Source: a virus | Virus record (IMG/VR): IMGVR_UViG_3300036402_000045 | Span: 1-64,000 of that record | Direction: 5' to 3' (one strand) | Length of the DNA stretch: 64,000 nt | Shown: positions 1 to 64,000 of the stretch, one piece after another | How the letters are laid out: every line of letters begins with the position of its first letter | Position numbering within the stretch: position 1 is the first letter of the stretch | Made by a program: the position numbers and the translations under genes | The notes under the pieces: generated by a model | What the model saw: only the letters and a program-made list of their open reading frames with translations | Database searches by the model: none | What the model was told of the DNA's origin: nothing

Positions 1-1315
1 GTGCTCCACCACCGGGGTAGTAGTCGATGGCCCCTTGTGCCTGAAGCTGGAGAGCGGGCGTCGTACCGGCCGTGGACTGAATCCAAGTCGTATACGTTCC
101 GTCAGTCGAACGACTGAAATACATTCCGAGATCCGTGATCTTCGATGTCTGGTTGGCAACCTGGCTCGTTGCGTAGAACGACTGTCCGCTCGCATCAACC
201 CACTGACGCTTTGCAGATGCAGAGTCTTGCCACTCTTGAAGGTTTCCAACCTGAACAGCAGCGCCCCGAACCAGCAAACCGGCTTTGTCTGCCGCAGGAT
301 GGATTGACATAACGAACGGCGCTCGGTTGCCGCCGCTCGTACCGCCAGTGAAGATGTTCTCGGCAGCGGGAGTGCTCATGCCAGCCGCTAGATGAACCGT
401 TCCGCCGCTTACAACGTTGGTGAACCGAGCAACTCCTACGTAATAGCCGGTGTCGGTCATGTCCAGAAGCGGAACACCGGATTGTCCACCCGGCGCAACT
501 CGGAATGTCACGGCATCTGCGCTGGTTCGGATTTCGAACGGGTTGGCCGTAGGAGTCACAGCCATCTTGACGATCACTCCCGGCTGACCAGCCGAAGGGA
601 AAACCGAAAGCTTGGAGATGGGGAACTGCGGAGTAGCACCAATGACGACGCCGCCGTTGCTCGCCGCGGGCGAGAAGTGAATGCCGGTGTACGTTGCGTT
701 GCCGAGGCCCATCACCCGGTTGGCGTTTACTGCGGCGAGATCCTGGTTTATCAGGGTGTTGTCTCGTGAATCCCGGATGTTGTTGTTGACCCGGAGGAAA
801 GCGTTGGCGTTGACAACGACCGCCGAAGGGAAGAACTGGAGAACGTCGGTGCCAGTGACAACTGCCTTGAACGATCCAACAGAATCTTTGTAAAAGCCGG
901 TGCTGATTTCGGCAGCAAACCCCAGGCCGGGATTGCCAGAAGTTCCGGAAGGGATCAGAACCGGCCCAGTAAAGATGGACCCATCAAGAATGCCTGCCAC
1001 AGCCGTTGCGATCGCCGCAGGAGTGTCTGTCGCGGCCAACTCCACGATGGCCCCTTGCACGTCTACCGCAGCAACACCAGCAGCAGGAACGAACCTGACT
1101 TGCGAAGCAGTGAGGTTCGTCAGATAGCTGTCGGCTTGATCGATCGCAGCCTGCACGTCGCCTGCCGTGATGACAATGTTCCCGGCAGGGTTGTAGGCGA
1201 TGTTCGGAGCCGTGTCGGGCGGATAGACCGCGAACAGCGACGACACTTCGATGATGTCGGGCGTGTCCTCGCGAACGAAGACGCGATCAACGATGTCCAT
1301 TGAAGTGACGGTCAT
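1..1315 (-). CDS. Virion structural / tail-fibre-like protein, truncated by window edge
   Basis: Read manually: ATG at 1315 (ATGA overlap), MTVTSMDIVDRVFVREDTPD..., open to base 1; Gly/Ala/Thr-rich; downstream of terminase. Confidence 0.65.
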   Translation of the reverse strand, partial: MTVTSMDIVDRVFVREDTPDIIEVSSLFAVYPPDTAPNIAYNPAGNIVITAGDVQAAIDQADSYLTNLTASQVRFVPAAGVAAVDVQGAIVELAATDTPAAIATAVAGILDGSIFTGPVLIPSGTSGNPGLGFAAEISTGFYKDSVGSFKAVVTGTDVLQFFPSAVVVNANAFLRVNNNIRDSRDNTLINQDLAAVNANRVMGLGNATYTGIHFSPAASNGGVVIGATPQFPISKLSVFPSAGQPGVIVKMAVTPTANPFEIRTSADAVTFRVAPGGQSGVPLLDMTDTGYYVGVARFTNVVSGGTVHLAAGMSTPAAENIFTGGTSGGNRAPFVMSIHPAADKAGLLVRGAAVQVGNLQEWQDSASAKRQWVDASGQSFYATSQVANQTSKITDLGMYFSRSTDGTYTTWIQSTAGTTPALQLQAQGAIDYYPGGGA

Positions 1316-1725
1316 CGAGTGACTTGCTCCTTGATCGTGACGGTGCCCTCAGCCCACGGGATCTTGATGATGTCGGGAGCGGGAGACAGGAATTCGATGT
1401 CGTGGACGGCCCTGCCGAACTTTCGGAAAGTGTCAGTAACAGCCCACGGAAGATGGAACTCGATGTGACCGTTCACGCCTCCGAAGGTGATCGTGCCGTC
1501 ACGACCAACCACGTCAGCAGTTCCCAGCGTGGCGATCAGGATGCCACCAACGCGATCGCGGATCTGCATCTTCGCCGTGTAGCCCGTCGTGTCCACTGGC
1601 TCGTAAACGAGCTTCCCGGACGCGTCACGGGTGACATTGCCGTCAAGATCAAGCACAGGAGTCGTCCAGCGGAGGGTCTTGCGCCAGTCCGTGCCTGCCT
1701 TGATGGTGATGTCCCACGGGGCCAT
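1312..1725 (-). CDS. Putative virion structural protein (BppU N-terminal-like)
   Basis: DITIKAGTDW...DTTGYTAKMQIR...HDIE pattern; between terminase and fibre-like gene. Confidence 0.55.
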   Translation of the reverse strand: MAPWDITIKAGTDWRKTLRWTTPVLDLDGNVTRDASGKLVYEPVDTTGYTAKMQIRDRVGGILIATLGTADVVGRDGTITFGGVNGHIEFHLPWAVTDTFRKFGRAVHDIEFLSPAPDIIKIPWAEGTVTIKEQVTR

Positions 1726-1741
1726 AGCCCCCTATCTTGCC

Positions 1742-3493
1742 CTATCGCTTCTTCTTGCTCCCGAAACCACGGGCAATGGCGACGCGACCCCTACCTTGGC
1801 CTGTTGACGCCATCGCGCGGGCCTTGGCTCCCATCGGAGGCCCTTGAGTGCCGCCACGTAGGTCAGGGTTGGACGAGAAGGCTCGCGGAGGGATGGCGAC
1901 CTTGTGCAGCCCCAGTCGCTCGATGAAGCCCGCAAAATGGCAGATCATCGCGTCGCAAAGGTGGTCGTTCTTCTTGACGATCCGACCACCCTGGTCCCGT
2001 CGCCAACCACGCACCTGCTCGATGAACTCAACGTGCTCAGCGGGGATGACGAGGTTCGAGCCATCGACGTAGATGTTCATCGCCGCAGCAGACGTTTCCT
2101 TGACTTCGGAAAAGTTCACGTCGTTGACCGGAAGGCGATGTACGTCCCGAAGCTCTTGGTTCAGGTAGTTGCCGCCGCCACCGATGTCGCAGTTCACGGC
2201 AACGAGATCCGACCGGTACCGAGTGGCGTAGCCGATGATCGAGCCGAACATGTCGGTACGGGTGTTCTCCGGAAGAAGATCGGCGTGCAGGAGGATCTGC
2301 TTGCGGCCCTGCTCCTGCCATACCTCCACGGCACCGTTCCCCGTACCCCAGTCCACGTCGATGTCGATCGGATTGTTCGGAACGTAGAGCGAGTCCGCTG
2401 CGGTGTTCACGATCGAGTCGTTGAAGCGGGTCATGTTCAACACGACGTAGCCCGAAGTCGAAGGCCGCTGACCCATCGCTTCGACTTCCCAGCGAGCATG
2501 GTTGCGGCGCATACGACGCCACAGCTTCTCGATCTCTTCCATCGGAACCCAGCCCTCGGCGTACATGGCCTTTCCGCCGCAGTAAGCCTTGTGGATCATC
2601 TTCTCTTCGGGAAGACCGGTTTCCGTATTGGTGATCGTCTCTACATGGTCCTCGCGGAAGCACGGCTCCGGGGACTGGCACACGTCCACGCATTCGCAGC
2701 CCGCACAGACATCGAAGGTGTCCCAGCGGTAGAGCGTGTAGCCCATCTCTTCATGGTTGTCGATCAGTTCAGCAAACGACCCCGCAACATTGTGAAACGT
2801 GGAGCAACGCACGTTGACAGACGGCATGGCGGTGTTGATCGTCGGAAGAGCGGCATCAACGATGTCCTTGTCAGCTTCCGCTTCCTCATCGATGACCAGC
2901 AAACCGCCACGGGTCTTGCCACGGCGCTTACCGCCAGCGTGGGGCGAGCGAACGGACTTGGACGACGCGGTGAGCACCCGAACCCACGAGTCTTCGATCG
3001 AGAACGTCTTCTCCCGCTGCGGGTCCGTCTTGAGAAGCGTCTTCCAGTACGGGTCGCTCTCGATGTAGCCGATGAGGTACTGGTACACGTTGTCGGCCTG
3101 AAGTTCCGAACCACCGAGATTCAGCGCGTCAAAATCAAGCACCAACCACAGGTAGAACTCCACGAAGGAGACTCCGTAGCTCTTGCCGCCGCCTCGGGAG
3201 GCCACCGCAGCAGCGTCTCGGACCCGCAGGGTGCATACGTCATCGATCATCTCCCGCAGACCTGGATGACGTTTTCCGAACTTCGCCTCAGCCTCTTCCT
3301 CGGTCAGAACACCAAGCTCGATCATCCGATCGACGGGCTTACGCGGAAGAAGCAGCCCAAAGCGATCCGCAAGCTCCAGCGGCTTCCCTTTGAACTGCTC
3401 CTTCAGATTCCTACCTGGATCACGCAGCGCACGGAGGAAGTCAGCAGCCGAGGCTCCTTCCAGAGTGTTGCGATTTCGCTGCGGTGCGGGCAT
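1742..3493 (-). CDS. terL: Terminase large subunit
   Basis: Walker A ASRGGGKS, Walker B LLVIDEE, nuclease motifs DVDWG and KNDHLCDA; 583 aa. Confidence 0.9.
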   Translation of the reverse strand: MPAPQRNRNTLEGASAADFLRALRDPGRNLKEQFKGKPLELADRFGLLLPRKPVDRMIELGVLTEEEAEAKFGKRHPGLREMIDDVCTLRVRDAAAVASRGGGKSYGVSFVEFYLWLVLDFDALNLGGSELQADNVYQYLIGYIESDPYWKTLLKTDPQREKTFSIEDSWVRVLTASSKSVRSPHAGGKRRGKTRGGLLVIDEEAEADKDIVDAALPTINTAMPSVNVRCSTFHNVAGSFAELIDNHEEMGYTLYRWDTFDVCAGCECVDVCQSPEPCFREDHVETITNTETGLPEEKMIHKAYCGGKAMYAEGWVPMEEIEKLWRRMRRNHARWEVEAMGQRPSTSGYVVLNMTRFNDSIVNTAADSLYVPNNPIDIDVDWGTGNGAVEVWQEQGRKQILLHADLLPENTRTDMFGSIIGYATRYRSDLVAVNCDIGGGGNYLNQELRDVHRLPVNDVNFSEVKETSAAAMNIYVDGSNLVIPAEHVEFIEQVRGWRRDQGGRIVKKNDHLCDAMICHFAGFIERLGLHKVAIPPRAFSSNPDLRGGTQGPPMGAKARAMASTGQGRGRVAIARGFGSKKKR

Positions 3494-3522
3494 GACGCCA
3501 GAGAGTAGCGCCCTATAGCCGC

Positions 3523-3672
3523 TTAGTCGTCCTGCATGTTCCTCTGGACGTACTTGCGCTGTCTTGCCTTCTGAACCCGGTCCCGGCGCTCCTGAGCGGC
3601 CTCAGGTGTCTCTGGAGGCAGAACAGCATCGATCTCGGCAAGCACTTGATCGAGTGTGCGGTGATCCGTCAT
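3523..3672 (-). CDS. Hypothetical protein (49 aa)
   Basis: MTDHRTLDQVL..., GGAG RBS, fills gap. Confidence 0.55.
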   Translation of the reverse strand: MTDHRTLDQVLAEIDAVLPPETPEAAQERRDRVQKARQRKYVQRNMQDD

Positions 3673-3698
3673 CTTGAATCTCCGTTTCGCATACCCGC

Positions 3699-3917
3699 CT
3701 ACTCGTCCGAGAGTAACCCTCGGTCCTTTGCGAGCTTGAGATTCGCCTTCTCGGTTGCGATCGGGTCGTAGTGGTAGCGGAGCGCGGGGAACGACATAAG
3801 CATGTAGACCACGACTCTGTTCTCAGGGTCTACAGGATTCGGAAATATCCGAACCGAGTCAGTCGCGGCAGGCTCAACACAACCATCGAGAGGCCCGCCA
3901 AAGAAGGTGACGCTCAC
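3699..3917 (-). CDS. Hypothetical protein
   Basis: GTG start in GTGA overlap; FFGGPLDG motif common in phage small proteins. Confidence 0.6.
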   Translation of the reverse strand: MSVTFFGGPLDGCVEPAATDSVRIFPNPVDPENRVVVYMLMSFPALRYHYDPIATEKANLKLAKDRGLLSDE

Positions 3918-4162
3918 TTCTTGTGCTTCTTTGATTCCATGCACCAGTTCTCGAAGTCTTCCGAATTCGGATCTGCACGTACGTAGATGCCTGAGAACGT
4001 CATGGAACCGCACTTGCAGCATTGCTCCCACCGACAAGCTTCGTGCTTGAGTCGGGTCGGTTGACGAACCGACGTTCCTGCATCAGTCACGACGCTGTTG
4101 GACTCGAACCAGCAATCGTCACAGACCGGATGAGTCCATCGAGACTCGGGGTGGGCGCTCAC
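3914..4162 (-). CDS. Small Cys-rich hypothetical protein
   Basis: CxxC pairs; coupled overlaps. Confidence 0.6.
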   Translation of the reverse strand: MSAHPESRWTHPVCDDCWFESNSVVTDAGTSVRQPTRLKHEACRWEQCCKCGSMTFSGIYVRADPNSEDFENWCMESKKHKK

Positions 4163-4434
4163 TCTTCCGTCTCTTCGACCTGCATCTGATCGAAGAGTGC
4201 TACCTGAGCGCCCTGATCGGTGATGAAGCTGAAGCGGAAAACCGAATTTCCGTTCAGGATGATCGTGTCCTTCGAGAACCCAACGATCGTGGCCTCCACG
4301 CCACGCGCAGGCTCCACGCCATCAGGCGTGCGAACCTTGACCCGTTTCCCGACCCACTCGGCCAGGGACTCGTCTGTCCAGCCTTGGTCAAACTGGTCTG
4401 CCCAGTCCCCTGCCCATACCTCGATTGCTTCCAT
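4159..4434 (-). CDS. Hypothetical protein
   Basis: MEAIEVW with AAGGAG RBS. Confidence 0.6.
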   Translation of the reverse strand: MEAIEVWAGDWADQFDQGWTDESLAEWVGKRVKVRTPDGVEPARGVEATIVGFSKDTIILNGNSVFRFSFITDQGAQVALFDQMQVEETEE

Positions 4435-4463
4435 GTGCGCTCCTTGGCGTCTATTCGGAATAT

Positions 4464-4688
4464 TTACTTCGGTGCAGGAGTCTCGTCGGATGCGCGCACT
4501 CGGGCTTCGATGGCGGCGACGTGCTTCTCGCTGTGCGGCGGGGCACCAGGGTCGTCGGACTCGGACGCTGCGAGGATTGACGCTGCTTGCTCTCGGTCCT
4601 GCTCGGACGAGGAACCACAGTCGCATTTCTCGGCGTGCATCCGTTCAGCCAGTCGCACGACTTCCGGCAAATTCGGATTGTCACTCAT
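4464..4688 (-). CDS. Hypothetical protein
   Basis: MSDNPNLPEV..., operon packing. Confidence 0.55.
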   Translation of the reverse strand: MSDNPNLPEVVRLAERMHAEKCDCGSSSEQDREQAASILAASESDDPGAPPHSEKHVAAIEARVRASDETPAPK

Positions 4689-4878
4689 CGGTCTTCGGGA
4701 GATCGACCTGAACTTCCTTGTCCAAAGCAATGACCCACTGGGTTCCCGTGGTCCCGAAGGTCACGGACGCCTCGTTGTGCTCCAGGAAGGTGACTTCCTG
4801 TGCGTGGCGGCTGTTGGGGAAATGCAGCAGGTCGCCAATGACGACTTCGTTCGCGGTCTTGGTGATGGTTTCAGACAT
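4681..4878 (-). CDS. Hypothetical protein
   Basis: ORF track, overlapping neighbours. Confidence 0.6.
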   Translation of the reverse strand: MSETITKTANEVVIGDLLHFPNSRHAQEVTFLEHNEASVTFGTTGTQWVIALDKEVQVDLPKTDE

Positions 4879-5248
4879 CGACGTTCTTCTCGTCCTCTCG
4901 GGTGGTGATGAACTCCTTCACGGAGCCGTACCGCTCAATGGTAGGCAACCGGTGGTACTCCGTCCTTGCGGTACCGATCAGGACGACTCGCTTGTTGAGA
5001 GCGATGGCGATCCCAAGGGCGGTTTCGGAAATTGGCTCTGACGACCCCTTGCCGATGGCGTAGATCAGTCCATGCGACTTGGCGATGTCGTCCATCGCCG
5101 CCATAGCGGCCTCAGCCGGATCGTCATCATCGTCCTGAAGTAGATCGTCTCGCAGCCATCGAGCGGCCACGTCATCTCCGATCTTCTTCAACTCGTCCTT
5201 GAGCTTCCGAGAAGCCTTCTCGTTGCCGGTGACGTGCCAGCGCATCAT
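4871..5248 (-). CDS. Hypothetical protein, nucleoside deoxyribosyltransferase-like fold possible
   Basis: DIAKSHGLI...ETALGIAIALNKRVVLIG resembles NDT-like pattern. Confidence 0.45.
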   Translation of the reverse strand: MMRWHVTGNEKASRKLKDELKKIGDDVAARWLRDDLLQDDDDDPAEAAMAAMDDIAKSHGLIYAIGKGSSEPISETALGIAIALNKRVVLIGTARTEYHRLPTIERYGSVKEFITTREDEKNVDV

Positions 5249-5249
5249 C

Positions 5250-5480
5250 TCAGTTCACCACCCGAAAGGCGGGGCCTTGTTCTTCGAAGATGTACGACTC
5301 GTAGTGCCGGATCTCCGTGCCCGAGGGGTTTGTGACGTTGATCCGAAGCTCCATGAGTCCCATCTTCTCCACGATGCCGCCTGCGGCCTTCTGGAAGGCG
5401 TCGGGGGCCGTACTGGGGCCGTTGAGGAAGGGAAACTCGTCCTTCAGGGCTTGCGCCAGCTTCTCGATGAACTTGTCCAT
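5250..5480 (-). CDS. Hypothetical protein (leaderless)
   Basis: MDKFIE; CGTATCA 6 nt upstream. Confidence 0.6.
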   Translation of the reverse strand: MDKFIEKLAQALKDEFPFLNGPSTAPDAFQKAAGGIVEKMGLMELRINVTNPSGTEIRHYESYIFEEQGPAFRVVN

Positions 5481-5486
5481 ATCTTC

Positions 5487-5493
5487 TGATACG
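5487..5493 (-). promoter_or_regulatory. CGTATCA phage promoter motif
   Basis: 6 nt upstream of ATG 5480; motif recurs at fixed spacing. Confidence 0.7.
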
Positions 5494-5496
5494 CAA

Positions 5497-5540
5497 ACGC
5501 GGAGAGATCCCCCGTCCGTTGCCCAAACAGGGGATCTCTC
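5497..5540 (-). terminator. Hairpin with CGCGT tail
   Basis: GAGAGATCCCC/GGGGATCTCTC stem. Confidence 0.55.
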
Positions 5541-5572
5541 GCAGAGGCCGGGGAAGTGGCCTGTCATGCAGC

Positions 5573-5821
5573 CTAGAGGACGGCTCCGCGGATCTCGACA
5601 CTCTCGATGTCCTCCAGAGCGAAGTAGACGGGCCTCATTGTGTCCGTCTTGACGCCCACAATCCGAAGTAGCTCATGGTCGATCTCCAGGATCGAGCACG
5701 ACGACCCTGTGCCGTTGCTGCGGGTGATGAACACTTCGTACCCGAACTCACAGGGCAAATGGAGGATCACAAGCCAATGAAGAGGGTCGATTCGCTTCCT
5801 TTCACGCCTCTCAGGAGCCAC
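5573..5821 (-). CDS. Hypothetical protein
   Basis: ORF track, packing. Confidence 0.55.
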   Translation of the reverse strand: MAPERRERKRIDPLHWLVILHLPCEFGYEVFITRSNGTGSSCSILEIDHELLRIVGVKTDTMRPVYFALEDIESVEIRGAVL

Positions 5822-5822
5822 G

Positions 5823-6212
5823 CTAAACCTCTGAAATTCCGTTCAGAATGTTCAACATCTCTCCCAAAAGTTCCGGATTTGACTTGAAATTGGCACTCTT
5901 GGCGTCTCTGAGGCTGAAAACCACTTCAGAACCCTTCAGAATGGTTACAGACACCCGCATGGAGTCAATACTGACCACTTCAGCGTCTCCGCGAAGCTCT
6001 TCGAAGGGATCATCGACCGAAACCTCGATGTCCCAGAGCGGATCAGGGTTCGCAGGAACCACATTGCTGCCGATGTCTTCGATCCAGCCCCGATCTGCGG
6101 CCTCAACGAGAGCGAAGGCGTTTGCACCGACTCGAAGGTAGGTGATGCCGAGGGTTTCTTCGAAGGCCGCGGGCGTGGGGCAGCTATCAGTGATCGACCA
6201 AGTGTGCCTCAC
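5823..6212 (-). CDS. Hypothetical protein
   Basis: GTG start in GTGA overlap. Confidence 0.55.
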   Translation of the reverse strand: MRHTWSITDSCPTPAAFEETLGITYLRVGANAFALVEAADRGWIEDIGSNVVPANPDPLWDIEVSVDDPFEELRGDAEVVSIDSMRVSVTILKGSEVVFSLRDAKSANFKSNPELLGEMLNILNGISEV

Positions 6213-6445
6213 GAAGAAACCTTCCGAAAGAACTCGTTGAACGCCTCGGTGCGGGCTGCGGATTGGGATTCCTTGTCGTTGACGAAGATGACCGTGTGCC
6301 ATCCAACGATATGTTGACTACTGGCGTAGGAGAAACCGTTTGCGTCCCGACCTGACATAGCAGGGACCACAGCGCGCATCTGAACCTCGGCCTTCCATCG
6401 ATCGTCGTGCTGCCGCTCGGTGACGATGTGGAACTCAATCTCCAT
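6209..6445 (-). CDS. Hypothetical protein
   Basis: MEIEFH with GGAGG RBS. Confidence 0.55.
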   Translation of the reverse strand: MEIEFHIVTERQHDDRWKAEVQMRAVVPAMSGRDANGFSYASSQHIVGWHTVIFVNDKESQSAARTEAFNEFFRKVSS

Positions 6446-6725
6446 CGGATTCCTCCAAACGCAACGAGTCCACGTACTTCGCAAGATCGTTCTGGTACTT
6501 ACGAATCGTGTAGATGACCGGGCCGACGATGTTGTCCAACTCCTGAACGGCATCCCGAGCCTTTGCCGAGAGATCCGATGAGTCATCGGCTTCCAGACGA
6601 AGGCGAAGCTCGCTGAGGTAGATCGTCTCCTTCTTCGGGCCAACGTGGGCGAACCACTTCTCGCCCCGCATGGCGCACTTGGCAACGACGTGGACGCCCT
6701 CGATCTCGAAAGCTGTGATCCTCAT
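6435..6725 (-). CDS. Hypothetical protein
   Basis: MRITAFE, ATGA overlap. Confidence 0.6.
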   Translation of the reverse strand: MRITAFEIEGVHVVAKCAMRGEKWFAHVGPKKETIYLSELRLRLEADDSSDLSAKARDAVQELDNIVGPVIYTIRKYQNDLAKYVDSLRLEESDGD

Positions 6726-6943
6726 TCGGAAACCTCTTCCTCGGTGAGCGCTGAGATGTTGAACCCGACGAGCTTGCGTTCGAGTCCTGCGATCTCCAGC
6801 TTGGCGGCTTCCTTGTTGATGCACCGCTCTCCGGTAGGCGAATACTGATCCGGGTAGGTGCCGGTCTTCAACTGCTCCACGCGGCGAGCGTAAGCACGCT
6901 CCTGACGGCGGCGCTTCATGGGATGAGATGTCTGTCGTGCCAT
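6722..6943 (-). CDS. Hypothetical protein (leaderless)
   Basis: CGTATCA at 6950-6956. Confidence 0.6.
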   Translation of the reverse strand: MARQTSHPMKRRRQERAYARRVEQLKTGTYPDQYSPTGERCINKEAAKLEIAGLERKLVGFNISALTEEEVSE

Positions 6944-6956
6944 GTCTGGTGATACG

Positions 6957-7226
6957 TCACTTTCTAGCAGCGTTGAAGATCATTCCGATTGCGGTTCGCG
7001 GAGTACGGCCCTTCGCCTTGATCTGGACGCCCCGGTACTCAACCACGACTTCGAACTCGAAGCGAGCGGTCAGTTCTGGATCGTCCTCCATGTCGGCGGT
7101 GAACTCACGCATGGTGTTGACAGGACCGAGGTACTTGAAGTCCAGCCCGAGATCCTTCGCTTCGTCTTCGAGCACCAGAGCGGAGAACGAATCGAACCCA
7201 CACTTCTCGAAGAACGCTTGGCTCAT
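6957..7226 (-). CDS. Hypothetical protein (leaderless)
   Basis: CGTATCA at 7233-7239. Confidence 0.6.
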   Translation of the reverse strand: MSQAFFEKCGFDSFSALVLEDEAKDLGLDFKYLGPVNTMREFTADMEDDPELTARFEFEVVVEYRGVQIKAKGRTPRTAIGMIFNAARK

Positions 7227-7264
7227 ATCTTCTGATACGCCTTCCGCGTTTTTCGGATATCGGA

Positions 7265-7350
7265 GCGACTTTCACCTACCCATGCAAACCCGCAGGTCAG
7301 GAACTATGGAGTAGGTGAAATAAATTGCTGACTCGCAATCCCATAGTCGC
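7265..7350 (-). ncRNA. Intergenic three-way-junction RNA structure (candidate)
   Basis: Outer stem GCGACT/AGTCGC, hairpin ATTGC/GCAAT, long arm TTTCACCTAC/GTAGGTGAAA. Confidence 0.35.
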
Positions 7351-7548
7351 CTATGTCATGGATGCGTCGGCAGCACAGGCAATGAAGTCCGTCTGCGTGA
7401 TGGGCCAATTCTGGTTCGCCGGAACGTAAGCGAACTCCATCCAGACCCAGACCCACATCGACGGCGCATAGCCATGCTTGTCTTCGTAGTCGGCAAGCGT
7501 TTCTTGGATCTCGGTGATGATCTTCCAGAAGAGTCGGTTCGGAATCAT
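7351..7548 (-). CDS. Hypothetical protein
   Basis: MIPNRLF, ATGA overlap. Confidence 0.5.
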   Translation of the reverse strand: MIPNRLFWKIITEIQETLADYEDKHGYAPSMWVWVWMEFAYVPANQNWPITQTDFIACAADASMT

Positions 7549-7916
7549 GTCTCCCACGTCCCCAACACAACCGGACCTGTACGCCGAAGCTCTTGAAAGA
7601 TGTACGCATCCAAGTCATCGATTCCGAACACCACCTGCGGGAACCCAAGAGCACCGCGCTTGATGCCGGGATGGAACTCCTGCCAAGAGATGAACTGCCA
7701 CGACTCCACAGGAGAGCGCATATAGCTCTCTGGCTTCGGAGCAGGCGGCATCCACGGCGGCTGGTACTCGACAAAGGTTGAGCGGTACGCCTGCATCGAC
7801 AGATCAGGGGTTCGGAAAACTCCGACTCGGATCTCGTCTTCGGTTGACTCCAAGATCCACTCAACCAACTTGGTTGACCTTCCGGACCGGCGTGGGCCTG
7901 CGATGAGAGAGATCAC
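7545..7916 (-). CDS. Small P-loop NTPase-like protein
   Basis: GPRRSGRST Walker A-like, VFGIDD Walker B-like. Confidence 0.5.
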   Translation of the reverse strand: MISLIAGPRRSGRSTKLVEWILESTEDEIRVGVFRTPDLSMQAYRSTFVEYQPPWMPPAPKPESYMRSPVESWQFISWQEFHPGIKRGALGFPQVVFGIDDLDAYIFQELRRTGPVVLGTWET

Positions 7917-8137
7917 TTGTGCGCCCTTCCGACGACATAGCGGTCGTACCGCGTGAGATGTAGAGGAAGCATCGGGATCACACATACCCAGATGTGAAGC
8001 TCGTACGTCTTCCAGTATTCGTCGTTTGACTTCCGAAGGACGTTGGAGGACCGCTTCCAGAAGACTCCGATCCAGAAGTCCTCCTTCTTGAACTCGACCT
8101 TCACTCGCCAGAACGTTCTGTAGTGCTTGGGTTTCAC
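7913..8137 (-). CDS. Hypothetical protein
   Basis: EDFWIGVFW motif; coupled. Confidence 0.55.
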   Translation of the reverse strand: MKPKHYRTFWRVKVEFKKEDFWIGVFWKRSSNVLRKSNDEYWKTYELHIWVCVIPMLPLHLTRYDRYVVGRAHK

Positions 8138-8355
8138 CACGCCTCGCCCACGGTGGTCGCCAGCGCGATGAGCGCATTCCGAAGATCGGCGTTGGTGGCC
8201 CCGAACTTCTTGAAGATCTCAGGCTCAACCGTGGCGGTTCTCCTGAGTCCCTTCACCCGCCACTGGTTGTCTCCCGGCTCTGGATGCGCCAGGAACTCGA
8301 TCGTGACCGAATCGAGATTGCCCGCTCTTGCGATGGCTCGAATGAGATCTTCCAT
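8134..8355 (-). CDS. Hypothetical protein (leaderless)
   Basis: CGTATCA at 8362-8368. Confidence 0.6.
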   Translation of the reverse strand: MEDLIRAIARAGNLDSVTIEFLAHPEPGDNQWRVKGLRRTATVEPEIFKKFGATNADLRNALIALATTVGEAW

Positions 8356-8368
8356 GACTACTGATACG

Positions 8369-8752
8369 TCAGAACATCTCGCGACCCGCTAGGGCGTTCA
8401 CGGTCTTCTCGTCAAGAGTCAGAAGCTTCGGAAACCAAGGCCACATCTTGTCGCAATCGCGGCACCACCACTCCTTGCCCCTGTCGTACCGGTCCCAATG
8501 AACCGGTCGCACAACAGAGACATCGTGGAACGCCTTGCAGATAGCGTGCTGGATTGCTTCCTCAAGCGTCTCAGGCCACCGGAGAGGCGTCGCGAACACA
8601 AGACGTGGCTCGTTGCGCCGCACGCCTTCGAGCCATGCGTAGGAGACGACGACTCGGTTGGTGATCCAATCACCCAGATATTCCCGCTTGAAGATCTCGG
8701 AGTCGATTGTCCGGTATCTTTCGGAAACCGCTTCGTTCCAGTAGCTACCCAT
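8369..8752 (-). CDS. Hypothetical protein
   Basis: ORF track, GGGAG RBS. Confidence 0.55.
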   Translation of the reverse strand: MGSYWNEAVSERYRTIDSEIFKREYLGDWITNRVVVSYAWLEGVRRNEPRLVFATPLRWPETLEEAIQHAICKAFHDVSVVRPVHWDRYDRGKEWWCRDCDKMWPWFPKLLTLDEKTVNALAGREMF

Positions 8753-8772
8753 AGCTCCCGCTCATTCGGTAA

Positions 8773-9066
8773 CTATTCCTTCCACCGGTACAGCATCTTG
8801 GCGGCGTGACCGTGCTTCCACCGCTCCGGGCACTCACCACGATCGCGCACCAACCAGAGCCGTTCCCTCGCCAGATCGCCTTCGGACCACCAGATGCGGA
8901 GATAGCCGGGGATGGACGCCCACCATCTGCTCGCATCGGCGTCTGAGAGCGTCTGTAGGGTCCGGTAAACGTCGTGGTCGCAAAACCACCCGTCCTGCAT
9001 CGCAGCGGCCTTCAGAACCATCCTGCGGCGTTCCGCTTCCATCTCTACATTCCGAAGGAAGATCAC
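8773..9066 (-). CDS. Hypothetical protein
   Basis: ORF track, overlap. Confidence 0.5.
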   Translation of the reverse strand: MIFLRNVEMEAERRRMVLKAAAMQDGWFCDHDVYRTLQTLSDADASRWWASIPGYLRIWWSEGDLARERLWLVRDRGECPERWKHGHAAKMLYRWKE

Positions 9067-9419
9067 GCGCAGATCAGCTTTCCGGTCACAGACGACACCG
9101 TGAGCGAGTCACCAACTTTGCACCGCTCGCCCATTGTCATGCGACAGATGCCGTAGCTCTTTTCGTTATGGAAGATGTTGCGAATCTTTCCTTCGACAAG
9201 ATCGACTTCCACAACCTGTTCCGGAAAGAAGTTTCCGGTGGCAGTTCCAACAACGCGAGACGGCTCGGGAATCTCTTCGTAGTAGCCAGCCTGAACGAGC
9301 GAACTCAGGTACACCGTTCCGAGGCAGACATCACCGTCGTAGATCTCAAAAGTGCTCCTATTCGCCTCCATTCGAATTTCGAACGGAAAGATTCTGTCGG
9401 TAGTGCGGTAGCGAGGCAT
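9063..9419 (-). CDS. Hypothetical protein
   Basis: ORF track, overlap. Confidence 0.55.
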   Translation of the reverse strand: MPRYRTTDRIFPFEIRMEANRSTFEIYDGDVCLGTVYLSSLVQAGYYEEIPEPSRVVGTATGNFFPEQVVEVDLVEGKIRNIFHNEKSYGICRMTMGERCKVGDSLTVSSVTGKLICA

Positions 9420-9586
9420 CACTTCTCCACCGAAACGGTCCAGCCCGAGATCTGCGTCTCCCGAAGGAGCGCACGGTCGATGGCTTCCTTTATGACCCGC
9501 TCGATGTGAGCATCCTGATCGAGTCGTTCCGTGGGTGTGGAGCCTCGCATCTCAGGACGCCAACGCAGCTTCAGTGTGAACTCCAT
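9419..9586 (-). CDS. Hypothetical protein (55 aa)
   Basis: MEFTLKLRW..., TGATG couplings on both sides. Confidence 0.5.
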   Translation of the reverse strand: MEFTLKLRWRPEMRGSTPTERLDQDAHIERVIKEAIDRALLRETQISGWTVSVEK

Positions 9587-9765
9587 CAGAGCTTCCCCGT
9601 TCCGATCGCAAGCAGCCCAAGGATAAGCAGCGCATCAAGGATCAACTGCGCCAGCAGCGTTCCGGGGTCGGTGGGCTTCCGAATCTTTCCCACCATCAGA
9701 ACCGCAGCAATCGCATTAGCTATCCAAAGCACCAGAACGACGTAGCCAAACCATGTAAGTCCCAT
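9586..9765 (-). CDS. Small membrane protein (leaderless)
   Basis: Two hydrophobic helices; CGTATCA at 9773-9779. Confidence 0.6.
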   Translation of the reverse strand: MGLTWFGYVVLVLWIANAIAAVLMVGKIRKPTDPGTLLAQLILDALLILGLLAIGTGKL

Positions 9766-9975
9766 ATCACGGTGATACGTGAAGTTGGCACTTCCGACAC
9801 CGCACGTCGCCATAGAAGTCCTTGTACGTGGCGTGAGAGCCGTCCCAAGCCAGATGACCGCTCTCGCAACGACATGTTTGGGCGCTGTGCAAAGCCTTCC
9901 TGACTTCGTGCTGCCATTGCAGCGAAGGCGACCAGTACCGACGCCACCGCATCCGTAGTCGTTTTGCGAATCGCA

Positions 9976-10188
9976 TTACAGCGCGTGTGGATGCGTGTTG
10001 AGCCATACGTCGATGAGCCGATCGATCGAAGTGAGATGGTGCTGCACCTGATGTTCTGCCATGTTTCGGATTTCTGTGTCCGAAAGCATCGGGTCCACTT
10101 TGTACGTGAGATCGCCAAGCGCTTCTCGTAACTCATGAAGCGCCACTCTCGCTCGATGCCCTCGCTTCTGTTGCTCGTTGTTGTCCAT
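9976..10188 (-). CDS. Hypothetical protein (leaderless)
   Basis: MDNNEQ; CGTATCA at 10195-10201. Confidence 0.55.
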   Translation of the reverse strand: MDNNEQQKRGHRARVALHELREALGDLTYKVDPMLSDTEIRNMAEHQVQHHLTSIDRLIDVWLNTHPHAL

Positions 10189-10324
10189 GCCCCGTGATAC
10201 GCATTTTCGGATATCGCCCCGCACCGCTCCAGCGTGTACCGCCAGTGATACAAGCGCCCATACACATGAACATTCCGAAGCGCAACAGCATTGCGCCTCT
10301 GGCTCCTTTTTGAGTTTAGAAACC

Positions 10325-10388
10325 CGCCTATAGGTAGCGCCCTATAGGTAGTCGCCTATGCGTAGCGCACTATACATACATCGCTATG
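10325..10388. repeat. Degenerate 13-14 bp tandem repeat (CGCC(C)TATAGGTAG) built on TAG-N4-CTA
   Basis: cgcctataggtag / cgccctataggtag / tcgcctatgcgtag / cgcactatacatac. Confidence 0.65.
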
Positions 10389-10493
10389 TCAGTCGCCATT
10401 GAACCTGCAAACGAGATAAGCGAGCGCAAACGCCAATGAGCCGATACCGACGTAAAGCGCCAATACGATTGCGATGATTTGCAGAACGATCAT
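10389..10493 (-). CDS. Small hydrophobic peptide (leaderless)
   Basis: MIVLQIIAIVLALY...; CGTATCA at 10500-10506. Confidence 0.45.
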   Translation of the reverse strand: MIVLQIIAIVLALYVGIGSLAFALAYLVCRFNGD

Positions 10494-10619
10494 GCGTATT
10501 GATACGTAAAGCGCAAAACATTCTGAACTCGTACGAACGATTGCATTCTCAAACTCATTACGCATGACGCCTCGATACGCATTACGCAACGCATTCGCAC
10601 ACGCAATGCAAAACGTCAC

Positions 10620-11480
10620 AGAACGATGCGCTTCAGAACGTTTCCGATCATCCCTATATGTACCTATGCGTGCACTCCGAATGGTCCTACCGACAGCCGA
10701 AAAAATGACTAGCCACTTTCGCCTAGCGCTAATGGGTGACTTCAGAATGATCCGAACTAACTAGGCATAGCTAGGTATGTATAGGTGGCTATAGGAATGG
10801 GTGAAAGCCTTATGCCGTATGGGTTTGAGCGTTCACTAACGACGGTGCCGAGGGATAAGCGGTAGGGCATAGGTGCGTATTGAGGGTAGACGAAAACGGA
10901 TTAGGGGAAACGGAATGGAATGTTCGGAAAGCAATAGACCAGAGGAATAGGCGTAGTAGGTAGCAGGGTAGGTAATGGTCATTCCCTTTCCCCTCTCGCT
11001 TTAGGCTCGAACGTAGCTAGTAGGCGTACGTATGTAGGGGGTTCGAGCGCTCCAGTACGTGACAGGAACGAGGGTAGGTAGGCGTCAAGTGTTCCGGGGT
11101 TGTGCTCCAGGGAGACGCACCTAGCGCTAGGGGTTCCCCTAAGTTCGGAAACCGTCGATGTGGCGTAGTTAGGGTCCGAACCTCGTTTCAGAGTCTTAGA
11201 CGAGGTTCTAGGGGGTTCTCAGAGGCTTCTGACAGGTAGTGGCGTATACGTATGTAGCTATGGGGTTCCGAACCTTGTCCGGAGCTAGTACGTAGAAGAA
11301 CCCCGGAATGGGGGTTCCGGGGTTCTCCAGTAGGGGTTATGGGTTCGAGCGCTCCAGCTAGCGCTAGGGGGTTCTCCAGCTAGAGCAGGAGGGTAGGCAG
11401 GTACGTGACAACGGATAGGCAGAAGAGCGTTAGGACGAGGACGGCTAGCCAGTAATCCGCCATCGTCGGCGCGGGGTTCC
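10620..11480. repeat. Non-coding region with dispersed short repeats (GGGGTTC, GTTCGAGCGCTCCAG, CTAG-rich)
   Basis: No credible ORF; repeats at 11041/11343 and 11204 shared with 13186/13327. Confidence 0.6.
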
Positions 11481-12902
11481 TCATGCTCGAACCTCATGAG
11501 CGTTACCGCCGAATGAGACGCTTTCCGTTCCCTTACACGTTGCCTCGTCCGCAATGAGGTATCCGTGTCCACCGTTGACGTACTGGGGGTCAAGCTCCAG
11601 CGCGATTTTGCGATACGTGCGACCTGTCAGGAAAGCGAGAATCCGAACCGCCGCGTATCCCTCCAGTTCGCCATATCCGTTGTAGACGAGAAAGCCGCGG
11701 GCGTTGTCGATATCGCCGGAAGGCTTGAGATTCTCGTCTAGGGGTTGAATCCATGCGCGCCCATTCGGACGGTCGGAATCGGAATCATCGGAATCGTAGG
11801 TCCGGATTGCGATTCCGCCCCAGTTCTTTAGAGCACACTTCGAAACCGCGTAGCCACCGGACGAGAACCAACAGGAATCGGAATGGTAGAAAGCGTCCGC
11901 GGACTGATTGAGATCACGCGTTAGCTCAATCCGAAACTCATTCTGCTTCGAAGTGTGCTGCGATGCGAGGTTACCGATTTCGGAAAGAACGTTCGCCGGA
12001 ATCTTGCATCGCAAGTCACGGTAGAAAGTCTTCGAAATCCGCTTAGTGAAGTTTCCTGCTTTGGTCTGCCACGTCGGGTCAAGTTCGCGGACAACGCGGC
12101 GGATATCCCAGCTATCTAGGACCCATTCGGTATCGGTAGCGTGCAGCCGCGCTCCGATCAGGAGGGTAACGATTGCGTCGATTCCCTCATTCGAAATGGC
12201 GCCGGAGGGAAGTTCCACCGTAAGCCTTTCGTCCGGACCCAAAGTGTCCGCGCCATTCGGAAAGCGGAATCGGAGGTTCGGCGCGACGCAATCGCAACCG
12301 GAATGATCGTGATCGGAGGAATTGTCATAGTGGTAATACTCTTCGCACGTATCGCAGTAGCCGAAATGGTAATCGATGCACGTTTCGCAAACCTCGCGGT
12401 CGTCAACTTCGCGGAGATTGACGGTGCGACGGTTGCAGATATCGCATGACGAACAATCGCAGCATTGTTCGCAGTTTCCGCAGTTTCCGCAGTATCCCTC
12501 TTCCGACGAAACCATTTCGGAGCAGGAATTGCAGTAGAAACAATCGCAATGGTTTTCGCACGCTTGGCACGTTCCACAAAGGTTTTCGTGGAAGTCGTCG
12601 CACCGATAGCCGACACATTCGGAAAGGTGGCAGGGATAGAGGTTCCACCGGACGACCCGCGCGCCGTCGCGCCACTGGTCGCGGTATCCGTGCCGCGTAC
12701 GTGTCGTCACGTAACAACCGGCGGAAATCCGGAAATGCGATTCCGGATACGTGTCGTCGTCGCAATCGTCGCAGTAGTGAGAGGCAACCCCTAGAGCAAT
12801 GGGGGTTTGAGACGAGGGAACGAGGAACGTCCCGAAAACGTTTCGGTAGCCGCGGGAACCCCTAGCCGCGGGAAGTGTGTCGGTAGCTGAAGCTTCGAAC
12901 AT
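11481..12902 (-). CDS. Cys-rich multi-zinc-ribbon protein
   Basis: About 10 CxxC motifs in N-half, GAAAGG RBS, atypical codon usage. Confidence 0.75.
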   Translation of the reverse strand: MFEASATDTLPAARGSRGYRNVFGTFLVPSSQTPIALGVASHYCDDCDDDTYPESHFRISAGCYVTTRTRHGYRDQWRDGARVVRWNLYPCHLSECVGYRCDDFHENLCGTCQACENHCDCFYCNSCSEMVSSEEGYCGNCGNCEQCCDCSSCDICNRRTVNLREVDDREVCETCIDYHFGYCDTCEEYYHYDNSSDHDHSGCDCVAPNLRFRFPNGADTLGPDERLTVELPSGAISNEGIDAIVTLLIGARLHATDTEWVLDSWDIRRVVRELDPTWQTKAGNFTKRISKTFYRDLRCKIPANVLSEIGNLASQHTSKQNEFRIELTRDLNQSADAFYHSDSCWFSSGGYAVSKCALKNWGGIAIRTYDSDDSDSDRPNGRAWIQPLDENLKPSGDIDNARGFLVYNGYGELEGYAAVRILAFLTGRTYRKIALELDPQYVNGGHGYLIADEATCKGTESVSFGGNAHEVRA

Positions 12903-12904
12903 GG

Positions 12905-13440
12905 CGGAAAGCCTTTCGGTCTGGGGGTTCCTCCGAACCCCGCAAGTGCAACGTTACACGTTTCGGAATGTTTCTGGGGTGACTTGAGGAACGCGTGCGA
13001 CGCGCGCGCACGTAGTAAGCGGATTTCCGTTCCGGAGCGCTGGAGGTTCGGAACGTTCCGATGCTCGCGATAGTTAGCGGTTTGCTAGCTGTTCGGAACG
13101 TTCCGATCCTCAAATCGCTTCAGAGGTTCGGAAACCTCGTTCCGCGTGTCGTCGGCGCGGAATGGCGGTTCCGGAGCGCTCGCGGGGTTCTAGGGGGTTC
13201 TCACGCCTAGCTAGAGGAACCGTCCGGACCGCGTGACGTAGCGCTAGGCGTGAGGTTCGGAGCGCTAGCGGTTCGGAATGTCCGATATCGACGCTTGCAA
13301 GCGCGCGGAACCCCTCATTTCGGAGTGTTCGAGCGCTCCAGCTAGCGCGGCGTGACCGCGTGCGATCGGCAGGGGACGAGCGCGCCCGCGCTCCGGAATA
13401 TTCGGTCTGCCTAACTTCAGAATGTCGGCGCGCCTAACGG
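12905..13440. repeat. Non-coding repeat region
   Basis: GTTCGGAACGTTCCGAT at 13046 and 13091; 18- and 22-nt repeats shared with the 11.2-11.4 kb region. Confidence 0.6.
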
Positions 13441-13447
13441 AATGTGT

Positions 13448-13549
13448 TCGTCCACAGGTTGTGGACAAACCTGTGGAAAAGAGTTATCCTCAGGGAGATC
13501 GGAGTTTTTCCACAGCGAAATCCACAGGCTGTGGACAAGCTGGGGACGA
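13448..13549. promoter_or_regulatory. Cluster of about 8 DnaA boxes (oriC-like)
   Basis: TGTGGACAA at 13460 and 13530 (perfect TTGTCCACA on - strand) plus 6 near-matches at about 12-bp periodicity. Confidence 0.7.
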
Positions 13550-13686
13550 CGGAGGGTATGTCCGTTTTGCCCCGGTTTGGTAGGATTCGAGGCACGTCCT
13601 CTCTTACTACGCTCTCTACTGAGGCTGTGACTTTTTGGACTTTCTCAGTTTCCGCAAACCTCTGTGACTTTCGGAAATATTCTGAG

Positions 13687-13715
13687 ACGCGAAAAATCCC
13701 CGCCGAAACGGGGAT
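13687..13715 (-). terminator. Intrinsic terminator
   Basis: ATCCCCG/CGGGGAT stem followed by TTTTCGCGT on - strand. Confidence 0.7.
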
Positions 13716-13744
13716 CTCCGCATGACGATCAGTTACATAGGTGA

Positions 13745-14143
13745 CTATGCGCTAGGCGTGTCCTCCTTTGGAGTCGTCGTAGCCGGTGCGTACGTCGGCA
13801 CAGGTTCGGGTGTTGGCTCCGTAGTAGGCGCAGCCTGCGGAACCCTGTAGACGGGAAGAGTCGTGGTTGTGGCCTCGATGTCCGAAACCCTGTTCTCCAG
13901 TGACCCAACCCGATCCTCAACCGTTGCGGGCTTCTGAGGCTCTGTAACGATCACAGGGGCCTCGGTGACATCAGTAGTGCCCAATGTGGTTTCCGGTGCT
14001 CCTGCGGGATCTGAGACGGTAGAAGCGGGATTCTGAAGTCGTGTCTCAGGCGCATCCCACAAGGACAGGACAGCGAACGTGGCGAGAACGCTTGCGATCG
14101 CGGCCGCTGCCATCGGCACAATGAGGTTCCGAGACGCCCTCAT
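13745..14143 (-). CDS. Membrane-anchored Thr/Pro-rich protein
   Basis: N-terminal TM helix, TTTTLP/PTPEP tracts. Confidence 0.6.
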   Translation of the reverse strand: MRASRNLIVPMAAAAIASVLATFAVLSLWDAPETRLQNPASTVSDPAGAPETTLGTTDVTEAPVIVTEPQKPATVEDRVGSLENRVSDIEATTTTLPVYRVPQAAPTTEPTPEPVPTYAPATTTPKEDTPSA

Positions 14144-15057
14144 GCGAGGGAATCCGGAAGCTCGACGTTGGCGACGACCGCACCGTGACGAAGGATCTCG
14201 GCCTTCGAAGGACGCTTTCCGAAAGCGAAGCTGCGATCCCGGTCCGAGCGGGTGAGCGTTGCCGTCATGCGGACGACATCGCCCTTCTCGGTCGTGATGC
14301 TGTTCGGCTCCGTGACGTAGACGAGCCAGATGCCGCCACGCTCCTGATCGTCGCACTTGAGCACGATCTTGCAGGTGGAGCCGTAATCGCCCTCAACCCA
14401 CTTGCGGGAAACGACGACGCCCTCGAAGACCATGCGGCCCGTAGGAGCATCCACCTTCGTCTCAGCGACCGGTGCGGGCGCAGCGTTGCGAGCCTTGGCC
14501 TCGCTCAGAAGCTTCTCCACGAAAGCAACCTGACGATCCGAGAGGTTGCCGTACTGCCAGAGCTTCGAGCGGATATCCGAAACGGTGCGGAGGCCGTAGC
14601 CCTCCAGCGAAGTCACGTCCTCAAGGAACGTCTCCCGATCGAGCACGATCGCAAGCTCACCGCCAAGGTTGGCGATGAAGTCCCGAGCGGCGTTCTTGAT
14701 CCGCTGTTGCTCCCGGTCAAGCTGCGCGGCCTTGCGGAGAGCCTGGAAGTCAGCCGTGGCCCGCTCGAAGCGGTTCTCCAAGCACGTCTCGCCCACGGCG
14801 ATGTAAGCGCCCGAGGGAAGGTGCTTCAGGATCGCCACATAGCGCAGATGTGCGCCGCAGTGGTGACACTGGTAGCGGCCCCGGTCGGACAAGGGCGAGC
14901 GCTTGAGGCCGTCGTTGATGTCCTGAATGAACGCGAGGCCCTCGGCGCTCTCGCGCATCCCGAGCGGGAAGAAGTGCTCGTTGTCGCCTGCCCACACGTA
15001 GTCGTAGTCCTCGGTGACAAGGTTCTTCGGGCTGTGAACGTCGGTACGGGTCGTCAT
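14140..15057 (-). CDS. Zn-ribbon plus C-terminal OB-fold-like protein (leaderless)
   Basis: CHHCG...VGETC; FEGVVV...GDVVRMTAT...FGKRP. Confidence 0.6.
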   Translation of the reverse strand: MTTRTDVHSPKNLVTEDYDYVWAGDNEHFFPLGMRESAEGLAFIQDINDGLKRSPLSDRGRYQCHHCGAHLRYVAILKHLPSGAYIAVGETCLENRFERATADFQALRKAAQLDREQQRIKNAARDFIANLGGELAIVLDRETFLEDVTSLEGYGLRTVSDIRSKLWQYGNLSDRQVAFVEKLLSEAKARNAAPAPVAETKVDAPTGRMVFEGVVVSRKWVEGDYGSTCKIVLKCDDQERGGIWLVYVTEPNSITTEKGDVVRMTATLTRSDRDRSFAFGKRPSKAEILRHGAVVANVELPDSLA

Positions 15058-15064
15058 GTGAGTC

Positions 15065-15093
15065 AGTATGCCTTTCGGAAAGTTTGGCGTCAA
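15065..15093 (-). promoter_or_regulatory. SigA-type promoter with TTCCGAA in spacer
   Basis: TTGACG-17-CATACT, 7 nt to ATG. Confidence 0.7.
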
Positions 15094-15119
15094 CAGATTT
15101 CGGAAGTTTCTCCGAAAGA

Positions 15120-15434
15120 TCAGGCGTGAGCCTCGCAAAGCTCGATCTGCTCGATGTCGTTGTAGGCCACGCGGCAACCGCACGGAAGAACCTCGGGATC
15201 ACCGGCCCGCCACTCGTCGCCCTGATCGGCACGATGGATAACCCAACCCGCAAGCTCTTCGACGGCATCACGGGGAAGCAGGTTCGAGTTCATCTCGGCG
15301 CGGGCCTCGCCAACGGAGATCTCACCGGCATTTATCATGTGCCGAAGCATCGTTGCGGCCATCGAGCCGACGCGGATCGAGCGAACTCCGCACTCCGAGC
15401 AGGTGTAGTGGGTGGGCTGGGTGGTGGTCGTCAT
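15120..15434 (-). CDS. Zn-binding hypothetical protein (leaderless)
   Basis: CSECG, PCGC...CEAH. Confidence 0.6.
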   Translation of the reverse strand: MTTTTQPTHYTCSECGVRSIRVGSMAATMLRHMINAGEISVGEARAEMNSNLLPRDAVEELAGWVIHRADQGDEWRAGDPEVLPCGCRVAYNDIEQIELCEAHA

Positions 15435-15441
15435 GTAGGCA

Positions 15442-15470
15442 AGTATGGCTTTCGGAATCTTCTGCGTCAA
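15442..15470 (-). promoter_or_regulatory. SigA-type promoter with TTCCGAA in spacer
   Basis: TTGACG-17-CATACT, 7 nt to ATG. Confidence 0.7.
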
Positions 15471-15733
15471 GCCTGTTCGGAATCTTTTCGGAAGCTCCAC
15501 TGAGACGTGTAGCGCACACGCCGATACTGAAGGTCGTGAGACTGGTGGAGTAGCTGCGAAACCCATCCGAGGCAGTTCCCGTACGTGAACCCGTGAGAAC
15601 GCGTCAGCATCGGCGTGGCCCACATCTCGTCAAGAACCTCGTTGATGTCGAACCACTGATCGACACCCCTTCGGAAAACGATGGAGGCAGCACATCTCAC
15701 CACGTACTCAAGCTGCGGGTTCTCGTTCGGCAT
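15467..15733 (-). CDS. Hypothetical protein
   Basis: TGATG coupling. Confidence 0.45.
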   Translation of the reverse strand: MPNENPQLEYVVRCAASIVFRRGVDQWFDINEVLDEMWATPMLTRSHGFTYGNCLGWVSQLLHQSHDLQYRRVRYTSQWSFRKDSEQA

Positions 15734-16047
15734 CAGGATTCCTTCCTAACGCCGCTGTAGCCGCCCCAGTACCACGCATCCAACGTCTCCAGCGTTCCGT
15801 ACGTGTGGCCCTTGTGGACTTGGCCGTAGCCCTTGATTCCGAAGATCCGGCCCGTGGCGATCTCGACCATGTATTTGCCGCTCATGTTCGAGGCAAAGCC
15901 CACGTTGACCTTGACGTACTTCTTGCCCGGAACGATCTCGACGTTCTCTTCGTCGGCCTGCCACTGAGACAGCGTGGCGGCGATCCGCTCCTTGCGCTCC
16001 TTCAGAAGCAACGCAGCGAAGCCCTCAATGGTGGCGGGCGTGCTCAC
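15733..16047 (-). CDS. Conserved phage hypothetical protein
   Basis: PGKKYVKV...GRIFGIKGY pattern typical of phage early proteins. Confidence 0.65.
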   Translation of the reverse strand: MSTPATIEGFAALLLKERKERIAATLSQWQADEENVEIVPGKKYVKVNVGFASNMSGKYMVEIATGRIFGIKGYGQVHKGHTYGTLETLDAWYWGGYSGVRKES

Positions 16048-16415
16048 TCTGCACAACCCGAGAAGATCGCAACGGCCTTCGGGTTGTAGGCGACATCGGT
16101 GGGATCGACCAGACCGACGACGAACTCTCGAACCTCGTTGACGAAGGCATCGAAAGCCTTTTCCGAATACCGAGCCACAGGACGAGAGATCAGCCGCACG
16201 GCGTCAAAGGGGAAGAACCCCTCGGTGCTGTAGCCGTTCTCCGTCTTGACCGTGACGAGGTTCAACGACGCCGTGAAGAACTTCCGCTCCTTGTTGTGAT
16301 AGGCGAACACCTGAGCAACGCGGACGCCCTCGGCGTCCTCAACGCCCGTGGCGTAGTTCAGCTTGACGGTGCGCTGCGAGGCGTTCTTGCGAACGGTGGG
16401 GGTCGGGATAGTCAT
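16044..16415 (-). CDS. Hypothetical protein
   Basis: MTIPTP, GGAGG RBS. Confidence 0.6.
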   Translation of the reverse strand: MTIPTPTVRKNASQRTVKLNYATGVEDAEGVRVAQVFAYHNKERKFFTASLNLVTVKTENGYSTEGFFPFDAVRLISRPVARYSEKAFDAFVNEVREFVVGLVDPTDVAYNPKAVAIFSGCAE

Positions 16416-16609
16416 CAGACCGCCGCCTCCTTCTCGGGAACCGCGACGAGGCTGTGACGGTCGGCCCGAGAAGCCATGAAGCTGTCTGCCTCGGCCTTGG
16501 TCAGACCGGTTGCCAGTGTCTTCTGAACGGTCTGGTACTGAGCAAGCGTGCGGTTGTAGACGAGTCCGGAGAACCGGACCGTCCACTTCTCGGGCTGAGT
16601 CGTTGTCAT
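16415..16609 (-). CDS. Hypothetical protein (leaderless)
   Basis: MTTTQPE after promoter 16616-16644. Confidence 0.6.
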   Translation of the reverse strand: MTTTQPEKWTVRFSGLVYNRTLAQYQTVQKTLATGLTKAEADSFMASRADRHSLVAVPEKEAAV

Positions 16610-16615
16610 GCCCTC

Positions 16616-16644
16616 AGTCAACACGACTTCGGAATCTTTGTCAA
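16616..16644 (-). promoter_or_regulatory. Early promoter, near-duplicate of 36462-36490
   Basis: TTGACA-AAGATTCCGAAGTCGTG-TTGACT-GAGGGC-ATG. Confidence 0.65.
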
Positions 16645-16811
16645 CGAGCATCTTCAGAATCTTCCTTCTTCGCCATGTGCAGGAGGATCAAACCGCGAGC
16701 GGCGTGAAGGTCGTAGCCGTGGTCCTGAAGATCTTGGGAGATCTGAAGCACGGTCTTGCCCTTCGCAAGACGCTTCTCGATGTAGCCGTCGATGTCGTGA
16801 ATGTGCTCCAT
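16641..16811 (-). CDS. Hypothetical protein
   Basis: MEHIHDIDG..., TGATG coupling. Confidence 0.5.
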   Translation of the reverse strand: MEHIHDIDGYIEKRLAKGKTVLQISQDLQDHGYDLHAARGLILLHMAKKEDSEDAR

Positions 16812-16984
16812 CAGATCCCCCGAACCTCTTCGATCATCGTGATTCGGAAGTTGATCTTCTGATCGATGAACTCCTTCTCCATCTTGGTCAGAGCCGCGCC
16901 GATGCCGCCTGCCTCGACATAGCGAAGCGCACGGTCGGCATCGTCCAGCCCCTCATACCAAACGAGGACGCGGTAGGTCCGCAT
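16811..16984 (-). CDS. Hypothetical protein
   Basis: MRTYRV, AGGAGG RBS. Confidence 0.55.
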   Translation of the reverse strand: MRTYRVLVWYEGLDDADRALRYVEAGGIGAALTKMEKEFIDQKINFRITMIEEVRGI

Positions 16985-17856
16985 CAGTGATTCCCTCCTT
17001 CGGAAAGATCGTTCAGCATGTCGTGAGTCTTGAGCCACTCGTTCAGCCGCTCGATGTCGGAATCGTTGGTCATGCCGCCCGTGTTCCAACCTCCAATGAT
17101 GCTGTTCGTCGGGTTGAAATCATCGAACCACGAAGACGGATCGTGCTCCAGCACAACGGCGGCGTTGTCCTTGTGGAAGCGCAGGAAGTACGCAACCATC
17201 CGGAACGTGTCTTCCAGCCATGCGTGTGAGCGAGGCCCGTGGTAGTCCTGATAGCCAACGCCCCAGTTGAACGCGGCCACGCCAAGGTGCTCCAGCAGGC
17301 AGATATCCGAAAAGGAACCCATGCCGACGCGAGCGCCCGTGTCCTTGACGAGATCCACCAAATCCGGCGTCTCGTAGTCGTACATGACGACATCGGTGCC
17401 GCCACGATCGAACTCGATGATCCAGTTGTAGTCCTTGTCGGAGACGAACTCTTCCGCCGTGCTCTGGCCGATCTCTTCGTCGGTGGTCAGAAGCCAATCG
17501 CAAGTGATTCCAAGCTTCGGAAGAAGCTCCAGGATGACGTACGCACCCAACCGATCATCGAGCGCCCCTGAGACGGCCATGAGGCCCGCAGCGGTGTCGA
17601 TGACGTTGCAGGTTCCGTCAGCCTGAACATGATCCAGGTGAGCAACTGCAAGGATCTTCGAGCCATTGTCGGCGTAGTGGTAGAAGCGACGACGCCCCGT
17701 GCGGGGATCAGGATCGAGATCGACCCGCGGTGCGTACGTGGAGAAGTCCTGAAGCTCACAGACCCGCTTGAGCGCATCGGCATCGAAGGCAGAGCGGATC
17801 TTGCCCATCACCTTCTTGGCGGGGTTCTTGTGCGTGTGGTTGACGGAGTAGGTCAA
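16984..17856 (-). CDS. M28-family zinc peptidase
   Basis: AHLD, ALDDRLG, TDEEIG, IEFDR, GYxDYH; start uncertain (TTG 17856 or ATG 17808), promoter at 17893-17921. Confidence 0.8.
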   Translation of the reverse strand: MTYSVNHTHKNPAKKVMGKIRSAFDADALKRVCELQDFSTYAPRVDLDPDPRTGRRRFYHYADNGSKILAVAHLDHVQADGTCNVIDTAAGLMAVSGALDDRLGAYVILELLPKLGITCDWLLTTDEEIGQSTAEEFVSDKDYNWIIEFDRGGTDVVMYDYETPDLVDLVKDTGARVGMGSFSDICLLEHLGVAAFNWGVGYQDYHGPRSHAWLEDTFRMVAYFLRFHKDNAAVVLEHDPSSWFDDFNPTNSIIGGWNTGGMTNDSDIERLNEWLKTHDMLNDLSEGGNH

Positions 17857-17917
17857 GCGATTGCTTTCGGCGTAGTAGGGATTGGAAACAACAGTGTCGC
17901 AGCTTTCGGAATGTTTG

Positions 17918-18112
17918 TCAAACGGGATCGGAACCACCGAGAGGCGGATCGTCGTCTAGGCCAAGCTGAGCGGCCACTTCCGACAGAAGCTCGTCGGTGT
18001 CCTCCAGGCGATCACCGGGACGCCCGTAATCCATCCACCAGCGAACAGCTTCGGCGTCGGAATCGAACTTGTGAACGACCTCACCGGCGTCATTGCAGAC
18101 GTGGACGGCCAT
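17918..18112 (-). CDS. Hypothetical protein
   Basis: ORF track, coupled. Confidence 0.5.
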   Translation of the reverse strand: MAVHVCNDAGEVVHKFDSDAEAVRWWMDYGRPGDRLEDTDELLSEVAAQLGLDDDPPLGGSDPV

Positions 18113-18438
18113 CAGAAGTCACTGTCCTTGTCTGCGACAACGTGGTACGCACCGTTGCCCTTGATCTGGCAGAACAGCGTGCCGTCCGTCGTGGAGTACC
18201 ACAGCCCCTCGATATCCGAAACGAGGGGAGCGGAACAGCGCTCGCACACGACAGCCACGGGCCATGTCTGAACCTCGCGGACAGCGACGGCGGTGCGGCG
18301 GTTGTCGGAAACGCCCTCCAGGATCGCAACCTCGTCGTCGTGGCCGAGGAAGCCGACGACACGAAGGGCGTAGGACAGGCGCATACGAACCTCTCCGACC
18401 TTGGGGAGCGGAAGCGTGGAGATGGGGAGTGCGGGCAT
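18112..18438 (-). CDS. Hypothetical Zn-ribbon protein (leaderless)
   Basis: CERC...FC...H. Confidence 0.55.
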   Translation of the reverse strand: MPALPISTLPLPKVGEVRMRLSYALRVVGFLGHDDEVAILEGVSDNRRTAVAVREVQTWPVAVVCERCSAPLVSDIEGLWYSTTDGTLFCQIKGNGAYHVVADKDSDF

Positions 18439-18444
18439 GGCGTC

Positions 18445-18506
18445 AGTGAATCACATTCGGAAACATTCCGCAAGAGCTTGACTTCAGAATCTCCGTAGGC
18501 CACTAT
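18445..18506. promoter_or_regulatory. Back-to-back divergent SigA-type promoters
   Basis: (-) TTGCGG-17-TTCACT 6 nt to ATG 18438; (+) TTGACT-17-CACTAT 7 nt to ATG 18514. Confidence 0.6.
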
Positions 18507-18513
18507 GCGGGCC

Positions 18514-18972
18514 ATGCCACAGAACACGTTCGACTTTCCTACGCCCTACGGCGTCGTGGAGGTTCAGGCCCTTTCGGGTGATGAGATCCTGATCTCGTCC
18601 GAGGACATCAGAGTCAACCGCGTCGCGTACACGATCCGTCACTACGTCCACAAGGGTCAACGTCCCGTGACGATCATTCCGGGTTGGTTCACAGGCCATA
18701 CGGCGTACCGCCGCAAGGACTGGCTCGATCGCCCACAAGGACACAGCGGCCCGACACACACCGCGTACGCCAAGATCCGTGACGAGGTTGTGACCCCGGC
18801 ACTACAGGCGGCTATGCGTATCAACCTTGCAGAAGGCGGGCGCGTCTCGGCCCGCGAGCACGACATCAACCGTCTCAACCGTGAGATCGCAGAGCTTGAG
18901 CAGAAGATCCAAGACAAGAAGCTTCAGCTTGCGGATCTGATGGCCGATCGCCTGAACCCCACTACCCCATAG
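18514..18972 (+). CDS. Hypothetical protein with C-terminal coiled coil
   Basis: MPQNTF, leaderless. Confidence 0.6.
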   Translation: MPQNTFDFPTPYGVVEVQALSGDEILISSEDIRVNRVAYTIRHYVHKGQRPVTIIPGWFTGHTAYRRKDWLDRPQGHSGPTHTAYAKIRDEVVTPALQAAMRINLAEGGRVSAREHDINRLNREIAELEQKIQDKKLQLADLMADRLNPTTP

Positions 18973-19009
18973 CCACCTACTACTACCCGCCAAAGAAAGG
19001 AACTTTCAG

Positions 19010-19249
19010 ATGCCTCAGAGCACAGAAGCGAAAGAGCGGCGTCGGGCCACGGCACGCGAGAAGCTGGTCAAGGTCACCGAGGACCGGAAGGCCGCTGAAG
19101 ACAAGGCCGATCGTCTACGCCGGAAGCAGTTCCGATTCATTCTCAAGTCCCATCAGAGCGGACTGACCTACCGTGAGATCGCAGCGGTTACCGGTCTGAC
19201 CGAGATCCGCATCGCTCAGATCCTTCGAGCCGAGAGAGAAGCCGCATGA
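19010..19249 (+). CDS. HTH DNA-binding protein (sigma-70 region 4-like)
   Basis: GLTYREIAAVTGLTEIRIAQIL; GAAAGG RBS. Confidence 0.75.
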   Translation: MPQSTEAKERRRATAREKLVKVTEDRKAAEDKADRLRRKQFRFILKSHQSGLTYREIAAVTGLTEIRIAQILRAEREAA

Positions 19250-19437
19250 CCGAAAATCAGGGATGCAGCATTCCGTTTCACTGTCCGTGCGGTTGCGGAT
19301 CGCACGGGGAGTGCTTCATCTACCCGATGGAAGACGACGCACAGCCCGACGATGTTCGGCGCTCTTCTCTCTACGCCCTCAACCCGGACGGTTCGTATTC
19401 CGAAGTCACCACCGAGCAGATTGGATTCGTTGTATGA
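19246..19437 (+). CDS. Hypothetical protein
   Basis: CPCGCG; coupled. Confidence 0.5.
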   Translation: MTENQGCSIPFHCPCGCGSHGECFIYPMEDDAQPDDVRRSSLYALNPDGSYSEVTTEQIGFVV

Positions 19438-19865
19438 ACGACCTGAACACGAAGCCGGGGCTACTGGCTCACCTGGCGGAAAGTCATTCGCTTCAGATCA
19501 TTCGCTCCAGCCCGTACGCCGAGATCTACGGACTACACGAACTCGATCACGCCGAAGGCAACGTGACGCACTCACACAACGAGGAACCAGAACCGGAGAC
19601 GACTACGGAAGCTCCGGACTTCCAGCACTTCGTTGAGGCCGAGATCCAGCGCCGGATGATGGAGACGCAGAAGCGCTACGAAGCGGGATGGCAGAGCATC
19701 GTCGGCCACCTTCAGAACGCTGGCGCGGCAAAGGCCGAACTCGATGCGGCTCGCAAGGCAGGCAACGACGTGATGAACGCGGCTGTGGATTTCCGAAAGG
19801 CAGAAGCAGAGCTTTCGTCCGCGATAGCCTCCATGATCGAGATGATTGCCGGGGAACACGCATGA
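19434..19865 (+). CDS. Hypothetical protein
   Basis: MNDLNT, ATGA overlap. Confidence 0.55.
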   Translation: MNDLNTKPGLLAHLAESHSLQIIRSSPYAEIYGLHELDHAEGNVTHSHNEEPEPETTTEAPDFQHFVEAEIQRRMMETQKRYEAGWQSIVGHLQNAGAAKAELDAARKAGNDVMNAAVDFRKAEAELSSAIASMIEMIAGEHA

Positions 19866-20125
19866 GCTTCTTCCGCCTTATGGTCGCAATCGCCGTCCTC
19901 GTTGGTGGTGCAGCGTCCGCGTCAATGATCTGGGTCGGGATGGAGATGTTGGGTCTTCCCGGCTGGACAGCCATCGTGCTCGTCGTCTTTGTCGCAGCTT
20001 GGCTTGGAAGAGCACTAGATCGCCTCACGCGGCCCGCTAACCGGCGTCCGGGGTACATCAGCAACGACGAGATCCTGCAACGGCACAAGCGACCTGCACA
20101 GCCACGCCGAACGTCGCTACACTGA
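19862..20125 (+). CDS. Small membrane protein
   Basis: Two TM helices. Confidence 0.55.
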   Translation: MSFFRLMVAIAVLVGGAASASMIWVGMEMLGLPGWTAIVLVVFVAAWLGRALDRLTRPANRRPGYISNDEILQRHKRPAQPRRTSLH

Positions 20126-20179
20126 CGATCCAATGCTCCCGATCGCTGCCGCCTTGTGCGTCGGCTGGTCGGGTTTAGG

Positions 20180-20240
20180 AAGAGGATCAGGAGGAACAGG
20201 TGCCGTAGGCATCGACCAGACCCCTGATCCTCTTTCGCGT
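20180..20240 (+). terminator. Hairpin between convergent genes, CGCGT tail
   Basis: AAGAGGATCAGG/CCTGATCCTCTT. Confidence 0.55.
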
Positions 20241-20878
20241 CAGGAGCCGGTTAGAAGCTCTGCGCTCTCAAGCTCCAGGACATCGAAGGCCGAAGCCTGT
20301 GATCCCGCCCCGAGATATTCGGAAAGTGTCGTGGTCAAGAAGTCATCGAGCGAATCCCGAAGCTCGCCCTTCACGTTCTCGACAAGCCAACGCAGGATCG
20401 CGTCCTGCACGACCTTGATCTGCATCATGGCTGCGATCACTTCGGACTTGACCCCGAGCACGCCGAGGATCTTGCTCCGTTGGTCCTGCGCCTTCAGGAG
20501 CACGTTGAGGTACTTCGTGCGGGCGTCGTCACCGATCGGCCAATCGAGCCGAAGTTCGGATTCCTCTCCGCAATGCTCGCACTCGATCGTTCGCTTGATC
20601 GTGCGCTTGTCCGAGATCTGTTGGTGAGCATCGGCCCGGATCTGGTCAAGCTCTTCGAGCGCCCGGATCGTGTTGGCGAGCACGTCACGCAGAAAGCCCG
20701 GATTGGCTGCTGCTTGGGCGTGTATGCGCTTGTCGTAGAGCGTCCGGTACTTCCCCGCCGTGTCCTTGTTGATCCGCAGACGCTTGGCGACATCAACGTT
20801 CGTGTATCCCTTGGCGAAAAGCTCGAACGCCTTCTCTCGCCTTTCGGAAAGTCCAAGCTTCGATTTGCTGGCTGCCAT
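20240..20878 (-). CDS. HTH protein with Zn ribbon, possible terminase small subunit
   Basis: N-terminal HTH (GYTNVDVAKRLRINKDT), CEHCG, LLKAQDQRSKILG helix. Confidence 0.55.
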   Translation of the reverse strand: MAASKSKLGLSERREKAFELFAKGYTNVDVAKRLRINKDTAGKYRTLYDKRIHAQAAANPGFLRDVLANTIRALEELDQIRADAHQQISDKRTIKRTIECEHCGEESELRLDWPIGDDARTKYLNVLLKAQDQRSKILGVLGVKSEVIAAMMQIKVVQDAILRWLVENVKGELRDSLDDFLTTTLSEYLGAGSQASAFDVLELESAELLTGS

Positions 20879-21069
20879 CAGTAGAAGGTCTTTCCTCTTG
20901 TGCGCGGTGGCTTCATTTCCGAATGGATCGAGCAACGATCGGTGTCGTTGTAGATGCTCAGCACAACGTTACAACCGGAATCCTTGCAGACCCGACCTGG
21001 CTTCTTCGTCCTTGACTTGTTGCGTGACGTGAACTGCTCACCTGATCTGCCAATGCTTGTCCCAGACAT
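20878..21069 (-). CDS. Small Cys-containing protein
   Basis: GRVCxxxGCxxxLSIYNxxxxCSIH. Confidence 0.6.
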   Translation of the reverse strand: MSGTSIGRSGEQFTSRNKSRTKKPGRVCKDSGCNVVLSIYNDTDRCSIHSEMKPPRTRGKTFY

Positions 21070-21071
21070 GC

Positions 21072-21359
21072 TCAGTCCATACCCCAGAACCGCTTGTACG
21101 CCTTCACAAGCTCGTCAAACAGCATCGAGCGCTCTTCTCCCATGATCGTGACGTGTTCGGCCTGCGTGTGGCCGCAGGGATACCGCTCTTCACCAGTCGG
21201 AGGATCGAACTGCCTCAAGGCTTCGGAAAGCTCCCGCATGGTTCGTTCGTGAACCTCTTGACGATGCTCGCATCCAGCGATCCAACGACAACGCCATGCA
21301 GAGCCGTCTTCGACAACGCTTCGAGTGCTGCCACAGAACCGGCAAGCTCGTTCGTCCAT
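21072..21359 (-). CDS. Hypothetical protein (leaderless)
   Basis: CGTATCA at 21367-21373. Confidence 0.55.
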   Translation of the reverse strand: MDERACRFCGSTRSVVEDGSAWRCRWIAGCEHRQEVHERTMRELSEALRQFDPPTGEERYPCGHTQAEHVTIMGEERSMLFDELVKAYKRFWGMD

Positions 21360-21385
21360 ATTCCGATGATACGCAAACGCCGGTG

Positions 21386-21552
21386 ACGCGAAGAGAGATC
21401 GGATACCGAGGGTTGAATCCCTTGGTCCGATCTCTCTTGCACCGGCTAGGTAGCGGTCCTTCCCTCCGGTGTGTGAGCTTCATCGTCTCCCGGTTACCAG
21501 CGTCGTCGCAAGAGGACTGTCGGTTGGCCGGGAGAGGCTGCCGCGCTAAGTA
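21386..21552 (-). ncRNA. Candidate structured small RNA or leader
   Basis: Own promoter TTGACA-17-TTCACT (21558-21586); stems TCTCCCGG/CCGGGAGA, CACCGG/CCGGTG, AAGAGAGATCGGA/TCCGATCTCTCTT. Confidence 0.5.
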
Positions 21553-21582
21553 GTGCCAGTGAAGCACCGTTCGGAATGTCTG

Positions 21583-22131
21583 TCAACCCCGAAGTGCAAT
21601 CCACCAGCAACGAGGCCAACCGGATCGGGAACCGCCTCGCCCTCCGATCATGCCAAGCCATCGAACCGCTGCCTCTCTCTGCACTTCGTAGCTCTCGGAG
21701 CCGTTGATTCCGACCTTCGATGCTGTGTCACGGGAGAACTGGAAGTAGCCGAGATACTTGCCCGATCGTCCATCGGCGGATTCGCAGTTCGCCAACCGCC
21801 TCCAGAAGTCAGGAGAGGGGTCTGTGGTCGCTTCTGTGGGCTTCGGAGTGTTCGTCGGTACTGATGGCGCATACCGACGACTTCGATCAGCACGGGCTTT
21901 CTGAAGAGCCACCTTGCGGTTCCGTTCGATCGCAGCGCCCCACCGCTCGATTCGATCTGCCTGAGCCGCTTGCTCCCAAGCAATGCTTTCGGAAAGTCCT
22001 GCCGTTGGATCTGCTGTTGGGACTGATGCCGCTGTCTCAAGCGTCGTGCTCGAAGCCTCCGCAGTACCGCACGCCGATACCGCGGAGCCAAGACTGAGCA
22101 GAGCGCCCAATAAGGCGAGCCATCGTTTCAT
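21583..22131 (-). CDS. Resuscitation-promoting-factor-like lytic transglycosylase, predicted lipoprotein
   Basis: Signal peptide with VSAC lipobox; WRRLANCES, YLGYFQFS, QREAA, WPRC. Confidence 0.8.
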   Translation of the reverse strand: MKRWLALLGALLSLGSAVSACGTAEASSTTLETAASVPTADPTAGLSESIAWEQAAQADRIERWGAAIERNRKVALQKARADRSRRYAPSVPTNTPKPTEATTDPSPDFWRRLANCESADGRSGKYLGYFQFSRDTASKVGINGSESYEVQREAAVRWLGMIGGRGGSRSGWPRCWWIALRG

Positions 22132-22159
22132 GGTGATCCCTTTCTTCGGATACTTCCTT

Positions 22160-22190
22160 TGATACGACAAAACGACCCCGAAGGGCCGTT
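22160..22190 (-). promoter_or_regulatory. Terminator hairpin followed by CGTATCA promoter
   Basis: AACGGCCC-TTCG-GGGTCGTT then CGTATCA upstream of the Rpf gene. Confidence 0.55.
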
Positions 22191-22261
22191 CGTCCGAAGT
22201 TTAGGGATGGTGGAGTCGGTGGGTCAACCCCGTGCGGATCAACCCACCGACCCCGTTTCGT

Positions 22262-22450
22262 TCAGGCGGCGACCGTGGCCGTAGCCGCGTCCCGCAGCAC
22301 CCGACGAGCAAGTTCGACGGCGTTCTCGGTGCTCAAGCCCGACTCCAGAGCTTCCTTCCCGAGATCCAACGCGGAGAGGAAGACACCGCTCTGGCGGTCG
22401 ATGCCAAGTACCGAAGCCGATTCGGTGAGGGCAATCAGAAGGTCTTCCAT
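22262..22450 (-). CDS. Hypothetical protein
   Basis: MEDLLIAL... Confidence 0.5.
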   Translation of the reverse strand: MEDLLIALTESASVLGIDRQSGVFLSALDLGKEALESGLSTENAVELARRVLRDAATATVAA

Positions 22451-22503
22451 ATTCCGAACTATACCGATCCGCTGAAGCCCTGTAAACGGATTTCTTTGCC
22501 CAG

Positions 22504-22545
22504 ACGCGAGAATCCCCCGGAAGGGACGAGCTTCCGGGGGATCTC
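22504..22545 (-). terminator. Hairpin with CGCGT tail
   Basis: TCCCCCGGAAG/CTTCCGGGGGA. Confidence 0.6.
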
Positions 22546-22571
22546 TAAGGGCTTGAGCGGGGAGCGTGCTC

Positions 22572-23540
22572 TTACCCCTTGGTGGCCTTGGCAGCCTTCT
22601 TCGACGGTACACGACCGTTCTTGGAGCCAGGATCATCAGACGAACCGACCACGAACACCTTGATCGTTCCCTCGATGCCACGACCCGTGCGGATCACGCC
22701 AAAGCCGAACTTGTCCCGCATGGTCTGAGCCGCAAGCAGAAGCCGCTTGTCGAAGTCCAGAAGGTCGATGGCTTCCGTCTCCTTCTGGTACGGATGCAGT
22801 TCCACCTTTTCGGAAAGCTTCGTGGCAAGCGTCTGCCGGTTGCCGCCGCGGAACAGGAGCGGAGCGACGTGGAAGAGGTTGGCGTTCTTGCGGAACGGGT
22901 TGATCTTCTCCGTGGCCTTCGTGACCCCTACCTTCGGGTACGTGACCCGAACGGAATCCTTCGTGGCTCCGGTGCCGCCCGGAGTGCGCGGACGCTCCTT
23001 CTTGGCAGCTTCCCGAGCAGGCGTCTTCTTGGCAGGAGCCGTCTTCTTCGCAGCGGGAACCTTGCGAGCAGGGGCCGTCTTGCGAGGGCCTGTCGAAGCC
23101 TTGCGAGCAGGGGCCGGTGCGGTCTTCGCAGGCTTGTCGCTCTGCGCTTCCTCAACGGCGCTGCGAAGCTCCTTCAGACCCATCGACTCGTACCCCTTGA
23201 TGCCGAGGCTGCGAGCCATCTTCTGAAGCTCCTTGGCCTTCGGCTTGTCGATGGTCTTGGGCATGTGTTCCTTGATCCTTTCCGAATCATTCAGTTGTGC
23301 GGACTTTACAATGTCTCTGGTCGGTTGTCCACCAGAAACTTGTGAAATGGAGACGATAACCGGAAATGGGTCGTCTCCAATCACAATCTTCGCCCGGTGT
23401 TGACTTGTCTTCTCGATCAAGCACGACTTGATCGGCCCCTTGGCAGGGATATACCAGGCCCCTTTACCGGCGACGAGGGGAAGCCCGTCTGCTCCGAGCA
23501 CGGGCGCGCGCTCCGGTCGGTTCTTCATCCTCGTCGTCAT
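22572..23540 (-). CDS. Histone H1/HupB-like basic protein with Rho_N-like domain
   Basis: ELQKMARSLGIKGYESMGLKEL, PAKK/APARK repeats; start may be MPKTIDK (about 23264). Confidence 0.65.
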   Translation of the reverse strand: MTTRMKNRPERAPVLGADGLPLVAGKGAWYIPAKGPIKSCLIEKTSQHRAKIVIGDDPFPVIVSISQVSGGQPTRDIVKSAQLNDSERIKEHMPKTIDKPKAKELQKMARSLGIKGYESMGLKELRSAVEEAQSDKPAKTAPAPARKASTGPRKTAPARKVPAAKKTAPAKKTPAREAAKKERPRTPGGTGATKDSVRVTYPKVGVTKATEKINPFRKNANLFHVAPLLFRGGNRQTLATKLSEKVELHPYQKETEAIDLLDFDKRLLLAAQTMRDKFGFGVIRTGRGIEGTIKVFVVGSSDDPGSKNGRVPSKKAAKATKG

Positions 23541-23859
23541 CCACTTCCACCCTTCGAACTAGTCGTTGATATTTCCGAACTCGTCGCTCAAGCTCTGCCT
23601 CGTTGAACTCATCGATGAGTGCTGCTGTTCGCTTCAGTTCCTCTTGGCTGTCGTTCTTGGCGAGGCGTTCATGCCAGAACGAAAACCGAATGTGTGCCGT
23701 CGTGTCTGCGATCGGAATCGTGACCCCAACCTCGGAACCCATTCGCACTCGACCATCCGAAAGCTTCTCGATTACCGCTGCGGATCTTTCCCGCGCAACA
23801 TGAGAGCGGTCGGTGGTAACGCCCTTCTTTGGGGTGCTTCTGCTTTGCGTTGGTGCCAT
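23464..23859 (-). CDS. Hypothetical protein
   Basis: Coding-like ORF, start uncertain, overlaps neighbours. Confidence 0.4.
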   Translation of the reverse strand: MAPTQSRSTPKKGVTTDRSHVARERSAAVIEKLSDGRVRMGSEVGVTIPIADTTAHIRFSFWHERLAKNDSQEELKRTAALIDEFNEAELERRVRKYQRLVRRVEVDDDEDEEPTGARARARSRRASPRRR

Positions 23860-24026
23860 GCCAGGATCTCTCTCGCTTGTTCGGTTGACCAAAGCTTCGT
23901 CCCGTGATGAACGATCTCGGGTTTCGGAATGTCACCGTTCTTGTACCAGGCTTTGACGGCCTCGGTTGTTACCCCGCAGTACCGGCCCAGTTGTCCGACC
24001 GTCCGGTAACCGCGGGGCCTAGCCAT
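23772..24026 (-). CDS. MerR/excisionase-like HTH protein
   Basis: TVGQLGRYCGVTTEAVKAWYKNGDIPKP. Confidence 0.7.
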   Translation of the reverse strand: MARPRGYRTVGQLGRYCGVTTEAVKAWYKNGDIPKPEIVHHGTKLWSTEQAREILAWHQRKAEAPQRRALPPTALMLRGKDPQR

Positions 24027-24234
24027 CGAACCTGATGCCCGCTCTCTCGATGACGTATCGCCATTCAGCGTCGGTCAATTCCTCGCCCGTCAACCGAGCA
24101 CCTTCGATCCAGCGAACATACTTAGCGAAAGCCTCGTTCTCCTTCGTAAGCCGCTCGTTCTCTTCCGTCAGATCCACGATCGTCTCGGCCTGATTGCGGT
24201 TGCGCTTCTGGAGGATCTTCTTCGGAGCGGCCAT
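24019..24234 (-). CDS. Hypothetical coiled-coil protein
   Basis: ORF track. Confidence 0.55.
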   Translation of the reverse strand: MAAPKKILQKRNRNQAETIVDLTEENERLTKENEAFAKYVRWIEGARLTGEELTDAEWRYVIERAGIRFDG

Positions 24235-24519
24235 TTACTGCTGGCCGTTGTTGCAGGAGATGGCGAGCGTCTTTTCCGAATCTCCACTGATGACGACACA
24301 CTTCCCTGGCTTCGGAGCGTCGATGTTCGTCACCGTGTAGAGGTAGTTCTTGCAATCACTCCGATTGCAAGAGGACTTGTCCGTCTTGAAATACTCCAGA
24401 TACTCCTGCCGTGCTCCGGAGAGCACCCGGTCGTTGTCGGTGTTCTTGGCGGCGTATGCCGCAGCACCGCCACCGAACGTCACCGCCCCGAGGATGAATC
24501 CTGCGATGAGCTTCTTCAT
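24235..24519 (-). CDS. Secreted hypothetical protein
   Basis: Signal peptide MKKLIAGFILG...AYA. Confidence 0.6.
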   Translation of the reverse strand: MKKLIAGFILGAVTFGGGAAAYAAKNTDNDRVLSGARQEYLEYFKTDKSSCNRSDCKNYLYTVTNIDAPKPGKCVVISGDSEKTLAISCNNGQQ

Positions 24520-25493
24520 GCTGCGTCTCCTTCGTTCTCAAGGAGGAACGCGGTCACGTCCTCCCACCTTGTTGATACGGCTTTCAGAAGTTCCTTCTCG
24601 GCGTTCTCCTTCGCAAGCGAAGCTGCCCAGATGACTTCATCCCGATACTCCGCAACGCTTTCCTCGATGAGCGCCACCAGCACGTCAGGGGACAACGCAT
24701 CAAGCTCCCACGATTCCCGTCCGTAGCGCTCCACATAGCCCGCATAGCGAGAGTCCGTGATCTTGGCCGGGTTGGGCGGCGGATTGAAATGCTGGATCTG
24801 ATCCATGTTGAGAGCGATGCGATCGATCTTGAAGTTCTGACGCATCATCCTCATGGCGGTTGCGGCGGTCGTCTTGTGATCCCGCATGAGATCAGTCGCG
24901 ATGAAGCGCTCAAGCCGCTCCCTGATGTCTCTCGTCATATCCATGCCCGAGGGATCGTGATCGCCCAGATGGATGACGGTGACCTTCTTCCCGTCGTTGA
25001 CGTAGCCCCGCAGACGGTTCGACGTTTCCCACATTTCCGAAAGCGACGTGTAGCCGCGGCAGGAGAAGTACGGAACATCAAGCCGAGGACAGACGGCTTC
25101 GAGCACACCAACGAGAGCGTCCTTCTCGATCCATACTTCGACCCGACAGGGCTGATCCTTCCACTTGTCGTGGCGGAACTGAGCCGCTGTGTCCTTCAGG
25201 ATCTCAACCGGTGACTTCCAATGCGGAAGCGAACGCAGGTTGCGTGTGCGGTCAACGAGGTAGTTCCAATCGAGCAGGCCCGCCATGCGAGCATCCCCGA
25301 TGATCTTTCCGAGACGCGCATACTCCTGTTGCCGATTCGGAATGTAACCCCGAGCGACGAACTGGTAGTAAAGCTGGCGAAGGGTTAGGTCATAACCCTG
25401 CTGTGCGTACTCCGCACAGATCTGATTCGCCATAGCGATGATCTGTCGGTGCTGCGGAGAGAACCGCTTTCGGATATAGGCGCGCCGAGGCAT
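24516..25493 (-). CDS. Topoisomerase VI-A/JetD-like TOPRIM protein
   Basis: TLRQLYY, VWIEKDAL, CRGY, HLGDHDPSG, WELDAL. Confidence 0.8.
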   Translation of the reverse strand: MPRRAYIRKRFSPQHRQIIAMANQICAEYAQQGYDLTLRQLYYQFVARGYIPNRQQEYARLGKIIGDARMAGLLDWNYLVDRTRNLRSLPHWKSPVEILKDTAAQFRHDKWKDQPCRVEVWIEKDALVGVLEAVCPRLDVPYFSCRGYTSLSEMWETSNRLRGYVNDGKKVTVIHLGDHDPSGMDMTRDIRERLERFIATDLMRDHKTTAATAMRMMRQNFKIDRIALNMDQIQHFNPPPNPAKITDSRYAGYVERYGRESWELDALSPDVLVALIEESVAEYRDEVIWAASLAKENAEKELLKAVSTRWEDVTAFLLENEGDAA

Positions 25494-25646
25494 TCAATCC
25501 TCGACCCATTCCTCGAAGTCAACGCAAGGGCAATCCTCGATGTCTCCCATCTTTGGATCTGCCTTGACGGCGCAAGGACGGAATGTTTCCTGATCGTCGT
25601 GCTCGTCAAGCACATGACCGCACGTACACATCGCGTCGTCGTCCAT
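25494..25646 (-). CDS. Small Zn-finger protein
   Basis: CTCGH...H...C...CPC. Confidence 0.55.
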   Translation of the reverse strand: MDDDAMCTCGHVLDEHDDQETFRPCAVKADPKMGDIEDCPCVDFEEWVED

Positions 25647-26065
25647 CAGTTCGACGCTCCTTCAGTGAGATCAATCACGCGATACTGGACACTTTGGCCT
25701 TCGAGAGTTTCTTCCGCTTCCCAAACCATCTCGTCAAAGTTCGTACGCAGGTAAATCTCCCATCCACGCTTCGGATTCCGGGCGACAACAAGCCATTGCC
25801 CAGTGTTCGGAAAATCCTGCCAATGCCCCCATGTCGGAAGATCCTCTTCTGGATTGCGATAGGTCGCTACAGCAACCACCCGCACCGACTCAGGCTTGAC
25901 CCAGATCTCTTCCGTGGAGAAGTCAGCATGAGGAACACTGACAAGCCGACACTGTTCCGAATCGTTGGAGCAGACAAGATACCGAGCACCGGATTCACGA
26001 CGCTGTGCCCAGACGCCCGTGCCGTTGCCGACATAGACCACGATGTCACCGAGCTTCGGATTCAT
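25646..26065 (-). CDS. Hypothetical protein
   Basis: ORF track, coupled. Confidence 0.55.
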   Translation of the reverse strand: MNPKLGDIVVYVGNGTGVWAQRRESGARYLVCSNDSEQCRLVSVPHADFSTEEIWVKPESVRVVAVATYRNPEEDLPTWGHWQDFPNTGQWLVVARNPKRGWEIYLRTNFDEMVWEAEETLEGQSVQYRVIDLTEGASN

Positions 26066-26568
26066 CAGTCTCCCGTCCCGTGAGAAGGACGGATATACGG
26101 AGCGTTCATGGTGATCGTCGTGTGCTTCGCCACGATCTCAGCATCGATCTTGCCCTCCTGCACCGCCGCAGCAAGACCCGATGTATCGAGCGCCACGTTC
26201 ACAGCGCTGGCGACACCGTTCGTCTTCAGAACGTCCATGAGCGCCCGCTGAACCTCCGCAGGAAGCTCGCTCAGGACGAGAGAGCGCCGGTATGCCAAAC
26301 GCCGCTGCGCGGGCTTGAGATCGCCGTAGAGAGCATCTCCGTCGATGTTGATGTTCTCGGTCTGGACCCGCGTGACCTTCGTGCCGTCGTCAGCGGTCAG
26401 GCTCGTCGTTCCCCGAATCTGAAGCTCTTCGCAGATCGAATCCTGAATGCCCTTCTTCGTCTTCTTGGCACGACCCTCGATCTCGGCTTGACGCTCGTAC
26501 TCCGCGACGAGCACGAAGATCTCGGAGTCCTTGAGCCGCTTCTTAGCCTTCGTCGGCTTGTCAGGCAT
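26065..26568 (-). CDS. Hypothetical protein
   Basis: MPDKPT, AAAGGAG RBS. Confidence 0.6.
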   Translation of the reverse strand: MPDKPTKAKKRLKDSEIFVLVAEYERQAEIEGRAKKTKKGIQDSICEELQIRGTTSLTADDGTKVTRVQTENINIDGDALYGDLKPAQRRLAYRRSLVLSELPAEVQRALMDVLKTNGVASAVNVALDTSGLAAAVQEGKIDAEIVAKHTTITMNAPYIRPSHGTGD

Positions 26569-26818
26569 CGGCGTTCTCCTTTCGGATTTCGGCCAGAGCA
26601 AGCTGCGCCACCAGTGACGACGCCTTGGCCTTCGAGAAGCCCGTGATCCCGTGAGCCTTGGCAAGCTCCCGGAGATCCTTGACCTTCATCGCTTCGAGAT
26701 CCGCCACGCCGAGACGCTTGGACCGAGCGATGCACTCGTTCGGAACCGAAGTGCGGTTGGTCGTGTTGTGATGGGCGCGGCGATCGTGCTTGGCCGAACG
26801 CTGGTTCTTGGTCGCCAT
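26561..26818 (-). CDS. Rho termination factor N-terminal-like domain protein
   Basis: LEAMKVKDLRELAKAHGITGFSKAKASSLV. Confidence 0.7.
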   Translation of the reverse strand: MATKNQRSAKHDRRAHHNTTNRTSVPNECIARSKRLGVADLEAMKVKDLRELAKAHGITGFSKAKASSLVAQLALAEIRKENADA

Positions 26819-27012
26819 CAGACCGCCGCCGTCTTCCGAACCGGACGGCGAAGAGCCGTGGCGATGCGGTCACACCGCGCCAGAAGAGCGGGCTTGTCAG
26901 CCTGAGCGATGAAGCGGTCCGAGCGAACAGCGAGCACCTTGTCAGCCACGACATTCCGGAGGTACTCAAGATCACTCCGCTCGATCTCGATTGTCACCTT
27001 GTTCTTGTCCAT
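26818..27012 (-). CDS. Hypothetical protein (leaderless)
   Basis: Promoter TTGCAA-17-TAAGGT at 27020-27048. Confidence 0.55.
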   Translation of the reverse strand: MDKNKVTIEIERSDLEYLRNVVADKVLAVRSDRFIAQADKPALLARCDRIATALRRPVRKTAAV

Positions 27013-27061
27013 GCCCCTCACCTTAGTAGAATGTTTCCGAAGTTGCAAGTCGAAATTTCAG

Positions 27062-27532
27062 TCAGCGCAGATTTTGGAGAATCGCTCTGCGCTCCATGAG
27101 CAGGATGCCCAAGAGGTTCGAGCCTGCCCAGTGTCCGGAAGGCGTGCGCGTCATGCCCCAGATCCGATCGCCCCAAGTGTTGCCTTCGACCAAGATGGCG
27201 TTGCCCGTGGCAAGCAGATCGTTAGCGAGCGTTTGGGTTTCCGAAAACTTGCATGACAGAGCGAAGCGCATGACTTCGATCTTCCGTTGCTCCCAGTCAT
27301 CAGCGAGCGGAGCCTTGCGACCGAGCTTCTTGGCATTGCCCGCGTTGCTTGCCGTGAGAATGCGCTGTTGCCATTCAGGATCGTCTGTCTTCGCTGCCTG
27401 ATAGTGATGTTCCACCGTGGCGTAAGGAACGCCCCTGAGACGATAAGGAGAGGCATAGAAGTTCGACAGGAACCCGTGCGGTCCGTCCAGCCGAAAGTCA
27501 TCGATGATCGTGTAGCCCAACGCCTTCTTCAC
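27062..27532 (-). CDS. NADAR (YbiA-like) protein
   Basis: FLSNFY, TVEHHYQAAK, AKKLGR, LLATG..LVE, DRIWG, NLLG..LME.R. Confidence 0.9.
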   Translation of the reverse strand: MKKALGYTIIDDFRLDGPHGFLSNFYASPYRLRGVPYATVEHHYQAAKTDDPEWQQRILTASNAGNAKKLGRKAPLADDWEQRKIEVMRFALSCKFSETQTLANDLLATGNAILVEGNTWGDRIWGMTRTPSGHWAGSNLLGILLMERRAILQNLR

Positions 27533-27798
27533 TTCTCAAGCCCCTTCAGAAACTCAGTGACAAAAGCGAAACACTCGTCGTCCGTTGCGTCGTCAAACGC
27601 AACCGGCTCTGCTCCGTCTCCATACATGCGCCACCCAACAGCATCGGTGCCGTCGTCATTGGGAACCAATGCAAGAGCAAAGCCGCGAGGATGAAACACA
27701 ACCCGGTTGATGAGCCAAAGCATTCCAAGGCTCCGAAGTTCCTCGAAGGAATGCACCGTCTCTTCGGGAACCGTGTCGAATACGGACTTGCGCGTCAT
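27529..27798 (-). CDS. Conserved phage hypothetical protein
   Basis: LGMLWLINRVVFHPRGFAL motif. Confidence 0.65.
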   Translation of the reverse strand: MTRKSVFDTVPEETVHSFEELRSLGMLWLINRVVFHPRGFALALVPNDDGTDAVGWRMYGDGAEPVAFDDATDDECFAFVTEFLKGLEK

Positions 27799-28055
27799 TT
27801 CAGAATCTCGATCTCGTTGTCGTAGAAGTAGTAGATGTCGTGGAACCCGTTGATGCGGTCCATCAACCAATCGTGAACGGGAATCCGAATCTCCGGACCC
27901 TGCCACGGACAAAGCAGAACCTTGTTCGGGTACTTGTCGGAGTCGTTCTCCAACAGAACGCCCTCAGACCCCTCGAAGAAGCGTCCAGAGGGATCGTTGT
28001 ATGCAACCCGGACCCGAATGGCATCGGGGCTTGCAAGAGCCTCTTCGGGCGTCAC
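27795..28055 (-). CDS. Hypothetical protein
   Basis: ORF track. Confidence 0.55.
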   Translation of the reverse strand: MTPEEALASPDAIRVRVAYNDPSGRFFEGSEGVLLENDSDKYPNKVLLCPWQGPEIRIPVHDWLMDRINGFHDIYYFYDNEIEILK

Positions 28056-29809
28056 AGGAGATCCCGAATGTTCTGGAGCGTGATGCGCTCGATCTGTCGG
28101 CCACCGTCTCGCTCGATGGTCCGGTTGGCAAGCGCCCGCTTGTAGTTCAGGAGCGCTTCGATCCTCTGCTCGATCGTGTCTTCGGCCTGAAGCTCGATGA
28201 CGTTGACCGTCGTGGCAAGAGCCTCCAGGCCACGCAGACCGCCCGCTGCGGAACGCCCGATGGCCTGATCGTTACCTGCCGGTGTCCAACCCTTGTCGGT
28301 GAAGACGACGTAGGTGGCAACGCCAAGGTTGATGGCCTCGCGGTTCGCATCGATGGTTCCGATGTAGAGCTTGCAATCCTCGTCGTTGTTGAACCTTCGG
28401 ATTTCCTCCTGCCGACGACGCAGGTTGATCTCACCGGTGACATACGCCGGGGAATAAGCCTCAAGCTCCCGCTGGATGATGCGGGTTGCCTTGCTCCACT
28501 GGGAGAAGATGATCGCCTTCTCACCGTTGGCGACAAGCTCCCGAACGATGTCCTTCAGTTCGACGATCTTGGCCGAATCCTTCGACCCGCCGTAAAGCTC
28601 CGGAGAGAAGCAAGCCTGCTTCAGCCGGATGATCTGCGGAAGAGCACCGTTGATGTTTCGGATTTCGCCGTTGTCCATGCGAAGGATGAACTCGTCACGG
28701 ATCTCGTTGTAGAGCGCCCGAGCTTCACGGGTCAGTTCGATCACGCGGGGAGCGATGATGACCTTCGGAAGATCCTTGAGCACCTGATCCTTGCGACGAC
28801 GCAGGGAGATGTTCTGAATGAAGTCCCGAAGCTCGCCCATCGGCTCCGGGCGGTAGCCAACCGTGGCACCGCCGTTCTTGATGGAGATCGCGTCCACGAA
28901 CCGGTCGTAGATCGGAAAGTCTTCCGGGTAGAGCTTGTGCAGAACGCTCCAGATCTCTTCCGGACGATTCAGGATCGGCGTGCCCGACATCATCAGCCAA
29001 CGCTTGCCCTCAAGCTGGAAGAAGCCACGCGTGACCTGAGCATCCGGAGTCTTCACCCGATGGTGCTCATCAACCACGATGAAGTCGTACTCGAATCCGA
29101 AAAGCTCTTCGTTGGCGAACTCGTATCCGATGATCTTCTTGTGAACGTTGCCGTCCTCGTAGATCGGCTTGGCCCGGATCGCCTCAAAGTTGACGACGGT
29201 GATCTCGGCCCGCTTCTCGATCTGTGCAGAGCGCTCTGCGCGTGTTCCGTTGACGACCTGAACCTCGAAGTCGAACTTGTCCGTGGCTTCAGATTCCCAG
29301 TTGAACTTCGCGCTGTTCGGGCAGACGACGAGCGTGCGGAACTGCTTGCCCTTCTTCTCGGCCTTCACCGCCATGATGCGGATCGCAGCCAGAAGCATGA
29401 TGGTCTTCCCTAGACCCATCTCGTCATTGAGAAGATCGATCTCTTCCTCCAGGATCTTCCCGACCGCAACCTTCTGGAAGTTGTAGAGCTTGCCTTCGAA
29501 GCCCGGAATCCGAAGCTTCGGAATCGGCATATCCGCAAGCCGCTTCTCTTCGGCTCGCGTTAGCCGTGCGTAGACGCCCTTCGAAAGCTCTGCCATCGGG
29601 AACGCCAACGACAGACGATCGAAGTACCGCATGTTGAACCGGAAGAGCCACTTGCTCAATTCCTGGTCGTACTCCGCAACGGGATCGGTGCCGAGAGGAA
29701 GGATCTCGCGCATGATGACGCTCTGCGCCTCGTACTTCTCGCTGGAGTCACACATCAAGACGATGTGCTTGCCCCTCGGATCGTTCTTCTTCGACAAGGT
29801 GATCTTCAC
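28052..29809 (-). CDS. SNF2-family (SF2) helicase
   Basis: DEMGLGKT, VVDEHH, SGTPILN, IFSQW, QAIGR; leaderless GTG after TTGACG-18-TAGATT (29817-29846). Confidence 0.9.
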   Translation of the reverse strand: MKITLSKKNDPRGKHIVLMCDSSEKYEAQSVIMREILPLGTDPVAEYDQELSKWLFRFNMRYFDRLSLAFPMAELSKGVYARLTRAEEKRLADMPIPKLRIPGFEGKLYNFQKVAVGKILEEEIDLLNDEMGLGKTIMLLAAIRIMAVKAEKKGKQFRTLVVCPNSAKFNWESEATDKFDFEVQVVNGTRAERSAQIEKRAEITVVNFEAIRAKPIYEDGNVHKKIIGYEFANEELFGFEYDFIVVDEHHRVKTPDAQVTRGFFQLEGKRWLMMSGTPILNRPEEIWSVLHKLYPEDFPIYDRFVDAISIKNGGATVGYRPEPMGELRDFIQNISLRRRKDQVLKDLPKVIIAPRVIELTREARALYNEIRDEFILRMDNGEIRNINGALPQIIRLKQACFSPELYGGSKDSAKIVELKDIVRELVANGEKAIIFSQWSKATRIIQRELEAYSPAYVTGEINLRRRQEEIRRFNNDEDCKLYIGTIDANREAINLGVATYVVFTDKGWTPAGNDQAIGRSAAGGLRGLEALATTVNVIELQAEDTIEQRIEALLNYKRALANRTIERDGGRQIERITLQNIRDLL

Positions 29810-29864
29810 AAGCACCAATCTAACAGCTTCGGAATGTTTACGTCAAGCGAATATTCGGAAACCC

Positions 29865-29985
29865 AGAGAGGGTCCGGTCGCCTTTCCCCGTCCGATCCCC
29901 CGCCAAGGGAATCGTGGGTTAGTGAACGCTTGGGGAAAAGCGCAGGCGACCTTGATCTCCGAAAGGCTGGAGACTGACCCTCTCT
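29865..29985 (-). ncRNA. Candidate structured small RNA (about 120 nt)
   Basis: CGTATCA at 29992-29998; 11-bp closing stem 29864-29874/29976-29986; inner stems GGTCGCC/GGCGACC, TTTCCCC/GGGGAAA, TCTCC/GGAGA. Confidence 0.65.
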
Positions 29986-30002
29986 GAGACTTGATACGCA
30001 GA

Positions 30003-30842
30003 TCAGCGAACCTCGGAAGGCGTGATCTCGCTGCGTAGAATCCTCGCTCTGGCCCTCTCGATGCGCTCTGCGGCTGCGCGAGCATCGGCCTCGGCCATCT
30101 GTCGGCGTTGGGCCTCCAGACGCTCACGGCGCTCTCTGGCGATGCGCTCTTCCTCTGCTCGAACAGCCACCACGTTGACATACCGGACCGGTGCCTGAAT
30201 TCGGTACCGCGGGTGCTCCACTTGGCAGAAGTCTGAAGGGCAAGCGCCCTCCGTGCTGCCTTCGGACTGGGCGTTGCAATGAAAGCAACGAGGCGTGAAC
30301 TCGATCGTCACGGCCCGCTGCGGGAAGTGAAGTGAACGCTCCGAGAAGAGCCGATCGCGGCCGATGTCGTGAACGAGCATCAGAAGCTCTTCGGCCATCG
30401 TCACGTACGTCTCTTCCGCATCAGAAGCGAACCGCCGCCACAGCTTCATCTCACCGCGACGCGTGATGTAGGCAAACGCCTTGTAACGCCCATCGATGTA
30501 GCGCTTGAGCACACGCTGACCCGTGAGATCGCCCGACGTAACGAGATGCACGTTGTAGCGGTGAGTTTCGGAAATCCCCGTAACCTCGTAGACGCCATTG
30601 GGAACGTTCCAGCCATCGAACTCTGTCGCCACGTCATCGATGGAACGACCGGCAAGCTGCGTTGCCAGAGCCTCGACCGCTGCCGTCTGCTCCACGGTAA
30701 GGGTCAAGCTCGATCCGAGAACGTCGGAGTACCGCTGCATGTCTGCATGAAAGCGAACAGCCGGATCACTCAGGATCGAGACAACCTGCGGGAACGCAGA
30801 GAACCACGCGGGATCGAGGTTGGTGATGTTGTAGGTCGGCAT
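30003..30842 (-). CDS. Hypothetical protein with Zn ribbon (leaderless)
   Basis: Promoter TTGACT-17-TAGGAT 30849-30877; CFHC...C...C. Confidence 0.65.
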   Translation of the reverse strand: MPTYNITNLDPAWFSAFPQVVSILSDPAVRFHADMQRYSDVLGSSLTLTVEQTAAVEALATQLAGRSIDDVATEFDGWNVPNGVYEVTGISETHRYNVHLVTSGDLTGQRVLKRYIDGRYKAFAYITRRGEMKLWRRFASDAEETYVTMAEELLMLVHDIGRDRLFSERSLHFPQRAVTIEFTPRCFHCNAQSEGSTEGACPSDFCQVEHPRYRIQAPVRYVNVVAVRAEEERIARERRERLEAQRRQMAEADARAAAERIERARARILRSEITPSEVR

Positions 30843-30903
30843 ACAGAGATCCTAAGGGATAAACATTCCGAAGTCAAGACGGAGATTGCTAAGCGGCAGA
30901 TTT

Positions 30904-31302
30904 TCAGCGATCGGAATAGAGGCTGTTGTGAGCCTTCACCCAATCACCATCAGCGATGAGCTTGCCACGGGGCTTACCGAGGTAGTGCCACGCAGAGCAC
31001 TTGATCTCGGTGCCTCTGATCGGGTCGTGAGCAACCACGTCCCAAAGGGCATAGCCCGCACCGCGCTCCATACGGTCGATGCTCTTCCACGACGGACTGT
31101 TGTGTCGGAACGTCAGGACATCGCCGGTGATGGTGCCCGACTGATCGAGCTTGGCGACTGGGTAGCTGCCGAACTCAGAGACGAAGTAGATCTTCCCCTC
31201 GATGGTGCAGTTCGGAATGATGTCCTCGTAGCCACCACGGTCGTTCCACGCGTTCGGTCGGAGCGTTCCGTACACGAAGCAGGAGATGAGATGGTCGCTC
31301 AC
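30904..31302 (-). CDS. Gamma-glutamylcyclotransferase (GGCT/AIG2-like)
   Basis: FVYGTLR, SYP, IDRME..Y, IADGDW. Confidence 0.85.
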   Translation of the reverse strand: MSDHLISCFVYGTLRPNAWNDRGGYEDIIPNCTIEGKIYFVSEFGSYPVAKLDQSGTITGDVLTFRHNSPSWKSIDRMERGAGYALWDVVAHDPIRGTEIKCSAWHYLGKPRGKLIADGDWVKAHNSLYSDR

Positions 31303-31814
31303 TTCTGAGCCGCCTTTTCGAACAGGTCGATGATGACCGCAACATCGAAGGTGACGGTGTTGCCTTCGTTGCCTTGGAAGAAGGTGTAGTTCTCGTCTTC
31401 GACCAGACGAGTACCCGTGAGCGTCAGAACTTTCCGCTCAAACTTGATCCGCTGACTCTCTGATTCGATCCGCTTCAGAAGGTACTCTCTTTCGGAATCA
31501 AGCTGTTCTTGAACCCGCTCACGGAACCGCTCCGTCATCGGTGACAACGACTGGGGATGAGCAAGAACAGGAACCCACGTCATGTTGTGGACGTTGAACG
31601 CCGCAAGAGCGACCTTCGTGGCTTGGCGCTGGACGCCGTACTCATCGGTGTAGCGCCCCTTCTTGTCGGCCTTGACGTACTCCTTCGTCTTGGCGTCCCG
31701 ATACCAACGCTCGATGTCAAGAACGAGCGACAGGAACGGACGAGAGGACGAGTACCGACCACCGGGTCGGGAGTAGATGACCTCCCGACCCTGCTCGATC
31801 TCCGAAAGCTTCAT
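31299..31814 (-). CDS. Hypothetical protein
   Basis: ORF track, coupled. Confidence 0.6.
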   Translation of the reverse strand: MKLSEIEQGREVIYSRPGGRYSSSRPFLSLVLDIERWYRDAKTKEYVKADKKGRYTDEYGVQRQATKVALAAFNVHNMTWVPVLAHPQSLSPMTERFRERVQEQLDSEREYLLKRIESESQRIKFERKVLTLTGTRLVEDENYTFFQGNEGNTVTFDVAVIIDLFEKAAQK

Positions 31815-32680
31815 GCCTGCACCCCAGCGGCACGCAGAGCGGCCTCAAGAGCGTCACGGGACATCGTTCCCCGACCGGCGATGTTGTGCGTTGCGGCAAG
31901 CCGACGAAGGGCGTCACGGTTCAAACCGGAAAGCCCGTCGTCGTCGGAACCAACGATCGCCCGCATGATGCCTTGTGCCTCGGCAAGCTCGTCATCGGTG
32001 TATTCCCGCTCTTCGCCGTCCTCGTCGTCCTCGATCTCGCCTGAGAGCATGGCGTTGATCTCATCGATCCCCTGCGCGGCCTCGTCCTCGATCAGAGCAT
32101 CGACGTAATCGGCAACCGCCGCCATCGTCGTGTCGGACGGAACCTCTTCGACCACCAGACGGCCCGAGATGTTGTCGGCGCGTCCTTCGGAAACCAGCGC
32201 GTCCCATGTCTCCTGCGTGTAGATGGCGCGGGCCACGACACCGGGGATGCGGCCCTCACGAACCCGAGCACGGAACATCGTCGGCTTGGCGGCGTAGAAG
32301 AGCGAGCACGCCCAAGCGAACGAGTCCAGGCGAGAACCCGTCGAAGCGTTGATGTGCTGGCGCAGGCCCGTGAACAGATCGATCACGGTGAACCGCTTCA
32401 GCGTCAGCGTTCCCGGCGTGTTCGCAGCGGACAGGCTCATGCGCTGGCCCGGTCGATAGCTGTACCGCTGCCAGATGTGACCGGCGACGTGGATCGTCGG
32501 CACCGGCAGCGACCGGTACGACTCACAGATCGCCGTGACCATCGGCATGACGGCCTCGATCTTCTCGGCGTCCGTCTCCAGACGCCACGGCTTCGCCTCG
32601 AAGAGAGCGACAGCGGCAGCAACCGCATCCTCTCGGATCTCTCGGTACTTCAGGTGTGGCCGCTGAACGGTCATCGGCAT
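31811..32680 (-). CDS. Hypothetical protein with acidic linker and C-terminal Rho_N-like domain
   Basis: LSGLNRDALRRLAATHNIAGRGTMSRDALEAAL; promoter 32713-32741. Confidence 0.65.
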   Translation of the reverse strand: MPMTVQRPHLKYREIREDAVAAAVALFEAKPWRLETDAEKIEAVMPMVTAICESYRSLPVPTIHVAGHIWQRYSYRPGQRMSLSAANTPGTLTLKRFTVIDLFTGLRQHINASTGSRLDSFAWACSLFYAAKPTMFRARVREGRIPGVVARAIYTQETWDALVSEGRADNISGRLVVEEVPSDTTMAAVADYVDALIEDEAAQGIDEINAMLSGEIEDDEDGEEREYTDDELAEAQGIMRAIVGSDDDGLSGLNRDALRRLAATHNIAGRGTMSRDALEAALRAAGVQA

Positions 32681-32750
32681 TGCGCTCCCTTTCGGTTGTA
32701 GTCGTCGTGCTGAGTATGGATCGGAATGTTTCCGATGTCAAGAAGGTTTC

Positions 32751-33242
32751 TCATGCATCCTCGGTTTCCTTGTCACCAACCAGAAATCTCGGACCATTGA
32801 CAGAGACGATCGCCCAACGGAACCAAAGCACCGTCTCGCAATCCCATCCGTAGAGATCGTGAGGCTGTGAGTGGCGCGTACGCCACTGACCCTCTTCGGT
32901 CAGGTGCATACCGTCGTACTCCCGAGCCATCGCTTCGAAGTCAAGACCGGTGGTATACCGATCCCCCACGCCGAACCGCTTGTGCAGATCATTGAGATCC
33001 GCAACGGTGTCAACGACAGCGAGGTTCGGGTTGTCGATCGTCTCCAGATCCCAGAGCGTGAACGGCGGTCCACCGAATTTTTCGGAAACACACCAGTCAA
33101 CCCAATGGCTCTCGTTGGTCGGATGAGGGGGAGAAGTCCACAACCCACCACTGAGCGGCTTCTTCCACGGATGCGTGCAATTCACGATCGGCTTGAACGA
33201 CTGATAACGAGGCTTCTTCACGCCTTGGAAGATGACCTTCAC
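32751..33242 (-). CDS. Conserved phage protein, possible ADP-ribosyltransferase-like fold
   Basis: KPLSGGLWTS, DFEAMAREYDG, YGWDCET; fold is inference only. Confidence 0.5.
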   Translation of the reverse strand: MKVIFQGVKKPRYQSFKPIVNCTHPWKKPLSGGLWTSPPHPTNESHWVDWCVSEKFGGPPFTLWDLETIDNPNLAVVDTVADLNDLHKRFGVGDRYTTGLDFEAMAREYDGMHLTEEGQWRTRHSQPHDLYGWDCETVLWFRWAIVSVNGPRFLVGDKETEDA

Positions 33243-34201
33243 TGATCCGCCTTGCGCTTCTGCGGCTGGCCGTCAGGGAAGAGACGCTTCTGCGCCCTCT
33301 CGTCCTGCCTGCGCTCCAGATAGGCACGGATGGCGGCGTCCCTGCCCATCCCGTATTCGAAGCCCGTAGAGACAGCCACAGGCCGTGTCGGTGACGTTGC
33401 AGAACCCGTTCCCCGGTAAGACGGATCGGTTCCGAACCTCACCGCGATCTCTGCGGCGGTCAACACCTTCGGACGAGGACGAGGCCGGAACGTCTTCCGC
33501 TCCACGATGTCACCGTACGAAACGGCAAGCACCCGATCTTCGGAAACCGTCGAGAACTTCGTGAAGACGATATCCGGCTCAAGCTGAAGCAGAGCTTCCT
33601 TGTCCGAGGCCCAGATCAGGTTCCCGCGGTCGGTCCACCCGAGCGTCAACTGACGGCCCGTGCTCCGAGCGATGTAGATCGTGTCGGGTTCCGTGATCCG
33701 GCTGTAGACCGCAACCATCGCGCCCTTGATCTTCCGAAGCCCCTTGATGTGGCCCCACTTGTTGACCGCAGCGAAGATGGCCTCGGAGTCAACCTCGGTC
33801 TTCGGATCTTCCCGACCCGTCACGTCCAGAATCTCTTCGAAGTTCGTGAGAACGCCGTTGTGAACGCCCACGATGTCACCGTGCGGGATCGGATGGTTGT
33901 TCCGCACGTCAGCGGGATCACCGTTGGTGGCCCAGCGCGTGTGGCCGATGACCCAGTAGGCGTCATCCGAGACGTTCTTCAGAATGTTCTCCAGAGCGCT
34001 GTTCGTGTCACAGCGACCGGGGAACTTGGCCCACGTCACGTCGGGCTTCGTCGGATCGGTGTCCTTGTTCGGAACCCACTGTGCCCACCCGTAAGCGTGC
34101 GGTCCCTGTCGGACCAGAGCAGGGAAGAGGATGGCGGCGATCTGCGCCGTGCTCAGATCCTCTTCGTTCTCGTTGTATGAGATTCCCCAAATTCTGCACA
34201 T
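33239..34201 (-). CDS. Class II (Ntn) glutamine amidotransferase
   Basis: N-terminal Cys (MCRIWG), GHTRWAT, NNHP, HNG, DSE. Confidence 0.9.
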   Translation of the reverse strand: MCRIWGISYNENEEDLSTAQIAAILFPALVRQGPHAYGWAQWVPNKDTDPTKPDVTWAKFPGRCDTNSALENILKNVSDDAYWVIGHTRWATNGDPADVRNNHPIPHGDIVGVHNGVLTNFEEILDVTGREDPKTEVDSEAIFAAVNKWGHIKGLRKIKGAMVAVYSRITEPDTIYIARSTGRQLTLGWTDRGNLIWASDKEALLQLEPDIVFTKFSTVSEDRVLAVSYGDIVERKTFRPRPRPKVLTAAEIAVRFGTDPSYRGTGSATSPTRPVAVSTGFEYGMGRDAAIRAYLERRQDERAQKRLFPDGQPQKRKADQ

Positions 34202-34229
34202 CGGCTATCGCCTTCCTCTCTCGTAGTTG

Positions 34230-34258
34230 ATTGAATCATGCTTCGGAATGTTTGTCAA
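34230..34258 (-). promoter_or_regulatory. Early promoter with TTCCGAA in spacer
   Basis: TTGACA-17-TTCAAT. Confidence 0.6.
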
Positions 34259-34259
34259 C

Positions 34260-34496
34260 TCAGTCATCGTCAAGCGCGTTTTCGCAAACCGCCTGAATCG
34301 TGATGATCGCCGTCCTGAGTCCGTCCACGTCATCAAGAGACGTAGCTGCCGCCATTCCGATTGCGTGGACGTATCGCTCCCACTTATCGCTTGCGACCTT
34401 GGCGCACTCGACCGGGATATCCAGCTTCTCTCCCCGGCTTGCGCGGACCTGCACAGCAATGGCCGCTTCCTCTGCTTGCTCGCGAGCGCCCATCAC
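34260..34496 (-). CDS. Hypothetical protein
   Basis: ORF track. Confidence 0.5.
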   Translation of the reverse strand: MMGAREQAEEAAIAVQVRASRGEKLDIPVECAKVASDKWERYVHAIGMAAATSLDDVDGLRTAIITIQAVCENALDDD

Positions 34497-34753
34497 ATGC
34501 CCCTTACTCGTTCTGCGTTGGCAACTGCGTGCGCCACGATGTCGGGCGCGGCTTGAGCCGAGATGACGTTGAGCAGATTGTCAACGACATCACACAACGA
34601 GAGGATCGTGGCCTTCTGATCCTCAACGATCGGCTCCCAAATATCACAAGCGTCCTTCGCTGCTTGTCTCCGAGCGCAGATGTGAAGTGGATGCCTGTCG
34701 TCGCACGCCGACGAACAAGCTCCCGCCATGACCGTCTCTCGGACGCTCATCAT
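34493..34753 (-). CDS. Hypothetical protein
   Basis: MMSVRET, ATGA overlap. Confidence 0.5.
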   Translation of the reverse strand: MMSVRETVMAGACSSACDDRHPLHICARRQAAKDACDIWEPIVEDQKATILSLCDVVDNLLNVISAQAAPDIVAHAVANAERVRGM

Positions 34754-35688
34754 GCACCCACGAACCGACGCTGAGGCTTGGAGTCCTTCCAGAGAACCCG
34801 CAGGTTCTTCCAGTCCTCCTTTGACATGACCCGCTTCGTGTCCTTCGAGTCGGTCGTAAGGATCTGCTGGAGACGCAGGAGCACGGCGTTTTCGGAAACC
34901 GTTCCCTGCTCCATCGAACCGAGCCTGTAGCTCTTCGCAACCGACCGGCTGTAGCCGTTGCGGGCATCGTCCACGATCGCCATGCACAGAGCGAGGTAGG
35001 TCTGAACCCGACGAGGGTTGACGCTGCCGTTGAACACTCTGAACTCAACCGTGCCGTGGACCCAGTAGGAGCGGTAGTTGACGGCGTAGTAGCGGTCCAG
35101 GCTGTTCGCCCACGCCCGTCCGTAACGGCTGTGCCTTCCGCTCTGGCCGAGGACGCCACGCCCGTTGGCGGTGTGACCGTCCCAAACGTTCTTCAGTTCC
35201 TCGATGGTCCGCACCTTCATAATCTCGCGGGCCGTCGCCTCCGGAACCGGCTTGCAGTACGTCGAAGCTCCGGTGCGGATCGTGTTCCAACCGCTCGAAG
35301 CGATGCGGTAGATCGCGTCCTCGAACTTGTAGAAGAACCGAGCAATCGCCGCCATCTGCTTTCCGGTCAGCGGAGTGCCGTCGTAGTTCTTCGCCTCGAT
35401 GTGAACGTGGATGCCCGTCGCTTGTGAAGGCCGCATCCCGGCGTCCTGGAGAGCCTGAACCGCCGTGGTGACTTGCGCCCGTTGCGCCGGATCATCGAAG
35501 TCCAGCGGAGGGGAAACAAGCTCACCACCGCGGCTCACGGAACCGTCGTACTTCATCATCCAATCGGTCGGATCGTTTCCGGTGTGGCGACGACGCTCAT
35601 CCTTGACGCCAAGACCAGCGGCACGAAGCGAAGCAATCGCATCGTCCATGTCACCCTCGAACTCGATCTCGATTCCGAAACGTCGCAT
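34750..35688 (-). CDS. Amidoligase (COOH-NH2 ligase, Amidoligase_2 type)
   Basis: FGIEIE, DGS, ELVSPPL, TGIHVH, RYYAVN, TVEFR. Confidence 0.9.
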   Translation of the reverse strand: MRRFGIEIEFEGDMDDAIASLRAAGLGVKDERRRHTGNDPTDWMMKYDGSVSRGGELVSPPLDFDDPAQRAQVTTAVQALQDAGMRPSQATGIHVHIEAKNYDGTPLTGKQMAAIARFFYKFEDAIYRIASSGWNTIRTGASTYCKPVPEATAREIMKVRTIEELKNVWDGHTANGRGVLGQSGRHSRYGRAWANSLDRYYAVNYRSYWVHGTVEFRVFNGSVNPRRVQTYLALCMAIVDDARNGYSRSVAKSYRLGSMEQGTVSENAVLLRLQQILTTDSKDTKRVMSKEDWKNLRVLWKDSKPQRRFVGA

Positions 35689-35797
35689 TGGCTCCCTTGC
35701 CTGTCCTTGTCGGCTCGTCCCGACAACCTCATTGAATCAGAATGTTTCGGTGGTGTCAACCGATTTCCGAAAGTTTCTCGGTCCTCTTGTTGATACG

Positions 35798-35896
35798 TCA
35801 GACGCGCTCGCGGTGGTTTTTCCACCACTCCCGAACCAAGACAGATCCAATGCTTCCAATCCCCCATCCGAACATCACCAACAGGATCTCCCGCAT
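35798..35896 (-). CDS. Small membrane peptide (32 aa)
   Basis: MREILLVMFGWGIGSIGSVLVREWW..., TGATG coupling. Confidence 0.45.
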   Translation of the reverse strand: MREILLVMFGWGIGSIGSVLVREWWKNHRERV

Positions 35897-36123
35897 CACG
35901 CGGTCACTTCCTCGAACTCATAGCAACCCTTCAGAAATCGGGAGACGGCAGCGCCGACTGATCCGACCGGGTTGGCGGCGACCTGCGAGATGTTGAGGAA
36001 CACGGACTCTGGAACATCGGCGTACCGATAGACCCGTCCATTGGCGAACGTGACGACGCAATCGGTCCCGTCATACTCGATGACCTGCACGCTGGAACTG
36101 TTGGCGACGGTGATGGTGGGCAT
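35896..36123 (-). CDS. KTSC domain protein
   Basis: SSSVQVIEYD, VTFANGRVYRYADVP, SVG. Confidence 0.8.
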   Translation of the reverse strand: MPTITVANSSSVQVIEYDGTDCVVTFANGRVYRYADVPESVFLNISQVAANPVGSVGAAVSRFLKGCYEFEEVTA

Positions 36124-36143
36124 AGCGACCTTTCGGAAAGTGG

Positions 36144-36455
36144 TTAGAAGGAGTAGTCGTGGAACTTGTGGCGACCAGGCACCAAACGGGTTCCGGTGTG
36201 CATGGACTGACCGCGCTGGACCCACTTGCCGTTCGAGCGCAGCGTGAAGATGATCTTGCGACCGTTCTCGTCTCGCTCATAGCTGTAGCTCTGGTCTTCG
36301 CTCATCCCGTGCGTGTCGGTTCGAGTGGCGGTGTCCTGCTGCCACGTCACGGACTTGCGAGAGGGAGAAGCGCCCACGATGGTTCCGGCGTGACGGTCGG
36401 ACCACATGCAGATCGTTGCGCCTTCCCCGATCACGAAGCTCTGAAGGGTTTCCAT
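36144..36455 (-). CDS. Conserved phage hypothetical protein (leaderless)
   Basis: GEGAT..WSDRHAGTI...RHKFHDYSF; promoter 36462-36490. Confidence 0.65.
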   Translation of the reverse strand: METLQSFVIGEGATICMWSDRHAGTIVGASPSRKSVTWQQDTATRTDTHGMSEDQSYSYERDENGRKIIFTLRSNGKWVQRGQSMHTGTRLVPGRHKFHDYSF

Positions 36456-36522
36456 GCCCTCAGTCAACATCACTTCAGAATGTTTGTCAACAGGAAATCT
36501 CACGGAACGTTCGGAAGGTCGG

Positions 36523-36647
36523 CGTATCATCCGAACATGACGAAAGAGGCAGCCATGTAACCGCCGCCCGAAAGGGCGGATTTCCTCTCAGTAGTCAACG
36601 AAGGGCAGGCGACTTGGGTGCCACTCAATCCCTGCCCTTCGTCGCGT
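36523..36647 (+). ncRNA. CGTATCA-driven short structured transcript (candidate)
   Basis: CGTATCA 36523-36529; CCGCCC-GAAA-GGGCGG hairpin; GAAGGGCAGG/CCTGCCCTTC hairpin with CGCGT tail; only a 7-codon ORF. Confidence 0.4.
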
Positions 36648-36684
36648 CTTGACACCGATCCGGTTAGCGCTCCTTCGGAAAGGC

Positions 36685-36837
36685 ATGAGACAAGACGACC
36701 AATCCATACGGGAGATCAAGCGCCGGTGGGAACGCGAGGCCAAGGAGATGACGGACGATGAACTGGTTCACCGCATCTACTCCCGAAGGGCCAACCAGTA
36801 CGACCGGGCCGAGGCCAAGAAGCGGAATCTCGTATGA
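36685..36837 (+). CDS. Hypothetical protein
   Basis: MRQDDQ, GAAAGG RBS. Confidence 0.5.
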   Translation: MRQDDQSIREIKRRWEREAKEMTDDELVHRIYSRRANQYDRAEAKKRNLV

Positions 36838-36990
36838 CCCGCCTTCTCTACCGTTTCGGCCAGGATACCGACTTCAGAAAGTTCTCCTAACTACCATATA
36901 GATAGTTAGTGGATTCGATCGTTCTTCCACTCGGTACTACGTAGCCCGCGGTTATCAAGATACGCAATACCTTGATGTGGAAAACCGCGT

Positions 36991-37368
36991 TCAAGCTCTC
37001 TTCCGTTTGGCCTCGGCTTTGGGACGCTCGTAGACGTGAACCAGAATGGCAACAATCTTTCCGTCTTCACGGACCTGTTCTCGTCGCACATAGCCACGCT
37101 CAACGAGTTCCTTCATGGCCGACCTGACCGAGAACTCTCCATCGGTCTTGGCTTTGGAAAGTTCCTCTACAAAGAAGTGCCAGTCATCCGGTCGGCTAAG
37201 CATGAACGCGAGCAAGCCCGTGGCTTTGAAGCTCAAGAGCGGATCACGCAGAGTGTCGTTCTCTATGCGTGTGTACGTCTCATGCTTCTTGATTCGGTGG
37301 ATGGTCTTCGAATCGAGCGTCATCTGTCTGACGGCAAGGGAACTGACCTTCTGATTCTTGGCTGTCAT
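36991..37368 (-). CDS. Phage replication-initiator-like winged HTH protein, possibly truncated or frameshifted
   Basis: YTRIENDTLRD..LSFKATGLLAFMLSRPDDW...SVRSAMKELVERGY. Confidence 0.75.
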   Translation of the reverse strand: MTAKNQKVSSLAVRQMTLDSKTIHRIKKHETYTRIENDTLRDPLLSFKATGLLAFMLSRPDDWHFFVEELSKAKTDGEFSVRSAMKELVERGYVRREQVREDGKIVAILVHVYERPKAEAKRKRA

Positions 37369-37553
37369 GTTGTATGCTCCTGCTTGGTATCGGGACAGGT
37401 GCCACCGTACACGGCCCCCACTATCCGAGCGCTCGTCGCTAACGGAGAAGGGGGCCGTGTCGCGTCTACCCTCGGCCACGGAGCCTGGTCGTTGTGTGTC
37501 CCGTAGCGACGGGATCAGCGACCGGCTCCACCTACTTTGCGTATCGTTGTGAT

Positions 37554-37694
37554 GCGGGAGGACTAAGAGCACACCGAGGCTCTGGCGAGCGCTTACAACA
37601 CCAGGCCGAATCCATCGCTAGGCCAGGATGGAAGGCAAACACTCATCCCGGTAACGGGTTCGCTCAACGTCCAGAGATAGAGGCGTCCTCCCGC
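37554..37694 (+). ncRNA. Candidate structured small RNA (about 140 nt)
   Basis: CGTATCG 37540-37546; closing stem GCGGGAGGAC/GTCCTCCCGC; inner CTCTGG/CCAGAG, GAGCG/CGCTC, TCCATC/GATGGA, CCCG-GTAA-CGGG. Confidence 0.6.
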
Positions 37695-37709
37695 TCTACA
37701 CTTTCGGAT

Positions 37710-37880
37710 ATGCGGCGACAGAAGCTCGATCCGGATCTCAAGGCCAAGCTCAAGGCCGCACGTCTGCTTCGGAATGAGCGCCCGTCGTTAGGACTGAAAA
37801 CCCGTCTACACGACGAGGTAGAGCGCAGACCCAACAGCCTTGACGATCCCGACACGACCGCAAGGGACGCTCTGGATTAG
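37710..37880 (+). CDS. Hypothetical protein
   Basis: MRRQKLD... Confidence 0.45.
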   Translation: MRRQKLDPDLKAKLKAARLLRNERPSLGLKTRLHDEVERRPNSLDDPDTTARDALD

Positions 37881-37901
37881 CCGCCTGCGTATCAGGCATA
37901 T

Positions 37902-39176
37902 ATGACCGATCTCGACGGGGCGCTTGTCGCCTATGCCGTCCGTCGTCCGCTTGGGTTGACCGAGCTTCAGCGCGCTGGCATCACAACTGAGTACCTGACC
38001 GATGACTATGCGAAGGCATGGGATTGGGTCAACCGCATGAAGCGCCAGCACGGTGCGATCCCTTCGCTTCGGGTCGTGCAGCAGCGCTATGCGGATCTCG
38101 ATCTCACACCCGCTCGTCAACGAGACGTGCCGATGCTGGTTTCCGAAGTGAAGCAGCGGAAGAAGCTCATCGATTTCCACGACGCAATCGAAAACGCTTC
38201 CTCTACCGCTCGATCGGTGGACGACATCGACCGTGCGCTCTCGCAGCTTCAGGCCCAACTCAACAGCCTCAACGTACAGGGGTTGGGCAACCAGTCGATC
38301 GTTGACCTGTTCAGCCGTTCCGCCAAACGACGGATGATGAAGGATCTGAAGCAGCGCCGGTCCGGGAAGATGATCGGCATCCCCACGGGGCTGAAGCGCT
38401 TCGACTTCGTGACGGGAGGACTCGTTTCCCGAAAGATGGTCGTCGTCATGGCGCGTACCGGCGTCGGCAAGTCATGGCTCAACCTGCTCTTCGTTGCGAG
38501 CGCTGTCCTCAACGGCAACAAGGTCGTGCTCTATCCGTTGGAGATGACGCTGGAGGAAACGGCTCTTCGCCTCTACACGATCTTCAGCCAGAAGATGTTC
38601 CGAGGAAGCGACACTCTGAAGAACCTCGATCTGACGATGGGACGCTTCAGCCCTCGCAAGGTCGTGCGCCTGCTCAACATGCTGGAGGACAAGTACGAAG
38701 GTCAGTTGTTCGTGGCCGACGTTGCGAGCCTCAGCGATCCCTACACGCCCGAGCGGGTGGAGTCTGAAGTTGAGCTTTACAAGCCCGACATGTTCTGGGT
38801 CGATTACCTCACGCTCCTGAAGGCCCCGAACGGTCGCAGCGGTGCGGAGGACTACACATCGATCAAGGTGCTCTCCAACGCCATCAAGGGGATCGCACAG
38901 CGACAGGGGTGTGTCGGTGGTGCATCGGCTCAGGTGAACCGCGACGCCATGAAGGTGCGAAGCTTCATCCCCCGTGTTGAGCACATCAGCTACGGCGATT
39001 CCATCGGCCACGATGCGGATCAGATTCTTTCACTGGGGAGGAAGGATGAGCACCTTTACTACGGCCTCGTCAAGAACCGTGGCGGTCCCGAGATCGGGCG
39101 CACGCGCATGAAGGCGTTCTTCGATGAAGGACGTATCGAAGAGGACGAGCAACAGGAGTCCGAGGATGACGATTGA
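37902..39176 (+). CDS. dnaB: DnaB-like replicative helicase
   Basis: GIPTG, ARTGVGKS, LEM, VDYL, QVNR, DAD, KNR; CGTATCA at 37888-37894. Confidence 0.92.
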   Translation: MTDLDGALVAYAVRRPLGLTELQRAGITTEYLTDDYAKAWDWVNRMKRQHGAIPSLRVVQQRYADLDLTPARQRDVPMLVSEVKQRKKLIDFHDAIENASSTARSVDDIDRALSQLQAQLNSLNVQGLGNQSIVDLFSRSAKRRMMKDLKQRRSGKMIGIPTGLKRFDFVTGGLVSRKMVVVMARTGVGKSWLNLLFVASAVLNGNKVVLYPLEMTLEETALRLYTIFSQKMFRGSDTLKNLDLTMGRFSPRKVVRLLNMLEDKYEGQLFVADVASLSDPYTPERVESEVELYKPDMFWVDYLTLLKAPNGRSGAEDYTSIKVLSNAIKGIAQRQGCVGGASAQVNRDAMKVRSFIPRVEHISYGDSIGHDADQILSLGRKDEHLYYGLVKNRGGPEIGRTRMKAFFDEGRIEEDEQQESEDDD

Positions 39177-39333
39177 GTTCATGCGCTGTCCCTCCTGCAA
39201 CAACGAGCACCTTAGGGATCATTGCGAAAGCCCGTCGTGCCCGTGGAAGAAGTGTCGCAACTGCAATGCGTACGGTCCCAAGTCACCGAATCCGAAAGTT
39301 CCGTGGCGTTCCGACAAGAAGGATGAACGATGA
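39166..39333 (+). CDS. Small Zn-finger protein
   Basis: Three Cys pairs. Confidence 0.5.
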   Translation: MTIEFMRCPSCNNEHLRDHCESPSCPWKKCRNCNAYGPKSPNPKVPWRSDKKDER

Positions 39334-39584
39334 CCGGTCCCGATGAAGAGGCATTCCGTCAGCTTGCCAAGCAGGACACTCGGAAGTTCGTCATCACACA
39401 GGCGTTCGCGCACGGCTTCGTAACCCAAGTGATTCCGGTGATGACCCCAGACGGCGAGCACGAACAACAAATCCGCATCGAGGGGCCGTGGATGGAAGTC
39501 GGCTACTACGAGGAAGCTCTGTTCATCAAATCCTCAGCGATGCCCGCCTCAACGGTAGCGAAGTTCGAAGTGGTTTCCGAATGA
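39330..39584 (+). CDS. Hypothetical protein
   Basis: Coupled ORF. Confidence 0.55.
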   Translation: MTGPDEEAFRQLAKQDTRKFVITQAFAHGFVTQVIPVMTPDGEHEQQIRIEGPWMEVGYYEEALFIKSSAMPASTVAKFEVVSE

Positions 39585-40060
39585 AGCTCTTGGTCTGTGG
39601 CTCCCGTGATTGGGACGACGAGAACACCATCTGGTCGATCCTCGACGGCTACTACGAGAACGACACACTGGGCCACCTGACAGTCACGATGGCGTCGTTC
39701 ACATTGATCGAAGGCGGGGCCAAGGGAGCGGACGCTTGCGCTCACCGATGGGCAAAGAACAGCCCGCTGCATTCGCACAACGAGCGACCTGATGATCCGG
39801 AGTTCCGTCACGTCACGGTCAATGCGAAGTGGGACGAGCATCATCCCAAGTGGTGTCCTTCGGACTGGTGCGCCGCGCGGGACTACTGCGTTGGTGCCGG
39901 TCCTCGTCGCAACCAACGAATGATCGATCGACACAAGCCCGATCTCGTTCTCGCATTCAAGAACGGGTTCAACTGGAAGCTCAACAAGGGCGGCACCGAA
40001 GACATGGTTTCCCGCGCCATCGCAGCAGAGATCGATTACTACGTGATCGGAAGGAAGTAA
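39581..40060 (+). CDS. SLOG (YspA/DUF2493) protein
   Basis: LLVCGSRDW, IEGGAKGAD, AGPRRNQRM, GGTEDM. Confidence 0.85.
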   Translation: MKLLVCGSRDWDDENTIWSILDGYYENDTLGHLTVTMASFTLIEGGAKGADACAHRWAKNSPLHSHNERPDDPEFRHVTVNAKWDEHHPKWCPSDWCAARDYCVGAGPRRNQRMIDRHKPDLVLAFKNGFNWKLNKGGTEDMVSRAIAAEIDYYVIGRK

Positions 40061-40767
40061 TGCCCCGCACCAAGCTCAAGGAGCATCCGGCTCCGTTCTC
40101 GAACGTCATCCTCGATCAGTTGCGGATCATGGTTGCCGCCGAACAAGAGCGCCGTCATGGATTTGGAATGTCTACCAACCTAAGACTTCTCGATCCGTTC
40201 GCTGGCATAGGGAAGATCCACAACATCGGCGGTCACGGAATCAAAACCGTAGGCGTAGAGCTTGAACCCGAATGGGCCGCATGGCACGCTGCGACCATCG
40301 TTGGCAACGCTCTGGATCTGAAGTTCCGCAGACACAGCTTCGACATCATCGCGACCAGCCCGTGTTACGGAAACCGGATGGCCGACCACCACAACGCACA
40401 GGACGGCTCACACAGGCGTAGCTACAAGCACTACCTCGAACGTGACCCTTCTCCCATGAGCGCAGGGGTCATGTATTGGGGAGACGAGTACCGGGAGTTC
40501 CACACCGAAGTCGTCATCGAGCTTGACCGTGTGCTGCGCCCCGGTGGTCTGGTGCTCTGGAACATCTCCAACCACAAGAAGACGATCAACAAGGGACAGC
40601 CCGCCGTAGAGCAGAAGGTCAGCGAGTGGTACATGGCGCTGTTCCTCGGCATGGGTTGGACCCTCCAAGAAGTGCGCCCGATCAAGACGCCCCGCTACAA
40701 GTACGGATCGAATTCCGAAACCCGTACCGAGTTCGAGTTCATCATCGCCATGAGAAAGCCGTTCTAA
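40060..40767 (+). CDS. DNA amino-methyltransferase (N4C/N6A type)
   Basis: HPAPF, LLDPFAGIG, TSPCY (SPPY-like), RVLRPGG. Confidence 0.8.
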   Translation: MPRTKLKEHPAPFSNVILDQLRIMVAAEQERRHGFGMSTNLRLLDPFAGIGKIHNIGGHGIKTVGVELEPEWAAWHAATIVGNALDLKFRRHSFDIIATSPCYGNRMADHHNAQDGSHRRSYKHYLERDPSPMSAGVMYWGDEYREFHTEVVIELDRVLRPGGLVLWNISNHKKTINKGQPAVEQKVSEWYMALFLGMGWTLQEVRPIKTPRYKYGSNSETRTEFEFIIAMRKPF

Positions 40768-41133
40768 TTGCCCGACAACTATCACTTCGACCTGACCGGC
40801 GTAGACCTAGAAACCTGCATGAAAATCGCGTTCGCCAACGCACCAGGAAACAAGGCAGAGGCGTGGAAAACAGAGGAAGAAGGAACGATTCTGATCCTTT
40901 GTTGGTCGAACGCAAGTAGCAACTGCAATCCCTTGCCTGCGCCCATGAACGCAGAAGACGCCGTTGCCTTTGTGCGGTCTTGGCTGCGGTCGGTTCCTTA
41001 CCCGCCCCGACCAATGCACGACGGAGACAACCGACCAGGCCATCGCGTCTACAACGAGCAATGGGGTCATGTACGCGGCGGGCACTACGACTTCGTGGCG
41101 ATCGAGCCGACTTGGCTCATGTACGGAAAGTAA
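40768..41133 (+). CDS. Conserved phage hypothetical protein
   Basis: HDGD..PG.RVYNEQWGHV...WLMYGK. Confidence 0.6.
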   Translation: MPDNYHFDLTGVDLETCMKIAFANAPGNKAEAWKTEEEGTILILCWSNASSNCNPLPAPMNAEDAVAFVRSWLRSVPYPPRPMHDGDNRPGHRVYNEQWGHVRGGHYDFVAIEPTWLMYGK

Positions 41134-41138
41134 ACGGA

Positions 41139-41711
41139 ATGTTCCTGTCTGACCACGACATCATCGAAGCCGTCGCCACGGGTGCTCTTGAGATCACACC
41201 GTTCGACCCAGAGGCCGTCCAGCCTGCGTCTGTTGACCTGACGTTGGACGACAAGCTCTTGGTCTTTCACCACGACACGGTGCGGATCGACCCTCGCGAG
41301 GAAGTGCAGATGAAGAGCCTTCCGAAGCGTTTCCGAAACGCACCACCGGAGTTCATCCTGAAGCCGTTCCAGTTCGCTCTTGCGGCGACCCGAGAGAAGG
41401 TGTCGTTGGGTCCGGGACTCGTCGGAAGGCTCGAAGGCAAGTCGTCTCTCGGGCGTCTCGGGCTGACGAGCCACGTCACGGCGGGCTTCTTCGATCCGGG
41501 CTTCAGCGGATACGCAACGCTGGAGTTGTTCAACGCGAGCGGCAAGCCCTTCGTGCTCATCCCTGGCATGAAGATTTGCCAGATGAGTTTTGCTCTCACG
41601 GTCACACCATCGGTCAACCCGTACGGCTCCGACAAGCTCACGTCGAAGTACCAGAATCAAGAGCGCGGTCCAAAGGGATCGCAGTACCACAAGAACTTCG
41701 AATCCAAGTGA
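41139..41711 (+). CDS. dcd: dCTP deaminase
   Basis: QPASVDL, EGKSSLGRLGL, AGFFDPGF, TLE, SKYQNQ. Confidence 0.92.
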   Translation: MFLSDHDIIEAVATGALEITPFDPEAVQPASVDLTLDDKLLVFHHDTVRIDPREEVQMKSLPKRFRNAPPEFILKPFQFALAATREKVSLGPGLVGRLEGKSSLGRLGLTSHVTAGFFDPGFSGYATLELFNASGKPFVLIPGMKICQMSFALTVTPSVNPYGSDKLTSKYQNQERGPKGSQYHKNFESK

Positions 41712-41860
41712 GAAAGTTCCGATTCCACAACACCCGCGTTGACATCGAGATCGAAGCCGAAGACGCTTACGATGCTTGGCAAAAGTGGGGCAAGGAAAAC
41801 CCCAAAGAAGCCGTCCACACCGTCATCTGTACCGACATCACGGAGGAAAATTCCGAATGA
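41708..41860 (+). CDS. Hypothetical protein
   Basis: GTGA overlap. Confidence 0.5.
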   Translation: MRKFRFHNTRVDIEIEAEDAYDAWQKWGKENPKEAVHTVICTDITEENSE

Positions 41861-42285
41861 AACCCACCATCGGCAGAATCGTCATCTACCGCACGGACGG
41901 TCGCAACGGTTTGATCTACGACCTGCCCGCGATCATCACCGTCACCAAAGACACGCATCCTGGTGACTACCCAGACGGCAGGCTCAACCCTTTGCCGGTC
42001 CCTGAGAGCGAAGATCATGTTCACCTGACGGTCTTCACGCCCGGTGGATTCGGAACGAGCATCCTTCCGTCCGGACCCGAATGGCAGACGGAAGTGGCCG
42101 GAACCAAGATCGATATTCCGGTAGCCAACCCTTCGTCGGACCTGTTCCCTGACAGCAAGCAGCTTGTCCCTGGTTCGGGCACCTACGTCGAACTCAATGT
42201 TCCGTTCTTCTTTCCCGACACGGACTCCAAGCATGAGTTCTTGGATATTCCCTCCCGTTCGTGGCGTTGGCCCGAGCGCGTCTGA
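41857..42285 (+). CDS. Conserved phage hypothetical protein
   Basis: MKPTIGRIVIY...PAIIT...WRWPERV. Confidence 0.7.
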   Translation: MKPTIGRIVIYRTDGRNGLIYDLPAIITVTKDTHPGDYPDGRLNPLPVPESEDHVHLTVFTPGGFGTSILPSGPEWQTEVAGTKIDIPVANPSSDLFPDSKQLVPGSGTYVELNVPFFFPDTDSKHEFLDIPSRSWRWPERV

Positions 42286-42617
42286 TGAAAGAGAACCTGA
42301 AGCAGTGGCAGGACAGCGCCGGAAGTTCGCTCCTTGACGTATCCGGATCAGCGACACAACCAATGTTGAAGATCCACGTCGATGAAGTTCGGAAAAGCCT
42401 TCCGACCGCAGAGACGTTCCTTGTCCTTCGCATGGCTCCTGCCGCAACCGGAGGGATTGTCTCCTTCGAAAACAGCGTGGGCACGATCCTGGCCCGACTC
42501 AACCCTGACGGCTCCACCTACTTCGATCCGAGCTACACGCCCGACGAAGCCGCGGAGGACTTCTGGCGCGCCCTCGGAGTCATTGCCAGCTATTACACCG
42601 AAGTCACCGAGCGGTGA
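42285..42617 (+). CDS. Hypothetical protein
   Basis: YTPDEAAEDFW; coupled. Confidence 0.55.
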   Translation: MKENLKQWQDSAGSSLLDVSGSATQPMLKIHVDEVRKSLPTAETFLVLRMAPAATGGIVSFENSVGTILARLNPDGSTYFDPSYTPDEAAEDFWRALGVIASYYTEVTER

Positions 42618-43663
42618 ACGCAGCAGACCTTGGGATCGATGACGTTCTCGATGTAGTTCGGAATGTCTTTGGCATCGAAGGGGAAGTCCGCAAGACCAAC
42701 CGTGGTCCGCAGATGCAATTCCTCTGCGTCGTGCATCAGGACTCTGATCCTTCTGCGGACGTTCACCTGGAGACGGGCTACTGGAACTGTTGGTCGTGCT
42801 CTGCCGGTGGCGACATCATCGATCTCGGAGCACGCGCGACAGGCAAGAAGCGGAAGGACATCAGGAAGCTCCTGGTTCCCGACAATCCCGATGCCAAGCG
42901 TGCTGCCGTTGCCCGCCGTGCAAAGGCCGTACGCGGCCTCCTGAGGGCCACTGAGAAGCCTTTGGCTATCAAGTCGATCATCGACATTCCGCAGGACTAC
43001 CCGACCGGTGGGAACTTCCGGTATCTCCGAGATCGTGGGTTCACCAAGGGCACGCTGGACTACTGGGGAATCCGCTACGTGAGGGAACAGGAGTTGCCGA
43101 GAGAGAACGGCAAGCCTTTCACGATCACCAACGCTTTCGGAATTCCGATCCGAGACGAGCACGGCGAAGTCATCGGCTGGTGCTACCGAGCTTCCCCGCA
43201 ATCCGAGGCATGGTTCCAGAAGATCCGCTACATCTACACACCGGGCCTCCAGAACGTCCTGAACCAGACGTGGTACGGGCTGTGGGAGAACTGGGACTCG
43301 AAGGAGATCACCGTCACCGAAGGTGCCTTCGATGCGATCTGGAACTGGCAATGCGGCTACCCCGCCGTCGCCGTTCTCGGGAACCAGGCGAAGCAGATCG
43401 TCAAAATCCGAAAGTTGATGCACTTCCGCCACGTCACCCTGTTCCTGGACCGTGACCGAACGGGTGCCGAGATCACCGAGTACCTCGGGTCGGAACTCAC
43501 AAAGCGTGGTGTTCCCGTTGACGTAGCGAGGTTTTCGTCGTTCATGGTTGGCCGTGACGGGAAGCCCGCAAAGGACTCTCAAGACCTGTGCCCGCTGGAC
43601 GTTGATCTGTGTCACGTCCGCGCACTACCGTATGGCATCTGGAAAGGACGAGCCGTAGCTTGA
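42614..43663 (+). CDS. dnaG: DNA primase (CHC2 zinc finger + TOPRIM)
   Basis: CVVHQD..PS...WNCWSC..GD, TEGAFDA, LDRDRTG, KD. Confidence 0.9.
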   Translation: MNAADLGIDDVLDVVRNVFGIEGEVRKTNRGPQMQFLCVVHQDSDPSADVHLETGYWNCWSCSAGGDIIDLGARATGKKRKDIRKLLVPDNPDAKRAAVARRAKAVRGLLRATEKPLAIKSIIDIPQDYPTGGNFRYLRDRGFTKGTLDYWGIRYVREQELPRENGKPFTITNAFGIPIRDEHGEVIGWCYRASPQSEAWFQKIRYIYTPGLQNVLNQTWYGLWENWDSKEITVTEGAFDAIWNWQCGYPAVAVLGNQAKQIVKIRKLMHFRHVTLFLDRDRTGAEITEYLGSELTKRGVPVDVARFSSFMVGRDGKPAKDSQDLCPLDVDLCHVRALPYGIWKGRAVA

Positions 43664-43688
43664 CGAGCTAACGGAAACTTTCTAGTAT
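43660..43688 (+). promoter_or_regulatory. SigA-type promoter for sigma-like gene
   Basis: TTGACG-17-TAGTAT. Confidence 0.65.
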
Positions 43689-43706
43689 TGGGAGCAAGAG
43701 AGGAAA

Positions 43707-44126
43707 GTGACCTTGGCACAGACGGCGGTAGCTACGGATTGGGCGGAACGCTTCGAGGCGGCACAACCCGCGTACATGGGGAAGATCAGACGGTTCGCAC
43801 GCCAGAAGGCGTCGATGCGGTATATCCCCGGTTACGACGAGTGCGACTTCGAGAACGACTTGCTCGAAGTGCTCTGGATGGCGTGTCGAACGTACGACCC
43901 GAACAAGGGTGCGAGCTTCAACACGCTGTTCTGGCAGATGAGCTTCAACCACGTCATCAGCCTCCACCGAAAGGCGTCTTCCCAGAAGCGGGTCGGGGAC
44001 TACGAGCGCATCAGCCTCGATGTCGAAGAGATCCGGGAAGCCATTTCCGAACTTCGGGCCGATCCCTCTGCGGAGGATGAATACCTGGCCCGTCTTGCGG
44101 TTACGGAACGCTGGCGGTCTTCCTAA
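43707..44126 (+). CDS. Sigma-70 region-2-only factor
   Basis: DFENDLLEVLWMACRTYDPNKGASFNTLF...RK (regions 2.2-2.4); 139 aa, no region-4 HTH. Confidence 0.75.
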   Translation: MTLAQTAVATDWAERFEAAQPAYMGKIRRFARQKASMRYIPGYDECDFENDLLEVLWMACRTYDPNKGASFNTLFWQMSFNHVISLHRKASSQKRVGDYERISLDVEEIREAISELRADPSAEDEYLARLAVTERWRSS

Positions 44127-44148
44127 AACCGTTTGCGTATCAGTAAGC

Positions 44149-44355
44149 GTGGACGAAGACCGGAAGATCGCAAGGCTGGAAGAGAAGCGGGCATCCCGCT
44201 TCCTGGATGCCCTCGCAAGAGATCCCTTCGTTTGCATCATCGTCACCAACGACGGCCAAGTGCAGATCGTCAGTTCGCAGATTTCGGAAGAACACCTTCT
44301 GCGTATCAAGAAGGTCTTGAAGGAGATCGAAGACGACAATGCCCTCCAAGACTGA
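44149..44355 (+). CDS. Hypothetical protein (leaderless)
   Basis: GTG 6 nt after CGTATCA 44136-44142. Confidence 0.55.
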   Translation: MDEDRKIARLEEKRASRFLDALARDPFVCIIVTNDGQVQIVSSQISEEHLLRIKKVLKEIEDDNALQD

Positions 44356-44791
44356 CCAAGCCTGGTTCGCCGGATTGGTTGACGGCGAAGGATGCTTCAC
44401 GTTCTCCTGGCAGCGGACGCTCCATCTGGCATTCATCCTTGGCATGACGCATGAGCGCACCATCCAGCGTGCAAGCGTCATTCTGGAACACGCGGGCGTT
44501 CCGCAGACAATGAAGATTCGTGCAAAGTCCGCAGCGGACAAGCCGGAATGGAAAACGTTCTACGAGATTCGGGTCCAGAACTTCGACGGCGTGCTTAGGG
44601 TGTGCGAGTTCATTCGGCCTTTCTCTGTCACGAAGTTCCAGTACGCCGAAGAGTTTGCGGACGTGATCCGACAGATCCAGAGGACGCCTGTGGGCAACCG
44701 TTCGGAAAGTCTTCGCGGACCTGTTCACGAAACTGCGTATCAGAGATTGATGAAGAGTTTCAGGCCGCAAATCGAAAGCGAAGGAGAGTAG
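44339..44791 (+). mobile_element. Free-standing single-motif LAGLIDADG homing endonuclease
   Basis: AWFAGLVDGEGCF; IRPFSVTK. Confidence 0.85.
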
Positions 44792-45571
44792 ATGCCCGCA
44801 GCTACCGGAAAGGGGTTGACGCCGAAGACGTTCGGCGGGTTGTCAAAGACCCGTAGCGCGTCGGGCGCTTCCGCCTTTCCCCGTGTCAAGCTGAAGGACG
44901 ACGAAACCGTTTCCCTCCAGTTCTTCGGAAGCATCGAAGACGAGGACTCGTTCAAGGAGTTCGATCAGCACCAGTGGCGAGAGAAGTATTGGAACTACGT
45001 CGCCTGCCTCGGTGACGATTGCCCGCTCTGCGACGACGAGGACGACGACGTTTCGAAGCAGCACTACCGCTTCGTTGCGCTCGTCTACAACCACGACGAG
45101 AAGCAGGTTCAGGTACTCGAAGGTCCGGGCACGATGGCGCAGCGGATCATTCTGAAGGCAGAGCGTCGTCCGGAGTCGTTCGTCAAGCGGACTTGGGACG
45201 TAACCCGTCTCGACACGACGCCAACGTCGTACGACATCGACCAGAGCGACCAGAAGCCGATCAACCTGCGCCAGAAGAACCGGCTCGATCTCCAGGCTTA
45301 CATCGATGAGTCTGCGGCCCGGTACTTCGGAAAGAACGCTCCCCGTCCCGACAAGAGCGGGAAGAAGGCCGGTCGGAAGTCAGCCCTCGATGATGACGAC
45401 GAGGATTACGACGACGACGAAGAGACGTACACCAAGGCCGATCTCATGGACATGAGCGCCCGCGAACTGAAGACGACGGCCAAGCAGTTCAAGGTCCGTC
45501 TCGTTGACAGCAGCGGTGACAAGAAGAGCAAGCAGCAAGTCATCCGAGAAATCCTCAAGAAGCAGAAGTAA
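44792..45571 (+). CDS. gp32-like ssDNA-binding protein with C-terminal helical module
   Basis: H...CLGDDCPLC, acidic linker, in replication block. Confidence 0.65.
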   Translation: MPAATGKGLTPKTFGGLSKTRSASGASAFPRVKLKDDETVSLQFFGSIEDEDSFKEFDQHQWREKYWNYVACLGDDCPLCDDEDDDVSKQHYRFVALVYNHDEKQVQVLEGPGTMAQRIILKAERRPESFVKRTWDVTRLDTTPTSYDIDQSDQKPINLRQKNRLDLQAYIDESAARYFGKNAPRPDKSGKKAGRKSALDDDDEDYDDDEETYTKADLMDMSARELKTTAKQFKVRLVDSSGDKKSKQQVIREILKKQK

Positions 45572-45605
45572 CCCCACCATCCAACGGAAAGAGACACGAC
45601 AACAC

Positions 45606-46187
45606 ATGCCGAAGAAGAGCGCAGCAGACGCCCTCAAGGAAGCCTTCAACGACTTCATCGATGAGCTTGCCGCCGCCGGTCCTGCCGACGACGACGAGTT
45701 CGAGGACGATGAGGATCTGGAGGACGAGGATTCCGAAGAGGAAGAGGACGACGATGAGGACGAGGACGAAGAGATCCCCGTCTACACCGAGAAGCAGCTT
45801 GCGAAGAAGAGCAAGGAAGAGCTTCTGGTCATCGCCAAGGCCCTCGATCTCGACACGACCCGCAAGCGCGAGAACACGCTGCGGACCATGATCCTCGAAG
45901 CCCAGTCCGAAGAGGATGAGGACGACGAAGAAGAGTCCGAAGACGAGGACGACGAGGACTGGGACGACGAGGACGATTCCGAAGACGACGAGGACGATGA
46001 GGACTCGGACGACGACGAGGATGACGACGACGAGGACTGGGACGAGGACGACGAGGATGACGAGGACGAGGCTCCTGCCAAGTCCAGCAAGGCGTCCAAG
46101 TCCGCGAAGAAGTCCACCAAGAAGGCCGCTGGCACCCCCAAGAAGTCCACGGGGGCGAAGAAGGCCACCGCACGGAAGCGCCGGTAG
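45606..46187 (+). CDS. Highly acidic Asp/Glu-tract protein with Lys-rich tail
   Basis: Two long D/E tracts around LAKKSKEELLVIAKALDL; AKK tail. Confidence 0.7.
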   Translation: MPKKSAADALKEAFNDFIDELAAAGPADDDEFEDDEDLEDEDSEEEEDDDEDEDEEIPVYTEKQLAKKSKEELLVIAKALDLDTTRKRENTLRTMILEAQSEEDEDDEEESEDEDDEDWDDEDDSEDDEDDEDSDDDEDDDDEDWDEDDEDDEDEAPAKSSKASKSAKKSTKKAAGTPKKSTGAKKATARKRR

Positions 46188-46607
46188 ATGGCCGACGAGA
46201 ACGTCCTTCTCAACAAGGCCATCGCTCACGCCAACCGAGCAGAAGAGCTTGCGCGGGAAGGGTTCCTGGAGGTTGCGGATCTCCACGACTCGATCGCCAA
46301 CACCTTCCGTTCGCTGGCCCATGAGGTTCGTGTGGGCAAGTCCAAGCGGAAGTACGAAGGGGTTTCCGAAACCTTCGAGCTTCCGTACACGATGACCAAC
46401 GAGCTTCGCGGTGCGGAGAAGGACGTTCCGCCGCCGACGTTCGTGTCCAACTACTTCGGTGCTCAGGGCGAAGCTCCCCGCGGTATCGGTCAGGAGATCC
46501 CCGGCGTCCCCGGTGGCTTCATGCAGCAGACCGAGGCCGCACGCGTCGCATTCGGTGAAGACACCGACGCCGACCATGAGGTTGACGGAGACAGCACCAA
46601 GTCGTAG
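46188..46607 (+). CDS. Hypothetical protein
   Basis: ORF track. Confidence 0.6.
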   Translation: MADENVLLNKAIAHANRAEELAREGFLEVADLHDSIANTFRSLAHEVRVGKSKRKYEGVSETFELPYTMTNELRGAEKDVPPPTFVSNYFGAQGEAPRGIGQEIPGVPGGFMQQTEAARVAFGEDTDADHEVDGDSTKS

Positions 46608-46644
46608 ATTCACCGGTCCTACGGCTGGCGAATTCGCTGGTTGA

Positions 46645-46691
46645 AAGAGAGCAGGGGCTTCGGTCCCTGCTCTCTTCGCGTCTGCGTATCA
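46645..46691 (+). terminator. Terminator hairpin with CGCGT tail fused to CGTATCA promoter
   Basis: AAGAGAGCAGGG/CCCTGCTCTCTT then CGCGTCTGCGTATCA. Confidence 0.65.
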
Positions 46692-46697
46692 CTAGGC

Positions 46698-47483
46698 ATG
46701 ACCGAAGAGATCACCTTCCGGAGTGATTTCGCCATATCTGTTGTTGACGAGATGGCGAATGACGAGTCGGTGTTGCGGGCCATGCTCGTTGCCACCGACA
46801 AGGTTCCTACTGGCTCTGCCGAAACCACGGCCAACACGGGACGGATCAACGCCCTGATGCGAGATCGGCACGGCACTCCGTTCGAGCACAACAGCATCAT
46901 CTTCTACGCGGAGGCCCCGATCTTCGTCTTCCGTGAGTGGCACCGCCACCGCATCGGAATCTCGATCAACGAGCAGAGCGGGCGGTATTCCGAACTTCCG
47001 CCCATGTTCTACGTCCCGCCTCGCCATCGTCCTCTCGTCAAGGTCGAAGGCACGAAGCAAATGGCCTACGAAAACGAGCTTGCGAGCGATGAGCAGTACG
47101 CCAGAAAGATCGCCGGAGACAAGCGGGTGATGGCAGCGGCCTATCGGGAGTACGAACGGCAGCTTGAGGACGGGATCGTGAAAGAGTCCGCTCGCAACTG
47201 CCTTCCGGTCAGCATCTACTCAAAGATGTTCTGGACTTGCAACGCCCGTTCGCTCATGGCGTTCCTGTCGCTCCGTGTTCGCAAGGGTCCGTTCTGGAAC
47301 CAGACCGAGACGCTTGACGGTGTTCCTACGGACTACTGGACGCAAGACCCCGAAGGTTCGGTTTTCCCGAGCAAGCCTGCTTGGGAGATCGATGCGTGTG
47401 CTCAAGCGATGGAGCAGTTGTTCGCAACGCTCATGCCGGTCACGCACGAAGCGTTCCTGAAGCACGGTCGCGTTGCTCCATGA
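46698..47483 (+). CDS. thyX: Flavin-dependent thymidylate synthase
   Basis: HGTPFEH, REWHRHR...NEQSGRY, ARNCLP, NARSL. Confidence 0.93.
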   Translation: MTEEITFRSDFAISVVDEMANDESVLRAMLVATDKVPTGSAETTANTGRINALMRDRHGTPFEHNSIIFYAEAPIFVFREWHRHRIGISINEQSGRYSELPPMFYVPPRHRPLVKVEGTKQMAYENELASDEQYARKIAGDKRVMAAAYREYERQLEDGIVKESARNCLPVSIYSKMFWTCNARSLMAFLSLRVRKGPFWNQTETLDGVPTDYWTQDPEGSVFPSKPAWEIDACAQAMEQLFATLMPVTHEAFLKHGRVAP

Positions 47484-47863
47484 ACGATCCCACGAAGCAC
47501 CTTGATCTTTCTGACCCCGCCAACGCTGCGAGCTTGCGCCTGCACGTTGACATCTGGGTCAAGCAGGAAAGGAAGCACTACGCCGACGTGAAGTACGCCG
47601 AGGATCAGAAGGGCCGTCAAGATCTGATCTCGGACACGACGAACTTTCCGAACTTCGACGGTCCCGAAGGAACGACGTGGATCACGTTCCTCACGAACTA
47701 CCTCGGTCGCGCACAGCGCTTCGGGGTCAACACACCGCAGGGTCGTCAGCAGCTAGGCAAGCTCATCGCCACCGCAACACACTGTCTGGAAACTGCCGTG
47801 ATGGTTCACGGTCGGCTCCCCAAGCCCGGAGTTCCGTCCGGAGAAATCGAGGAATGGACATGA
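47480..47863 (+). CDS. Hypothetical protein
   Basis: ATGA overlap. Confidence 0.6.
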   Translation: MNDPTKHLDLSDPANAASLRLHVDIWVKQERKHYADVKYAEDQKGRQDLISDTTNFPNFDGPEGTTWITFLTNYLGRAQRFGVNTPQGRQQLGKLIATATHCLETAVMVHGRLPKPGVPSGEIEEWT

Positions 47864-48210
47864 GACACGCACGCGAGGACTACGAGGCCATCCAGCCTTT
47901 CCCCACGAAGCGTCCGCATCACGTCAGGATCGACGGCAACTTGGTGATGAATATCCAGGGTGACATCGAACACCTGGGCAAGCACATGGACCCGATCATT
48001 CCCGACGACGAGCCGGTCTTCATCATCCGTGCGAAGGACATCGTTGGTCCCGAGACGGTTCGCATGTGGGCGCAGTTCTCTGAAGACGCCGGTGCAGATT
48101 CCGAACTTGTCTTCAAGGTCCGTGAGTGGGCGCAGGAGATGGAGAACTACGCAGCCATCCACTACAACGGCGGCAAGGTTGCCGACACGCCCGAAGGGAT
48201 TCTGAAGTGA
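47860..48210 (+). CDS. Conserved phage hypothetical protein
   Basis: IPDDEPVFIIRAKD. Confidence 0.65.
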   Translation: MRHAREDYEAIQPFPTKRPHHVRIDGNLVMNIQGDIEHLGKHMDPIIPDDEPVFIIRAKDIVGPETVRMWAQFSEDAGADSELVFKVREWAQEMENYAAIHYNGGKVADTPEGILK

Positions 48211-48437
48211 CCTACTGGCGAGTTCTATTCGTTGGTGGTCAAGAGATGTTCCTGGCAACCAAGTCCGAAGACACCGACATCATTCCGGCCCTTGGCGAAA
48301 CGGAGTTCATGTTCGTCACCGCAGACGATCACAATTCTCCTGTTCTCATTGGGCCAACCCGCAACCTCTTGACGATCACCAAGGCATCGCAAGAGATGTA
48401 TGACGAGTTCACCCAAAAGAACGGAGTTCTGAAGTGA
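48207..48437 (+). CDS. Hypothetical protein
   Basis: GTGA overlap. Confidence 0.5.
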   Translation: MTYWRVLFVGGQEMFLATKSEDTDIIPALGETEFMFVTADDHNSPVLIGPTRNLLTITKASQEMYDEFTQKNGVLK

Positions 48438-48733
48438 GCGACATCGCACAGCCAACATTCATCTTCAACATGGGCGACCGTGTGAAGGACGTTGTGAGCG
48501 GCTACGAGGGCATCGTCATGGCCCGGTTCGAATACTGGACCGGGTGCAACCACTACGGCGTTGAGGGACAAGCTCAGGTGGGAACCAAGCTGCCCTACGA
48601 GAGCTTTGATGAGCAACGCCTTGAAGTGGTTCAGTCCAACGCCGTGCGACTGGCACGGGACTACAAGGCAGAACCCGCTTCTCGTCGTTCCCCTGACGCC
48701 GCCGCTCCACGCGACCCCCACCGACCGGCCTGA
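48434..48733 (+). CDS. Conserved phage hypothetical protein
   Basis: GDRVKDVVSGYEGIV.AR.EY.TGC...FDEQRL. Confidence 0.65.
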   Translation: MSDIAQPTFIFNMGDRVKDVVSGYEGIVMARFEYWTGCNHYGVEGQAQVGTKLPYESFDEQRLEVVQSNAVRLARDYKAEPASRRSPDAAAPRDPHRPA

Positions 48734-48743
48734 AAGGTTTCCA

Positions 48744-49025
48744 ATGGACTTCGGAGAGATTCCGCCCGAGGCCGAGGCACAGCGTCCTTGGCTCAAGAAG
48801 ATCAACATCGGACCGCCCCGTGATGACGAAGCTGGCGTGATCGGTTCGTTGCCTGCGCTCATGGGCAACGAAGTCAAGGAGGGCATTGGGGAGATCGGCG
48901 TTATCCGAATCTGTGCCACGCCAAGCTCTGACGATCTCCTGCGCCTTCAGGCCGGTGAGAAGATCTGGATCGAGATCTGGTCGTCCGTGATGTATCCGAT
49001 CGCAATCGAAGTCGGCAAGACCTGA
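48744..49025 (+). CDS. Hypothetical protein
   Basis: GAAAGG RBS. Confidence 0.55.
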   Translation: MDFGEIPPEAEAQRPWLKKINIGPPRDDEAGVIGSLPALMGNEVKEGIGEIGVIRICATPSSDDLLRLQAGEKIWIEIWSSVMYPIAIEVGKT

Positions 49026-49303
49026 TGATCGTTGCGAAGTTCCTGGCCCCTCCGGGCTTCGACTGGCGGTTCGAGGATCACCCTCGCTATGGCCGCATGT
49101 GGCATCTCGGCAAGGTGCTTGACCCCACCGACCCTTGGAGCCGCCAGTACGTCCCGATGGGCCGAATGGGCCGGGACTTCGCTCCGATGTGGACCGTGAC
49201 CGAAGAGACGTTGCGAGTCGCCTTTTATCCCGCGCTTGTTATCCGAATGATTCTGGAAGAAAGCGCACACCACCTGAAAGTCATCGAAACCCACCATGCC
49301 TAA
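49025..49303 (+). CDS. Hypothetical protein
   Basis: Coupled. Confidence 0.5.
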   Translation: MIVAKFLAPPGFDWRFEDHPRYGRMWHLGKVLDPTDPWSRQYVPMGRMGRDFAPMWTVTEETLRVAFYPALVIRMILEESAHHLKVIETHHA

Positions 49304-52300
49304 CCGTTTTGCACACCTTCACCTTCACGACGAGTATTCGATGCTCGATGGTCTAGGGAAGATTCCGGAGTACGTGTCTCGCGGGAAGAAGCTGGGGATG
49401 CAGCACATGGCCCAGACCAACCACGGCAACATCGCTGGCGCACCTGACTTCTACAAGGAGTGCAAGGCGAACGGGATCAATCCGATCCTCGGTTGCGAGT
49501 TCTACTTCGTGCCCGATGTGACCACGGTGGCCGAAGACATGAAGCGACGACGCAAGGAGTCTGAGCACGACGATGCAGAGGCCAACCGATACCACGTCGT
49601 CTTCCTCGCTAAGAACGAGGACGGGTTCAAGACGCTCGTTGATCTCAACAGCGAGTCTCACCGGAACTACTACTACAAGCCCCTCATCGATCGCAGCATG
49701 GTCGAAGCTCTCGGATCAGAATCCGAAAATCTCATCGTGCTGTCTGGGTGTGCTGGCTCCATCCTTTCCCGCAAGGCACTTCACGCTTCGAGGGACGAAG
49801 CTCTCGATGAGGCCCGCTGGTGGAGCGAGCAGTTCGAGTCCTTCTACATCGAGCTTCAGCATCACAACGCTCCGGACGATCGAAAGCTCAATCAACGACT
49901 GGTTCGCATCGCGAGAGATCTCGCCCTCCCCCACGTCATCACCAACGATCCCCACTACGTCGTCGCAGAACAGGCCGAGGCCCACGATTGCCTTCTGGCC
50001 GTTCAGACCGCAGCAGACGTTGATGATCCTGATCGATTCCGGTTCGAGGGAGAAGGCTTCCACCTGAAAGGCCGCAAGGAGATGGAGCGCACGTTCCGCG
50101 GCTACCGAGAAGACGTGTGGCGTCCTGGCCTTGACAACTCTCTGAAGATCGCCTCAGAGATCAACATCACGATTCCCGCTTGGGACACCCGGACCTGGCA
50201 CATTCCGAATCTCCCCGGCGTCACCGATCCTGATACTCGCGTCAAGGAGCTTGCGGTCAAGGAACTAAAGCGACGTGGCTGGGACAAGAAGCCCGAGTAC
50301 GCCGAACGCCTGCGCTACGAGCTTCCGAAGGTTCGCAAGGCCAAGATCACCGGGGCGATGCTCATCACCCGTGACGCTCTGCGCTACGCCAAGCGCAAGG
50401 GCTACCGAGTCGGTCCGGGCCGTGGTTCGGTGTGCGGCTCACTGGTGGGCTACCTCATCGGCATCCACAAGATCGATCCCGTCAAGTACGACCTGCTCTT
50501 CGAGCGGTTCCTGAACCCTGAGCGCCCGAAGATGCCCGACATCGATTCGGACTTTGAGCGCGCTCACCGTGACGACGTGATCGAGTATTCGATTCGGAAG
50601 TTCGGCGCTGACAACGTGATCCGTGTCGCGGCGTTCTCAACCATGCAGGCGAAGGGAGCGTTCCAGTCCCTTGCTCGCGCCTACGGCATCGATCACATTC
50701 AGCGCAACCGTCTGACGAAGGAGATGCTGGAGGACGAGGAAGGCAACACCGTTCTCCCGGAGGAAATCCGAAACAACTATCCCGAGCTTGTCGAACGGAT
50801 GAAGCAGATCGAAGGTCTAAAGAAGGGGATCTCCCGGCATCCCGCTGGGATCGTGATCCTCCAACCCGAAGACCCGATCAAGGAACTGATCCCCGAGATG
50901 TGGATCGCCGGTTCGAAGAAGATGGTCGGGCAGTACGACCTGGACACGGTTTCTGATCTCGGACTGTTCAAGCAGGACTACTTGGTGATCCGAGCGCTGG
51001 ACACGATCGAGTGGACATGCCGGTTCGTGAAGGAGCGCCACGGCATCGACATCGATCCCGACGAGTGGGTTCCGGATGAAGAGAAGTACGACAGCCGGAT
51101 CTACAAGATGCTGGCGGCTGGCAAGACCGCTGGCGTGTTCCAGATGGAAGGCGGCACGAACCACCGAGGCATCCAGCAGATCAAGCCCACAAAGTTCGAA
51201 GACATCGTTTCGTGTACGTCTCTCTATCGAGCCGGTCCGCTCGACGCTGGTGCGGACAAGCGCTTTCTGGAGAACCGAGCAGACGGCATCGTGCGCGTCA
51301 TGCACAAGTCCCTGGAACCGATCCTCAATACCACTTGGGGAGAGATGATCTACCAGGAGCAGATGTTCCGAATCTTGAACGAGGTTGCGGGCTTCTCTTG
51401 GGCAAGGGTTGACGACGCCAAGACCGCTGTGTCGAAGAAAGACCCCGAGAAGATGGCGAAGCTGAAGGACGAAGCCATCGCTGGGTTCATGCGGATCGGC
51501 GGCATGTCCGAGTCAAAGGCCGAAGAAGTGTGGGCGATGATCGCTGCACAAGCGACCTACCTCTTCAACCGTTCGCACGCCGTTGCGTACTCGATGCTCT
51601 CCTACCAGACGGCACGGCTGAAGTACCTGTACCCGCTGGAGTACCTGGCCGCTCTTCTCGCCACTGTGGAGCCGAAGAACAAGACCGACATCGCGAAGCG
51701 TGAGCGCTACATGAGCGAAGTCGTTCTTGAGGGTTTCCGAATCTTGGCACCCGACATCAACAAGTCCGCAGAGCGTTTCCGCCCCGAAGGGAAGGACGCT
51801 GTTCGCTTCGGCTTCTTCGACGTGAGTGGGATCGGTGAGAAGACCGCCCCCAGATTGGTCGCAGAGCGCCCCAGAGGGGGCTACAAGAAGCTCGCAGAGG
51901 TCCGGGCGGCTGGAATGAACGCCAGCGCCATCCAGGCCCTCAGCGAGAGCGGAGCGCTCGAAGCCATTGGCATGAAGACCACAAAGGCGTTGCAGGAGAC
52001 GCGACTGAAGTGGCAGTTCGAGGACAAGATGCTTCCGATCCGTCAGAAGTTCGAGAAGAAGGTCAAGCTCCCGACGAACAAGGACGGCCAAGTCGTCATC
52101 ATCGGTGAGATCAAGAAAACCGAGATCCGTCCCACAAAGCGAGGGACCAACTTCTGCACTTGGGTTCTCCAGTGGGCACCGGGGATGGAATACAAGGTCA
52201 ACATCTGGGACTCGGCATTCGATCTCTTCGAGATTCCGAAGGGCCGTGTCGTTCAGGTGAGCGGCAAGTGGCAAGCCGACTGGCAAAACGTGTCCGTTGG

Positions 52301-52334
52301 GGACTCCGATCAAGTGCGCCTGGTACGGGCGTAG
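49296..52334 (+). CDS. dnaE: DNA polymerase III alpha subunit
   Basis: PHP motifs HLHLH..YS.LDG, TNHG, TNDPHY; GPGRGS; FERFLNPER; PDIDSDF; FNRSHA. Confidence 0.95.
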   Translation: MPNRFAHLHLHDEYSMLDGLGKIPEYVSRGKKLGMQHMAQTNHGNIAGAPDFYKECKANGINPILGCEFYFVPDVTTVAEDMKRRRKESEHDDAEANRYHVVFLAKNEDGFKTLVDLNSESHRNYYYKPLIDRSMVEALGSESENLIVLSGCAGSILSRKALHASRDEALDEARWWSEQFESFYIELQHHNAPDDRKLNQRLVRIARDLALPHVITNDPHYVVAEQAEAHDCLLAVQTAADVDDPDRFRFEGEGFHLKGRKEMERTFRGYREDVWRPGLDNSLKIASEINITIPAWDTRTWHIPNLPGVTDPDTRVKELAVKELKRRGWDKKPEYAERLRYELPKVRKAKITGAMLITRDALRYAKRKGYRVGPGRGSVCGSLVGYLIGIHKIDPVKYDLLFERFLNPERPKMPDIDSDFERAHRDDVIEYSIRKFGADNVIRVAAFSTMQAKGAFQSLARAYGIDHIQRNRLTKEMLEDEEGNTVLPEEIRNNYPELVERMKQIEGLKKGISRHPAGIVILQPEDPIKELIPEMWIAGSKKMVGQYDLDTVSDLGLFKQDYLVIRALDTIEWTCRFVKERHGIDIDPDEWVPDEEKYDSRIYKMLAAGKTAGVFQMEGGTNHRGIQQIKPTKFEDIVSCTSLYRAGPLDAGADKRFLENRADGIVRVMHKSLEPILNTTWGEMIYQEQMFRILNEVAGFSWARVDDAKTAVSKKDPEKMAKLKDEAIAGFMRIGGMSESKAEEVWAMIAAQATYLFNRSHAVAYSMLSYQTARLKYLYPLEYLAALLATVEPKNKTDIAKRERYMSEVVLEGFRILAPDINKSAERFRPEGKDAVRFGFFDVSGIGEKTAPRLVAERPRGGYKKLAEVRAAGMNASAIQALSESGALEAIGMKTTKALQETRLKWQFEDKMLPIRQKFEKKVKLPTNKDGQVVIIGEIKKTEIRPTKRGTNFCTWVLQWAPGMEYKVNIWDSAFDLFEIPKGRVVQVSGKWQADWQNVSVGDSDQVRLVRA

Positions 52335-52353
52335 GAAGGACGTATCACTAGAT

Positions 52354-52632
52354 ATGTCAGGAATCACGATCAAGAGCATCAAGGACTTCAAGATCTATCC
52401 AGCGGTCAAGGTGCTCCCTCGCGTTTGCGAGAGGCCCGAGCACATGACAACGCACGACACGCTAGGTCTTCGGTGCTTCAACGCCGAAGGTCCGGAGTTC
52501 AAGAGCGGGGGCGAAATACGCAAGCACATGTGCGTGTTCCGCCACGATCACTACGGCACCCTGCACTACGCCGTTGTGTTCGACAACGACGGTATCCCCA
52601 CTTGGTACGAATGGGGATGGGCGAGTGCCTGA
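52354..52632 (+). CDS. Hypothetical protein (leaderless)
   Basis: CGTATCA 52341-52347. Confidence 0.55.
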   Translation: MSGITIKSIKDFKIYPAVKVLPRVCERPEHMTTHDTLGLRCFNAEGPEFKSGGEIRKHMCVFRHDHYGTLHYAVVFDNDGIPTWYEWGWASA

Positions 52633-52924
52633 CTACGGCAACCACAACAAGGGCTTCAAGCGCATGGCGCTGCCCGAGGCCAAGAAGGAGTGCAACACCA
52701 AGCTCGACTCCTACGTCCGAGCCGAATGCAACCGGTGTGAGATGGCGGTCATGCTCCACTGTTCGGATTGCAATATTCAGATCACCGGATGCTTCTGTTC
52801 GGACGAGGACCGCTTCGGAAAGAACGAGGCGATCCAGAAGATGATCGACCGCATGGGCTTCGAGAAGGCCAAGGAAAAGCTCACCCGTCAAGGGATCTGG
52901 GTTCCTCCGGGAGTGAAGGGCTAA
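52625..52924 (+). CDS. Zn-binding hypothetical protein
   Basis: CNRC, CSDC, GCFC. Confidence 0.55.
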   Translation: MPDYGNHNKGFKRMALPEAKKECNTKLDSYVRAECNRCEMAVMLHCSDCNIQITGCFCSDEDRFGKNEAIQKMIDRMGFEKAKEKLTRQGIWVPPGVKG

Positions 52925-54003
52925 TGCCTCGCAAGACCACAGAGAAGGTCGAACTGACTCCCGCTGGACTCGCTGCGGCGATGAACAAGAAGTGGGGTCC
53001 AGGAACAATGATGATGGGGAACGACCCTTCCCTCGTCATCGAACGTCTACCGACCGGAATCTTGTCGGTGGACTACGCCATGAAGGGCGGCTTCGCAAGA
53101 GGCCGTCACGTCGAACTATTCGGATCTGCAAACGTCGGGAAGACGGCTCTTGCCTATCGCCTAATGGCGATGACCCAACGTGGCGGTGAGCGGGTCGGCT
53201 ACGTCGATGTGGAGAAGACGTTCGATCCCGACTTCGCTGGGCATCTCGGCGTTGACGTGAAGACGATGGCGTACCACAAGCAGATCAACGCGAACCGTGT
53301 CGTTGACTTCCTGGACGTTCTGCTTCGATCCGAGATGTACGGCGTCCTCTGCGTGGACTCCATCGCCGCGCTGACGCCCAAGATCGAGATCGATTCCGAT
53401 ATGGAGACGACCGGATCAATGGGCATGGAGCAAGCCAAGCTCATGTCCAAGGCCCTTCGGAAACTCACGACCGCCAACGACAGGACGCTCATCATCTGGA
53501 TCAACCAGACCCGTGATTCCGTGGGTGGCATGTTCGCCAAGAAGAACGTCACATCTGGTGGGCGCGCGATGGGCTTCTATGCTTCGACCCGCATCGAGAT
53601 GGTCCGAACGGAGACGATCAAGAAGAAGGGCAAGATCGTAAATCCGAAGAACGGCACCATCACCGAGTCGGACGTGGCAACGGGTCATCGAGTCCTTTTG
53701 CGTATCGAGAAGGACAAGACGGGTTCCGCCAACCCGTTCGACCAGACGAGCTTCGTGTTCTCCTACGAGGACGCGAACATCGATCACCTGGAAGACCTGA
53801 TGTACGTCGGACGACAGGCGGGTGTCGTCCACAAGAGCGGTACGGAGCGTTCGGAGAAGTGGTGGGTCGAAGGCTACGAGGACGACAAGCAATCGGGACG
53901 CACGCGGTTCAAGCGGTGGCTCAAGAACAACCCCGCCGTCGCTGACGAACTGGAAGAGATGATCTGGGAAGATTCCGAACCCGAGGACGAAGAAGACGAG
54001 TAG
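52924..54003 (+). CDS. recA: RecA-like recombinase
   Basis: GSANVGKT, VDSIAAL, SKALRK, INQ.R, TSGGRA. Confidence 0.92.
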   Translation: MPRKTTEKVELTPAGLAAAMNKKWGPGTMMMGNDPSLVIERLPTGILSVDYAMKGGFARGRHVELFGSANVGKTALAYRLMAMTQRGGERVGYVDVEKTFDPDFAGHLGVDVKTMAYHKQINANRVVDFLDVLLRSEMYGVLCVDSIAALTPKIEIDSDMETTGSMGMEQAKLMSKALRKLTTANDRTLIIWINQTRDSVGGMFAKKNVTSGGRAMGFYASTRIEMVRTETIKKKGKIVNPKNGTITESDVATGHRVLLRIEKDKTGSANPFDQTSFVFSYEDANIDHLEDLMYVGRQAGVVHKSGTERSEKWWVEGYEDDKQSGRTRFKRWLKNNPAVADELEEMIWEDSEPEDEEDE

Positions 54004-54317
54004 TGGCGGGATTACCGGAGTGGTTCCACAAGGACCGAGAACGACAGAACACGCGATCTAGAAAGCAGGAACGTGACTACGCGCAAGAGCGACAAGGGAA
54101 AGTCCAACCCGGGAGCGGAAGTAGCTGGCGACGACCCCAAGATGTCCAAGAAGAAGGGTTCCTCACCCAACTCAAGTTCACGGACAAAGACTCCTTCACC
54201 ATCAAAGCGAGCGAGTGGAAAGCGATCCGCAACGACGCGCTCCGGGACGGCAGGGAACCGCGCCTCGTCATCGAGTTCTCAAAACACGGGTTCACTGTTG
54301 CCGTTTCCGAATCCTGA
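54003..54317 (+). CDS. PD-(D/E)XK Holliday-junction-resolvase-like protein
   Basis: QE...PGSGS...DV...QLKFT. Confidence 0.7.
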   Translation: MAGLPEWFHKDRERQNTRSRKQERDYAQERQGKVQPGSGSSWRRPQDVQEEGFLTQLKFTDKDSFTIKASEWKAIRNDALRDGREPRLVIEFSKHGFTVAVSES

Positions 54318-54327
54318 AGACCGGGAG

Positions 54328-54537
54328 ATGGAGCGGGAGGGGACCGTCACCATCAACTTCGTGACGTATGGCCGGAAGGATCAGGCCGAGAAGACAGCAC
54401 AGCAGATGGTCAAGGATCTCCAGGTTCGTCAGCACAGCATCGTCCACGCCGCTTTCGACGGCAGCGAGCTTCAGATCAATCGCAAGTGGTCAACCCCGGT
54501 GCTCGATCACGACCATGACGAGCCGGTCGTTGACTGA
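54328..54537 (+). CDS. Hypothetical protein
   Basis: MEREGTV. Confidence 0.5.
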   Translation: MEREGTVTINFVTYGRKDQAEKTAQQMVKDLQVRQHSIVHAAFDGSELQINRKWSTPVLDHDHDEPVVD

Positions 54538-54725
54538 TGGCGGGCAAGAAGAACGAACTGTGGATTCTCATCGCTTTGGTGTCTGCGCTGTTCCTCGTCG
54601 TTGTGATGTGGCTGTCACTGACGATGATTGCTGACAACGCCAACGATCAAGAGCGAAACATCAAACGGTGCCTGCGGATCGAGAATTCCGAAGCCGCTCT
54701 TCGATGTGTGGCTAGCGAAATCTGA
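54537..54725 (+). CDS. Small membrane protein
   Basis: One TM helix. Confidence 0.55.
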   Translation: MAGKKNELWILIALVSALFLVVVMWLSLTMIADNANDQERNIKRCLRIENSEAALRCVASEI

Positions 54726-55147
54726 TGATCGACAAGGAAGCTCGGATCATTCTGAAGCGCTGGACTCGCTGCCAGTATTACGTCTACCTCCGTCCGCTGG
54801 ACTACCGCTTCTACAACCCGACCGCTGACTTCGCCGTTCACTGGAAAGTGACGGTGGAGTACCGAGGGCTGGGTTACAAGCAACACGTCGGAGAGGGCAT
54901 GAACCTTTCCGAAGTAATCAAGAAACTGGGCCTAGAGGTTCCGCTGAACAAGCCGAAGCTGTCGCCCCGAGCTTCAGTCCCGCGCCCAACCACCGTGGCG
55001 AAGATCAACGTCAATATCCGAAAGAACCCCGGTCGGGTGAAGCTGACCCAGAAGTTCGTTGACGACGCCAGAGGCGATGCGGAGGCGATGCCCGCCAACG
55101 GGGGCGTCCGGAAGCGGAAGAAGAAGCCTCATGCCCGTCGCAAGTGA
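54725..55147 (+). CDS. Hypothetical basic protein
   Basis: Coupled ORF. Confidence 0.55.
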   Translation: MIDKEARIILKRWTRCQYYVYLRPLDYRFYNPTADFAVHWKVTVEYRGLGYKQHVGEGMNLSEVIKKLGLEVPLNKPKLSPRASVPRPTTVAKINVNIRKNPGRVKLTQKFVDDARGDAEAMPANGGVRKRKKKPHARRK

Positions 55148-56027
55148 CCGCAGCATTCTGAAGTCGTTCGTCAAGCACATTCAGGAGAAGGACGTTGATC
55201 CGTTCACTCCATTGATCGATGCGTACCTCACGAAGCGAGAGCTTCCCAAGTACCGAGACAGACGGCTGAAGGAGTTCAGCTTCCCGGTGCTGGAGCGCCC
55301 TCGTCCGTTGGGCAGGTTGTCTCCCTCTGCCCTCTGTGGCTGCGAGAGACAGGCCGCGTTCAAGATGCTGGGGGTTGAGGGCCGCAAGCGGGTTGACGCC
55401 GACACAGAGTTGGTCTTCATGGACGGTCATTGGCGTCACCACAAGTGGGACTACATCTTCCTCGACATGCAGGCGATGTTTCCGAACAAGATCAAGGTGC
55501 TCTCCTACGAGGACAACATCAAGATCCCGCACCTGTTCATCGCTGGCTCGTTGGACATTCATGTTGCTGTCAAGATGGATGGTCGCTGGGTTCGCTACGT
55601 CATCGACTTCAAAGGAGCGAACGACTGGGCATTCCAGTACGTCCACAAGAACCACGCTCCGAAGCCCGAACATCTCCTTCAGGTGCTCCCCTACATGCGA
55701 GCCAAGAAGTGCCGCAAGGGAGCGGTGATCTACGACTCCAAGAATCGAAACAACTTCTACATCTTCACCTTCGACTTCAACGCGAAGGAATGGAAGATGG
55801 TTCGCCGCTGGGCCGGTCGGGTGCTCGATCAGCTAGAGCGGAATGTTCTGCCGCCCACGTCTCCCGATTGCACCAAGGGCAACTTCATGGGAGACAAGTG
55901 CCCGTTCCGAGGACTCTGCTATGGCCCGAAAGACGACGACCGGATCGAGCAAGAGATCTTCCAGCAATGGCAAGGACTCGAAGCTCTCTGGGAAGAAGGA
56001 CTTGCGATCGAAGCCGAAATCTTCTAA
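55131..56027 (+). CDS. Cas4-like PD-(D/E)XK exonuclease
   Basis: SPS..C.CER, G..H, GSLD, IDFK, Q...Y, C...CPFR..C. Confidence 0.8.
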   Translation: MPVASDRSILKSFVKHIQEKDVDPFTPLIDAYLTKRELPKYRDRRLKEFSFPVLERPRPLGRLSPSALCGCERQAAFKMLGVEGRKRVDADTELVFMDGHWRHHKWDYIFLDMQAMFPNKIKVLSYEDNIKIPHLFIAGSLDIHVAVKMDGRWVRYVIDFKGANDWAFQYVHKNHAPKPEHLLQVLPYMRAKKCRKGAVIYDSKNRNNFYIFTFDFNAKEWKMVRRWAGRVLDQLERNVLPPTSPDCTKGNFMGDKCPFRGLCYGPKDDDRIEQEIFQQWQGLEALWEEGLAIEAEIF

Positions 56028-56162
56028 TGATGCCTATAGCGAGGTACGGGCGGTCCTCGAACCGTTGCTTGAATTCTTCGCGGCGGGGGATGATGTGTTC
56101 ACCGAACACGATTCATTTGATCCGGCACACCTACACGCCTCTCTTGGAAGGATCTATCGAAG

Positions 56163-56813
56163 TTGGAAGGTTTGCCGTACCGCTTTGGACCCGGAATTCG
56201 ACCCGGAGAGATTCAGCTACGAGCGGAAGCAGAAGCGGCGTGCTTCGGATTCACCCAGTCCGATCAGCCGAACCCGTTCTACGGTCCCGAAGTCGATCTC
56301 CGCAACGAACCGCAAGCGGACCGCGACGCCAGAGAAGAAGTCGCCAAAGCCATCTGTTCGTCGTGCAAGCTCAAGTGGCCGTGCCTCGAATGGGCGATAG
56401 CCACCGAGGAAGAGTGGGGCGTGTGGGGCGAGATGCCCCCGCAGGATCGCAAGAGGTTTCGGAAATGGCTGCGGAAGACCAAGCGCAATGAGAAGCCCAA
56501 AGGCTCCAGCCTCAAGAACCTCGTCACGCTCTGGCTCCAAGTCGAAGAGCGCAACCGCAAGCGTCGGGAGCGAGAAGCCAAGAAGCAAGCCCAACCTCAA
56601 GCAAAGGTCGTCAAGCTCACACCGCGCCCTGGTGGTGATGGGACTCGATCTGTCTCTGACCGCAACCGGGTTGGTGGTACTGGACGGGCTACGGGTTTGT
56701 CGGTGGCGGCTTCTCCGAACGGAACCAGTAGGACAGCAAGGCCAGTCCCTCGGGCTGCTTCCGTCAGGCAAGTACCGGGGGCACCAAGAGGATCGAATCG
56801 AGTGGTCCGTTAG
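56163..56813 (+). CDS. whiB: WhiB-family transcription factor
   Basis: AAC...AKAICSSC...CLEWA...GVWG; start and C-terminal overlap uncertain. Confidence 0.8.
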   Translation: MEGLPYRFGPGIRPGEIQLRAEAEAACFGFTQSDQPNPFYGPEVDLRNEPQADRDAREEVAKAICSSCKLKWPCLEWAIATEEEWGVWGEMPPQDRKRFRKWLRKTKRNEKPKGSSLKNLVTLWLQVEERNRKRREREAKKQAQPQAKVVKLTPRPGGDGTRSVSDRNRVGGTGRATGLSVAASPNGTSRTARPVPRAASVRQVPGAPRGSNRVVR

Positions 56814-57156
56814 CCATATCCGAAAGGCGTGGCGTAAGTTCCGCCCCGATCTTGTCGTGATCGAGGACTACGCCTACGGCGCTCGCGGCAGGGGCTTGAC
56901 CGGCATCCATGAGCACGGAGGCGTGGTCCGGAACTTCCTGTACCGAGTCGATGCCCCGTTTGTGGTGGTGCAGAACGCCGTCATCAAGCAGTACGCAACG
57001 GGATCAGGCAAAGCCACGAAGCCTGAGATGGTTGCCGAGGCGAAGACTCACTGGCCCGAGCTTCCAGACATGCGAGAGAACGACAACCTCGCAGACGCCT
57101 ACTTCATGGCACATTTCGGAAACACGAACTACTCATCCCTGGTGCAGAATGCTTGA
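56638..57156 (+). CDS. ruvC: RuvC-like Holliday junction resolvase
   Basis: GLDLSLTATG, VIEDY, K..ATG.GKATK..M, NLADA. Confidence 0.85.
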   Translation: MGLDLSLTATGLVVLDGLRVCRWRLLRTEPVGQQGQSLGLLPSGKYRGHQEDRIEWSVSHIRKAWRKFRPDLVVIEDYAYGARGRGLTGIHEHGGVVRNFLYRVDAPFVVVQNAVIKQYATGSGKATKPEMVAEAKTHWPELPDMRENDNLADAYFMAHFGNTNYSSLVQNA

Positions 57157-57188
57157 CAGCAGAATGTTTCCGTTCTAGCCTGGAGCAC

Positions 57189-57407
57189 ATGAACACGAAG
57201 CAGTTGAAGGAGCGGTTGGAGAAGATCAACGTCCTTGACGAGAAGCCCGACCCCGAAGCCGCTCACTCCGAGCAGGACGATCTGATCGTGGCGTTTCTTG
57301 CTGAGATCGTTGACAACAAATACCGCAACTACAACCGTCTTCGGCAACACGCTGAGCTTCTTCTGAAGTTGGCGACCGATGACCAGAGAGAGCGGTGGTA
57401 CGCGTGA
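57189..57407 (+). CDS. Hypothetical protein (leaderless)
   Basis: DPEAAHSEQDDL...RWYA; promoter TTGACA-17-TAGCCT 57153-57181. Confidence 0.65.
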   Translation: MNTKQLKERLEKINVLDEKPDPEAAHSEQDDLIVAFLAEIVDNKYRNYNRLRQHAELLLKLATDDQRERWYA

Positions 57408-57784
57408 TCGCCGCTTCCGGCGTTCGCTTCGACGGTCTTGACCTGTTGGTGGTCTTGGCCCTCGTCTCCATCATCGTCGTGCTGGTGTCGCTCTACTTCG
57501 TAACCTTCGGCAAGAAGGTCGATGACGACATCGATCGTCTACTGAAGACCACCGGCCCGAAGCTCTCAATGGACGAGATGGATGGGCTTCTCCGGACCGA
57601 TTACCTGGCTCTGTTGACGCCGAACCTGAGCGCCACCCCCTACTTCCTTGACAGTGGAACCTCACTCCCGAAGCTGTGGAGCTTGATGGACGAGGAATGG
57701 AAGTACGGGATTTCCGAAAGTCCCATGCCCACTCCGTTCTACGACTGGGCCAATGAGCGGCCCGTTCCGCTGGTGAACTGGTGA
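57404..57784 (+). CDS. Membrane protein
   Basis: N-terminal TM helix. Confidence 0.5.
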   Translation: MIAASGVRFDGLDLLVVLALVSIIVVLVSLYFVTFGKKVDDDIDRLLKTTGPKLSMDEMDGLLRTDYLALLTPNLSATPYFLDSGTSLPKLWSLMDEEWKYGISESPMPTPFYDWANERPVPLVNW

Positions 57785-58002
57785 GCGCGGACCTGCCGGG
57801 AGTGCTTCCTCCCGTCCGCATCCCGAAGGACTGGAAGGAGCGGGCCGACCTCGCCAACTTCGCTGGCCTCTCGGACGACGAAAGGGCTGCTCTGGACGCA
57901 TGGTGCGCCCTGGAACAGCGGGAGTACGAGGCCCGTCTACGGCGAGCGATGGAACGTGACGGCGACCTGCCGATGGCGTCCGCATCCGACGAGAAGGCAT
58001 GA
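57781..58002 (+). CDS. Hypothetical protein
   Basis: Coupled ORF. Confidence 0.5.
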   Translation: MSADLPGVLPPVRIPKDWKERADLANFAGLSDDERAALDAWCALEQREYEARLRRAMERDGDLPMASASDEKA

Positions 58003-58514
58003 GCTACCGAGGCAGCGCGTCGCTCTCGGACAACGGTTGGTATCGCTACGACCTGGAACGGAAGTGGGAGCGAGTCATAACCCGCAAGGTCGTCTGGGTC
58101 ATGCTCAACCCGAGCACCGCCGATGCTCGATTCGATGACGCCACAATCCGAAAGTGCGTGAGCTTCTCCCAGATATGGGGCTTCGACGGCATGGCTGTGG
58201 TGAACCTGTTCGCCTACCGGTCCACCAATCCCAACGTTCTCGCCAACCTGCACGACAAGGGCCATGCACGCGGACCCGAGAACCCTGGATACATCAGAAG
58301 CCACATCAACGACCGCGAGACACAACTAGTGGTGGCTGCTTGGGGAGCCAACGTCAACAAGATGGGCCTGCCCCGTTACAACATCGAAGCATGGTGTCGT
58401 GCGGCCAAGAAGCCCCTTCGGTGTCTCGGAACCAACAAGGACGGTTCTCCCAAGCACCCTGGTCGTATCGGTTACGGAACGCCCCTAGTACCTTTCGGAA
58501 AGTACGAGACATGA
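57999..58514 (+). CDS. DUF1643 family protein
   Basis: YRY.L.R.W, MLNPSTAD, DATIRKC, NLFAYRST.P, AAWG, G.PKHP. Confidence 0.88.
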   Translation: MSYRGSASLSDNGWYRYDLERKWERVITRKVVWVMLNPSTADARFDDATIRKCVSFSQIWGFDGMAVVNLFAYRSTNPNVLANLHDKGHARGPENPGYIRSHINDRETQLVVAAWGANVNKMGLPRYNIEAWCRAAKKPLRCLGTNKDGSPKHPGRIGYGTPLVPFGKYET

Positions 58515-58684
58515 ACGCTCGAAGCGTTGAGTGCCCGGTCTGTAAAGCCAAGCCCGGACAGCGGTGTTCAGAGGCCAGATCCTTGAGTCTTCCATGGGGA
58601 CGATCTCATCCGTCCCGAGTCCAGAAGGCTGCGAAATGCGTATCAACAGAAGATGACCAAGAGACGATCGCGCAAGAAGACTGA
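58511..58684 (+). CDS. Small phage zinc-finger protein
   Basis: CPVCKAKPGQRC...HPSR. Confidence 0.6.
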   Translation: MNARSVECPVCKAKPGQRCSEARSLSLPWGRSHPSRVQKAAKCVSTEDDQETIAQED

Positions 58685-59177
58685 ACCCTCCTGGTGGTGG
58701 GTTGAAGGACTTCGGAAACTGTCCGGAGTGAAGGTCTGGTATCCGCTCTACTGCTCGAAGACCGAAGCGGGCGCGCAACAAATCCAGCGCATGTGTGCTG
58801 GCGAGGCGCGGCGTATGCGAGAGGGTTTAGCTACAACTAAAGACGCCTCCACCCTCAAGGGCTACAGGGAGTTCCGAGTCGTTCCCGATAGCGAACAGGG
58901 AGTTCGCTGTAGCGAATGCACGTCGAACTACCTCAAGCGCATCAAGCGAGACGGCAAGCGGCTGTGGAAGTGCCTGAACTGCGGCCATGTGTGGGAGCGG
59001 GAAGCCTTTACCGAGTTGGTGCATGACACCAAGACCGTTTCAAAGGCCCCTACAGGGCCTTCTAAGGCTTCGAACCGCCCTGCGAAGGGTGTTGACGCTG
59101 CGAGGCGTGCTTCCGGACGGGAGAAGAAGCCACAGAAGCCGGTCCGTTCCACCCGAAAGGGTCGGAAGATCCGCTAG
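58653..59177 (+). CDS. Basic Zn-ribbon protein (leaderless)
   Basis: CSEC...CLNCG; CGTATCA 58639-58645. Confidence 0.6.
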   Translation: MTKRRSRKKTEPSWWWVEGLRKLSGVKVWYPLYCSKTEAGAQQIQRMCAGEARRMREGLATTKDASTLKGYREFRVVPDSEQGVRCSECTSNYLKRIKRDGKRLWKCLNCGHVWEREAFTELVHDTKTVSKAPTGPSKASNRPAKGVDAARRASGREKKPQKPVRSTRKGRKIR

Positions 59178-59203
59178 AGCCTGACTCGGCTGGGCTGCTC
59201 GTC

Positions 59204-59353
59204 TCAAAGAGGTTCCCAGGCGTTTTCCGAAAGAAGCTGATCGTCAACCTCTTCCCAATCCTGCCCGTCGTAGTTCTCCAGGAACGCGAAGAAGCTCGCT
59301 GCCATGTCCACGATCCCGAGGGCACGAACAGCGAGCTTCTTCAGTTGACGCAC
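59204..59353 (-). CDS. Hypothetical protein
   Basis: VRQLKKLAV..., end of lysis operon. Confidence 0.4.
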   Translation of the reverse strand: MRQLKKLAVRALGIVDMAASFFAFLENYDGQDWEEVDDQLLSENAWEPL

Positions 59354-59358
59354 GAAGC

Positions 59359-59799
59359 TCAGACCTTGAAGACCTTCGCCATGACGAGGTACACGATGAT
59401 GGCGCAGGCAGTAGCGAGCAACGCCGTCTGCCAATCAAGATGACCGTCTTCGTTCGGAGTCTTCTTCCCGCGAACCGTGGCACCGGGAATCATCTTGAGA
59501 CGAGCCGGATCATCCGAAGGGCGCTTGGCCGAGAGGTAGTCGGCGGCGAGGCCAGCACCAGATCCAACGGACAAGCCGATGGCAATGAGGGAGTAGGCGT
59601 TCATCTTCGCCAGCGAGCCGCCGATGTCGATCTGCGAAGCGAAGTCGGTCTGTGCGTAGAGCACGACGGCGACAACGCCCGCAAGCCAAGCGGAGGCCGT
59701 GGTCACGATGCCGTTGATGTCGCGGTTCGTGAGGTACTTGGTGAAGTCGATCACCTTCTTCACCAACGCCAGCATTGCGAGTACGGGTACGAATTCCAT
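59359..59799 (-). CDS. Putative holin
   Basis: Several TM helices, AAGGAG RBS, lysis cassette. Confidence 0.6.
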   Translation of the reverse strand: MEFVPVLAMLALVKKVIDFTKYLTNRDINGIVTTASAWLAGVVAVVLYAQTDFASQIDIGGSLAKMNAYSLIAIGLSVGSGAGLAADYLSAKRPSDDPARLKMIPGATVRGKKTPNEDGHLDWQTALLATACAIIVYLVMAKVFKV

Positions 59800-59807
59800 T
59801 CTGCTCC

Positions 59808-60386
59808 TTACGGGTTGGTGGTGGTGGTCGTGGAAGGAACGACCGGTGCCGGAACACTTCGTACCTCTCGGCACGCGTCCCGAACCTCGGGGATCTGAAC
59901 ATTCGGAATCTGAGGACGGAGAGATTCGAGGACGATCCGATTGTTCTCTTCGGTCTTGCAATCCACGGCTTCGATGATCTGGTTCACAAGCAACTGAGTT
60001 GACGCCACCTGTGAAGCCGTGGCTTCAGGCCCCGTCACCTTCTGAAGAATCGCTAGCGAGGAAGCGGTGTTGTCGATCGCTGTGCGGTTGTCACGACTGA
60101 ACTGGCGCTGGTCCCAGTAAGCCAGTCCTGCGAGCACAAACGCCGCTGCGAAGACAACACATGCGAGCTTGAACCAACGACGGTCCCGCTCGCGTTCTTC
60201 ATCCCCCTGCTGAACCTTGATCGTCAGGGTCTTCGTTGCTACCGCCAGTTCCCCGACCTTCTCGGCCATCATCGTCATCGAGGCCGTGAGGCCAACCAGA
60301 AGATGAACTTTCAGAGTTTCCTCTGACTCCGATGGGAGTGACGGAGGCGTCTGAAACGCCGTCTGTTCGTCGTTCGGTCCTGTCAC
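59808..60386 (-). CDS. Membrane protein in lysis cassette
   Basis: Coiled coil, TM helix, extracytoplasmic domain with two Cys. Confidence 0.55.
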   Translation of the reverse strand: MTGPNDEQTAFQTPPSLPSESEETLKVHLLVGLTASMTMMAEKVGELAVATKTLTIKVQQGDEERERDRRWFKLACVVFAAAFVLAGLAYWDQRQFSRDNRTAIDNTASSLAILQKVTGPEATASQVASTQLLVNQIIEAVDCKTEENNRIVLESLRPQIPNVQIPEVRDACREVRSVPAPVVPSTTTTTNP

Positions 60387-60527
60387 GAAGTCGCTCTGCT
60401 TTCTCAGTCACGGATTGAGCAAGGAAGACGATCTCGGTCGTCAACTGATTGATGGCATCCACGATGGCGTCTGTGTCGTCGTCTACCGCAACCAAGTCTA
60501 CGACCTGCTTCCTTATAGACACGTATA

Positions 60528-60896
60528 TCACCCACCCCGTCGATGTTCAGAAGCGGCTTCTCGCTCAAGAGCGTCCAACCGATCGACCAGTCTGTCAAGT
60601 GCGGGCAGGATGACATCGTTGGTGTTTTGGAGCGCAAGCTGATATGCGGTAAGCGCCGGGAACACCTTCTCCATCATCAGAGTTTTTGACGCGGCCTCGG
60701 CATCGTCAGTCCTCTTGCGCTCAGCGTTGCGGTCTTCAATGGCTTGGTCGTAGAGCTTCCCGCGCACGACCTGACCAGTAAGCCAAGCGATGACGATCAG
60801 ACCCAGCAGCCCGTACTGCGCCCAACCCGGTAGGGGTTCGGCAACGCTTGGACCGTTAGCGGCCACCAGATAGCTGATCCCAGTCAGGAGGGTCAC
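60528..60896 (-). CDS. Membrane/coiled-coil lysis-associated protein
   Basis: QYGLLGLIVIAWL then coiled coil. Confidence 0.6.
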   Translation of the reverse strand: MTLLTGISYLVAANGPSVAEPLPGWAQYGLLGLIVIAWLTGQVVRGKLYDQAIEDRNAERKRTDDAEAASKTLMMEKVFPALTAYQLALQNTNDVILPALDRLVDRLDALEREAASEHRRGG

Positions 60897-61185
60897 CCCG
60901 ACGCTCCTTCCAAGTCCAGTTCTTCTCGGCGGGGGTCTTCGCTATGAAGACGAGAGCCAAGATGATTCCGCCGATGTTGAAAGCCGTGTATCGGGTGATG
61001 CCGTCTCCGATGTGATCGAGAGCATTCAGCCCTGCGGCGATGGCGAGCATCGCTGCGCTCAGGTGCAACCAAGCAGGTTCGGAAAATCTCTTGAGCCATC
61101 GTGCCGCTCTCCAGAACAGCACGAAAGCCGCCAAGACTCCCGCCACCGCTGTCATCACACGGGAGATGTCCAAGGCAAGCACCAC
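60856..61185 (-). CDS. Three-TM membrane protein (holin candidate)
   Basis: Three hydrophobic helices right after endolysin. Confidence 0.55.
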   Translation of the reverse strand: MVLALDISRVMTAVAGVLAAFVLFWRAARWLKRFSEPAWLHLSAAMLAIAAGLNALDHIGDGITRYTAFNIGGIILALVFIAKTPAEKNWTWKERRGDPPDWDQLSGGR

Positions 61186-61194
61186 CTTTGTCGG

Positions 61195-62151
61195 CTACTC
61201 CGTAACACTGACCTGCACATGGGCAGGCCATCCCGGTGCCCATCCTTCGACCGAGAGGATCGTCCCGTTGCTGCCGGGAAGGTCATCGGCAGCGAAGCCG
61301 AGCTTGGCGTTCTGGTACTTCTGGTCAGCCTCCGGGCGCAGGCCAGGTTCGAGAGCACCCTTGATCTGGGTCTTCGACCACGGAAGACGGACCCAACCGA
61401 ACCCGGCATAGGGACCGGAGCTTCCGGTTCCAACGATCACGTCGTAGGTGTTCAACTGCATGTCAATTTCCTCCGATGAGAGAAGCGTGAGCCACGCCGG
61501 GGGCGCGGGAGTTGGCGGCGTTGGTTCGGAAATCACCATGCCACCACGAACGAACTGCATTACTGCACCGCCAGGGCAAGCGGTCTGCTTCCAATCGGCA
61601 TGAACGTGCCGCTCGGTTCCGGAGCCGCGGGCCTCGTACCACTCGAAGACATTCCGAAGTCCACGTCGGGCATCCACAGTGAACTCATCGCCCTCGCCCA
61701 TCAAGACGCAATGGGCGTAGCTGCGATCGTTCCCGGTATTGGTGCCGTTGGCAGCCGTTCGCCATCCGTACCAGCGTCCTTCGAAGATGAACCCGTGACG
61801 GCAAGTGACATCGGAATATGCGATGTCATTCCAGCCCTGGTGCTCCATGTGGTACTTCTGAATTCCACGGAGCTTGGTGGCGCAGGACGTGTGCGGATAG
61901 TCCCCGAGGCCCGGACCTTCCCAGTGGGCCGTGTTGCCGCGTGCGGTCGTTAGACCGGTCCTGCCCGTTGCGGCCTTGGCTCCCCAAGAAACCCGAGGGA
62001 TGAACTTCGCAGGCGGCGGCGTTCCCTTGACGCTGAGGATGGCGTTCTGGAAAGGCGGGGACTCGATCTGGCCGACGTACTCCAGAACCTCGTAAAGCTC
62101 CAGGAGATCCGCAGGAACGGAAAGATGTTCTGCTTCGAGAAGCTCAGTCAA
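61195..62151 (-). CDS. Endolysin, N-acetylmuramoyl-L-alanine amidase (PGRP-like)
   Basis: RVSWGA, AHW, IQKYHM..GWNDIAY, EGR, HADW..TACPG. Confidence 0.88.
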   Translation of the reverse strand: MTELLEAEHLSVPADLLELYEVLEYVGQIESPPFQNAILSVKGTPPPAKFIPRVSWGAKAATGRTGLTTARGNTAHWEGPGLGDYPHTSCATKLRGIQKYHMEHQGWNDIAYSDVTCRHGFIFEGRWYGWRTAANGTNTGNDRSYAHCVLMGEGDEFTVDARRGLRNVFEWYEARGSGTERHVHADWKQTACPGGAVMQFVRGGMVISEPTPPTPAPPAWLTLLSSEEIDMQLNTYDVIVGTGSSGPYAGFGWVRLPWSKTQIKGALEPGLRPEADQKYQNAKLGFAADDLPGSNGTILSVEGWAPGWPAHVQVSVTE

Positions 62152-62926
62152 GGGGACTCCTGAATGCTTGGTAGAGCGTCGCGCCGAACTGCGGCGTCTG
62201 CGGATAGGACGGAGAAGGCAGCGCCAAACGGATGCGGCGATACCACTCGCGGAACGTCTTCACGTCAGGACCGAGAGCATCGATGGCCGCTCGGGTGAAG
62301 GCTCCGTTGGGACGATTTCCGAAGGAGGCGTCGTAGCTGTATTCCGGATCGTCGCAACCCGAGATCAGAACCGGACCGCTTCGACTCGTCGCCCGGATGA
62401 ACGTGCGCTCTGCGGCGATGGCAGCCTCGACGCTCACGGGAACCGAAGGGATCAAGCCGGGAGAGATGAACTTCGGCTTTCCGGGAGGGGGAGCAGACGC
62501 CATGATCCCTCGGGCCACGGTTCCGGAGTGGCAGGAATCCGAAAGAACCGTGATCTGCGTTCCGTGGCGAGCACGGCCAAAGATCGTGTGCATCTCGTCA
62601 TCGATGAGAAGGCCACCGCTGGCGTAGTCGTGACAGCACAGCGCTTCGTCACGACCATCCGGCTCGTCACCGTCGCCGTCCGGAACCCACGTCCCGTGAC
62701 CCGAGTAGCAGAACACGAACCGATCCCGGTACTTCATCGAATCCACGATGCCGAGAAGTTCAGCCACGATCCGGGCCTTGGTAGCCGAGGAATCCAGAAG
62801 CGTCGTGACGGTGTAGCCGCGCGACTGAAGAACCTGTGACCAGTCCATCGCATCGTTGATGCAACCGGAAAGATCTCCCGCTCCGGGGTAGTCGTTGATC
62901 CCTACGCACAAGGCAATACGTCGCAT
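62144..62926 (-). CDS. Metacaspase (peptidase C14)
   Basis: ALCVGINDY, LSGCINDA, YSGHG, DGDEPDGRDE, SDSCHSG, GAFT. Confidence 0.92.
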   Translation of the reverse strand: MRRIALCVGINDYPGAGDLSGCINDAMDWSQVLQSRGYTVTTLLDSSATKARIVAELLGIVDSMKYRDRFVFCYSGHGTWVPDGDGDEPDGRDEALCCHDYASGGLLIDDEMHTIFGRARHGTQITVLSDSCHSGTVARGIMASAPPPGKPKFISPGLIPSVPVSVEAAIAAERTFIRATSRSGPVLISGCDDPEYSYDASFGNRPNGAFTRAAIDALGPDVKTFREWYRRIRLALPSPSYPQTPQFGATLYQAFRSPLD

Positions 62927-63235
62927 CTACCCATTCTCCTTCGTGTCGGGCGCGGGTTGCGGAACTGCCCGCTCAGCCCGGAGACGCATCGTGGCCTGTT
63001 CCAGCGTTTCCTTCTCGACCAAGATCTCCGCTTCCTTCAGGAGATCGGGCTGGTCCTTCAGAATGTCAACCTGATCCTGACCGACCTTGTAGGAGCGCGA
63101 CTCGCCATTGGCAAGCTGCAACACGACAACGACATCACGAACTACTTCGGTTCGCTGAAGGTCTGGATGCCAGATGGTGATGCCCGCAGAAAGCGTGCGG
63201 GGGTCTTTCTGCACGACGGGCGGCTTCTTAGGCAT
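62927..63235 (-). CDS. Hypothetical protein
   Basis: ORF track. Confidence 0.55.
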   Translation of the reverse strand: MPKKPPVVQKDPRTLSAGITIWHPDLQRTEVVRDVVVVLQLANGESRSYKVGQDQVDILKDQPDLLKEAEILVEKETLEQATMRLRAERAVPQPAPDTKENG

Positions 63236-63509
63236 GACTGATCTTCTTTCCGGTGGTCTTGCGGGGCTTGGGGGTCGTTACCCGACCGTTGTGCTTCGGC
63301 CTGTCCTTCATCGCTGCTTCCAGAGCTTCGGTCAAGCTCACCTTCTCCTGCGAGATCTGCTCGATCACCGCATCGAGCACGGTGTTCTCTCGAAGAAGCT
63401 GTGCGTTCTTTCGCTCCAGCGCCCGGACATAGGCGTTGATGTCCAGATTGATTCCGCCCTCTGGAGCTTCGGGTACTTCGGGAACCTGCTTTTCCGGTTG
63501 CGGCGTCAT
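63228..63509 (-). CDS. Coiled-coil hypothetical protein
   Basis: AAGGAG RBS. Confidence 0.6.
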   Translation of the reverse strand: MTPQPEKQVPEVPEAPEGGINLDINAYVRALERKNAQLLRENTVLDAVIEQISQEKVSLTEALEAAMKDRPKHNGRVTTPKPRKTTGKKISHA

Positions 63510-63537
63510 GCGCTCTTCTCCTTGTCTTGGTCGGCCA

Positions 63538-64000
63538 TCAGGCTGCCTTCTTCTTCAGAGCATCAACTTCTTCGGAAAGCTCTCGAACCGCCTGCCACAA
63601 GATAGCGAGTACGCCGAGAGGCTGGACACCCTTGGTTTCGAAGACTTCCTTGTCGTTGGTGTTGCTCTTCAGCATCGTCCGGTGGACAACTTCAGGAGGC
63701 AGGGTCGTTGCGTCGAATCCGAAATTGTCTCGATCGGAATCCGAGTTTTCACCCGGACGCCACTTGAACTTGATGGGGGTGATGGCCTTCACCTTGTCAA
63801 GCTGTCGTCCCGCAGAAGCCTTCAGTGGCTCGATGTTTCGCTTCAGCCGCGGATCGGATTGATCCACATGCACACCGGCATGAGAGTTGCGCCAAGCGGT
63901 TGACGCTTGGTTGACGTGGCGAGCGGCACCGACACCGAAGCCGTCGTGGTAGCGCCCAGCCTCGATGGAAACGTCCCATGCAGCAGACGTGATGGCGGTG
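63538..64000 (-). CDS. Tail fibre C-terminus with intramolecular chaperone (peptidase S74), partial
   Basis: Frame open to window end; SDPRLKRNI, LWQAVRELSEEVDALK. Confidence 0.8.
   Translation of the reverse strand, partial: TAITSAAWDVSIEAGRYHDGFGVGAARHVNQASTAWRNSHAGVHVDQSDPRLKRNIEPLKASAGRQLDKVKAITPIKFKWRPGENSDSDRDNFGFDATTLPPEVVHRTMLKSNTNDKEVFETKGVQPLGVLAILWQAVRELSEEVDALKKKAA

Follow-up and report, generated by a model that had tools for sequence, protein, structure and literature searches.

What maintains a short near-palindromic heptamer, TTC(C/G)GAA (TTCSGAA), at roughly ten times its chance frequency throughout the genome of a soil phage, inside genes and in early promoters alike? We examined this in a window of 64,000 nucleotides (positions 1 to 64,000 of IMG/VR record IMGVR_UViG_3300036402_000045), in the whole 89,782-bp phage genome (G000), and in related soil phages. 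The window contains 138 exact sites on both orientations and in all reading frames, about 1 per 470 bp, whereas dinucleotide-preserving shuffles give 13.18±3.55 sites with a maximum of 23, and 0 of 100 shuffles reach 138. The whole genome contains 185 sites at a similar density throughout (5 to 16 per 5 kb), and TTCSGAA ranks first of all 7-mers under a trinucleotide model, with 185 observed against 33.4 expected. The enrichment that had been noticed from the sequence alone is real. The original prediction counted about 20 sites in bases 1-10000, and there are exactly 20, although its expectation of about 1 per 10 kb is somewhat low (shuffles give about 2.1 per 10 kb) and the GC content is 58.5% rather than the assumed 61%.

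To assess whether the excess could arise from coding constraints, the condition under which the claim was to be rejected, we compared the sites with our own 144 gene calls and with three coding-aware shuffles. There are 150 coding and 35 intergenic sites, a density of 1.87 per kb in coding sequence against 3.6 per kb in intergenic sequence. All six frame-by-orientation classes are filled, with 16 to 53 sites each, and SE, FR, FG, xPK/N and xRK/N peptides recur as had been described, but only 4 of 144 genes end in SE, which is unremarkable despite the suggestion that several ORFs end this way. The 151 sites observed in CDSs compare with 26.9±4.9 in a synonymous-codon shuffle, 13.7±3.6 in a codon-order shuffle, and 37.5±5.4 (maximum 65) in a third-base shuffle that keeps protein sequence, codon usage and all dinucleotides (300 shuffles each), and the enrichment survives all three. 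Of the peptide positions that could encode the motif, 14 to 62% do so. Variants of the site are enriched in a graded way, as expected for binding (TTCWGAA 2.75x, ATCCGAA 2.1x, TTCCGAT 1.7x).

The motif also sits where an operator would sit. All ten promoter positions listed in the original prediction are exact sites, each lying 5 to 13 nt after a TTGACx or TTGCxx hexamer, and in the sites described below the motif starts 5 to 13 nt after the start of a -35-like hexamer. All of these sites are on the minus strand. SigA-type promoters of the form TTGACG-17-CATACT with TTCCGAA in the spacer are found at 15065-15093 and 15442-15470. A TTGACG-18-TAGATT promoter at 29817-29846 has TTCCGAA in the spacer and a second site 26 bp upstream at 29854, a TTGACT-17-TAGGAT promoter at 30849-30877 has TTCGGAA directly after the -35, and a TTGACA-17-CATACT promoter at 32713-32741 has the one-off variant TTCCGAT in the spacer. 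Promoter-like sites include TTGACA followed after 4 nt by TTCCGAA at 16616-16644, where the -10 is weak, TTGACA-aaca-TTCCGAA at 17893-17921, TTGACA-gaca-TTCCGAA ... TTCACT at 21558-21586, TTGACA-aaca-TTCCGAA ... TTCAAT at 34230-34258, and TTGACA-aaca-TTCTGAA, a central-W variant, at 36462-36490. At 27020-27048 the motif abuts the -35 in the opposite orientation (TTGCAA-c-TTCGGAA ... TAAGGT). At 18445-18473 a promoter-like TTGCGG-N17-TTCACT has TTCCGAA in the spacer, and on the opposite strand, as read by eye, TTGACT at 18478 is directly followed by the variant TTCAGAA, upstream of the cassette that holds the HTH gene considered below. In a promoter scan of 13000-32999, 5 of 10 promoter-like sites carry the motif or a one-off variant in the spacer. 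In addition, a non-coding array at 12960-13440 contains five exact sites (12962, 13047, 13092, 13127, 13272) and many one-off variants, includes the palindrome TCGGAACGTTCCGA at 13048-13061 and 13093-13106, the two places where it had been noticed, and lies directly beside a DnaA-box-like cluster at 13448-13549.

Comparison with related phages shows that the excess is not a general property of the group. In whole-record counts, G001 carries 134 sites in 81 kb (control 7), G002 carries 32 in 78 kb (control 12) and G005 carries 20 in 16 kb (control 1), whereas G003, G004, G007 and G006 carry 5, 6, 4 and 1, respectively. Similar results were obtained in CDS shuffles, with 108 observed against 24.9 in G001 and 25 against 6.0 in G002, but 4 against 3.9 in G003 and 5 against 5.7 in G004. 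The individual sites turn over: in 34 ortholog pairs with G001, 6 sites share an aligned position out of 58 and 44 sites, and with G002 none are shared out of 51 and 12. Even spacing is not general either, since it holds in G000 (CV 0.79 against 0.99±0.07; 0.0008 of 5,000 random placements as low) but not in G001 (CV 1.08), and is only a tendency in G002 (0.75; 0.067 of placements).

Among near-complete genomes, 3 of 3 that encode a 79-aa sigma-region-4-like HTH protein (19010-19249, plus strand, in G000) are enriched, and 3 of 3 without it are not. The family profile hits G000, G001 and G002 only, and a 2,037-bp metagenome contig encoding a 72%-identical homologue has 5 sites. Of 1,521 six-frame ORFs of G000, only this ORF and a membrane protein at 59362-60024 are present in G001 and G002 and absent from G003, G004, G007 and G006. 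G006 keeps the neighbouring genes but has neither the HTH gene nor the motif, whereas the contig of G004 ends exactly where the HTH cassette would lie, so that its absence there is uncertain. This co-occurrence also rests on six near-complete genomes that are not phylogenetically independent. The protein has a long N-terminal helix-like stretch and a C-terminal sigma-70 region-4.2-like HTH. All of its Pfam matches are below the gathering cut-offs (Sigma70_r4_2 at 20.6 bits against 25.7), but it corresponds to PHROG 686, 'HTH DNA binding protein', and its family profile, when compared with solved structures, is nearest to region 4.2 of WhiG (E 1.9e-4). The clade of WhiG reads a -35 TAAA, which is close to the GAAA half of TTTCSGAAA. 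Positions in the predicted recognition helix (E65 I66 R67 Q70 I71 L72 R73) are invariant across the family, as is the core motif. In G001 the HTH gene has TTGACA-aag-TTCCGAT upstream and faces a 700-bp spacer with five exact sites, although in G001 and G002 few sites lie in recognisable promoters.

The reading we favour, with confidence no better than about even, is that TTCSGAA is the core of a multi-copy binding site for a phage-encoded protein, most likely the 79-aa HTH protein, with TTCWGAA and TTCSGAT as weaker variants and with TTTCSGAAA and, in promoters, ACATTCCGAAG as longer forms. Our analysis establishes that the motif is kept far above expectation by a force acting on DNA and not on protein or codon usage, that it is kept as a number or density rather than at fixed places, that it occupies the -35/-10 spacer or abuts the -35 of about a dozen host-type early promoters, that it is clustered next to an origin-like DnaA-box array, and that the enrichment and the HTH gene occur together in related phages. 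By contrast, it is an inference that the protein binds the site, as a dimer or as an orientation-blind monomer, that at promoters it blocks host RNA polymerase, which would shut off early genes in what looks like a lytic phage, since no integrase was found, and that the roughly 150 intragenic copies, which in this view are kept up by selection on number, load the same protein along the whole genome. These copies may serve in roadblocking of read-through, in concentrating the factor on phage rather than host DNA, in genome organisation or in counter-silencing. Half-sites only 4 bp apart are, however, awkward for two HTH domains on one face of the helix.

The original interpretation, a phage protein acting as early-gene operator and as a genome-wide coat or self mark, is supported only in part. 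The DNA-level action, the promoter placement and a phage-encoded binder as the best reading all find support, and the HTH protein at 19010 was the first candidate named, but the coat or self mark function remains inference. The other candidates are not supported. The putative N6/N4 DNA methyltransferase at 40060-40767 (plus strand) is a weak match below the Pfam cut-off (24.9 bits against 26.7) and has no homologue in G001 or G002, which share the enrichment. The HTH_23-like protein at 20240-20878 (minus strand), next to the HTH cassette, has homologues in the motif-less G003, G004, G007 and G006, the protein at 22572 is likewise present in motif-less relatives, and the ORF at 23464-23892 has no family match and no matching distribution.

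Other explanations are less likely on present evidence. It remains possible, though we consider it unlikely, that the binder is a host factor or another phage protein whose distribution could not be resolved, and that the HTH gene travels with the motif only through shared ancestry. The available genomes are few and related, the absence from G004 is uncertain, small fast-evolving proteins can escape tblastn at E 1e-3, and a tight 7-bp near-palindrome fits a ribbon-helix-helix or basic-helix dimer better than two HTH domains. However, the only other ORF with the matching distribution is a membrane protein, and proteins shared by all relatives (20240, 22572, primase, helicases, RecA) also occur in motif-less genomes. 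None of 401 sampled Actinomycetota genomes has the 9-mer form above 0.06 per kb, against 0.31 to 0.37 per kb in the phages, but for a phage whose host is unknown neither a host protein nor a host modification system can be excluded. More doubtful is an excess driven by DNA modification or biased repair, as in a HIP1- or Dcm/Vsr-type process by a host or phage enzyme, rather than by selection for binding. Short near-palindromes with an odd centre are typical enzyme sites, the excess is present in all frames as for HIP1, and G000 has the putative methyltransferase at 40060. Yet no C5 methyltransferase, Dam-type methyltransferase or Vsr was found in G000 to G004, and the N6/N4 match is only in G000. 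Transition products of the site are not depleted (TTCTGAA is 2.75x enriched and TTTCGAA stands at 0.8), and the graded enrichment of one-off variants, the fixed place in promoters and the lack of excess in relatives of similar composition also speak against this reading.

We regard as improbable a signal for recombination or replication enzymes, such as a Chi-like sequence protecting linear phage DNA from a host helicase-nuclease, or a priming or loading site. The phage encodes RecA, a DnaB-like helicase, a DnaG-type primase, DnaE and an SNF2 helicase, the motif density is of the right order, an array lies next to the DnaA boxes, and spacing is more even than random in G000, but those enzymes are shared with motif-less relatives and the position inside promoter spacers is unexplained. 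Moreover, Chi and KOPS-type signals are polar, whereas this site reads nearly the same on both strands; its small orientation bias is confined to one reading frame (53 against 19), where it follows Ser codon choice (TCC against TCG), with 41 against 37 in the other two frames. A by-product of base composition, codon or dipeptide usage is already refuted by the coding-aware shuffles, even though amino-acid sequence contributes about twofold (26.9 with protein sequence kept against 13.7 with codons shuffled) and a maximal-order Markov model does not flag the 7-mer because its sub-words are themselves enriched; intergenic density exceeds coding density, and related genomes with similar GC lack the excess.

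The original prediction drew analogies to mycobacteriophage stoperators and to cyanobacterial HIP1, and these hold only loosely, since the motif meets the defining features of neither. In Cluster A mycobacteriophages (L5-type immunity repressor), one phage-encoded HTH protein likewise has many sites spread over the phage genome, some in early promoters and others elsewhere (PMC9283540). Stoperators, however, are asymmetric 13-mers that number a little over twenty, lie mostly in short intergenic spaces, are oriented with transcription, and are bound by a monomeric 183-residue two-domain repressor of temperate phages, whereas here a 7-bp near-palindrome has 185 copies in both orientations, 81% of them inside genes, no integrase was found, and the candidate protein has 79 residues. 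Cluster O mycobacteriophages carry a dyad-symmetric 17-bp repeat, TGTTCGGNNNCCGAACA, present more than 30 times throughout the genome with function unknown (PMC4351075). All 13 copies in the first 50 kb of Corndog contain the heptamer TTCSGAA, but many copies lie between genes or near gene starts, Corndog has only 4 further heptamers in those 50 kb outside the repeats, and no homologue of the 79-aa protein was found in cultured phages at E below 0.05. HIP1 (GCGATCGC) is a short palindrome many-fold over-represented within and between genes, thought to be kept by selection, with a non-random distribution along the chromosome (PMC5861425). It is a feature of cellular chromosomes, is recognised by orphan methyltransferases, and its sites are conserved in position, whereas in this phage no methyltransferase tracks the motif and about 10% of sites are shared in position with the closest relative. 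Chromosome-wide sets such as Noc, SlmA or MatP sites, and the CIR sites of the Streptomyces phage phiC31 repressor, similarly comprise dozens of palindromic sites for one DNA-binding protein that mark or organise a whole replicon, but those sites are 12 to 17 bp long and number tens per replicon, whereas here a 7 to 9-bp site occurs about twice per kb.

The overabundance of TTCSGAA reported in the original prediction is confirmed: the heptamer occurs 138 times in the window, whereas dinucleotide-preserving shuffles give 13.18±3.55 with a maximum of 23, and the first 10 kb holds exactly 20 sites, as had been counted by eye (about 20); GC is 58.5% and not the 61% that had been assumed. The window is the first 64,000 bases of a single 89,782-bp virus record, and this whole genome (hereafter G000) carries 185 sites, with 5 to 16 per 5-kb bin. 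Under a trinucleotide model TTCSGAA is the most over-represented of all 7-mers, with 185 observed against 33.4 expected, and the next three ranks are occupied by its own overlaps. A maximal-order Markov ranking does not single out the 7-mer, because its sub-words are enriched by the motif itself.

To assess whether the excess is an artefact of coding, we called 144 genes with a self-trained codon-usage caller made for this study, which is not a validated program, so the gene boundaries are approximate. Of the 185 sites, 150 lie in genes and 35 between them, which corresponds to 1.87 against 3.6 per kb, so the motif is denser where there is no protein to encode. All six combinations of frame and orientation are filled, with 16 to 53 sites each. 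Against 151 observed sites in CDS, shuffling synonymous codons within genes gives 26.9±4.9, shuffling codon order gives 13.7±3.6, and permuting third bases while keeping protein sequence, codon usage and every dinucleotide count gives 37.5±5.4 with a maximum of 65. Disappearance under codon-preserving shuffles had been set beforehand as the result that would refute the idea, and this test therefore fails to refute it; a codon or composition artefact is rejected by all three shuffles. Between 14% and 62% of the peptide positions able to carry the motif actually do, and protein sequence is also bent about twofold towards motif-compatible peptides (26.9 against 13.7). Sites are spread evenly along genes, and only 4 of 144 genes end in SE, an ending that the original prediction had described for several ORFs.

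The centre of the site prefers S, but TTCWGAA is still 2.75-fold enriched and TTCSGAT is 1.7 to 2.1-fold enriched, while most other one-off variants are at or below expectation. The flanks prefer T before and A or T after. There is an apparent orientation bias on the + strand, with 110 TTCGGAA against 75 TTCCGAA, but it flips with gene strand and is confined to the frame in which the centre is the third base of a Ser codon (frame 2), where it follows Ser codon choice. In the other two frames the forms are equal, 41 against 37, and the site is therefore effectively symmetric. The sequence is its own reverse complement except at the centre, and the form on the + strand switches with gene strand and not along the replicon, so that the strand polarity of motifs such as Chi and KOPS, relative to replication or DNA ends, is not found.

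The genome is actinophage-like. Its DnaE resembles those of Streptomyces, Mycobacterium and Gordonia phages, it has SigA-type promoters and many leaderless-looking starts, and it encodes a DnaB-like helicase, a DnaG-type primase, RecA, ThyX, dCTP deaminase and an SNF2 helicase (28052-29815). The latter lies next to a cluster, shared with several relatives, of an amidoligase (34750-35688), a class-II glutamine amidotransferase (33239-34201) and a gamma-glutamylcyclotransferase-like (GGCT-like) gene (30904-31302). The lysis region encodes a caspase-family (Peptidase_C14) protein at 62144-62926 (E 6.8e-24), and a single 2,146-aa ORF at the end of the record, outside the window at 83283-89723 (3283-9723 of locus L002), has no homologue in any of the eight relatives compared below. 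No tRNA was found, and neither a tyrosine nor a serine recombinase was found in the genome, which is estimated to be 88% complete, so the phage is probably lytic. Nothing close exists among cultured phages. Among public sequencing runs the stretch is found only in a soil metagenome, probably its source, and in no listed RNA run.

On the leftward-transcribed early region the motif lies inside host-type promoters. The arrangement TTGACA-aaca-TTCCGAA is found at 16644, 17921, 21586 and 34258, and at 36490 with TTCTGAA; TTGACG-N6-7-TTCCGAA is found at 15093, 15470 and 29846; the reverse form abuts the -35 at 30877 and 27048; and TTGCGG-N5-TTCCGAA is found at 18473. All ten promoter positions named in the original prediction are among these. 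Of the 10 promoter-like sites that a consensus scan calls in 13000-32999 (4.0±1.7 expected), 5 carry the motif or TTCCGAT in the spacer. The offset varies (5, 7, 10, 12 or 13 nt from the start of the -35), which fits an operator better than a fixed promoter element. A second promoter-like class, (tg)CGTATCA followed after six bases by ATG, stands in front of many genes on both strands (for example at 5493, 6956, 7239, 8368, 37888, 46685, 52341 and 58639) and suggests leaderless transcripts read by something other than the host's main sigma factor; it has no TTCSGAA at a fixed distance.

The non-coding stretch 12960-13440 holds five exact sites, many variants and the palindrome TCGGAACGTTCCGA twice. 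It lies directly beside a cluster of DnaA-box-like 9-mers (TGTGGACAA, TTTTCCACA and similar) at 13448-13549, arranged as a 31-nt imperfect inverted repeat in a non-coding stretch, which is a possible phage origin that uses host DnaA. In the same part of the genome, the gene 11481-12902 (473 aa, no family match) is flanked on both sides by the same repeats, at 11040-11400 and 13160-13350, with a 22-nt exact copy at 11343 and 13327 and a 21-nt copy at 95% identity at 11201 and 13183.

Capsid and DnaE searches of IMG/VR found a family of soil phage contigs with 59 to 79% capsid identity, which we label G001 to G010. For each record we counted the sites over its whole length, with the backwards-read pattern as a control. 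G001 has 134 sites in 81.3 kb (control 7), G002 has 32 in 78.4 kb (control 12), G005 has 20 in 16 kb (control 1) and G009 has 7 in 18.8 kb (control 1). G003 has 5 in 74.3 kb (control 3), G004 has 6 in 72.9 kb (control 3), G007, which has terminal repeats and is 100% complete, has 4 in 80.9 kb (control 8), G006 has 1 in 42.8 kb (control 2), G008 has 0 in 16.6 kb (control 2) and G010 has 1 in 14.2 kb (control 1). The excess is again at the DNA level, with 108 CDS sites against 24.9±4.1 in shuffles for G001 and 25 against 6.0±2.3 for G002, whereas G003 has 4 against 3.9 and G004 has 5 against 5.7. In G002 the site is extended to 9 to 13 symmetric bases: 24 of its 32 sites are the 9-mer TTTCSGAAA, often within AGTTTCSGAAACT. 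In G001 the TTCSGAT form is also strongly enriched, and its non-coding stretches (locus L015, about 2700-11500) carry the 14-bp perfect palindrome ATCCGAATTCGGAT next to TTTCCGAA sites, with AAAGTTT at 39 against 2.5 expected genome-wide. The motif-less G006 (loci L046-L048) has an iterated palindrome of its own, ACCCTAGG, 21 times against 0.9 expected in 42.8 kb, apparently part of CACCCTAGGGTG, and a weaker trace (TAGGGTGA, 9 against 1.2) is in G004.

Sites turn over between relatives. In 34 ortholog pairs of G000 and G001, 6 sites coincide out of 58 and 44 (about 0.09 expected by chance), and with G002 none of 51 and 12 coincide, although these relatives are very distant, with about 50% protein identity. 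This pattern suggests that number is maintained rather than place. Spacing is more even than random in G000 (CV 0.79 against 0.99±0.07, and 5 empty 1-kb bins against 11.2 expected), but this is not so in G001 (CV 1.08) and is only a tendency in G002, and we give it little weight.

To find which gene goes with the motif, we compared the 144 predicted proteins, and then all 1,521 six-frame ORFs of at least 35 aa, with eight relatives by tblastn. Only two ORFs are present in both enriched genomes G001 and G002 and absent from G003, G004, G007 and G006: the ORF at 18956-19246 (gene 19010-19249), which encodes a 79-aa protein, and a multi-pass membrane protein at 59362-60024. A profile of the 79-aa family finds it in G000, G001 and G002 and in none of G003, G004 and G006 to G010. 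G006 keeps the homologue of the neighbouring protein at 20240 and the amidoligase cluster but has neither the gene nor the motif, while the contig of G004 ends exactly at the 20240 homologue, so the absence of the gene from G004 is uncertain. No viral contigs encoding the family were found beyond G001 and G002, but a 2,037-bp metagenome contig that encodes a 72%-identical homologue has five sites.

The 79-aa protein has a charged N-terminal stretch that looks helical, with insignificant tropomyosin hits, followed by a single predicted HTH. The Pfam models Sigma70_r4_2 and Sigma70_r4 score below their curated cut-offs (20.6 bits against 25.7 and 17.9 against 24.1), PHROGs calls it an HTH DNA-binding protein, and the family profile against solved structures hits region 4.2 of the sigma factor WhiG at E 1.9e-4 over 27 residues. 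The predicted recognition helix is invariant across the eight aligned members. The WhiG and flagellar sigma clade reads a -35 TAAA (PMC8325347), which is close to the GAAA half of the extended site, but this is a resemblance only. An exhaustive profile search finds 146 representative clusters at E ≤ 0.001 and 20 at E ≤ 1e-10, mostly 55 to 120 aa. One member, on an 89.8-kb contig, is named a sigma24-family protein by its source, and some relatives (P0024, P0027 and P0057) are long proteins with 5 to 7 repeated matches to the HTH part, that is, arrays of this HTH in one chain. Other members of the family lie on long contigs, P0013 on one of 77.7 kb, P0018 on one of 79.3 kb and P0155 on one of 89.8 kb. 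These contigs are not in IMG/VR, and searches found no member of the family in species genomes and no homologue in cultured phages at E below 0.05.

Other candidate agents within the phage were rejected. The putative methyltransferase at 40060, which had been among the candidates of the original prediction and is directly abutted upstream by a YAcAr (SLOG-family) domain protein at 39581-40060, matches PF01555 only below the cut-off, and this match occurs only in G000 and is absent from the enriched G001 and G002. No C5 or Dam-type methyltransferase and no Vsr was found in any of G000 to G004 (PF00145, PF02086 and PF03852). The proteins at 20240 and 22572, also proposed previously, as well as the primase, the helicases and RecA, are rejected as specific binders because all are also present in motif-less relatives. 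The GGCT-like gene at 30904 fitted the pattern at first, but it is also in the motif-less G006. We also considered that the 19010 protein supplies region 4 of a split sigma factor for the CGTATCA promoter class. However, it has no region 2, there is no fixed TTCSGAA upstream of those sites, and in SigA-type promoters the motif lies in the spacer beside an ordinary -35, so that a role as the -35-reading part of a sigma factor is not supported.

A trait of the host genome is likewise not indicated by the genomes sampled. A search of ThyX relatives for an indication of the host gave scattered phyla, and because the host is unknown the following is only a sample. In 401 genomes from the phylum of a Gaiellaceae MAG (G011), the 9-mer never exceeds 90 copies per genome (at most 0.06 per kb), with similar control counts. 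Fifteen of these genomes are unpublished (G131, G012, G185, G402, G237, G059, G250, G029, G347, G159, G093, G279, G329, G354 and G099), and none of them stands out. The MAG itself has 123 heptamers in 2.4 Mb (0.05 per kb) against 2.06 per kb in the phage, which makes the site about 40 times denser on the phage than on this sampled actinobacterial genome.

Taken together, the analysis establishes that the enrichment is real, acts on DNA and is shared by a clade, whereas the binding of the site by any protein is inferred, the operator role at early promoters is inferred from position, and no purpose is established for the intragenic copies. We favor the 79-aa sigma-4-like protein as the reader of the site, with moderate confidence only; the co-occurrence rests on few, related genomes. 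The interpretation in the original prediction, a phage protein that binds the site as an early-gene operator and as a genome-wide coat or self mark, is partly supported. A more far-reaching possibility, which we consider unlikely, is that a clade of lytic soil actinophages maintains a density-coded mark on its own DNA, in which about two copies per kb of a 7-bp near-palindrome are written through coding sequence in every frame and read by a tiny free-standing sigma-region-4-like protein. In this view the protein would gather on phage DNA because of the difference in site density, and would act both as the early-promoter switch and as a genome-wide organiser, roadblock or self/non-self discriminator, which would make it a viral counterpart of HIP1 or Noc-type chromosome marks.

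Multi-site phage regulators such as stoperators are already known, but they use tens of long, oriented, mostly intergenic sites. Here a very short site has been written about 150 times into the protein-coding sequence of a phage, which bends both codon choice and, about twofold, amino-acid sequence, and this state is maintained across relatives that share only about half of their protein residues. If the small HTH protein is the reader, this is a compact and tractable system in which to study how a virus marks its whole genome for one protein and what that buys it. It would also give a defined function to a family of small sigma-4-like proteins, and provide a phage example for the long-standing question of why iterated palindromes such as HIP1 exist.

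The stoperators of Cluster A mycobacteriophages share with this system the idea of one phage HTH protein with many sites, but none of the four defining features that we tested was found here. Stoperators are asymmetric 13-mers, a little over twenty in number, whereas TTCSGAA is a 7-bp near-palindrome; they are oriented with transcription, whereas the two forms are equal here outside the Ser-codon frame; they lie in promoters and short intergenic spaces, whereas here most sites are inside genes, although promoter sites do exist; and they belong to temperate phages with a two-domain immunity repressor, whereas the candidate here has 79 aa with one HTH and no integrase of either family was found in G000, which is estimated to be 88% complete. 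Literature searches for the motif and for over-represented palindromes in phage genomes, which did not extend to supplementary files and do not prove that nothing is in print, turned up only the Cluster O repeat TGTTCGGNNNCCGAACA, which occurs more than 30 times per genome with unknown function. This repeat contains the heptamer in 13 of 13 copies in the first 50 kb of Corndog, but Corndog has only 4 further heptamers there and no homologue of the 79-aa protein. HIP1 is tied to methyltransferases and to positional conservation, while here no phage methyltransferase was found to co-occur with the motif in G000 to G004, and the very distant relatives compared share 6 sites in position (G001) or none (G002). 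What HIP1 and TTCSGAA do have in common is their hyper-abundance, in all frames in the case of TTCSGAA, both within and between genes.

Follow-up and report, generated by a model that had tools for sequence, protein, structure and literature searches.

[quoted passage not shown] The Gp1 gene directly precedes the amidase gene and overlaps it. A similar layout was found here in 11 relatives of the endolysin under study, in which a small module is split from the amidase; in the window (the whole stretch of DNA that was analysed, 64,000 nucleotides), module and amidase are fused. However, the module in the window is a short acidic helix motif, and its likeness to Gp1 (Pham1480) is one of layout. 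Ms6 also produces two endolysin forms, the shorter one from an internal start; the window gene contains no such start codon. Ms6 lacks a C14 protease, unlike the window phage. Holin-endolysin cassettes of actinophages (Streptomyces, Thermobifida) resemble the window in closing the late operon with an amidase endolysin and, after it, small membrane proteins. However, none of 50,697 GenBank phage records matched the N-terminal module of the window endolysin, and the C14 protein matched only one of them, an uncultured 485-kb phage with 31% identity; no close C14 homologue was found in cultured phages in GenBank.

Metacaspases cleave after Arg or Lys (basic P1 specificity). Type I metacaspases and orthocaspase-like enzymes (Yca1, 4f6o; GSU0716, 3bij; T. 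brucei MCA2, 4afr) share with the window protein the Peptidase_C14 family, the SGHG histidine and the DSCHSG cysteine. When the C14 family profile was compared with solved structures, GSU0716 and the yeast metacaspase were matched with E = 8.9e-43 and 4e-39, respectively, with SGHG and DSCHSG aligned. Yca1 (YSGHG, DGDEEDGMDD, DSCHSG) aligned with the window C14 also in the acidic D-x-D-E-x-D-x-x-D-E stretch, and GSU0716 (285 aa) is a single chain, as is the window C14 of about 260 aa. Unlike these enzymes, the window C14 is phage-encoded in a late operon, overlaps an endolysin gene and has no N-terminal prodomain. Johnson et al. in 2022 reportedly described bacterial operons of a gasdermin and a caspase-like protease, in which the protease removes an inhibitory extension from the adjacent lytic effector. 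The logic proposed for the window was similar, with a caspase-family protease encoded beside a lytic effector that bears an extension. Here, however, the effector is an amidase instead of a pore-forming protein. Its extension is at the N-terminus and corresponds to a gene of its own in most relatives, and the protease accompanied the extension in 0/13 loci. Caspase-like effectors also act in bacterial immunity, for example in type IV Thoeris.

The window belongs to an 89.8-kb (89,782-base) soil virus record of an uncultured phage, estimated to be 88% complete. The features of the region are listed in the table. The late operon runs on the minus strand from 89723 to 59359 of the full record, and the C14 gene points the same way as the structural and lysis genes, from which neither gaps nor terminators separate it; a scan of the minus strand between 59000 and 64000 revealed no intrinsic-terminator-like site. 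Neither an integrase nor a resolvase was found in the 88%-complete record, which argues against C14 as a prophage-expressed defence gene. Positions 59300-64000 gave no match to GenBank phages in megablast. The tail-fibre gene is complete in the full record (774 aa, ORF 63538-65862) and is where the structural module ends, and the stop codon of the 102-aa ORF directly abuts the ATG of C14. At the other side, the 109-aa holin-like ORF begins 9 nt after the endolysin stop. The 122-aa protein had a weak match to PHROG 4565 (function unknown, E = 3.8e-4) and no segment above the Kyte-Doolittle threshold. Holin-like genes had been noted after the amidase; the membrane-protein ORFs at 60856-61185, 59808-60386 and 59359-59961 each carry one or two Kyte-Doolittle transmembrane segments, and none of them matched a holin family in Pfam or PHROG.

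Table. Features of the tail-fibre/lysis gene junction (positions in the window).
Feature	Coordinates	Strand	Basis or remark
Tail-fibre gene, 3' part	63538..64000	-	Peptidase_S74 intramolecular-chaperone domain (PF13884, E = 2.5e-07); tail-fibre PHROGs
Two small ORFs (102 aa and 93 aa) between tail-fibre and C14 genes	62927..63509	-	No significant family (Pfam, PHROG)
C14 protease gene, 260 aa	62144..62926	-	ORF and translation; PF00656
Putative translational-coupling joint	62144..62161	-	AGGAG 62161-62157 and endolysin TTG 62151-62149, within the last C14 codons
PGRP-type amidase endolysin gene, 318 aa, TTG start	61195..62151	-	ORF list; PHROG 1493
Acidic N-terminal module, residues 1-26	62074..62151	-	Motif H-x-VP-x-DLLELYEVLEW (or ...VLEY); homologue alignment
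Variable Pro-rich linker VGQIESPPFQNAILSVKGTPPPAK, residues 27-47	62011..62073	-	Length and sequence vary among homologues; no in-frame start codon
PGRP / Amidase_2-type N-acetylmuramoyl-L-alanine amidase domain, residues 48-205	61537..62010	-	Profile against PDB; PHROG 1493 and 822
Pro-rich linker and C-terminal domain of unknown family, residues 206-318 and stop	61195..61536	-	Presumed wall-binding domain
Holin-like small membrane protein, 109 aa	60856..61185	-	Two Kyte-Doolittle transmembrane segments (threshold 1.6); no family match
122-aa protein, candidate second lysis-cassette protein	60528..60896	-	One weakly hydrophobic segment; charged helical tail
Two overlapping ORFs (59808-60386 and 59359-59961)	59359..60386	-	1 and 2 transmembrane segments; no family; end of minus-strand late operon

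The C14 protein matched Pfam Peptidase_C14 (PF00656) over residues 2-253 with E = 6.8e-24 and 85.3 bits (cut-off 21.4), and the PADLOC 'caspase' model with E = 1.6e-13. Its translation includes FCYSGHGTW, PDGDGDEPDGRDEAL and LSDSCHSGT, with the catalytic dyad at His77 (in SGHG) and Cys132 (in DSCHSG). H77, C132, D130 and the acidic residues were invariant in 27 homologues, and the window C14, the reference of this alignment (A2), kept 53 of the 53 columns that were invariant among them. D130, two residues before the catalytic Cys, is presumed to contribute to the S1 pocket. The acidic DGDEPDGRDE stretch is a feature of the family. The original prediction of an intact C14 protease with this dyad and acidic loop was thus borne out. 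No signal peptide or transmembrane segment was found in the C14 protein by Kyte-Doolittle analysis, and the protease would be cytoplasmic because it carries no export signal. The nearest relative of the window C14 was 76% identical. A full-text literature search turned up no paper on phage lysis cassettes that contain a protease of the caspase family.

The C14 and endolysin genes share positions 62144-62151, so that the predicted 8-nt overlap (TTGACTGA overlap) of the protease gene with the amidase start was confirmed. A Shine-Dalgarno-like AGGAG precedes the endolysin TTG by 5 nt (TCCCC), codons 2-64 of the endolysin contain no in-frame ATG, GTG or TTG, and the first residues aligned with those of homologues (MTTELLDLEH...). 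These three results ruled out a wrong start as the origin of the N-terminal extension and upheld the upstream start, as opposed to a downstream codon. Since there is no internal start codon, a short form of the amidase could arise only by proteolysis. Judged from this arrangement, the C14 gene is translationally coupled to the endolysin gene.

The endolysin matched PHROG 1493 ('endolysin') with E = 4.9e-18 and also the amidase PHROG 822, and the profile of its family matched the solved PGRP domain 4zxm (E = 1.5e-22) and T7 lysozyme 1lba (E = 7.8e-07), in agreement with the PGRP-type amidase first proposed. No Pfam family, Amidase_2 (PF01510) included, was matched by the window endolysin at E <= 0.01, and a precomputed PF01510 match was present in 5 of 52 listed endolysin homologues. 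On this profile evidence, the endolysin family is a divergent branch of the PGRP / Amidase_2 amidases. The candidate zinc ligands H76, H184 and C192 were invariant in 50 homologues and aligned with the H...HRD...TACPG pattern of 4zxm; we take them to be zinc ligands from the assignment in T7 lysozyme and PGRPs. The catalytic domain was 30-37% identical to annotated endolysins in 20 Streptomyces and 2 Thermobifida phage records. The C-terminal part aligned with only three homologues (P0122, P0123 and P0128), and other homologues carry PG_binding_1 at this place. No Pfam match was found for the C-terminal domain, and residues 225-318 had no ESM Atlas match.

The extension of the endolysin reads ...SVKGTPPPAKFIPR and contains no hydrophobic stretch by Kyte-Doolittle analysis; as had been noted, it is an acidic extension that ends directly before the catalytic domain, and not a signal peptide. 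The module motif was present in 19 of 50 database endolysin homologues, and 13 of the IMG/VR endolysin relatives (best 80 of 200) carried it immediately before the catalytic domain. The module was a separate small gene in 11 of these 13 loci (L003, L004, L006, L011, L019, L021, L022, L028, L029, L035 and L043) and fused in two (L002 and L014), as it is in the window. In all 11 split loci the module ORF is directly upstream of the amidase gene and abuts or overlaps it, and the split amidase genes begin where K47/F48 lie in the window protein, at the end of the linker; the amidase of L006, for instance, starts VKFVTREQWGARPP. This pattern of fusion and splitting speaks for a physical partnership between module and amidase. 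The module matched no family in Pfam or PHROG, a homologous-protein search with endolysin residues 1-50 returned only the query (2 candidates), and the best ESM Atlas score for residues 1-47 was 0.76, below the usable level. When 1.84 billion representatives were searched by phmmer with the 50-residue module, three matches came back, a result that says nothing on how widely the module is spread: P0173 (an incomplete close endolysin), P0122 and P0174, the last of which (653 aa, repetitive) is probably spurious.

A Lys cleavage site at PPPAK-FIPR had been suggested at the end of the linker. However, this Lys (K47) is replaced in P0122 (PPAL-FIPR) and P0173 (PPPN-FIPR), the two closest homologues. 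A basic residue was found about 9-10 positions before FIPR in all three closest proteins (SVK-G in the window, QSR-G in P0122 and IIR-T in P0173), and basic linker residues were also present in endolysin homologues that lack C14.

Co-occurrence of protease and module was examined by running HMMs of both families on six-frame ORFs of 377 loci (376 besides the window, which is L001). The 80-locus sets among them were the best 80 of 200, 489, 209 and 341 confirmed relatives; IMG/VR scans with either single protein gave no relatives, and the loci came from alignment-based scans. The C14 HMM was built from the subfamily of the window protein and applied to ORFs of at least 50 aa at E <= 1e-3, a setting that would miss CHAT, C11 and C13 families. 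The endolysin HMM matched in 161 of the 377 loci and the C14 HMM in 217, and only L001 had both. No C14 gene was found near any of the 13 module-bearing IMG/VR loci (best 80 of 200), including the fused L002 and L014, with 5.2-8 kb of upstream flank in each, and no endolysin of the window's family was found near the other 216 C14 loci. The best metagenome C14 locus in the set (best 80 of 489) was 57% identical to the window C14, and the closest JGI relative among the matches listed (P0013, 62%, 53.9-kb contig) was outside the locus set. Conserved pairing of protease and endolysin, and of protease and extension, thus mostly failed to appear. The view of the extension as an inhibitory pro-peptide for C14 fared poorly, the extension being a conserved family module that is mostly a separate gene and occurs without C14 in all 13 loci.

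By contrast, in the closest C14 subclade all three members on contigs of at least 8 kb (the window, P0003 and P0008) apparently share their contig with a fused-module endolysin, so that selection may have kept the two together in this lineage. The co-location of P0003 with P0135 and of P0008 with P0131 rests only on identical contig sizes (8169 and 41039, respectively); the two lists offer about 39 x 25 pairings of contigs that reach 8 kb, for which well under 0.1 exact coincidences would be expected by chance, as a rough estimate and not a computed statistic. Seven other fused-module homologues on long contigs shared no contig size with the 120 listed C14 homologues (P0123, 24 kb; P0124, 42 kb; P0127, 46 kb; P0128, 84 kb; P0133, 30 kb; P0142, 37 kb; P0146, 43 kb).

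In a C14 tree of 226 rows, each with at least 200 aligned positions of the C14 profile, the window C14 fell in a clade of 31 rows (SH-like 95) together with the phage-context loci L082, L086, L103, L138, L139 and L141. The smallest well-supported subclade around it had 6 rows (SH-like 95). Members of the 31-row clade with 50-60% identity kept all catalytic residues and had unrelated neighbours, which included a DNA polymerase exonuclease subunit, RNase E with a tail-fibre assembly protein, a glycosyltransferase with a small membrane protein, WhiB with a collagen-like fibre, and methyltransferase and portal genes. As far as these neighbourhoods tell, the clade is one that moves between genome positions, and stand-alone metacaspase-like enzymes of this kind are carried by uncultured, probably actinobacterial, phages. 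Among 143 ORFs within 2 kb of C14 in 26 IMG/VR loci, no PHROG family occurred more than twice and one ORF matched a lysis family; a Kyte-Doolittle transmembrane segment was found in 8 of 42 genes downstream of C14. A general link of the window's C14 subfamily to phage lysis genes was ruled out by these two counts.

Bacterial members of the family showed a different setting. In GTDB C14 loci (best 80 of 341), a giant gene was located just downstream of C14 in 26 of 80 (median +38 nt), encoding a CHAT/DUF7379 (lipase-like)/TPR-S protein of roughly 2000 aa; the 2024-aa giant of L309 has CHAT, three DUF7379, TPR-S and LCAT-like domains. Similar pairing was seen in 12 of 136 IMG/VR and metagenome C14 loci, such as L158, where Pfam shows CHAT and Peptidase_C11; L001, analysed alongside them, did not fall in the cluster. 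The cassette's small C14 and the window protein are members of one family (44-51% identity in GTDB loci), and the frequent position of this C14 directly upstream of a probable substrate-like giant favours the logic of a protease that processes its neighbour. However, the window has no giant CHAT gene, and its C14 belongs to the phage-context clade.

The frequent position of bacterial C14 genes before such giants counts for a reading in which C14 gates the endolysin: in this lineage the partner module would have become fused to the amidase, and the co-translated protease would cut the linker after a basic residue, recreate the two-piece state and thereby release or activate the amidase at lysis. 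The same reading gains from the 8-nt overlap with the Shine-Dalgarno sequence and start inside the C14 gene, from the absence of in-frame start codons in codons 2-64 (hence no short form by re-initiation), from the split-gene boundary at K47/F48, from the basic residue before FIPR shared by the window, P0122 and P0173, and from the fused-module endolysins that seem to accompany all three long-contig members of the C14 subclade. However, C14 was missing from all 13 module-bearing relatives, fused ones included; the contig sizes of the seven long-contig homologues do not recur among the listed C14 homologues, K47 is not conserved, C14-less homologues have basic linker residues too, and C14s of 50-60% identity remain catalytically intact beside unrelated genes. 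The anatomy behind the original idea of protease-gated lysis therefore stands (an intact C14, a coupled PGRP amidase, a real extension and a lysis cassette), but the conserved pairing it called for is mostly absent. We consider gating by C14 unlikely, though worth keeping in view, and quite unlikely that C14 was recruited as a dedicated maturation enzyme that cuts the fused module at the old gene boundary, giving a zymogen-type, caspase-gated endolysin. Protease-triggered bursting is possible and is not the best-supported reading.

The giant-linked bacterial loci, the similar pairs among IMG/VR and metagenome loci, the PADLOC 'caspase' match and the caspase-like effectors of bacterial immunity would also suit an interference with host suicide or defence systems of the caspase type, in which C14 triggers a host effector to break the envelope, or serves as a decoy or competitor that blunts an abortive-infection response at a late stage of infection. 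The window C14 nevertheless sits in the phage-context clade, apart from most giant-linked rows, and expression from the late operon would be late for counter-defence, making this an improbable explanation. Accessory genes commonly occupy the junction of tail-fibre and lysis genes, and the position of C14 varies between phages; both would fit a passenger, a recently acquired or decaying host-derived C14 that has no role and lies by chance where the tail and lysis modules leave a permissive site. A passenger is, however, very improbable in view of the intact frame with every invariant column kept, the 76% identity to the nearest relative within a phage-context clade, and the tight packing on both sides, where the preceding stop directly adjoins the C14 ATG and the endolysin start falls within C14.

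We give about even credence to the reading that C14 is an intact, lineage-specific accessory late protease and not a required activator of the endolysin, and that the extension is a fused partner module. The protease belongs to the phage-borne clade of stand-alone metacaspase-like enzymes and occupies the tail-fibre/lysis gene junction here and, apparently, in the two or three nearest relatives. It would be made late, in the cytoplasm, alongside the lysis proteins, and may cleave after Arg or Lys in a host or phage protein; that this substrate is not specifically the endolysin is suggested by the lack of co-occurrence. Such cleavage may help host shutdown, lysis or late counter-defence. The extension would correspond to a small acidic helix protein, here fused to the amidase, which has its own gene in most relatives, and by analogy with the chaperone-like Gp1 of Ms6, the module may hold, stabilise or deliver the amidase.

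The phage-borne metacaspase-like clade is apparently undescribed so far, as far as the literature search reaches, with its gene locked onto an endolysin in one small lineage. The substrate of C14 would reveal what role a caspase-type protease has for a bacterial virus, and gating of the amidase by C14, if true, would be the first case of a protease-gated endolysin. The fused and split forms of the module point to an unannotated endolysin partner, likewise undescribed within the reach of these searches. Such a partner may set the time or place at which a PGRP-type amidase works, and this would be relevant to the lysis of Actinomycetota and to endolysin engineering.

The protease gene is intact and overlaps the endolysin gene, as the original prediction held. 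A Peptidase_C14 domain spanned the whole 260-aa protein (PF00656, E 6.8e-24), and H77 (in SGHG), C132 (in DSCHSG), D130 and the acidic DGDExDGRDE stretch were invariant across 27 homologues. The SGHG, DSCHSG and acidic motifs aligned with their counterparts in the yeast metacaspase Yca1, and the closest solved structure was Geobacter GSU0716 (285 aa; 3bij, E 8.9e-43). The family was large, with 4,643 proteins at E <= 0.001 out of 5,776 candidates. The full IMG/VR record comprises 89,782 bases with an estimated completeness of 88%, and the window is its first 64 kb. A single sequencing run contained it, a soil metagenome that is probably its source. A long minus-strand late operon began at about 89.7 kb and extended to 59.4 kb. 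No minus-strand terminator-like site was found in a scan of 59000-64000, and C14 appears to be co-expressed with the lysis genes; the original interpretation is supported in part. The stop codon of the 102-aa ORF directly adjoined the C14 start. The record, at its estimated completeness, yielded neither an integrase nor a resolvase.

Features of the late operon and of the related loci (L-handles denote fetched loci)
Feature	Position	Strand	Remarks
Giant fibre gene	first in order in the late operon	-	
Head and tail genes	after the giant fibre gene	-	include a 1373-aa tape-measure-sized ORF
Tail fibre	after the head and tail genes	-	774 aa; Peptidase_S74 chaperone domain
Two small ORFs	62927-63509	-	102 aa and 93 aa; between tail-fibre gene and C14
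C14 gene	62144-62926	-	PF00656
Endolysin gene	61195-62151	-	PHROG 1493
Four ORFs	after the endolysin	-	3/4 with transmembrane segments
Separate acidic module ORF	L003:7661-7981		upstream of, overlapping or abutting PGRP-type amidase gene
Separate acidic module ORF	L006:7328-7528		upstream of, overlapping or abutting PGRP-type amidase gene
Separate acidic module ORF	L043:7844-8017		upstream of, overlapping or abutting PGRP-type amidase gene
Separate acidic module ORF	L029:7274-7540		upstream of, overlapping or abutting PGRP-type amidase gene
Giant gene	L309:8820-14891		CHAT, three DUF7379, TPR-S and LCAT-like domains
Giant gene	L158:8841-11990		CHAT and Peptidase_C11 domains

The 318-aa endolysin had no Pfam match of its own; it matched the PHROG family annotated 'endolysin', and its family profile matched T7 lysozyme as well as PGRP domains of known structure (E 1.5e-22). 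H76, H184 and C192 were invariant in 50/50 homologues. An AGGAG motif was located 5 nt (TCCCC) before the TTG codon, inside the last C14 codons, giving the overlap TTGACTGA. The TTG start is real because of this spacing, because no in-frame ATG, GTG or TTG was present among codons 2-64, and because the first residues aligned with homologues; the acidic N-terminal extension that had been proposed is thus genuine. The C-terminal residues (about 85; window 61195-61455) formed a domain without a family match, common to the closest homologues only, which may be a new wall-binding domain. Other family members carried PG_binding_1 in its place.

Five locus sets were fetched, with flanks of 8 kb or as much of that as the contig offered: endolysin loci from IMG/VR (best 80 of 200) and GTDB (best 80 of 209), and C14 loci from IMG/VR (56), metagenomes (best 80 of at least 489) and GTDB (best 80 of 341). 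When HMMs of the two families were run on all six-frame ORFs of these loci, an endolysin match was obtained in 161 loci and a C14 match in 217, and the window's own genome was the only one among them with both. The C14-endolysin pairing is not general.

The extension contained a sharply conserved motif, H-x-VP-x-DLLELYEVLE[WY], in an alignment of the closest homologues, followed by a linker variable in length and sequence. This pattern was found in 19/50 endolysin homologues, and the remainder had the catalytic domain right at their start. In each of the 161 endolysin-matching loci, the stretch preceding the catalytic domain was searched with a small motif HMM, which detected the module in 14 including the window; the other 13 all belonged to the IMG/VR set (best 80 of 200). 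The original prediction had also proposed to check whether extension and protease occur together, and none of these 13 relatives, each with 5.2-8 kb of upstream flank, had a C14 gene. The module was fused to the amidase in L002 and L014, like in the window, and was a separate small ORF in 11 loci (L003, L004, L006, L011, L019, L021, L022, L028, L029, L035 and L043). In the split loci the small ORF ended where the amidase ORF began, in a different frame, except in L029, where an in-frame stop lay between them. The module ORF of L006 ended ...QKEADS and its amidase began VKFVTREQWGARPP, a boundary corresponding to K47-F48 of the window protein. Neither the small ORFs nor the first 50 residues of the window's endolysin matched a Pfam or PHROG family or a GenBank phage record. 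The separate genes appear to represent a recurrent, unannotated endolysin-partner gene. Most genomes give the module a gene of its own and few have it joined to the amidase, a classical sign of functional partnership, so that module and amidase probably work together. The nearest described arrangement is that of Ms6 Gp1, a small chaperone-like protein that binds the N-terminal region of its endolysin and influences the stability and export of that enzyme (PMC3111421); the likeness is in gene layout.

The pairing may nevertheless be conserved in a small lineage. For two listed C14 homologues, P0008 (67-68% identity) and P0003 (70-71%), one Logan contig each was known, 41,039 nt and 8,169 nt long, and the endolysin homologues P0131 and P0135 likewise had one Logan contig each, of exactly these respective sizes. 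The pairs were taken to share a contig because such a match is, by rough estimate, very unlikely by chance. Both endolysins had the fused module and were only about 40% identical to that of the window. In a FastTree phylogeny of 226 C14 rows, the window, P0003, P0008, P0002, P0004 and P0012 formed a six-row group (SH-like 95). The last three were on contigs shorter than 2 kb, so the informative members were the window, P0003 and P0008, and 3/3 had the endolysin on apparently the same contig. The next long-contig C14 relatives (P0007, P0009, P0013 and P0017) had no contig size match among the 52 endolysin homologues listed, and the closest long-contig endolysin relatives (P0123, P0124, P0127, P0128 and others) had none among the 120 C14 homologues listed.

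In other phages, C14 neighbours were heterogeneous and included a DNA polymerase exonuclease, RNase E, a tail-fibre assembly protein, a DNA methyltransferase and RNA polymerase subunits. On a short viral contig (L085:2083-4161), a portal with a C-terminal ADP-ribosyltransferase-toxin-like domain was directly upstream. Across 26 IMG/VR loci, 143 ORFs lay no more than 2 kb from C14; each PHROG family occurred among them at most twice, and one ORF matched a lysis family. A Kyte-Doolittle transmembrane segment was present in 8/42 immediate downstream neighbours. Outside the window's lineage, this survey of the C14 subfamily showed no association with lysis cassettes. The two closest loci fetched had no lysis cassette around C14; in L138 (57% identity) C14 followed a glycosyltransferase and preceded a small membrane protein, and in L139 (56%) it followed a WhiB-like gene and preceded a collagen-like fibre. 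On the latter, a phage-like metagenome contig, the WhiB-family gene and the fibre with its GPQGPAGP repeat were at 220-783 and 2317-3012. This setting points to actinobacterial hosts for the window's C14 clade. The endolysin catalytic domain was 30-37% identical to annotated endolysins in 20 Streptomyces and 2 Thermobifida phage records, and its relatives in genomes were mostly from Actinomycetota (GTDB loci, best 80 of 209); an actinobacterial host is therefore likely on sequence grounds. Tandem Peptidase_C14 genes were seen on two viral contigs, L107 (36.9 kb; 8004-8771 and 8813-9574) and L108 (529.7 kb).

In the GTDB loci (best 80 of 341), the C14 family occurred at 44-51% identity across many bacterial phyla. 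A giant gene immediately followed C14 in 26/80, and the two together resemble a two-protease cassette. Giant proteins of 1000-2000 aa were encoded within a few dozen bases 3' of C14 in many bacteria. In 13-17 of the loci, nearly all Dactylosporangium, C14 had ABC-transporter genes nearby, and about 13 of these also had a gene for an MbnB/TglH/ChrH-type RiPP-modifying enzyme (Pfam on L301 and L300); C14 could be a leader-peptide protease there. In this genus C14 was at a conserved chromosomal place near these genes (L301:5884-6981 and 10094-12145, with a similar arrangement in about 12-16 further loci).

These bacterial contexts suggest a small processing protease acting on a neighbour's product, and for this reason the proposed action of C14 on the endolysin was not dismissed. 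A protease-gated endolysin limited to the window's lineage is nonetheless improbable, since the module occurs, fused or split, without any C14 in relatives, and the window's C14 falls in a 31-row clade (support 95) with phage-context loci L082, L086, L103, L138, L139 and L141, in which the enzyme is conserved while its neighbours vary. Removal of an inhibitory pro-peptide, which had been offered as the purpose of the extension, is not supported, since this widespread partner module also occurs, fused or split, where no C14 is present. We give an even chance to the reading that C14 is a lineage-specific accessory late protease that would act on another target or on more than the endolysin alone, and that the endolysin beside it would have a Gp1-like partner module fused to it. 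Judging by listings and abstract openings, full-text searches turned up no paper that places a caspase-family protease in the lysis cassette of a phage; a bioRxiv preprint (10.1101/2023.05.30.542743) concerns a CHAT-domain annotation elsewhere in a mycobacteriophage genome. If the endolysin were gated by the protease after all, cleavage would be expected within residues 27-52, at the gene boundary of the relatives.
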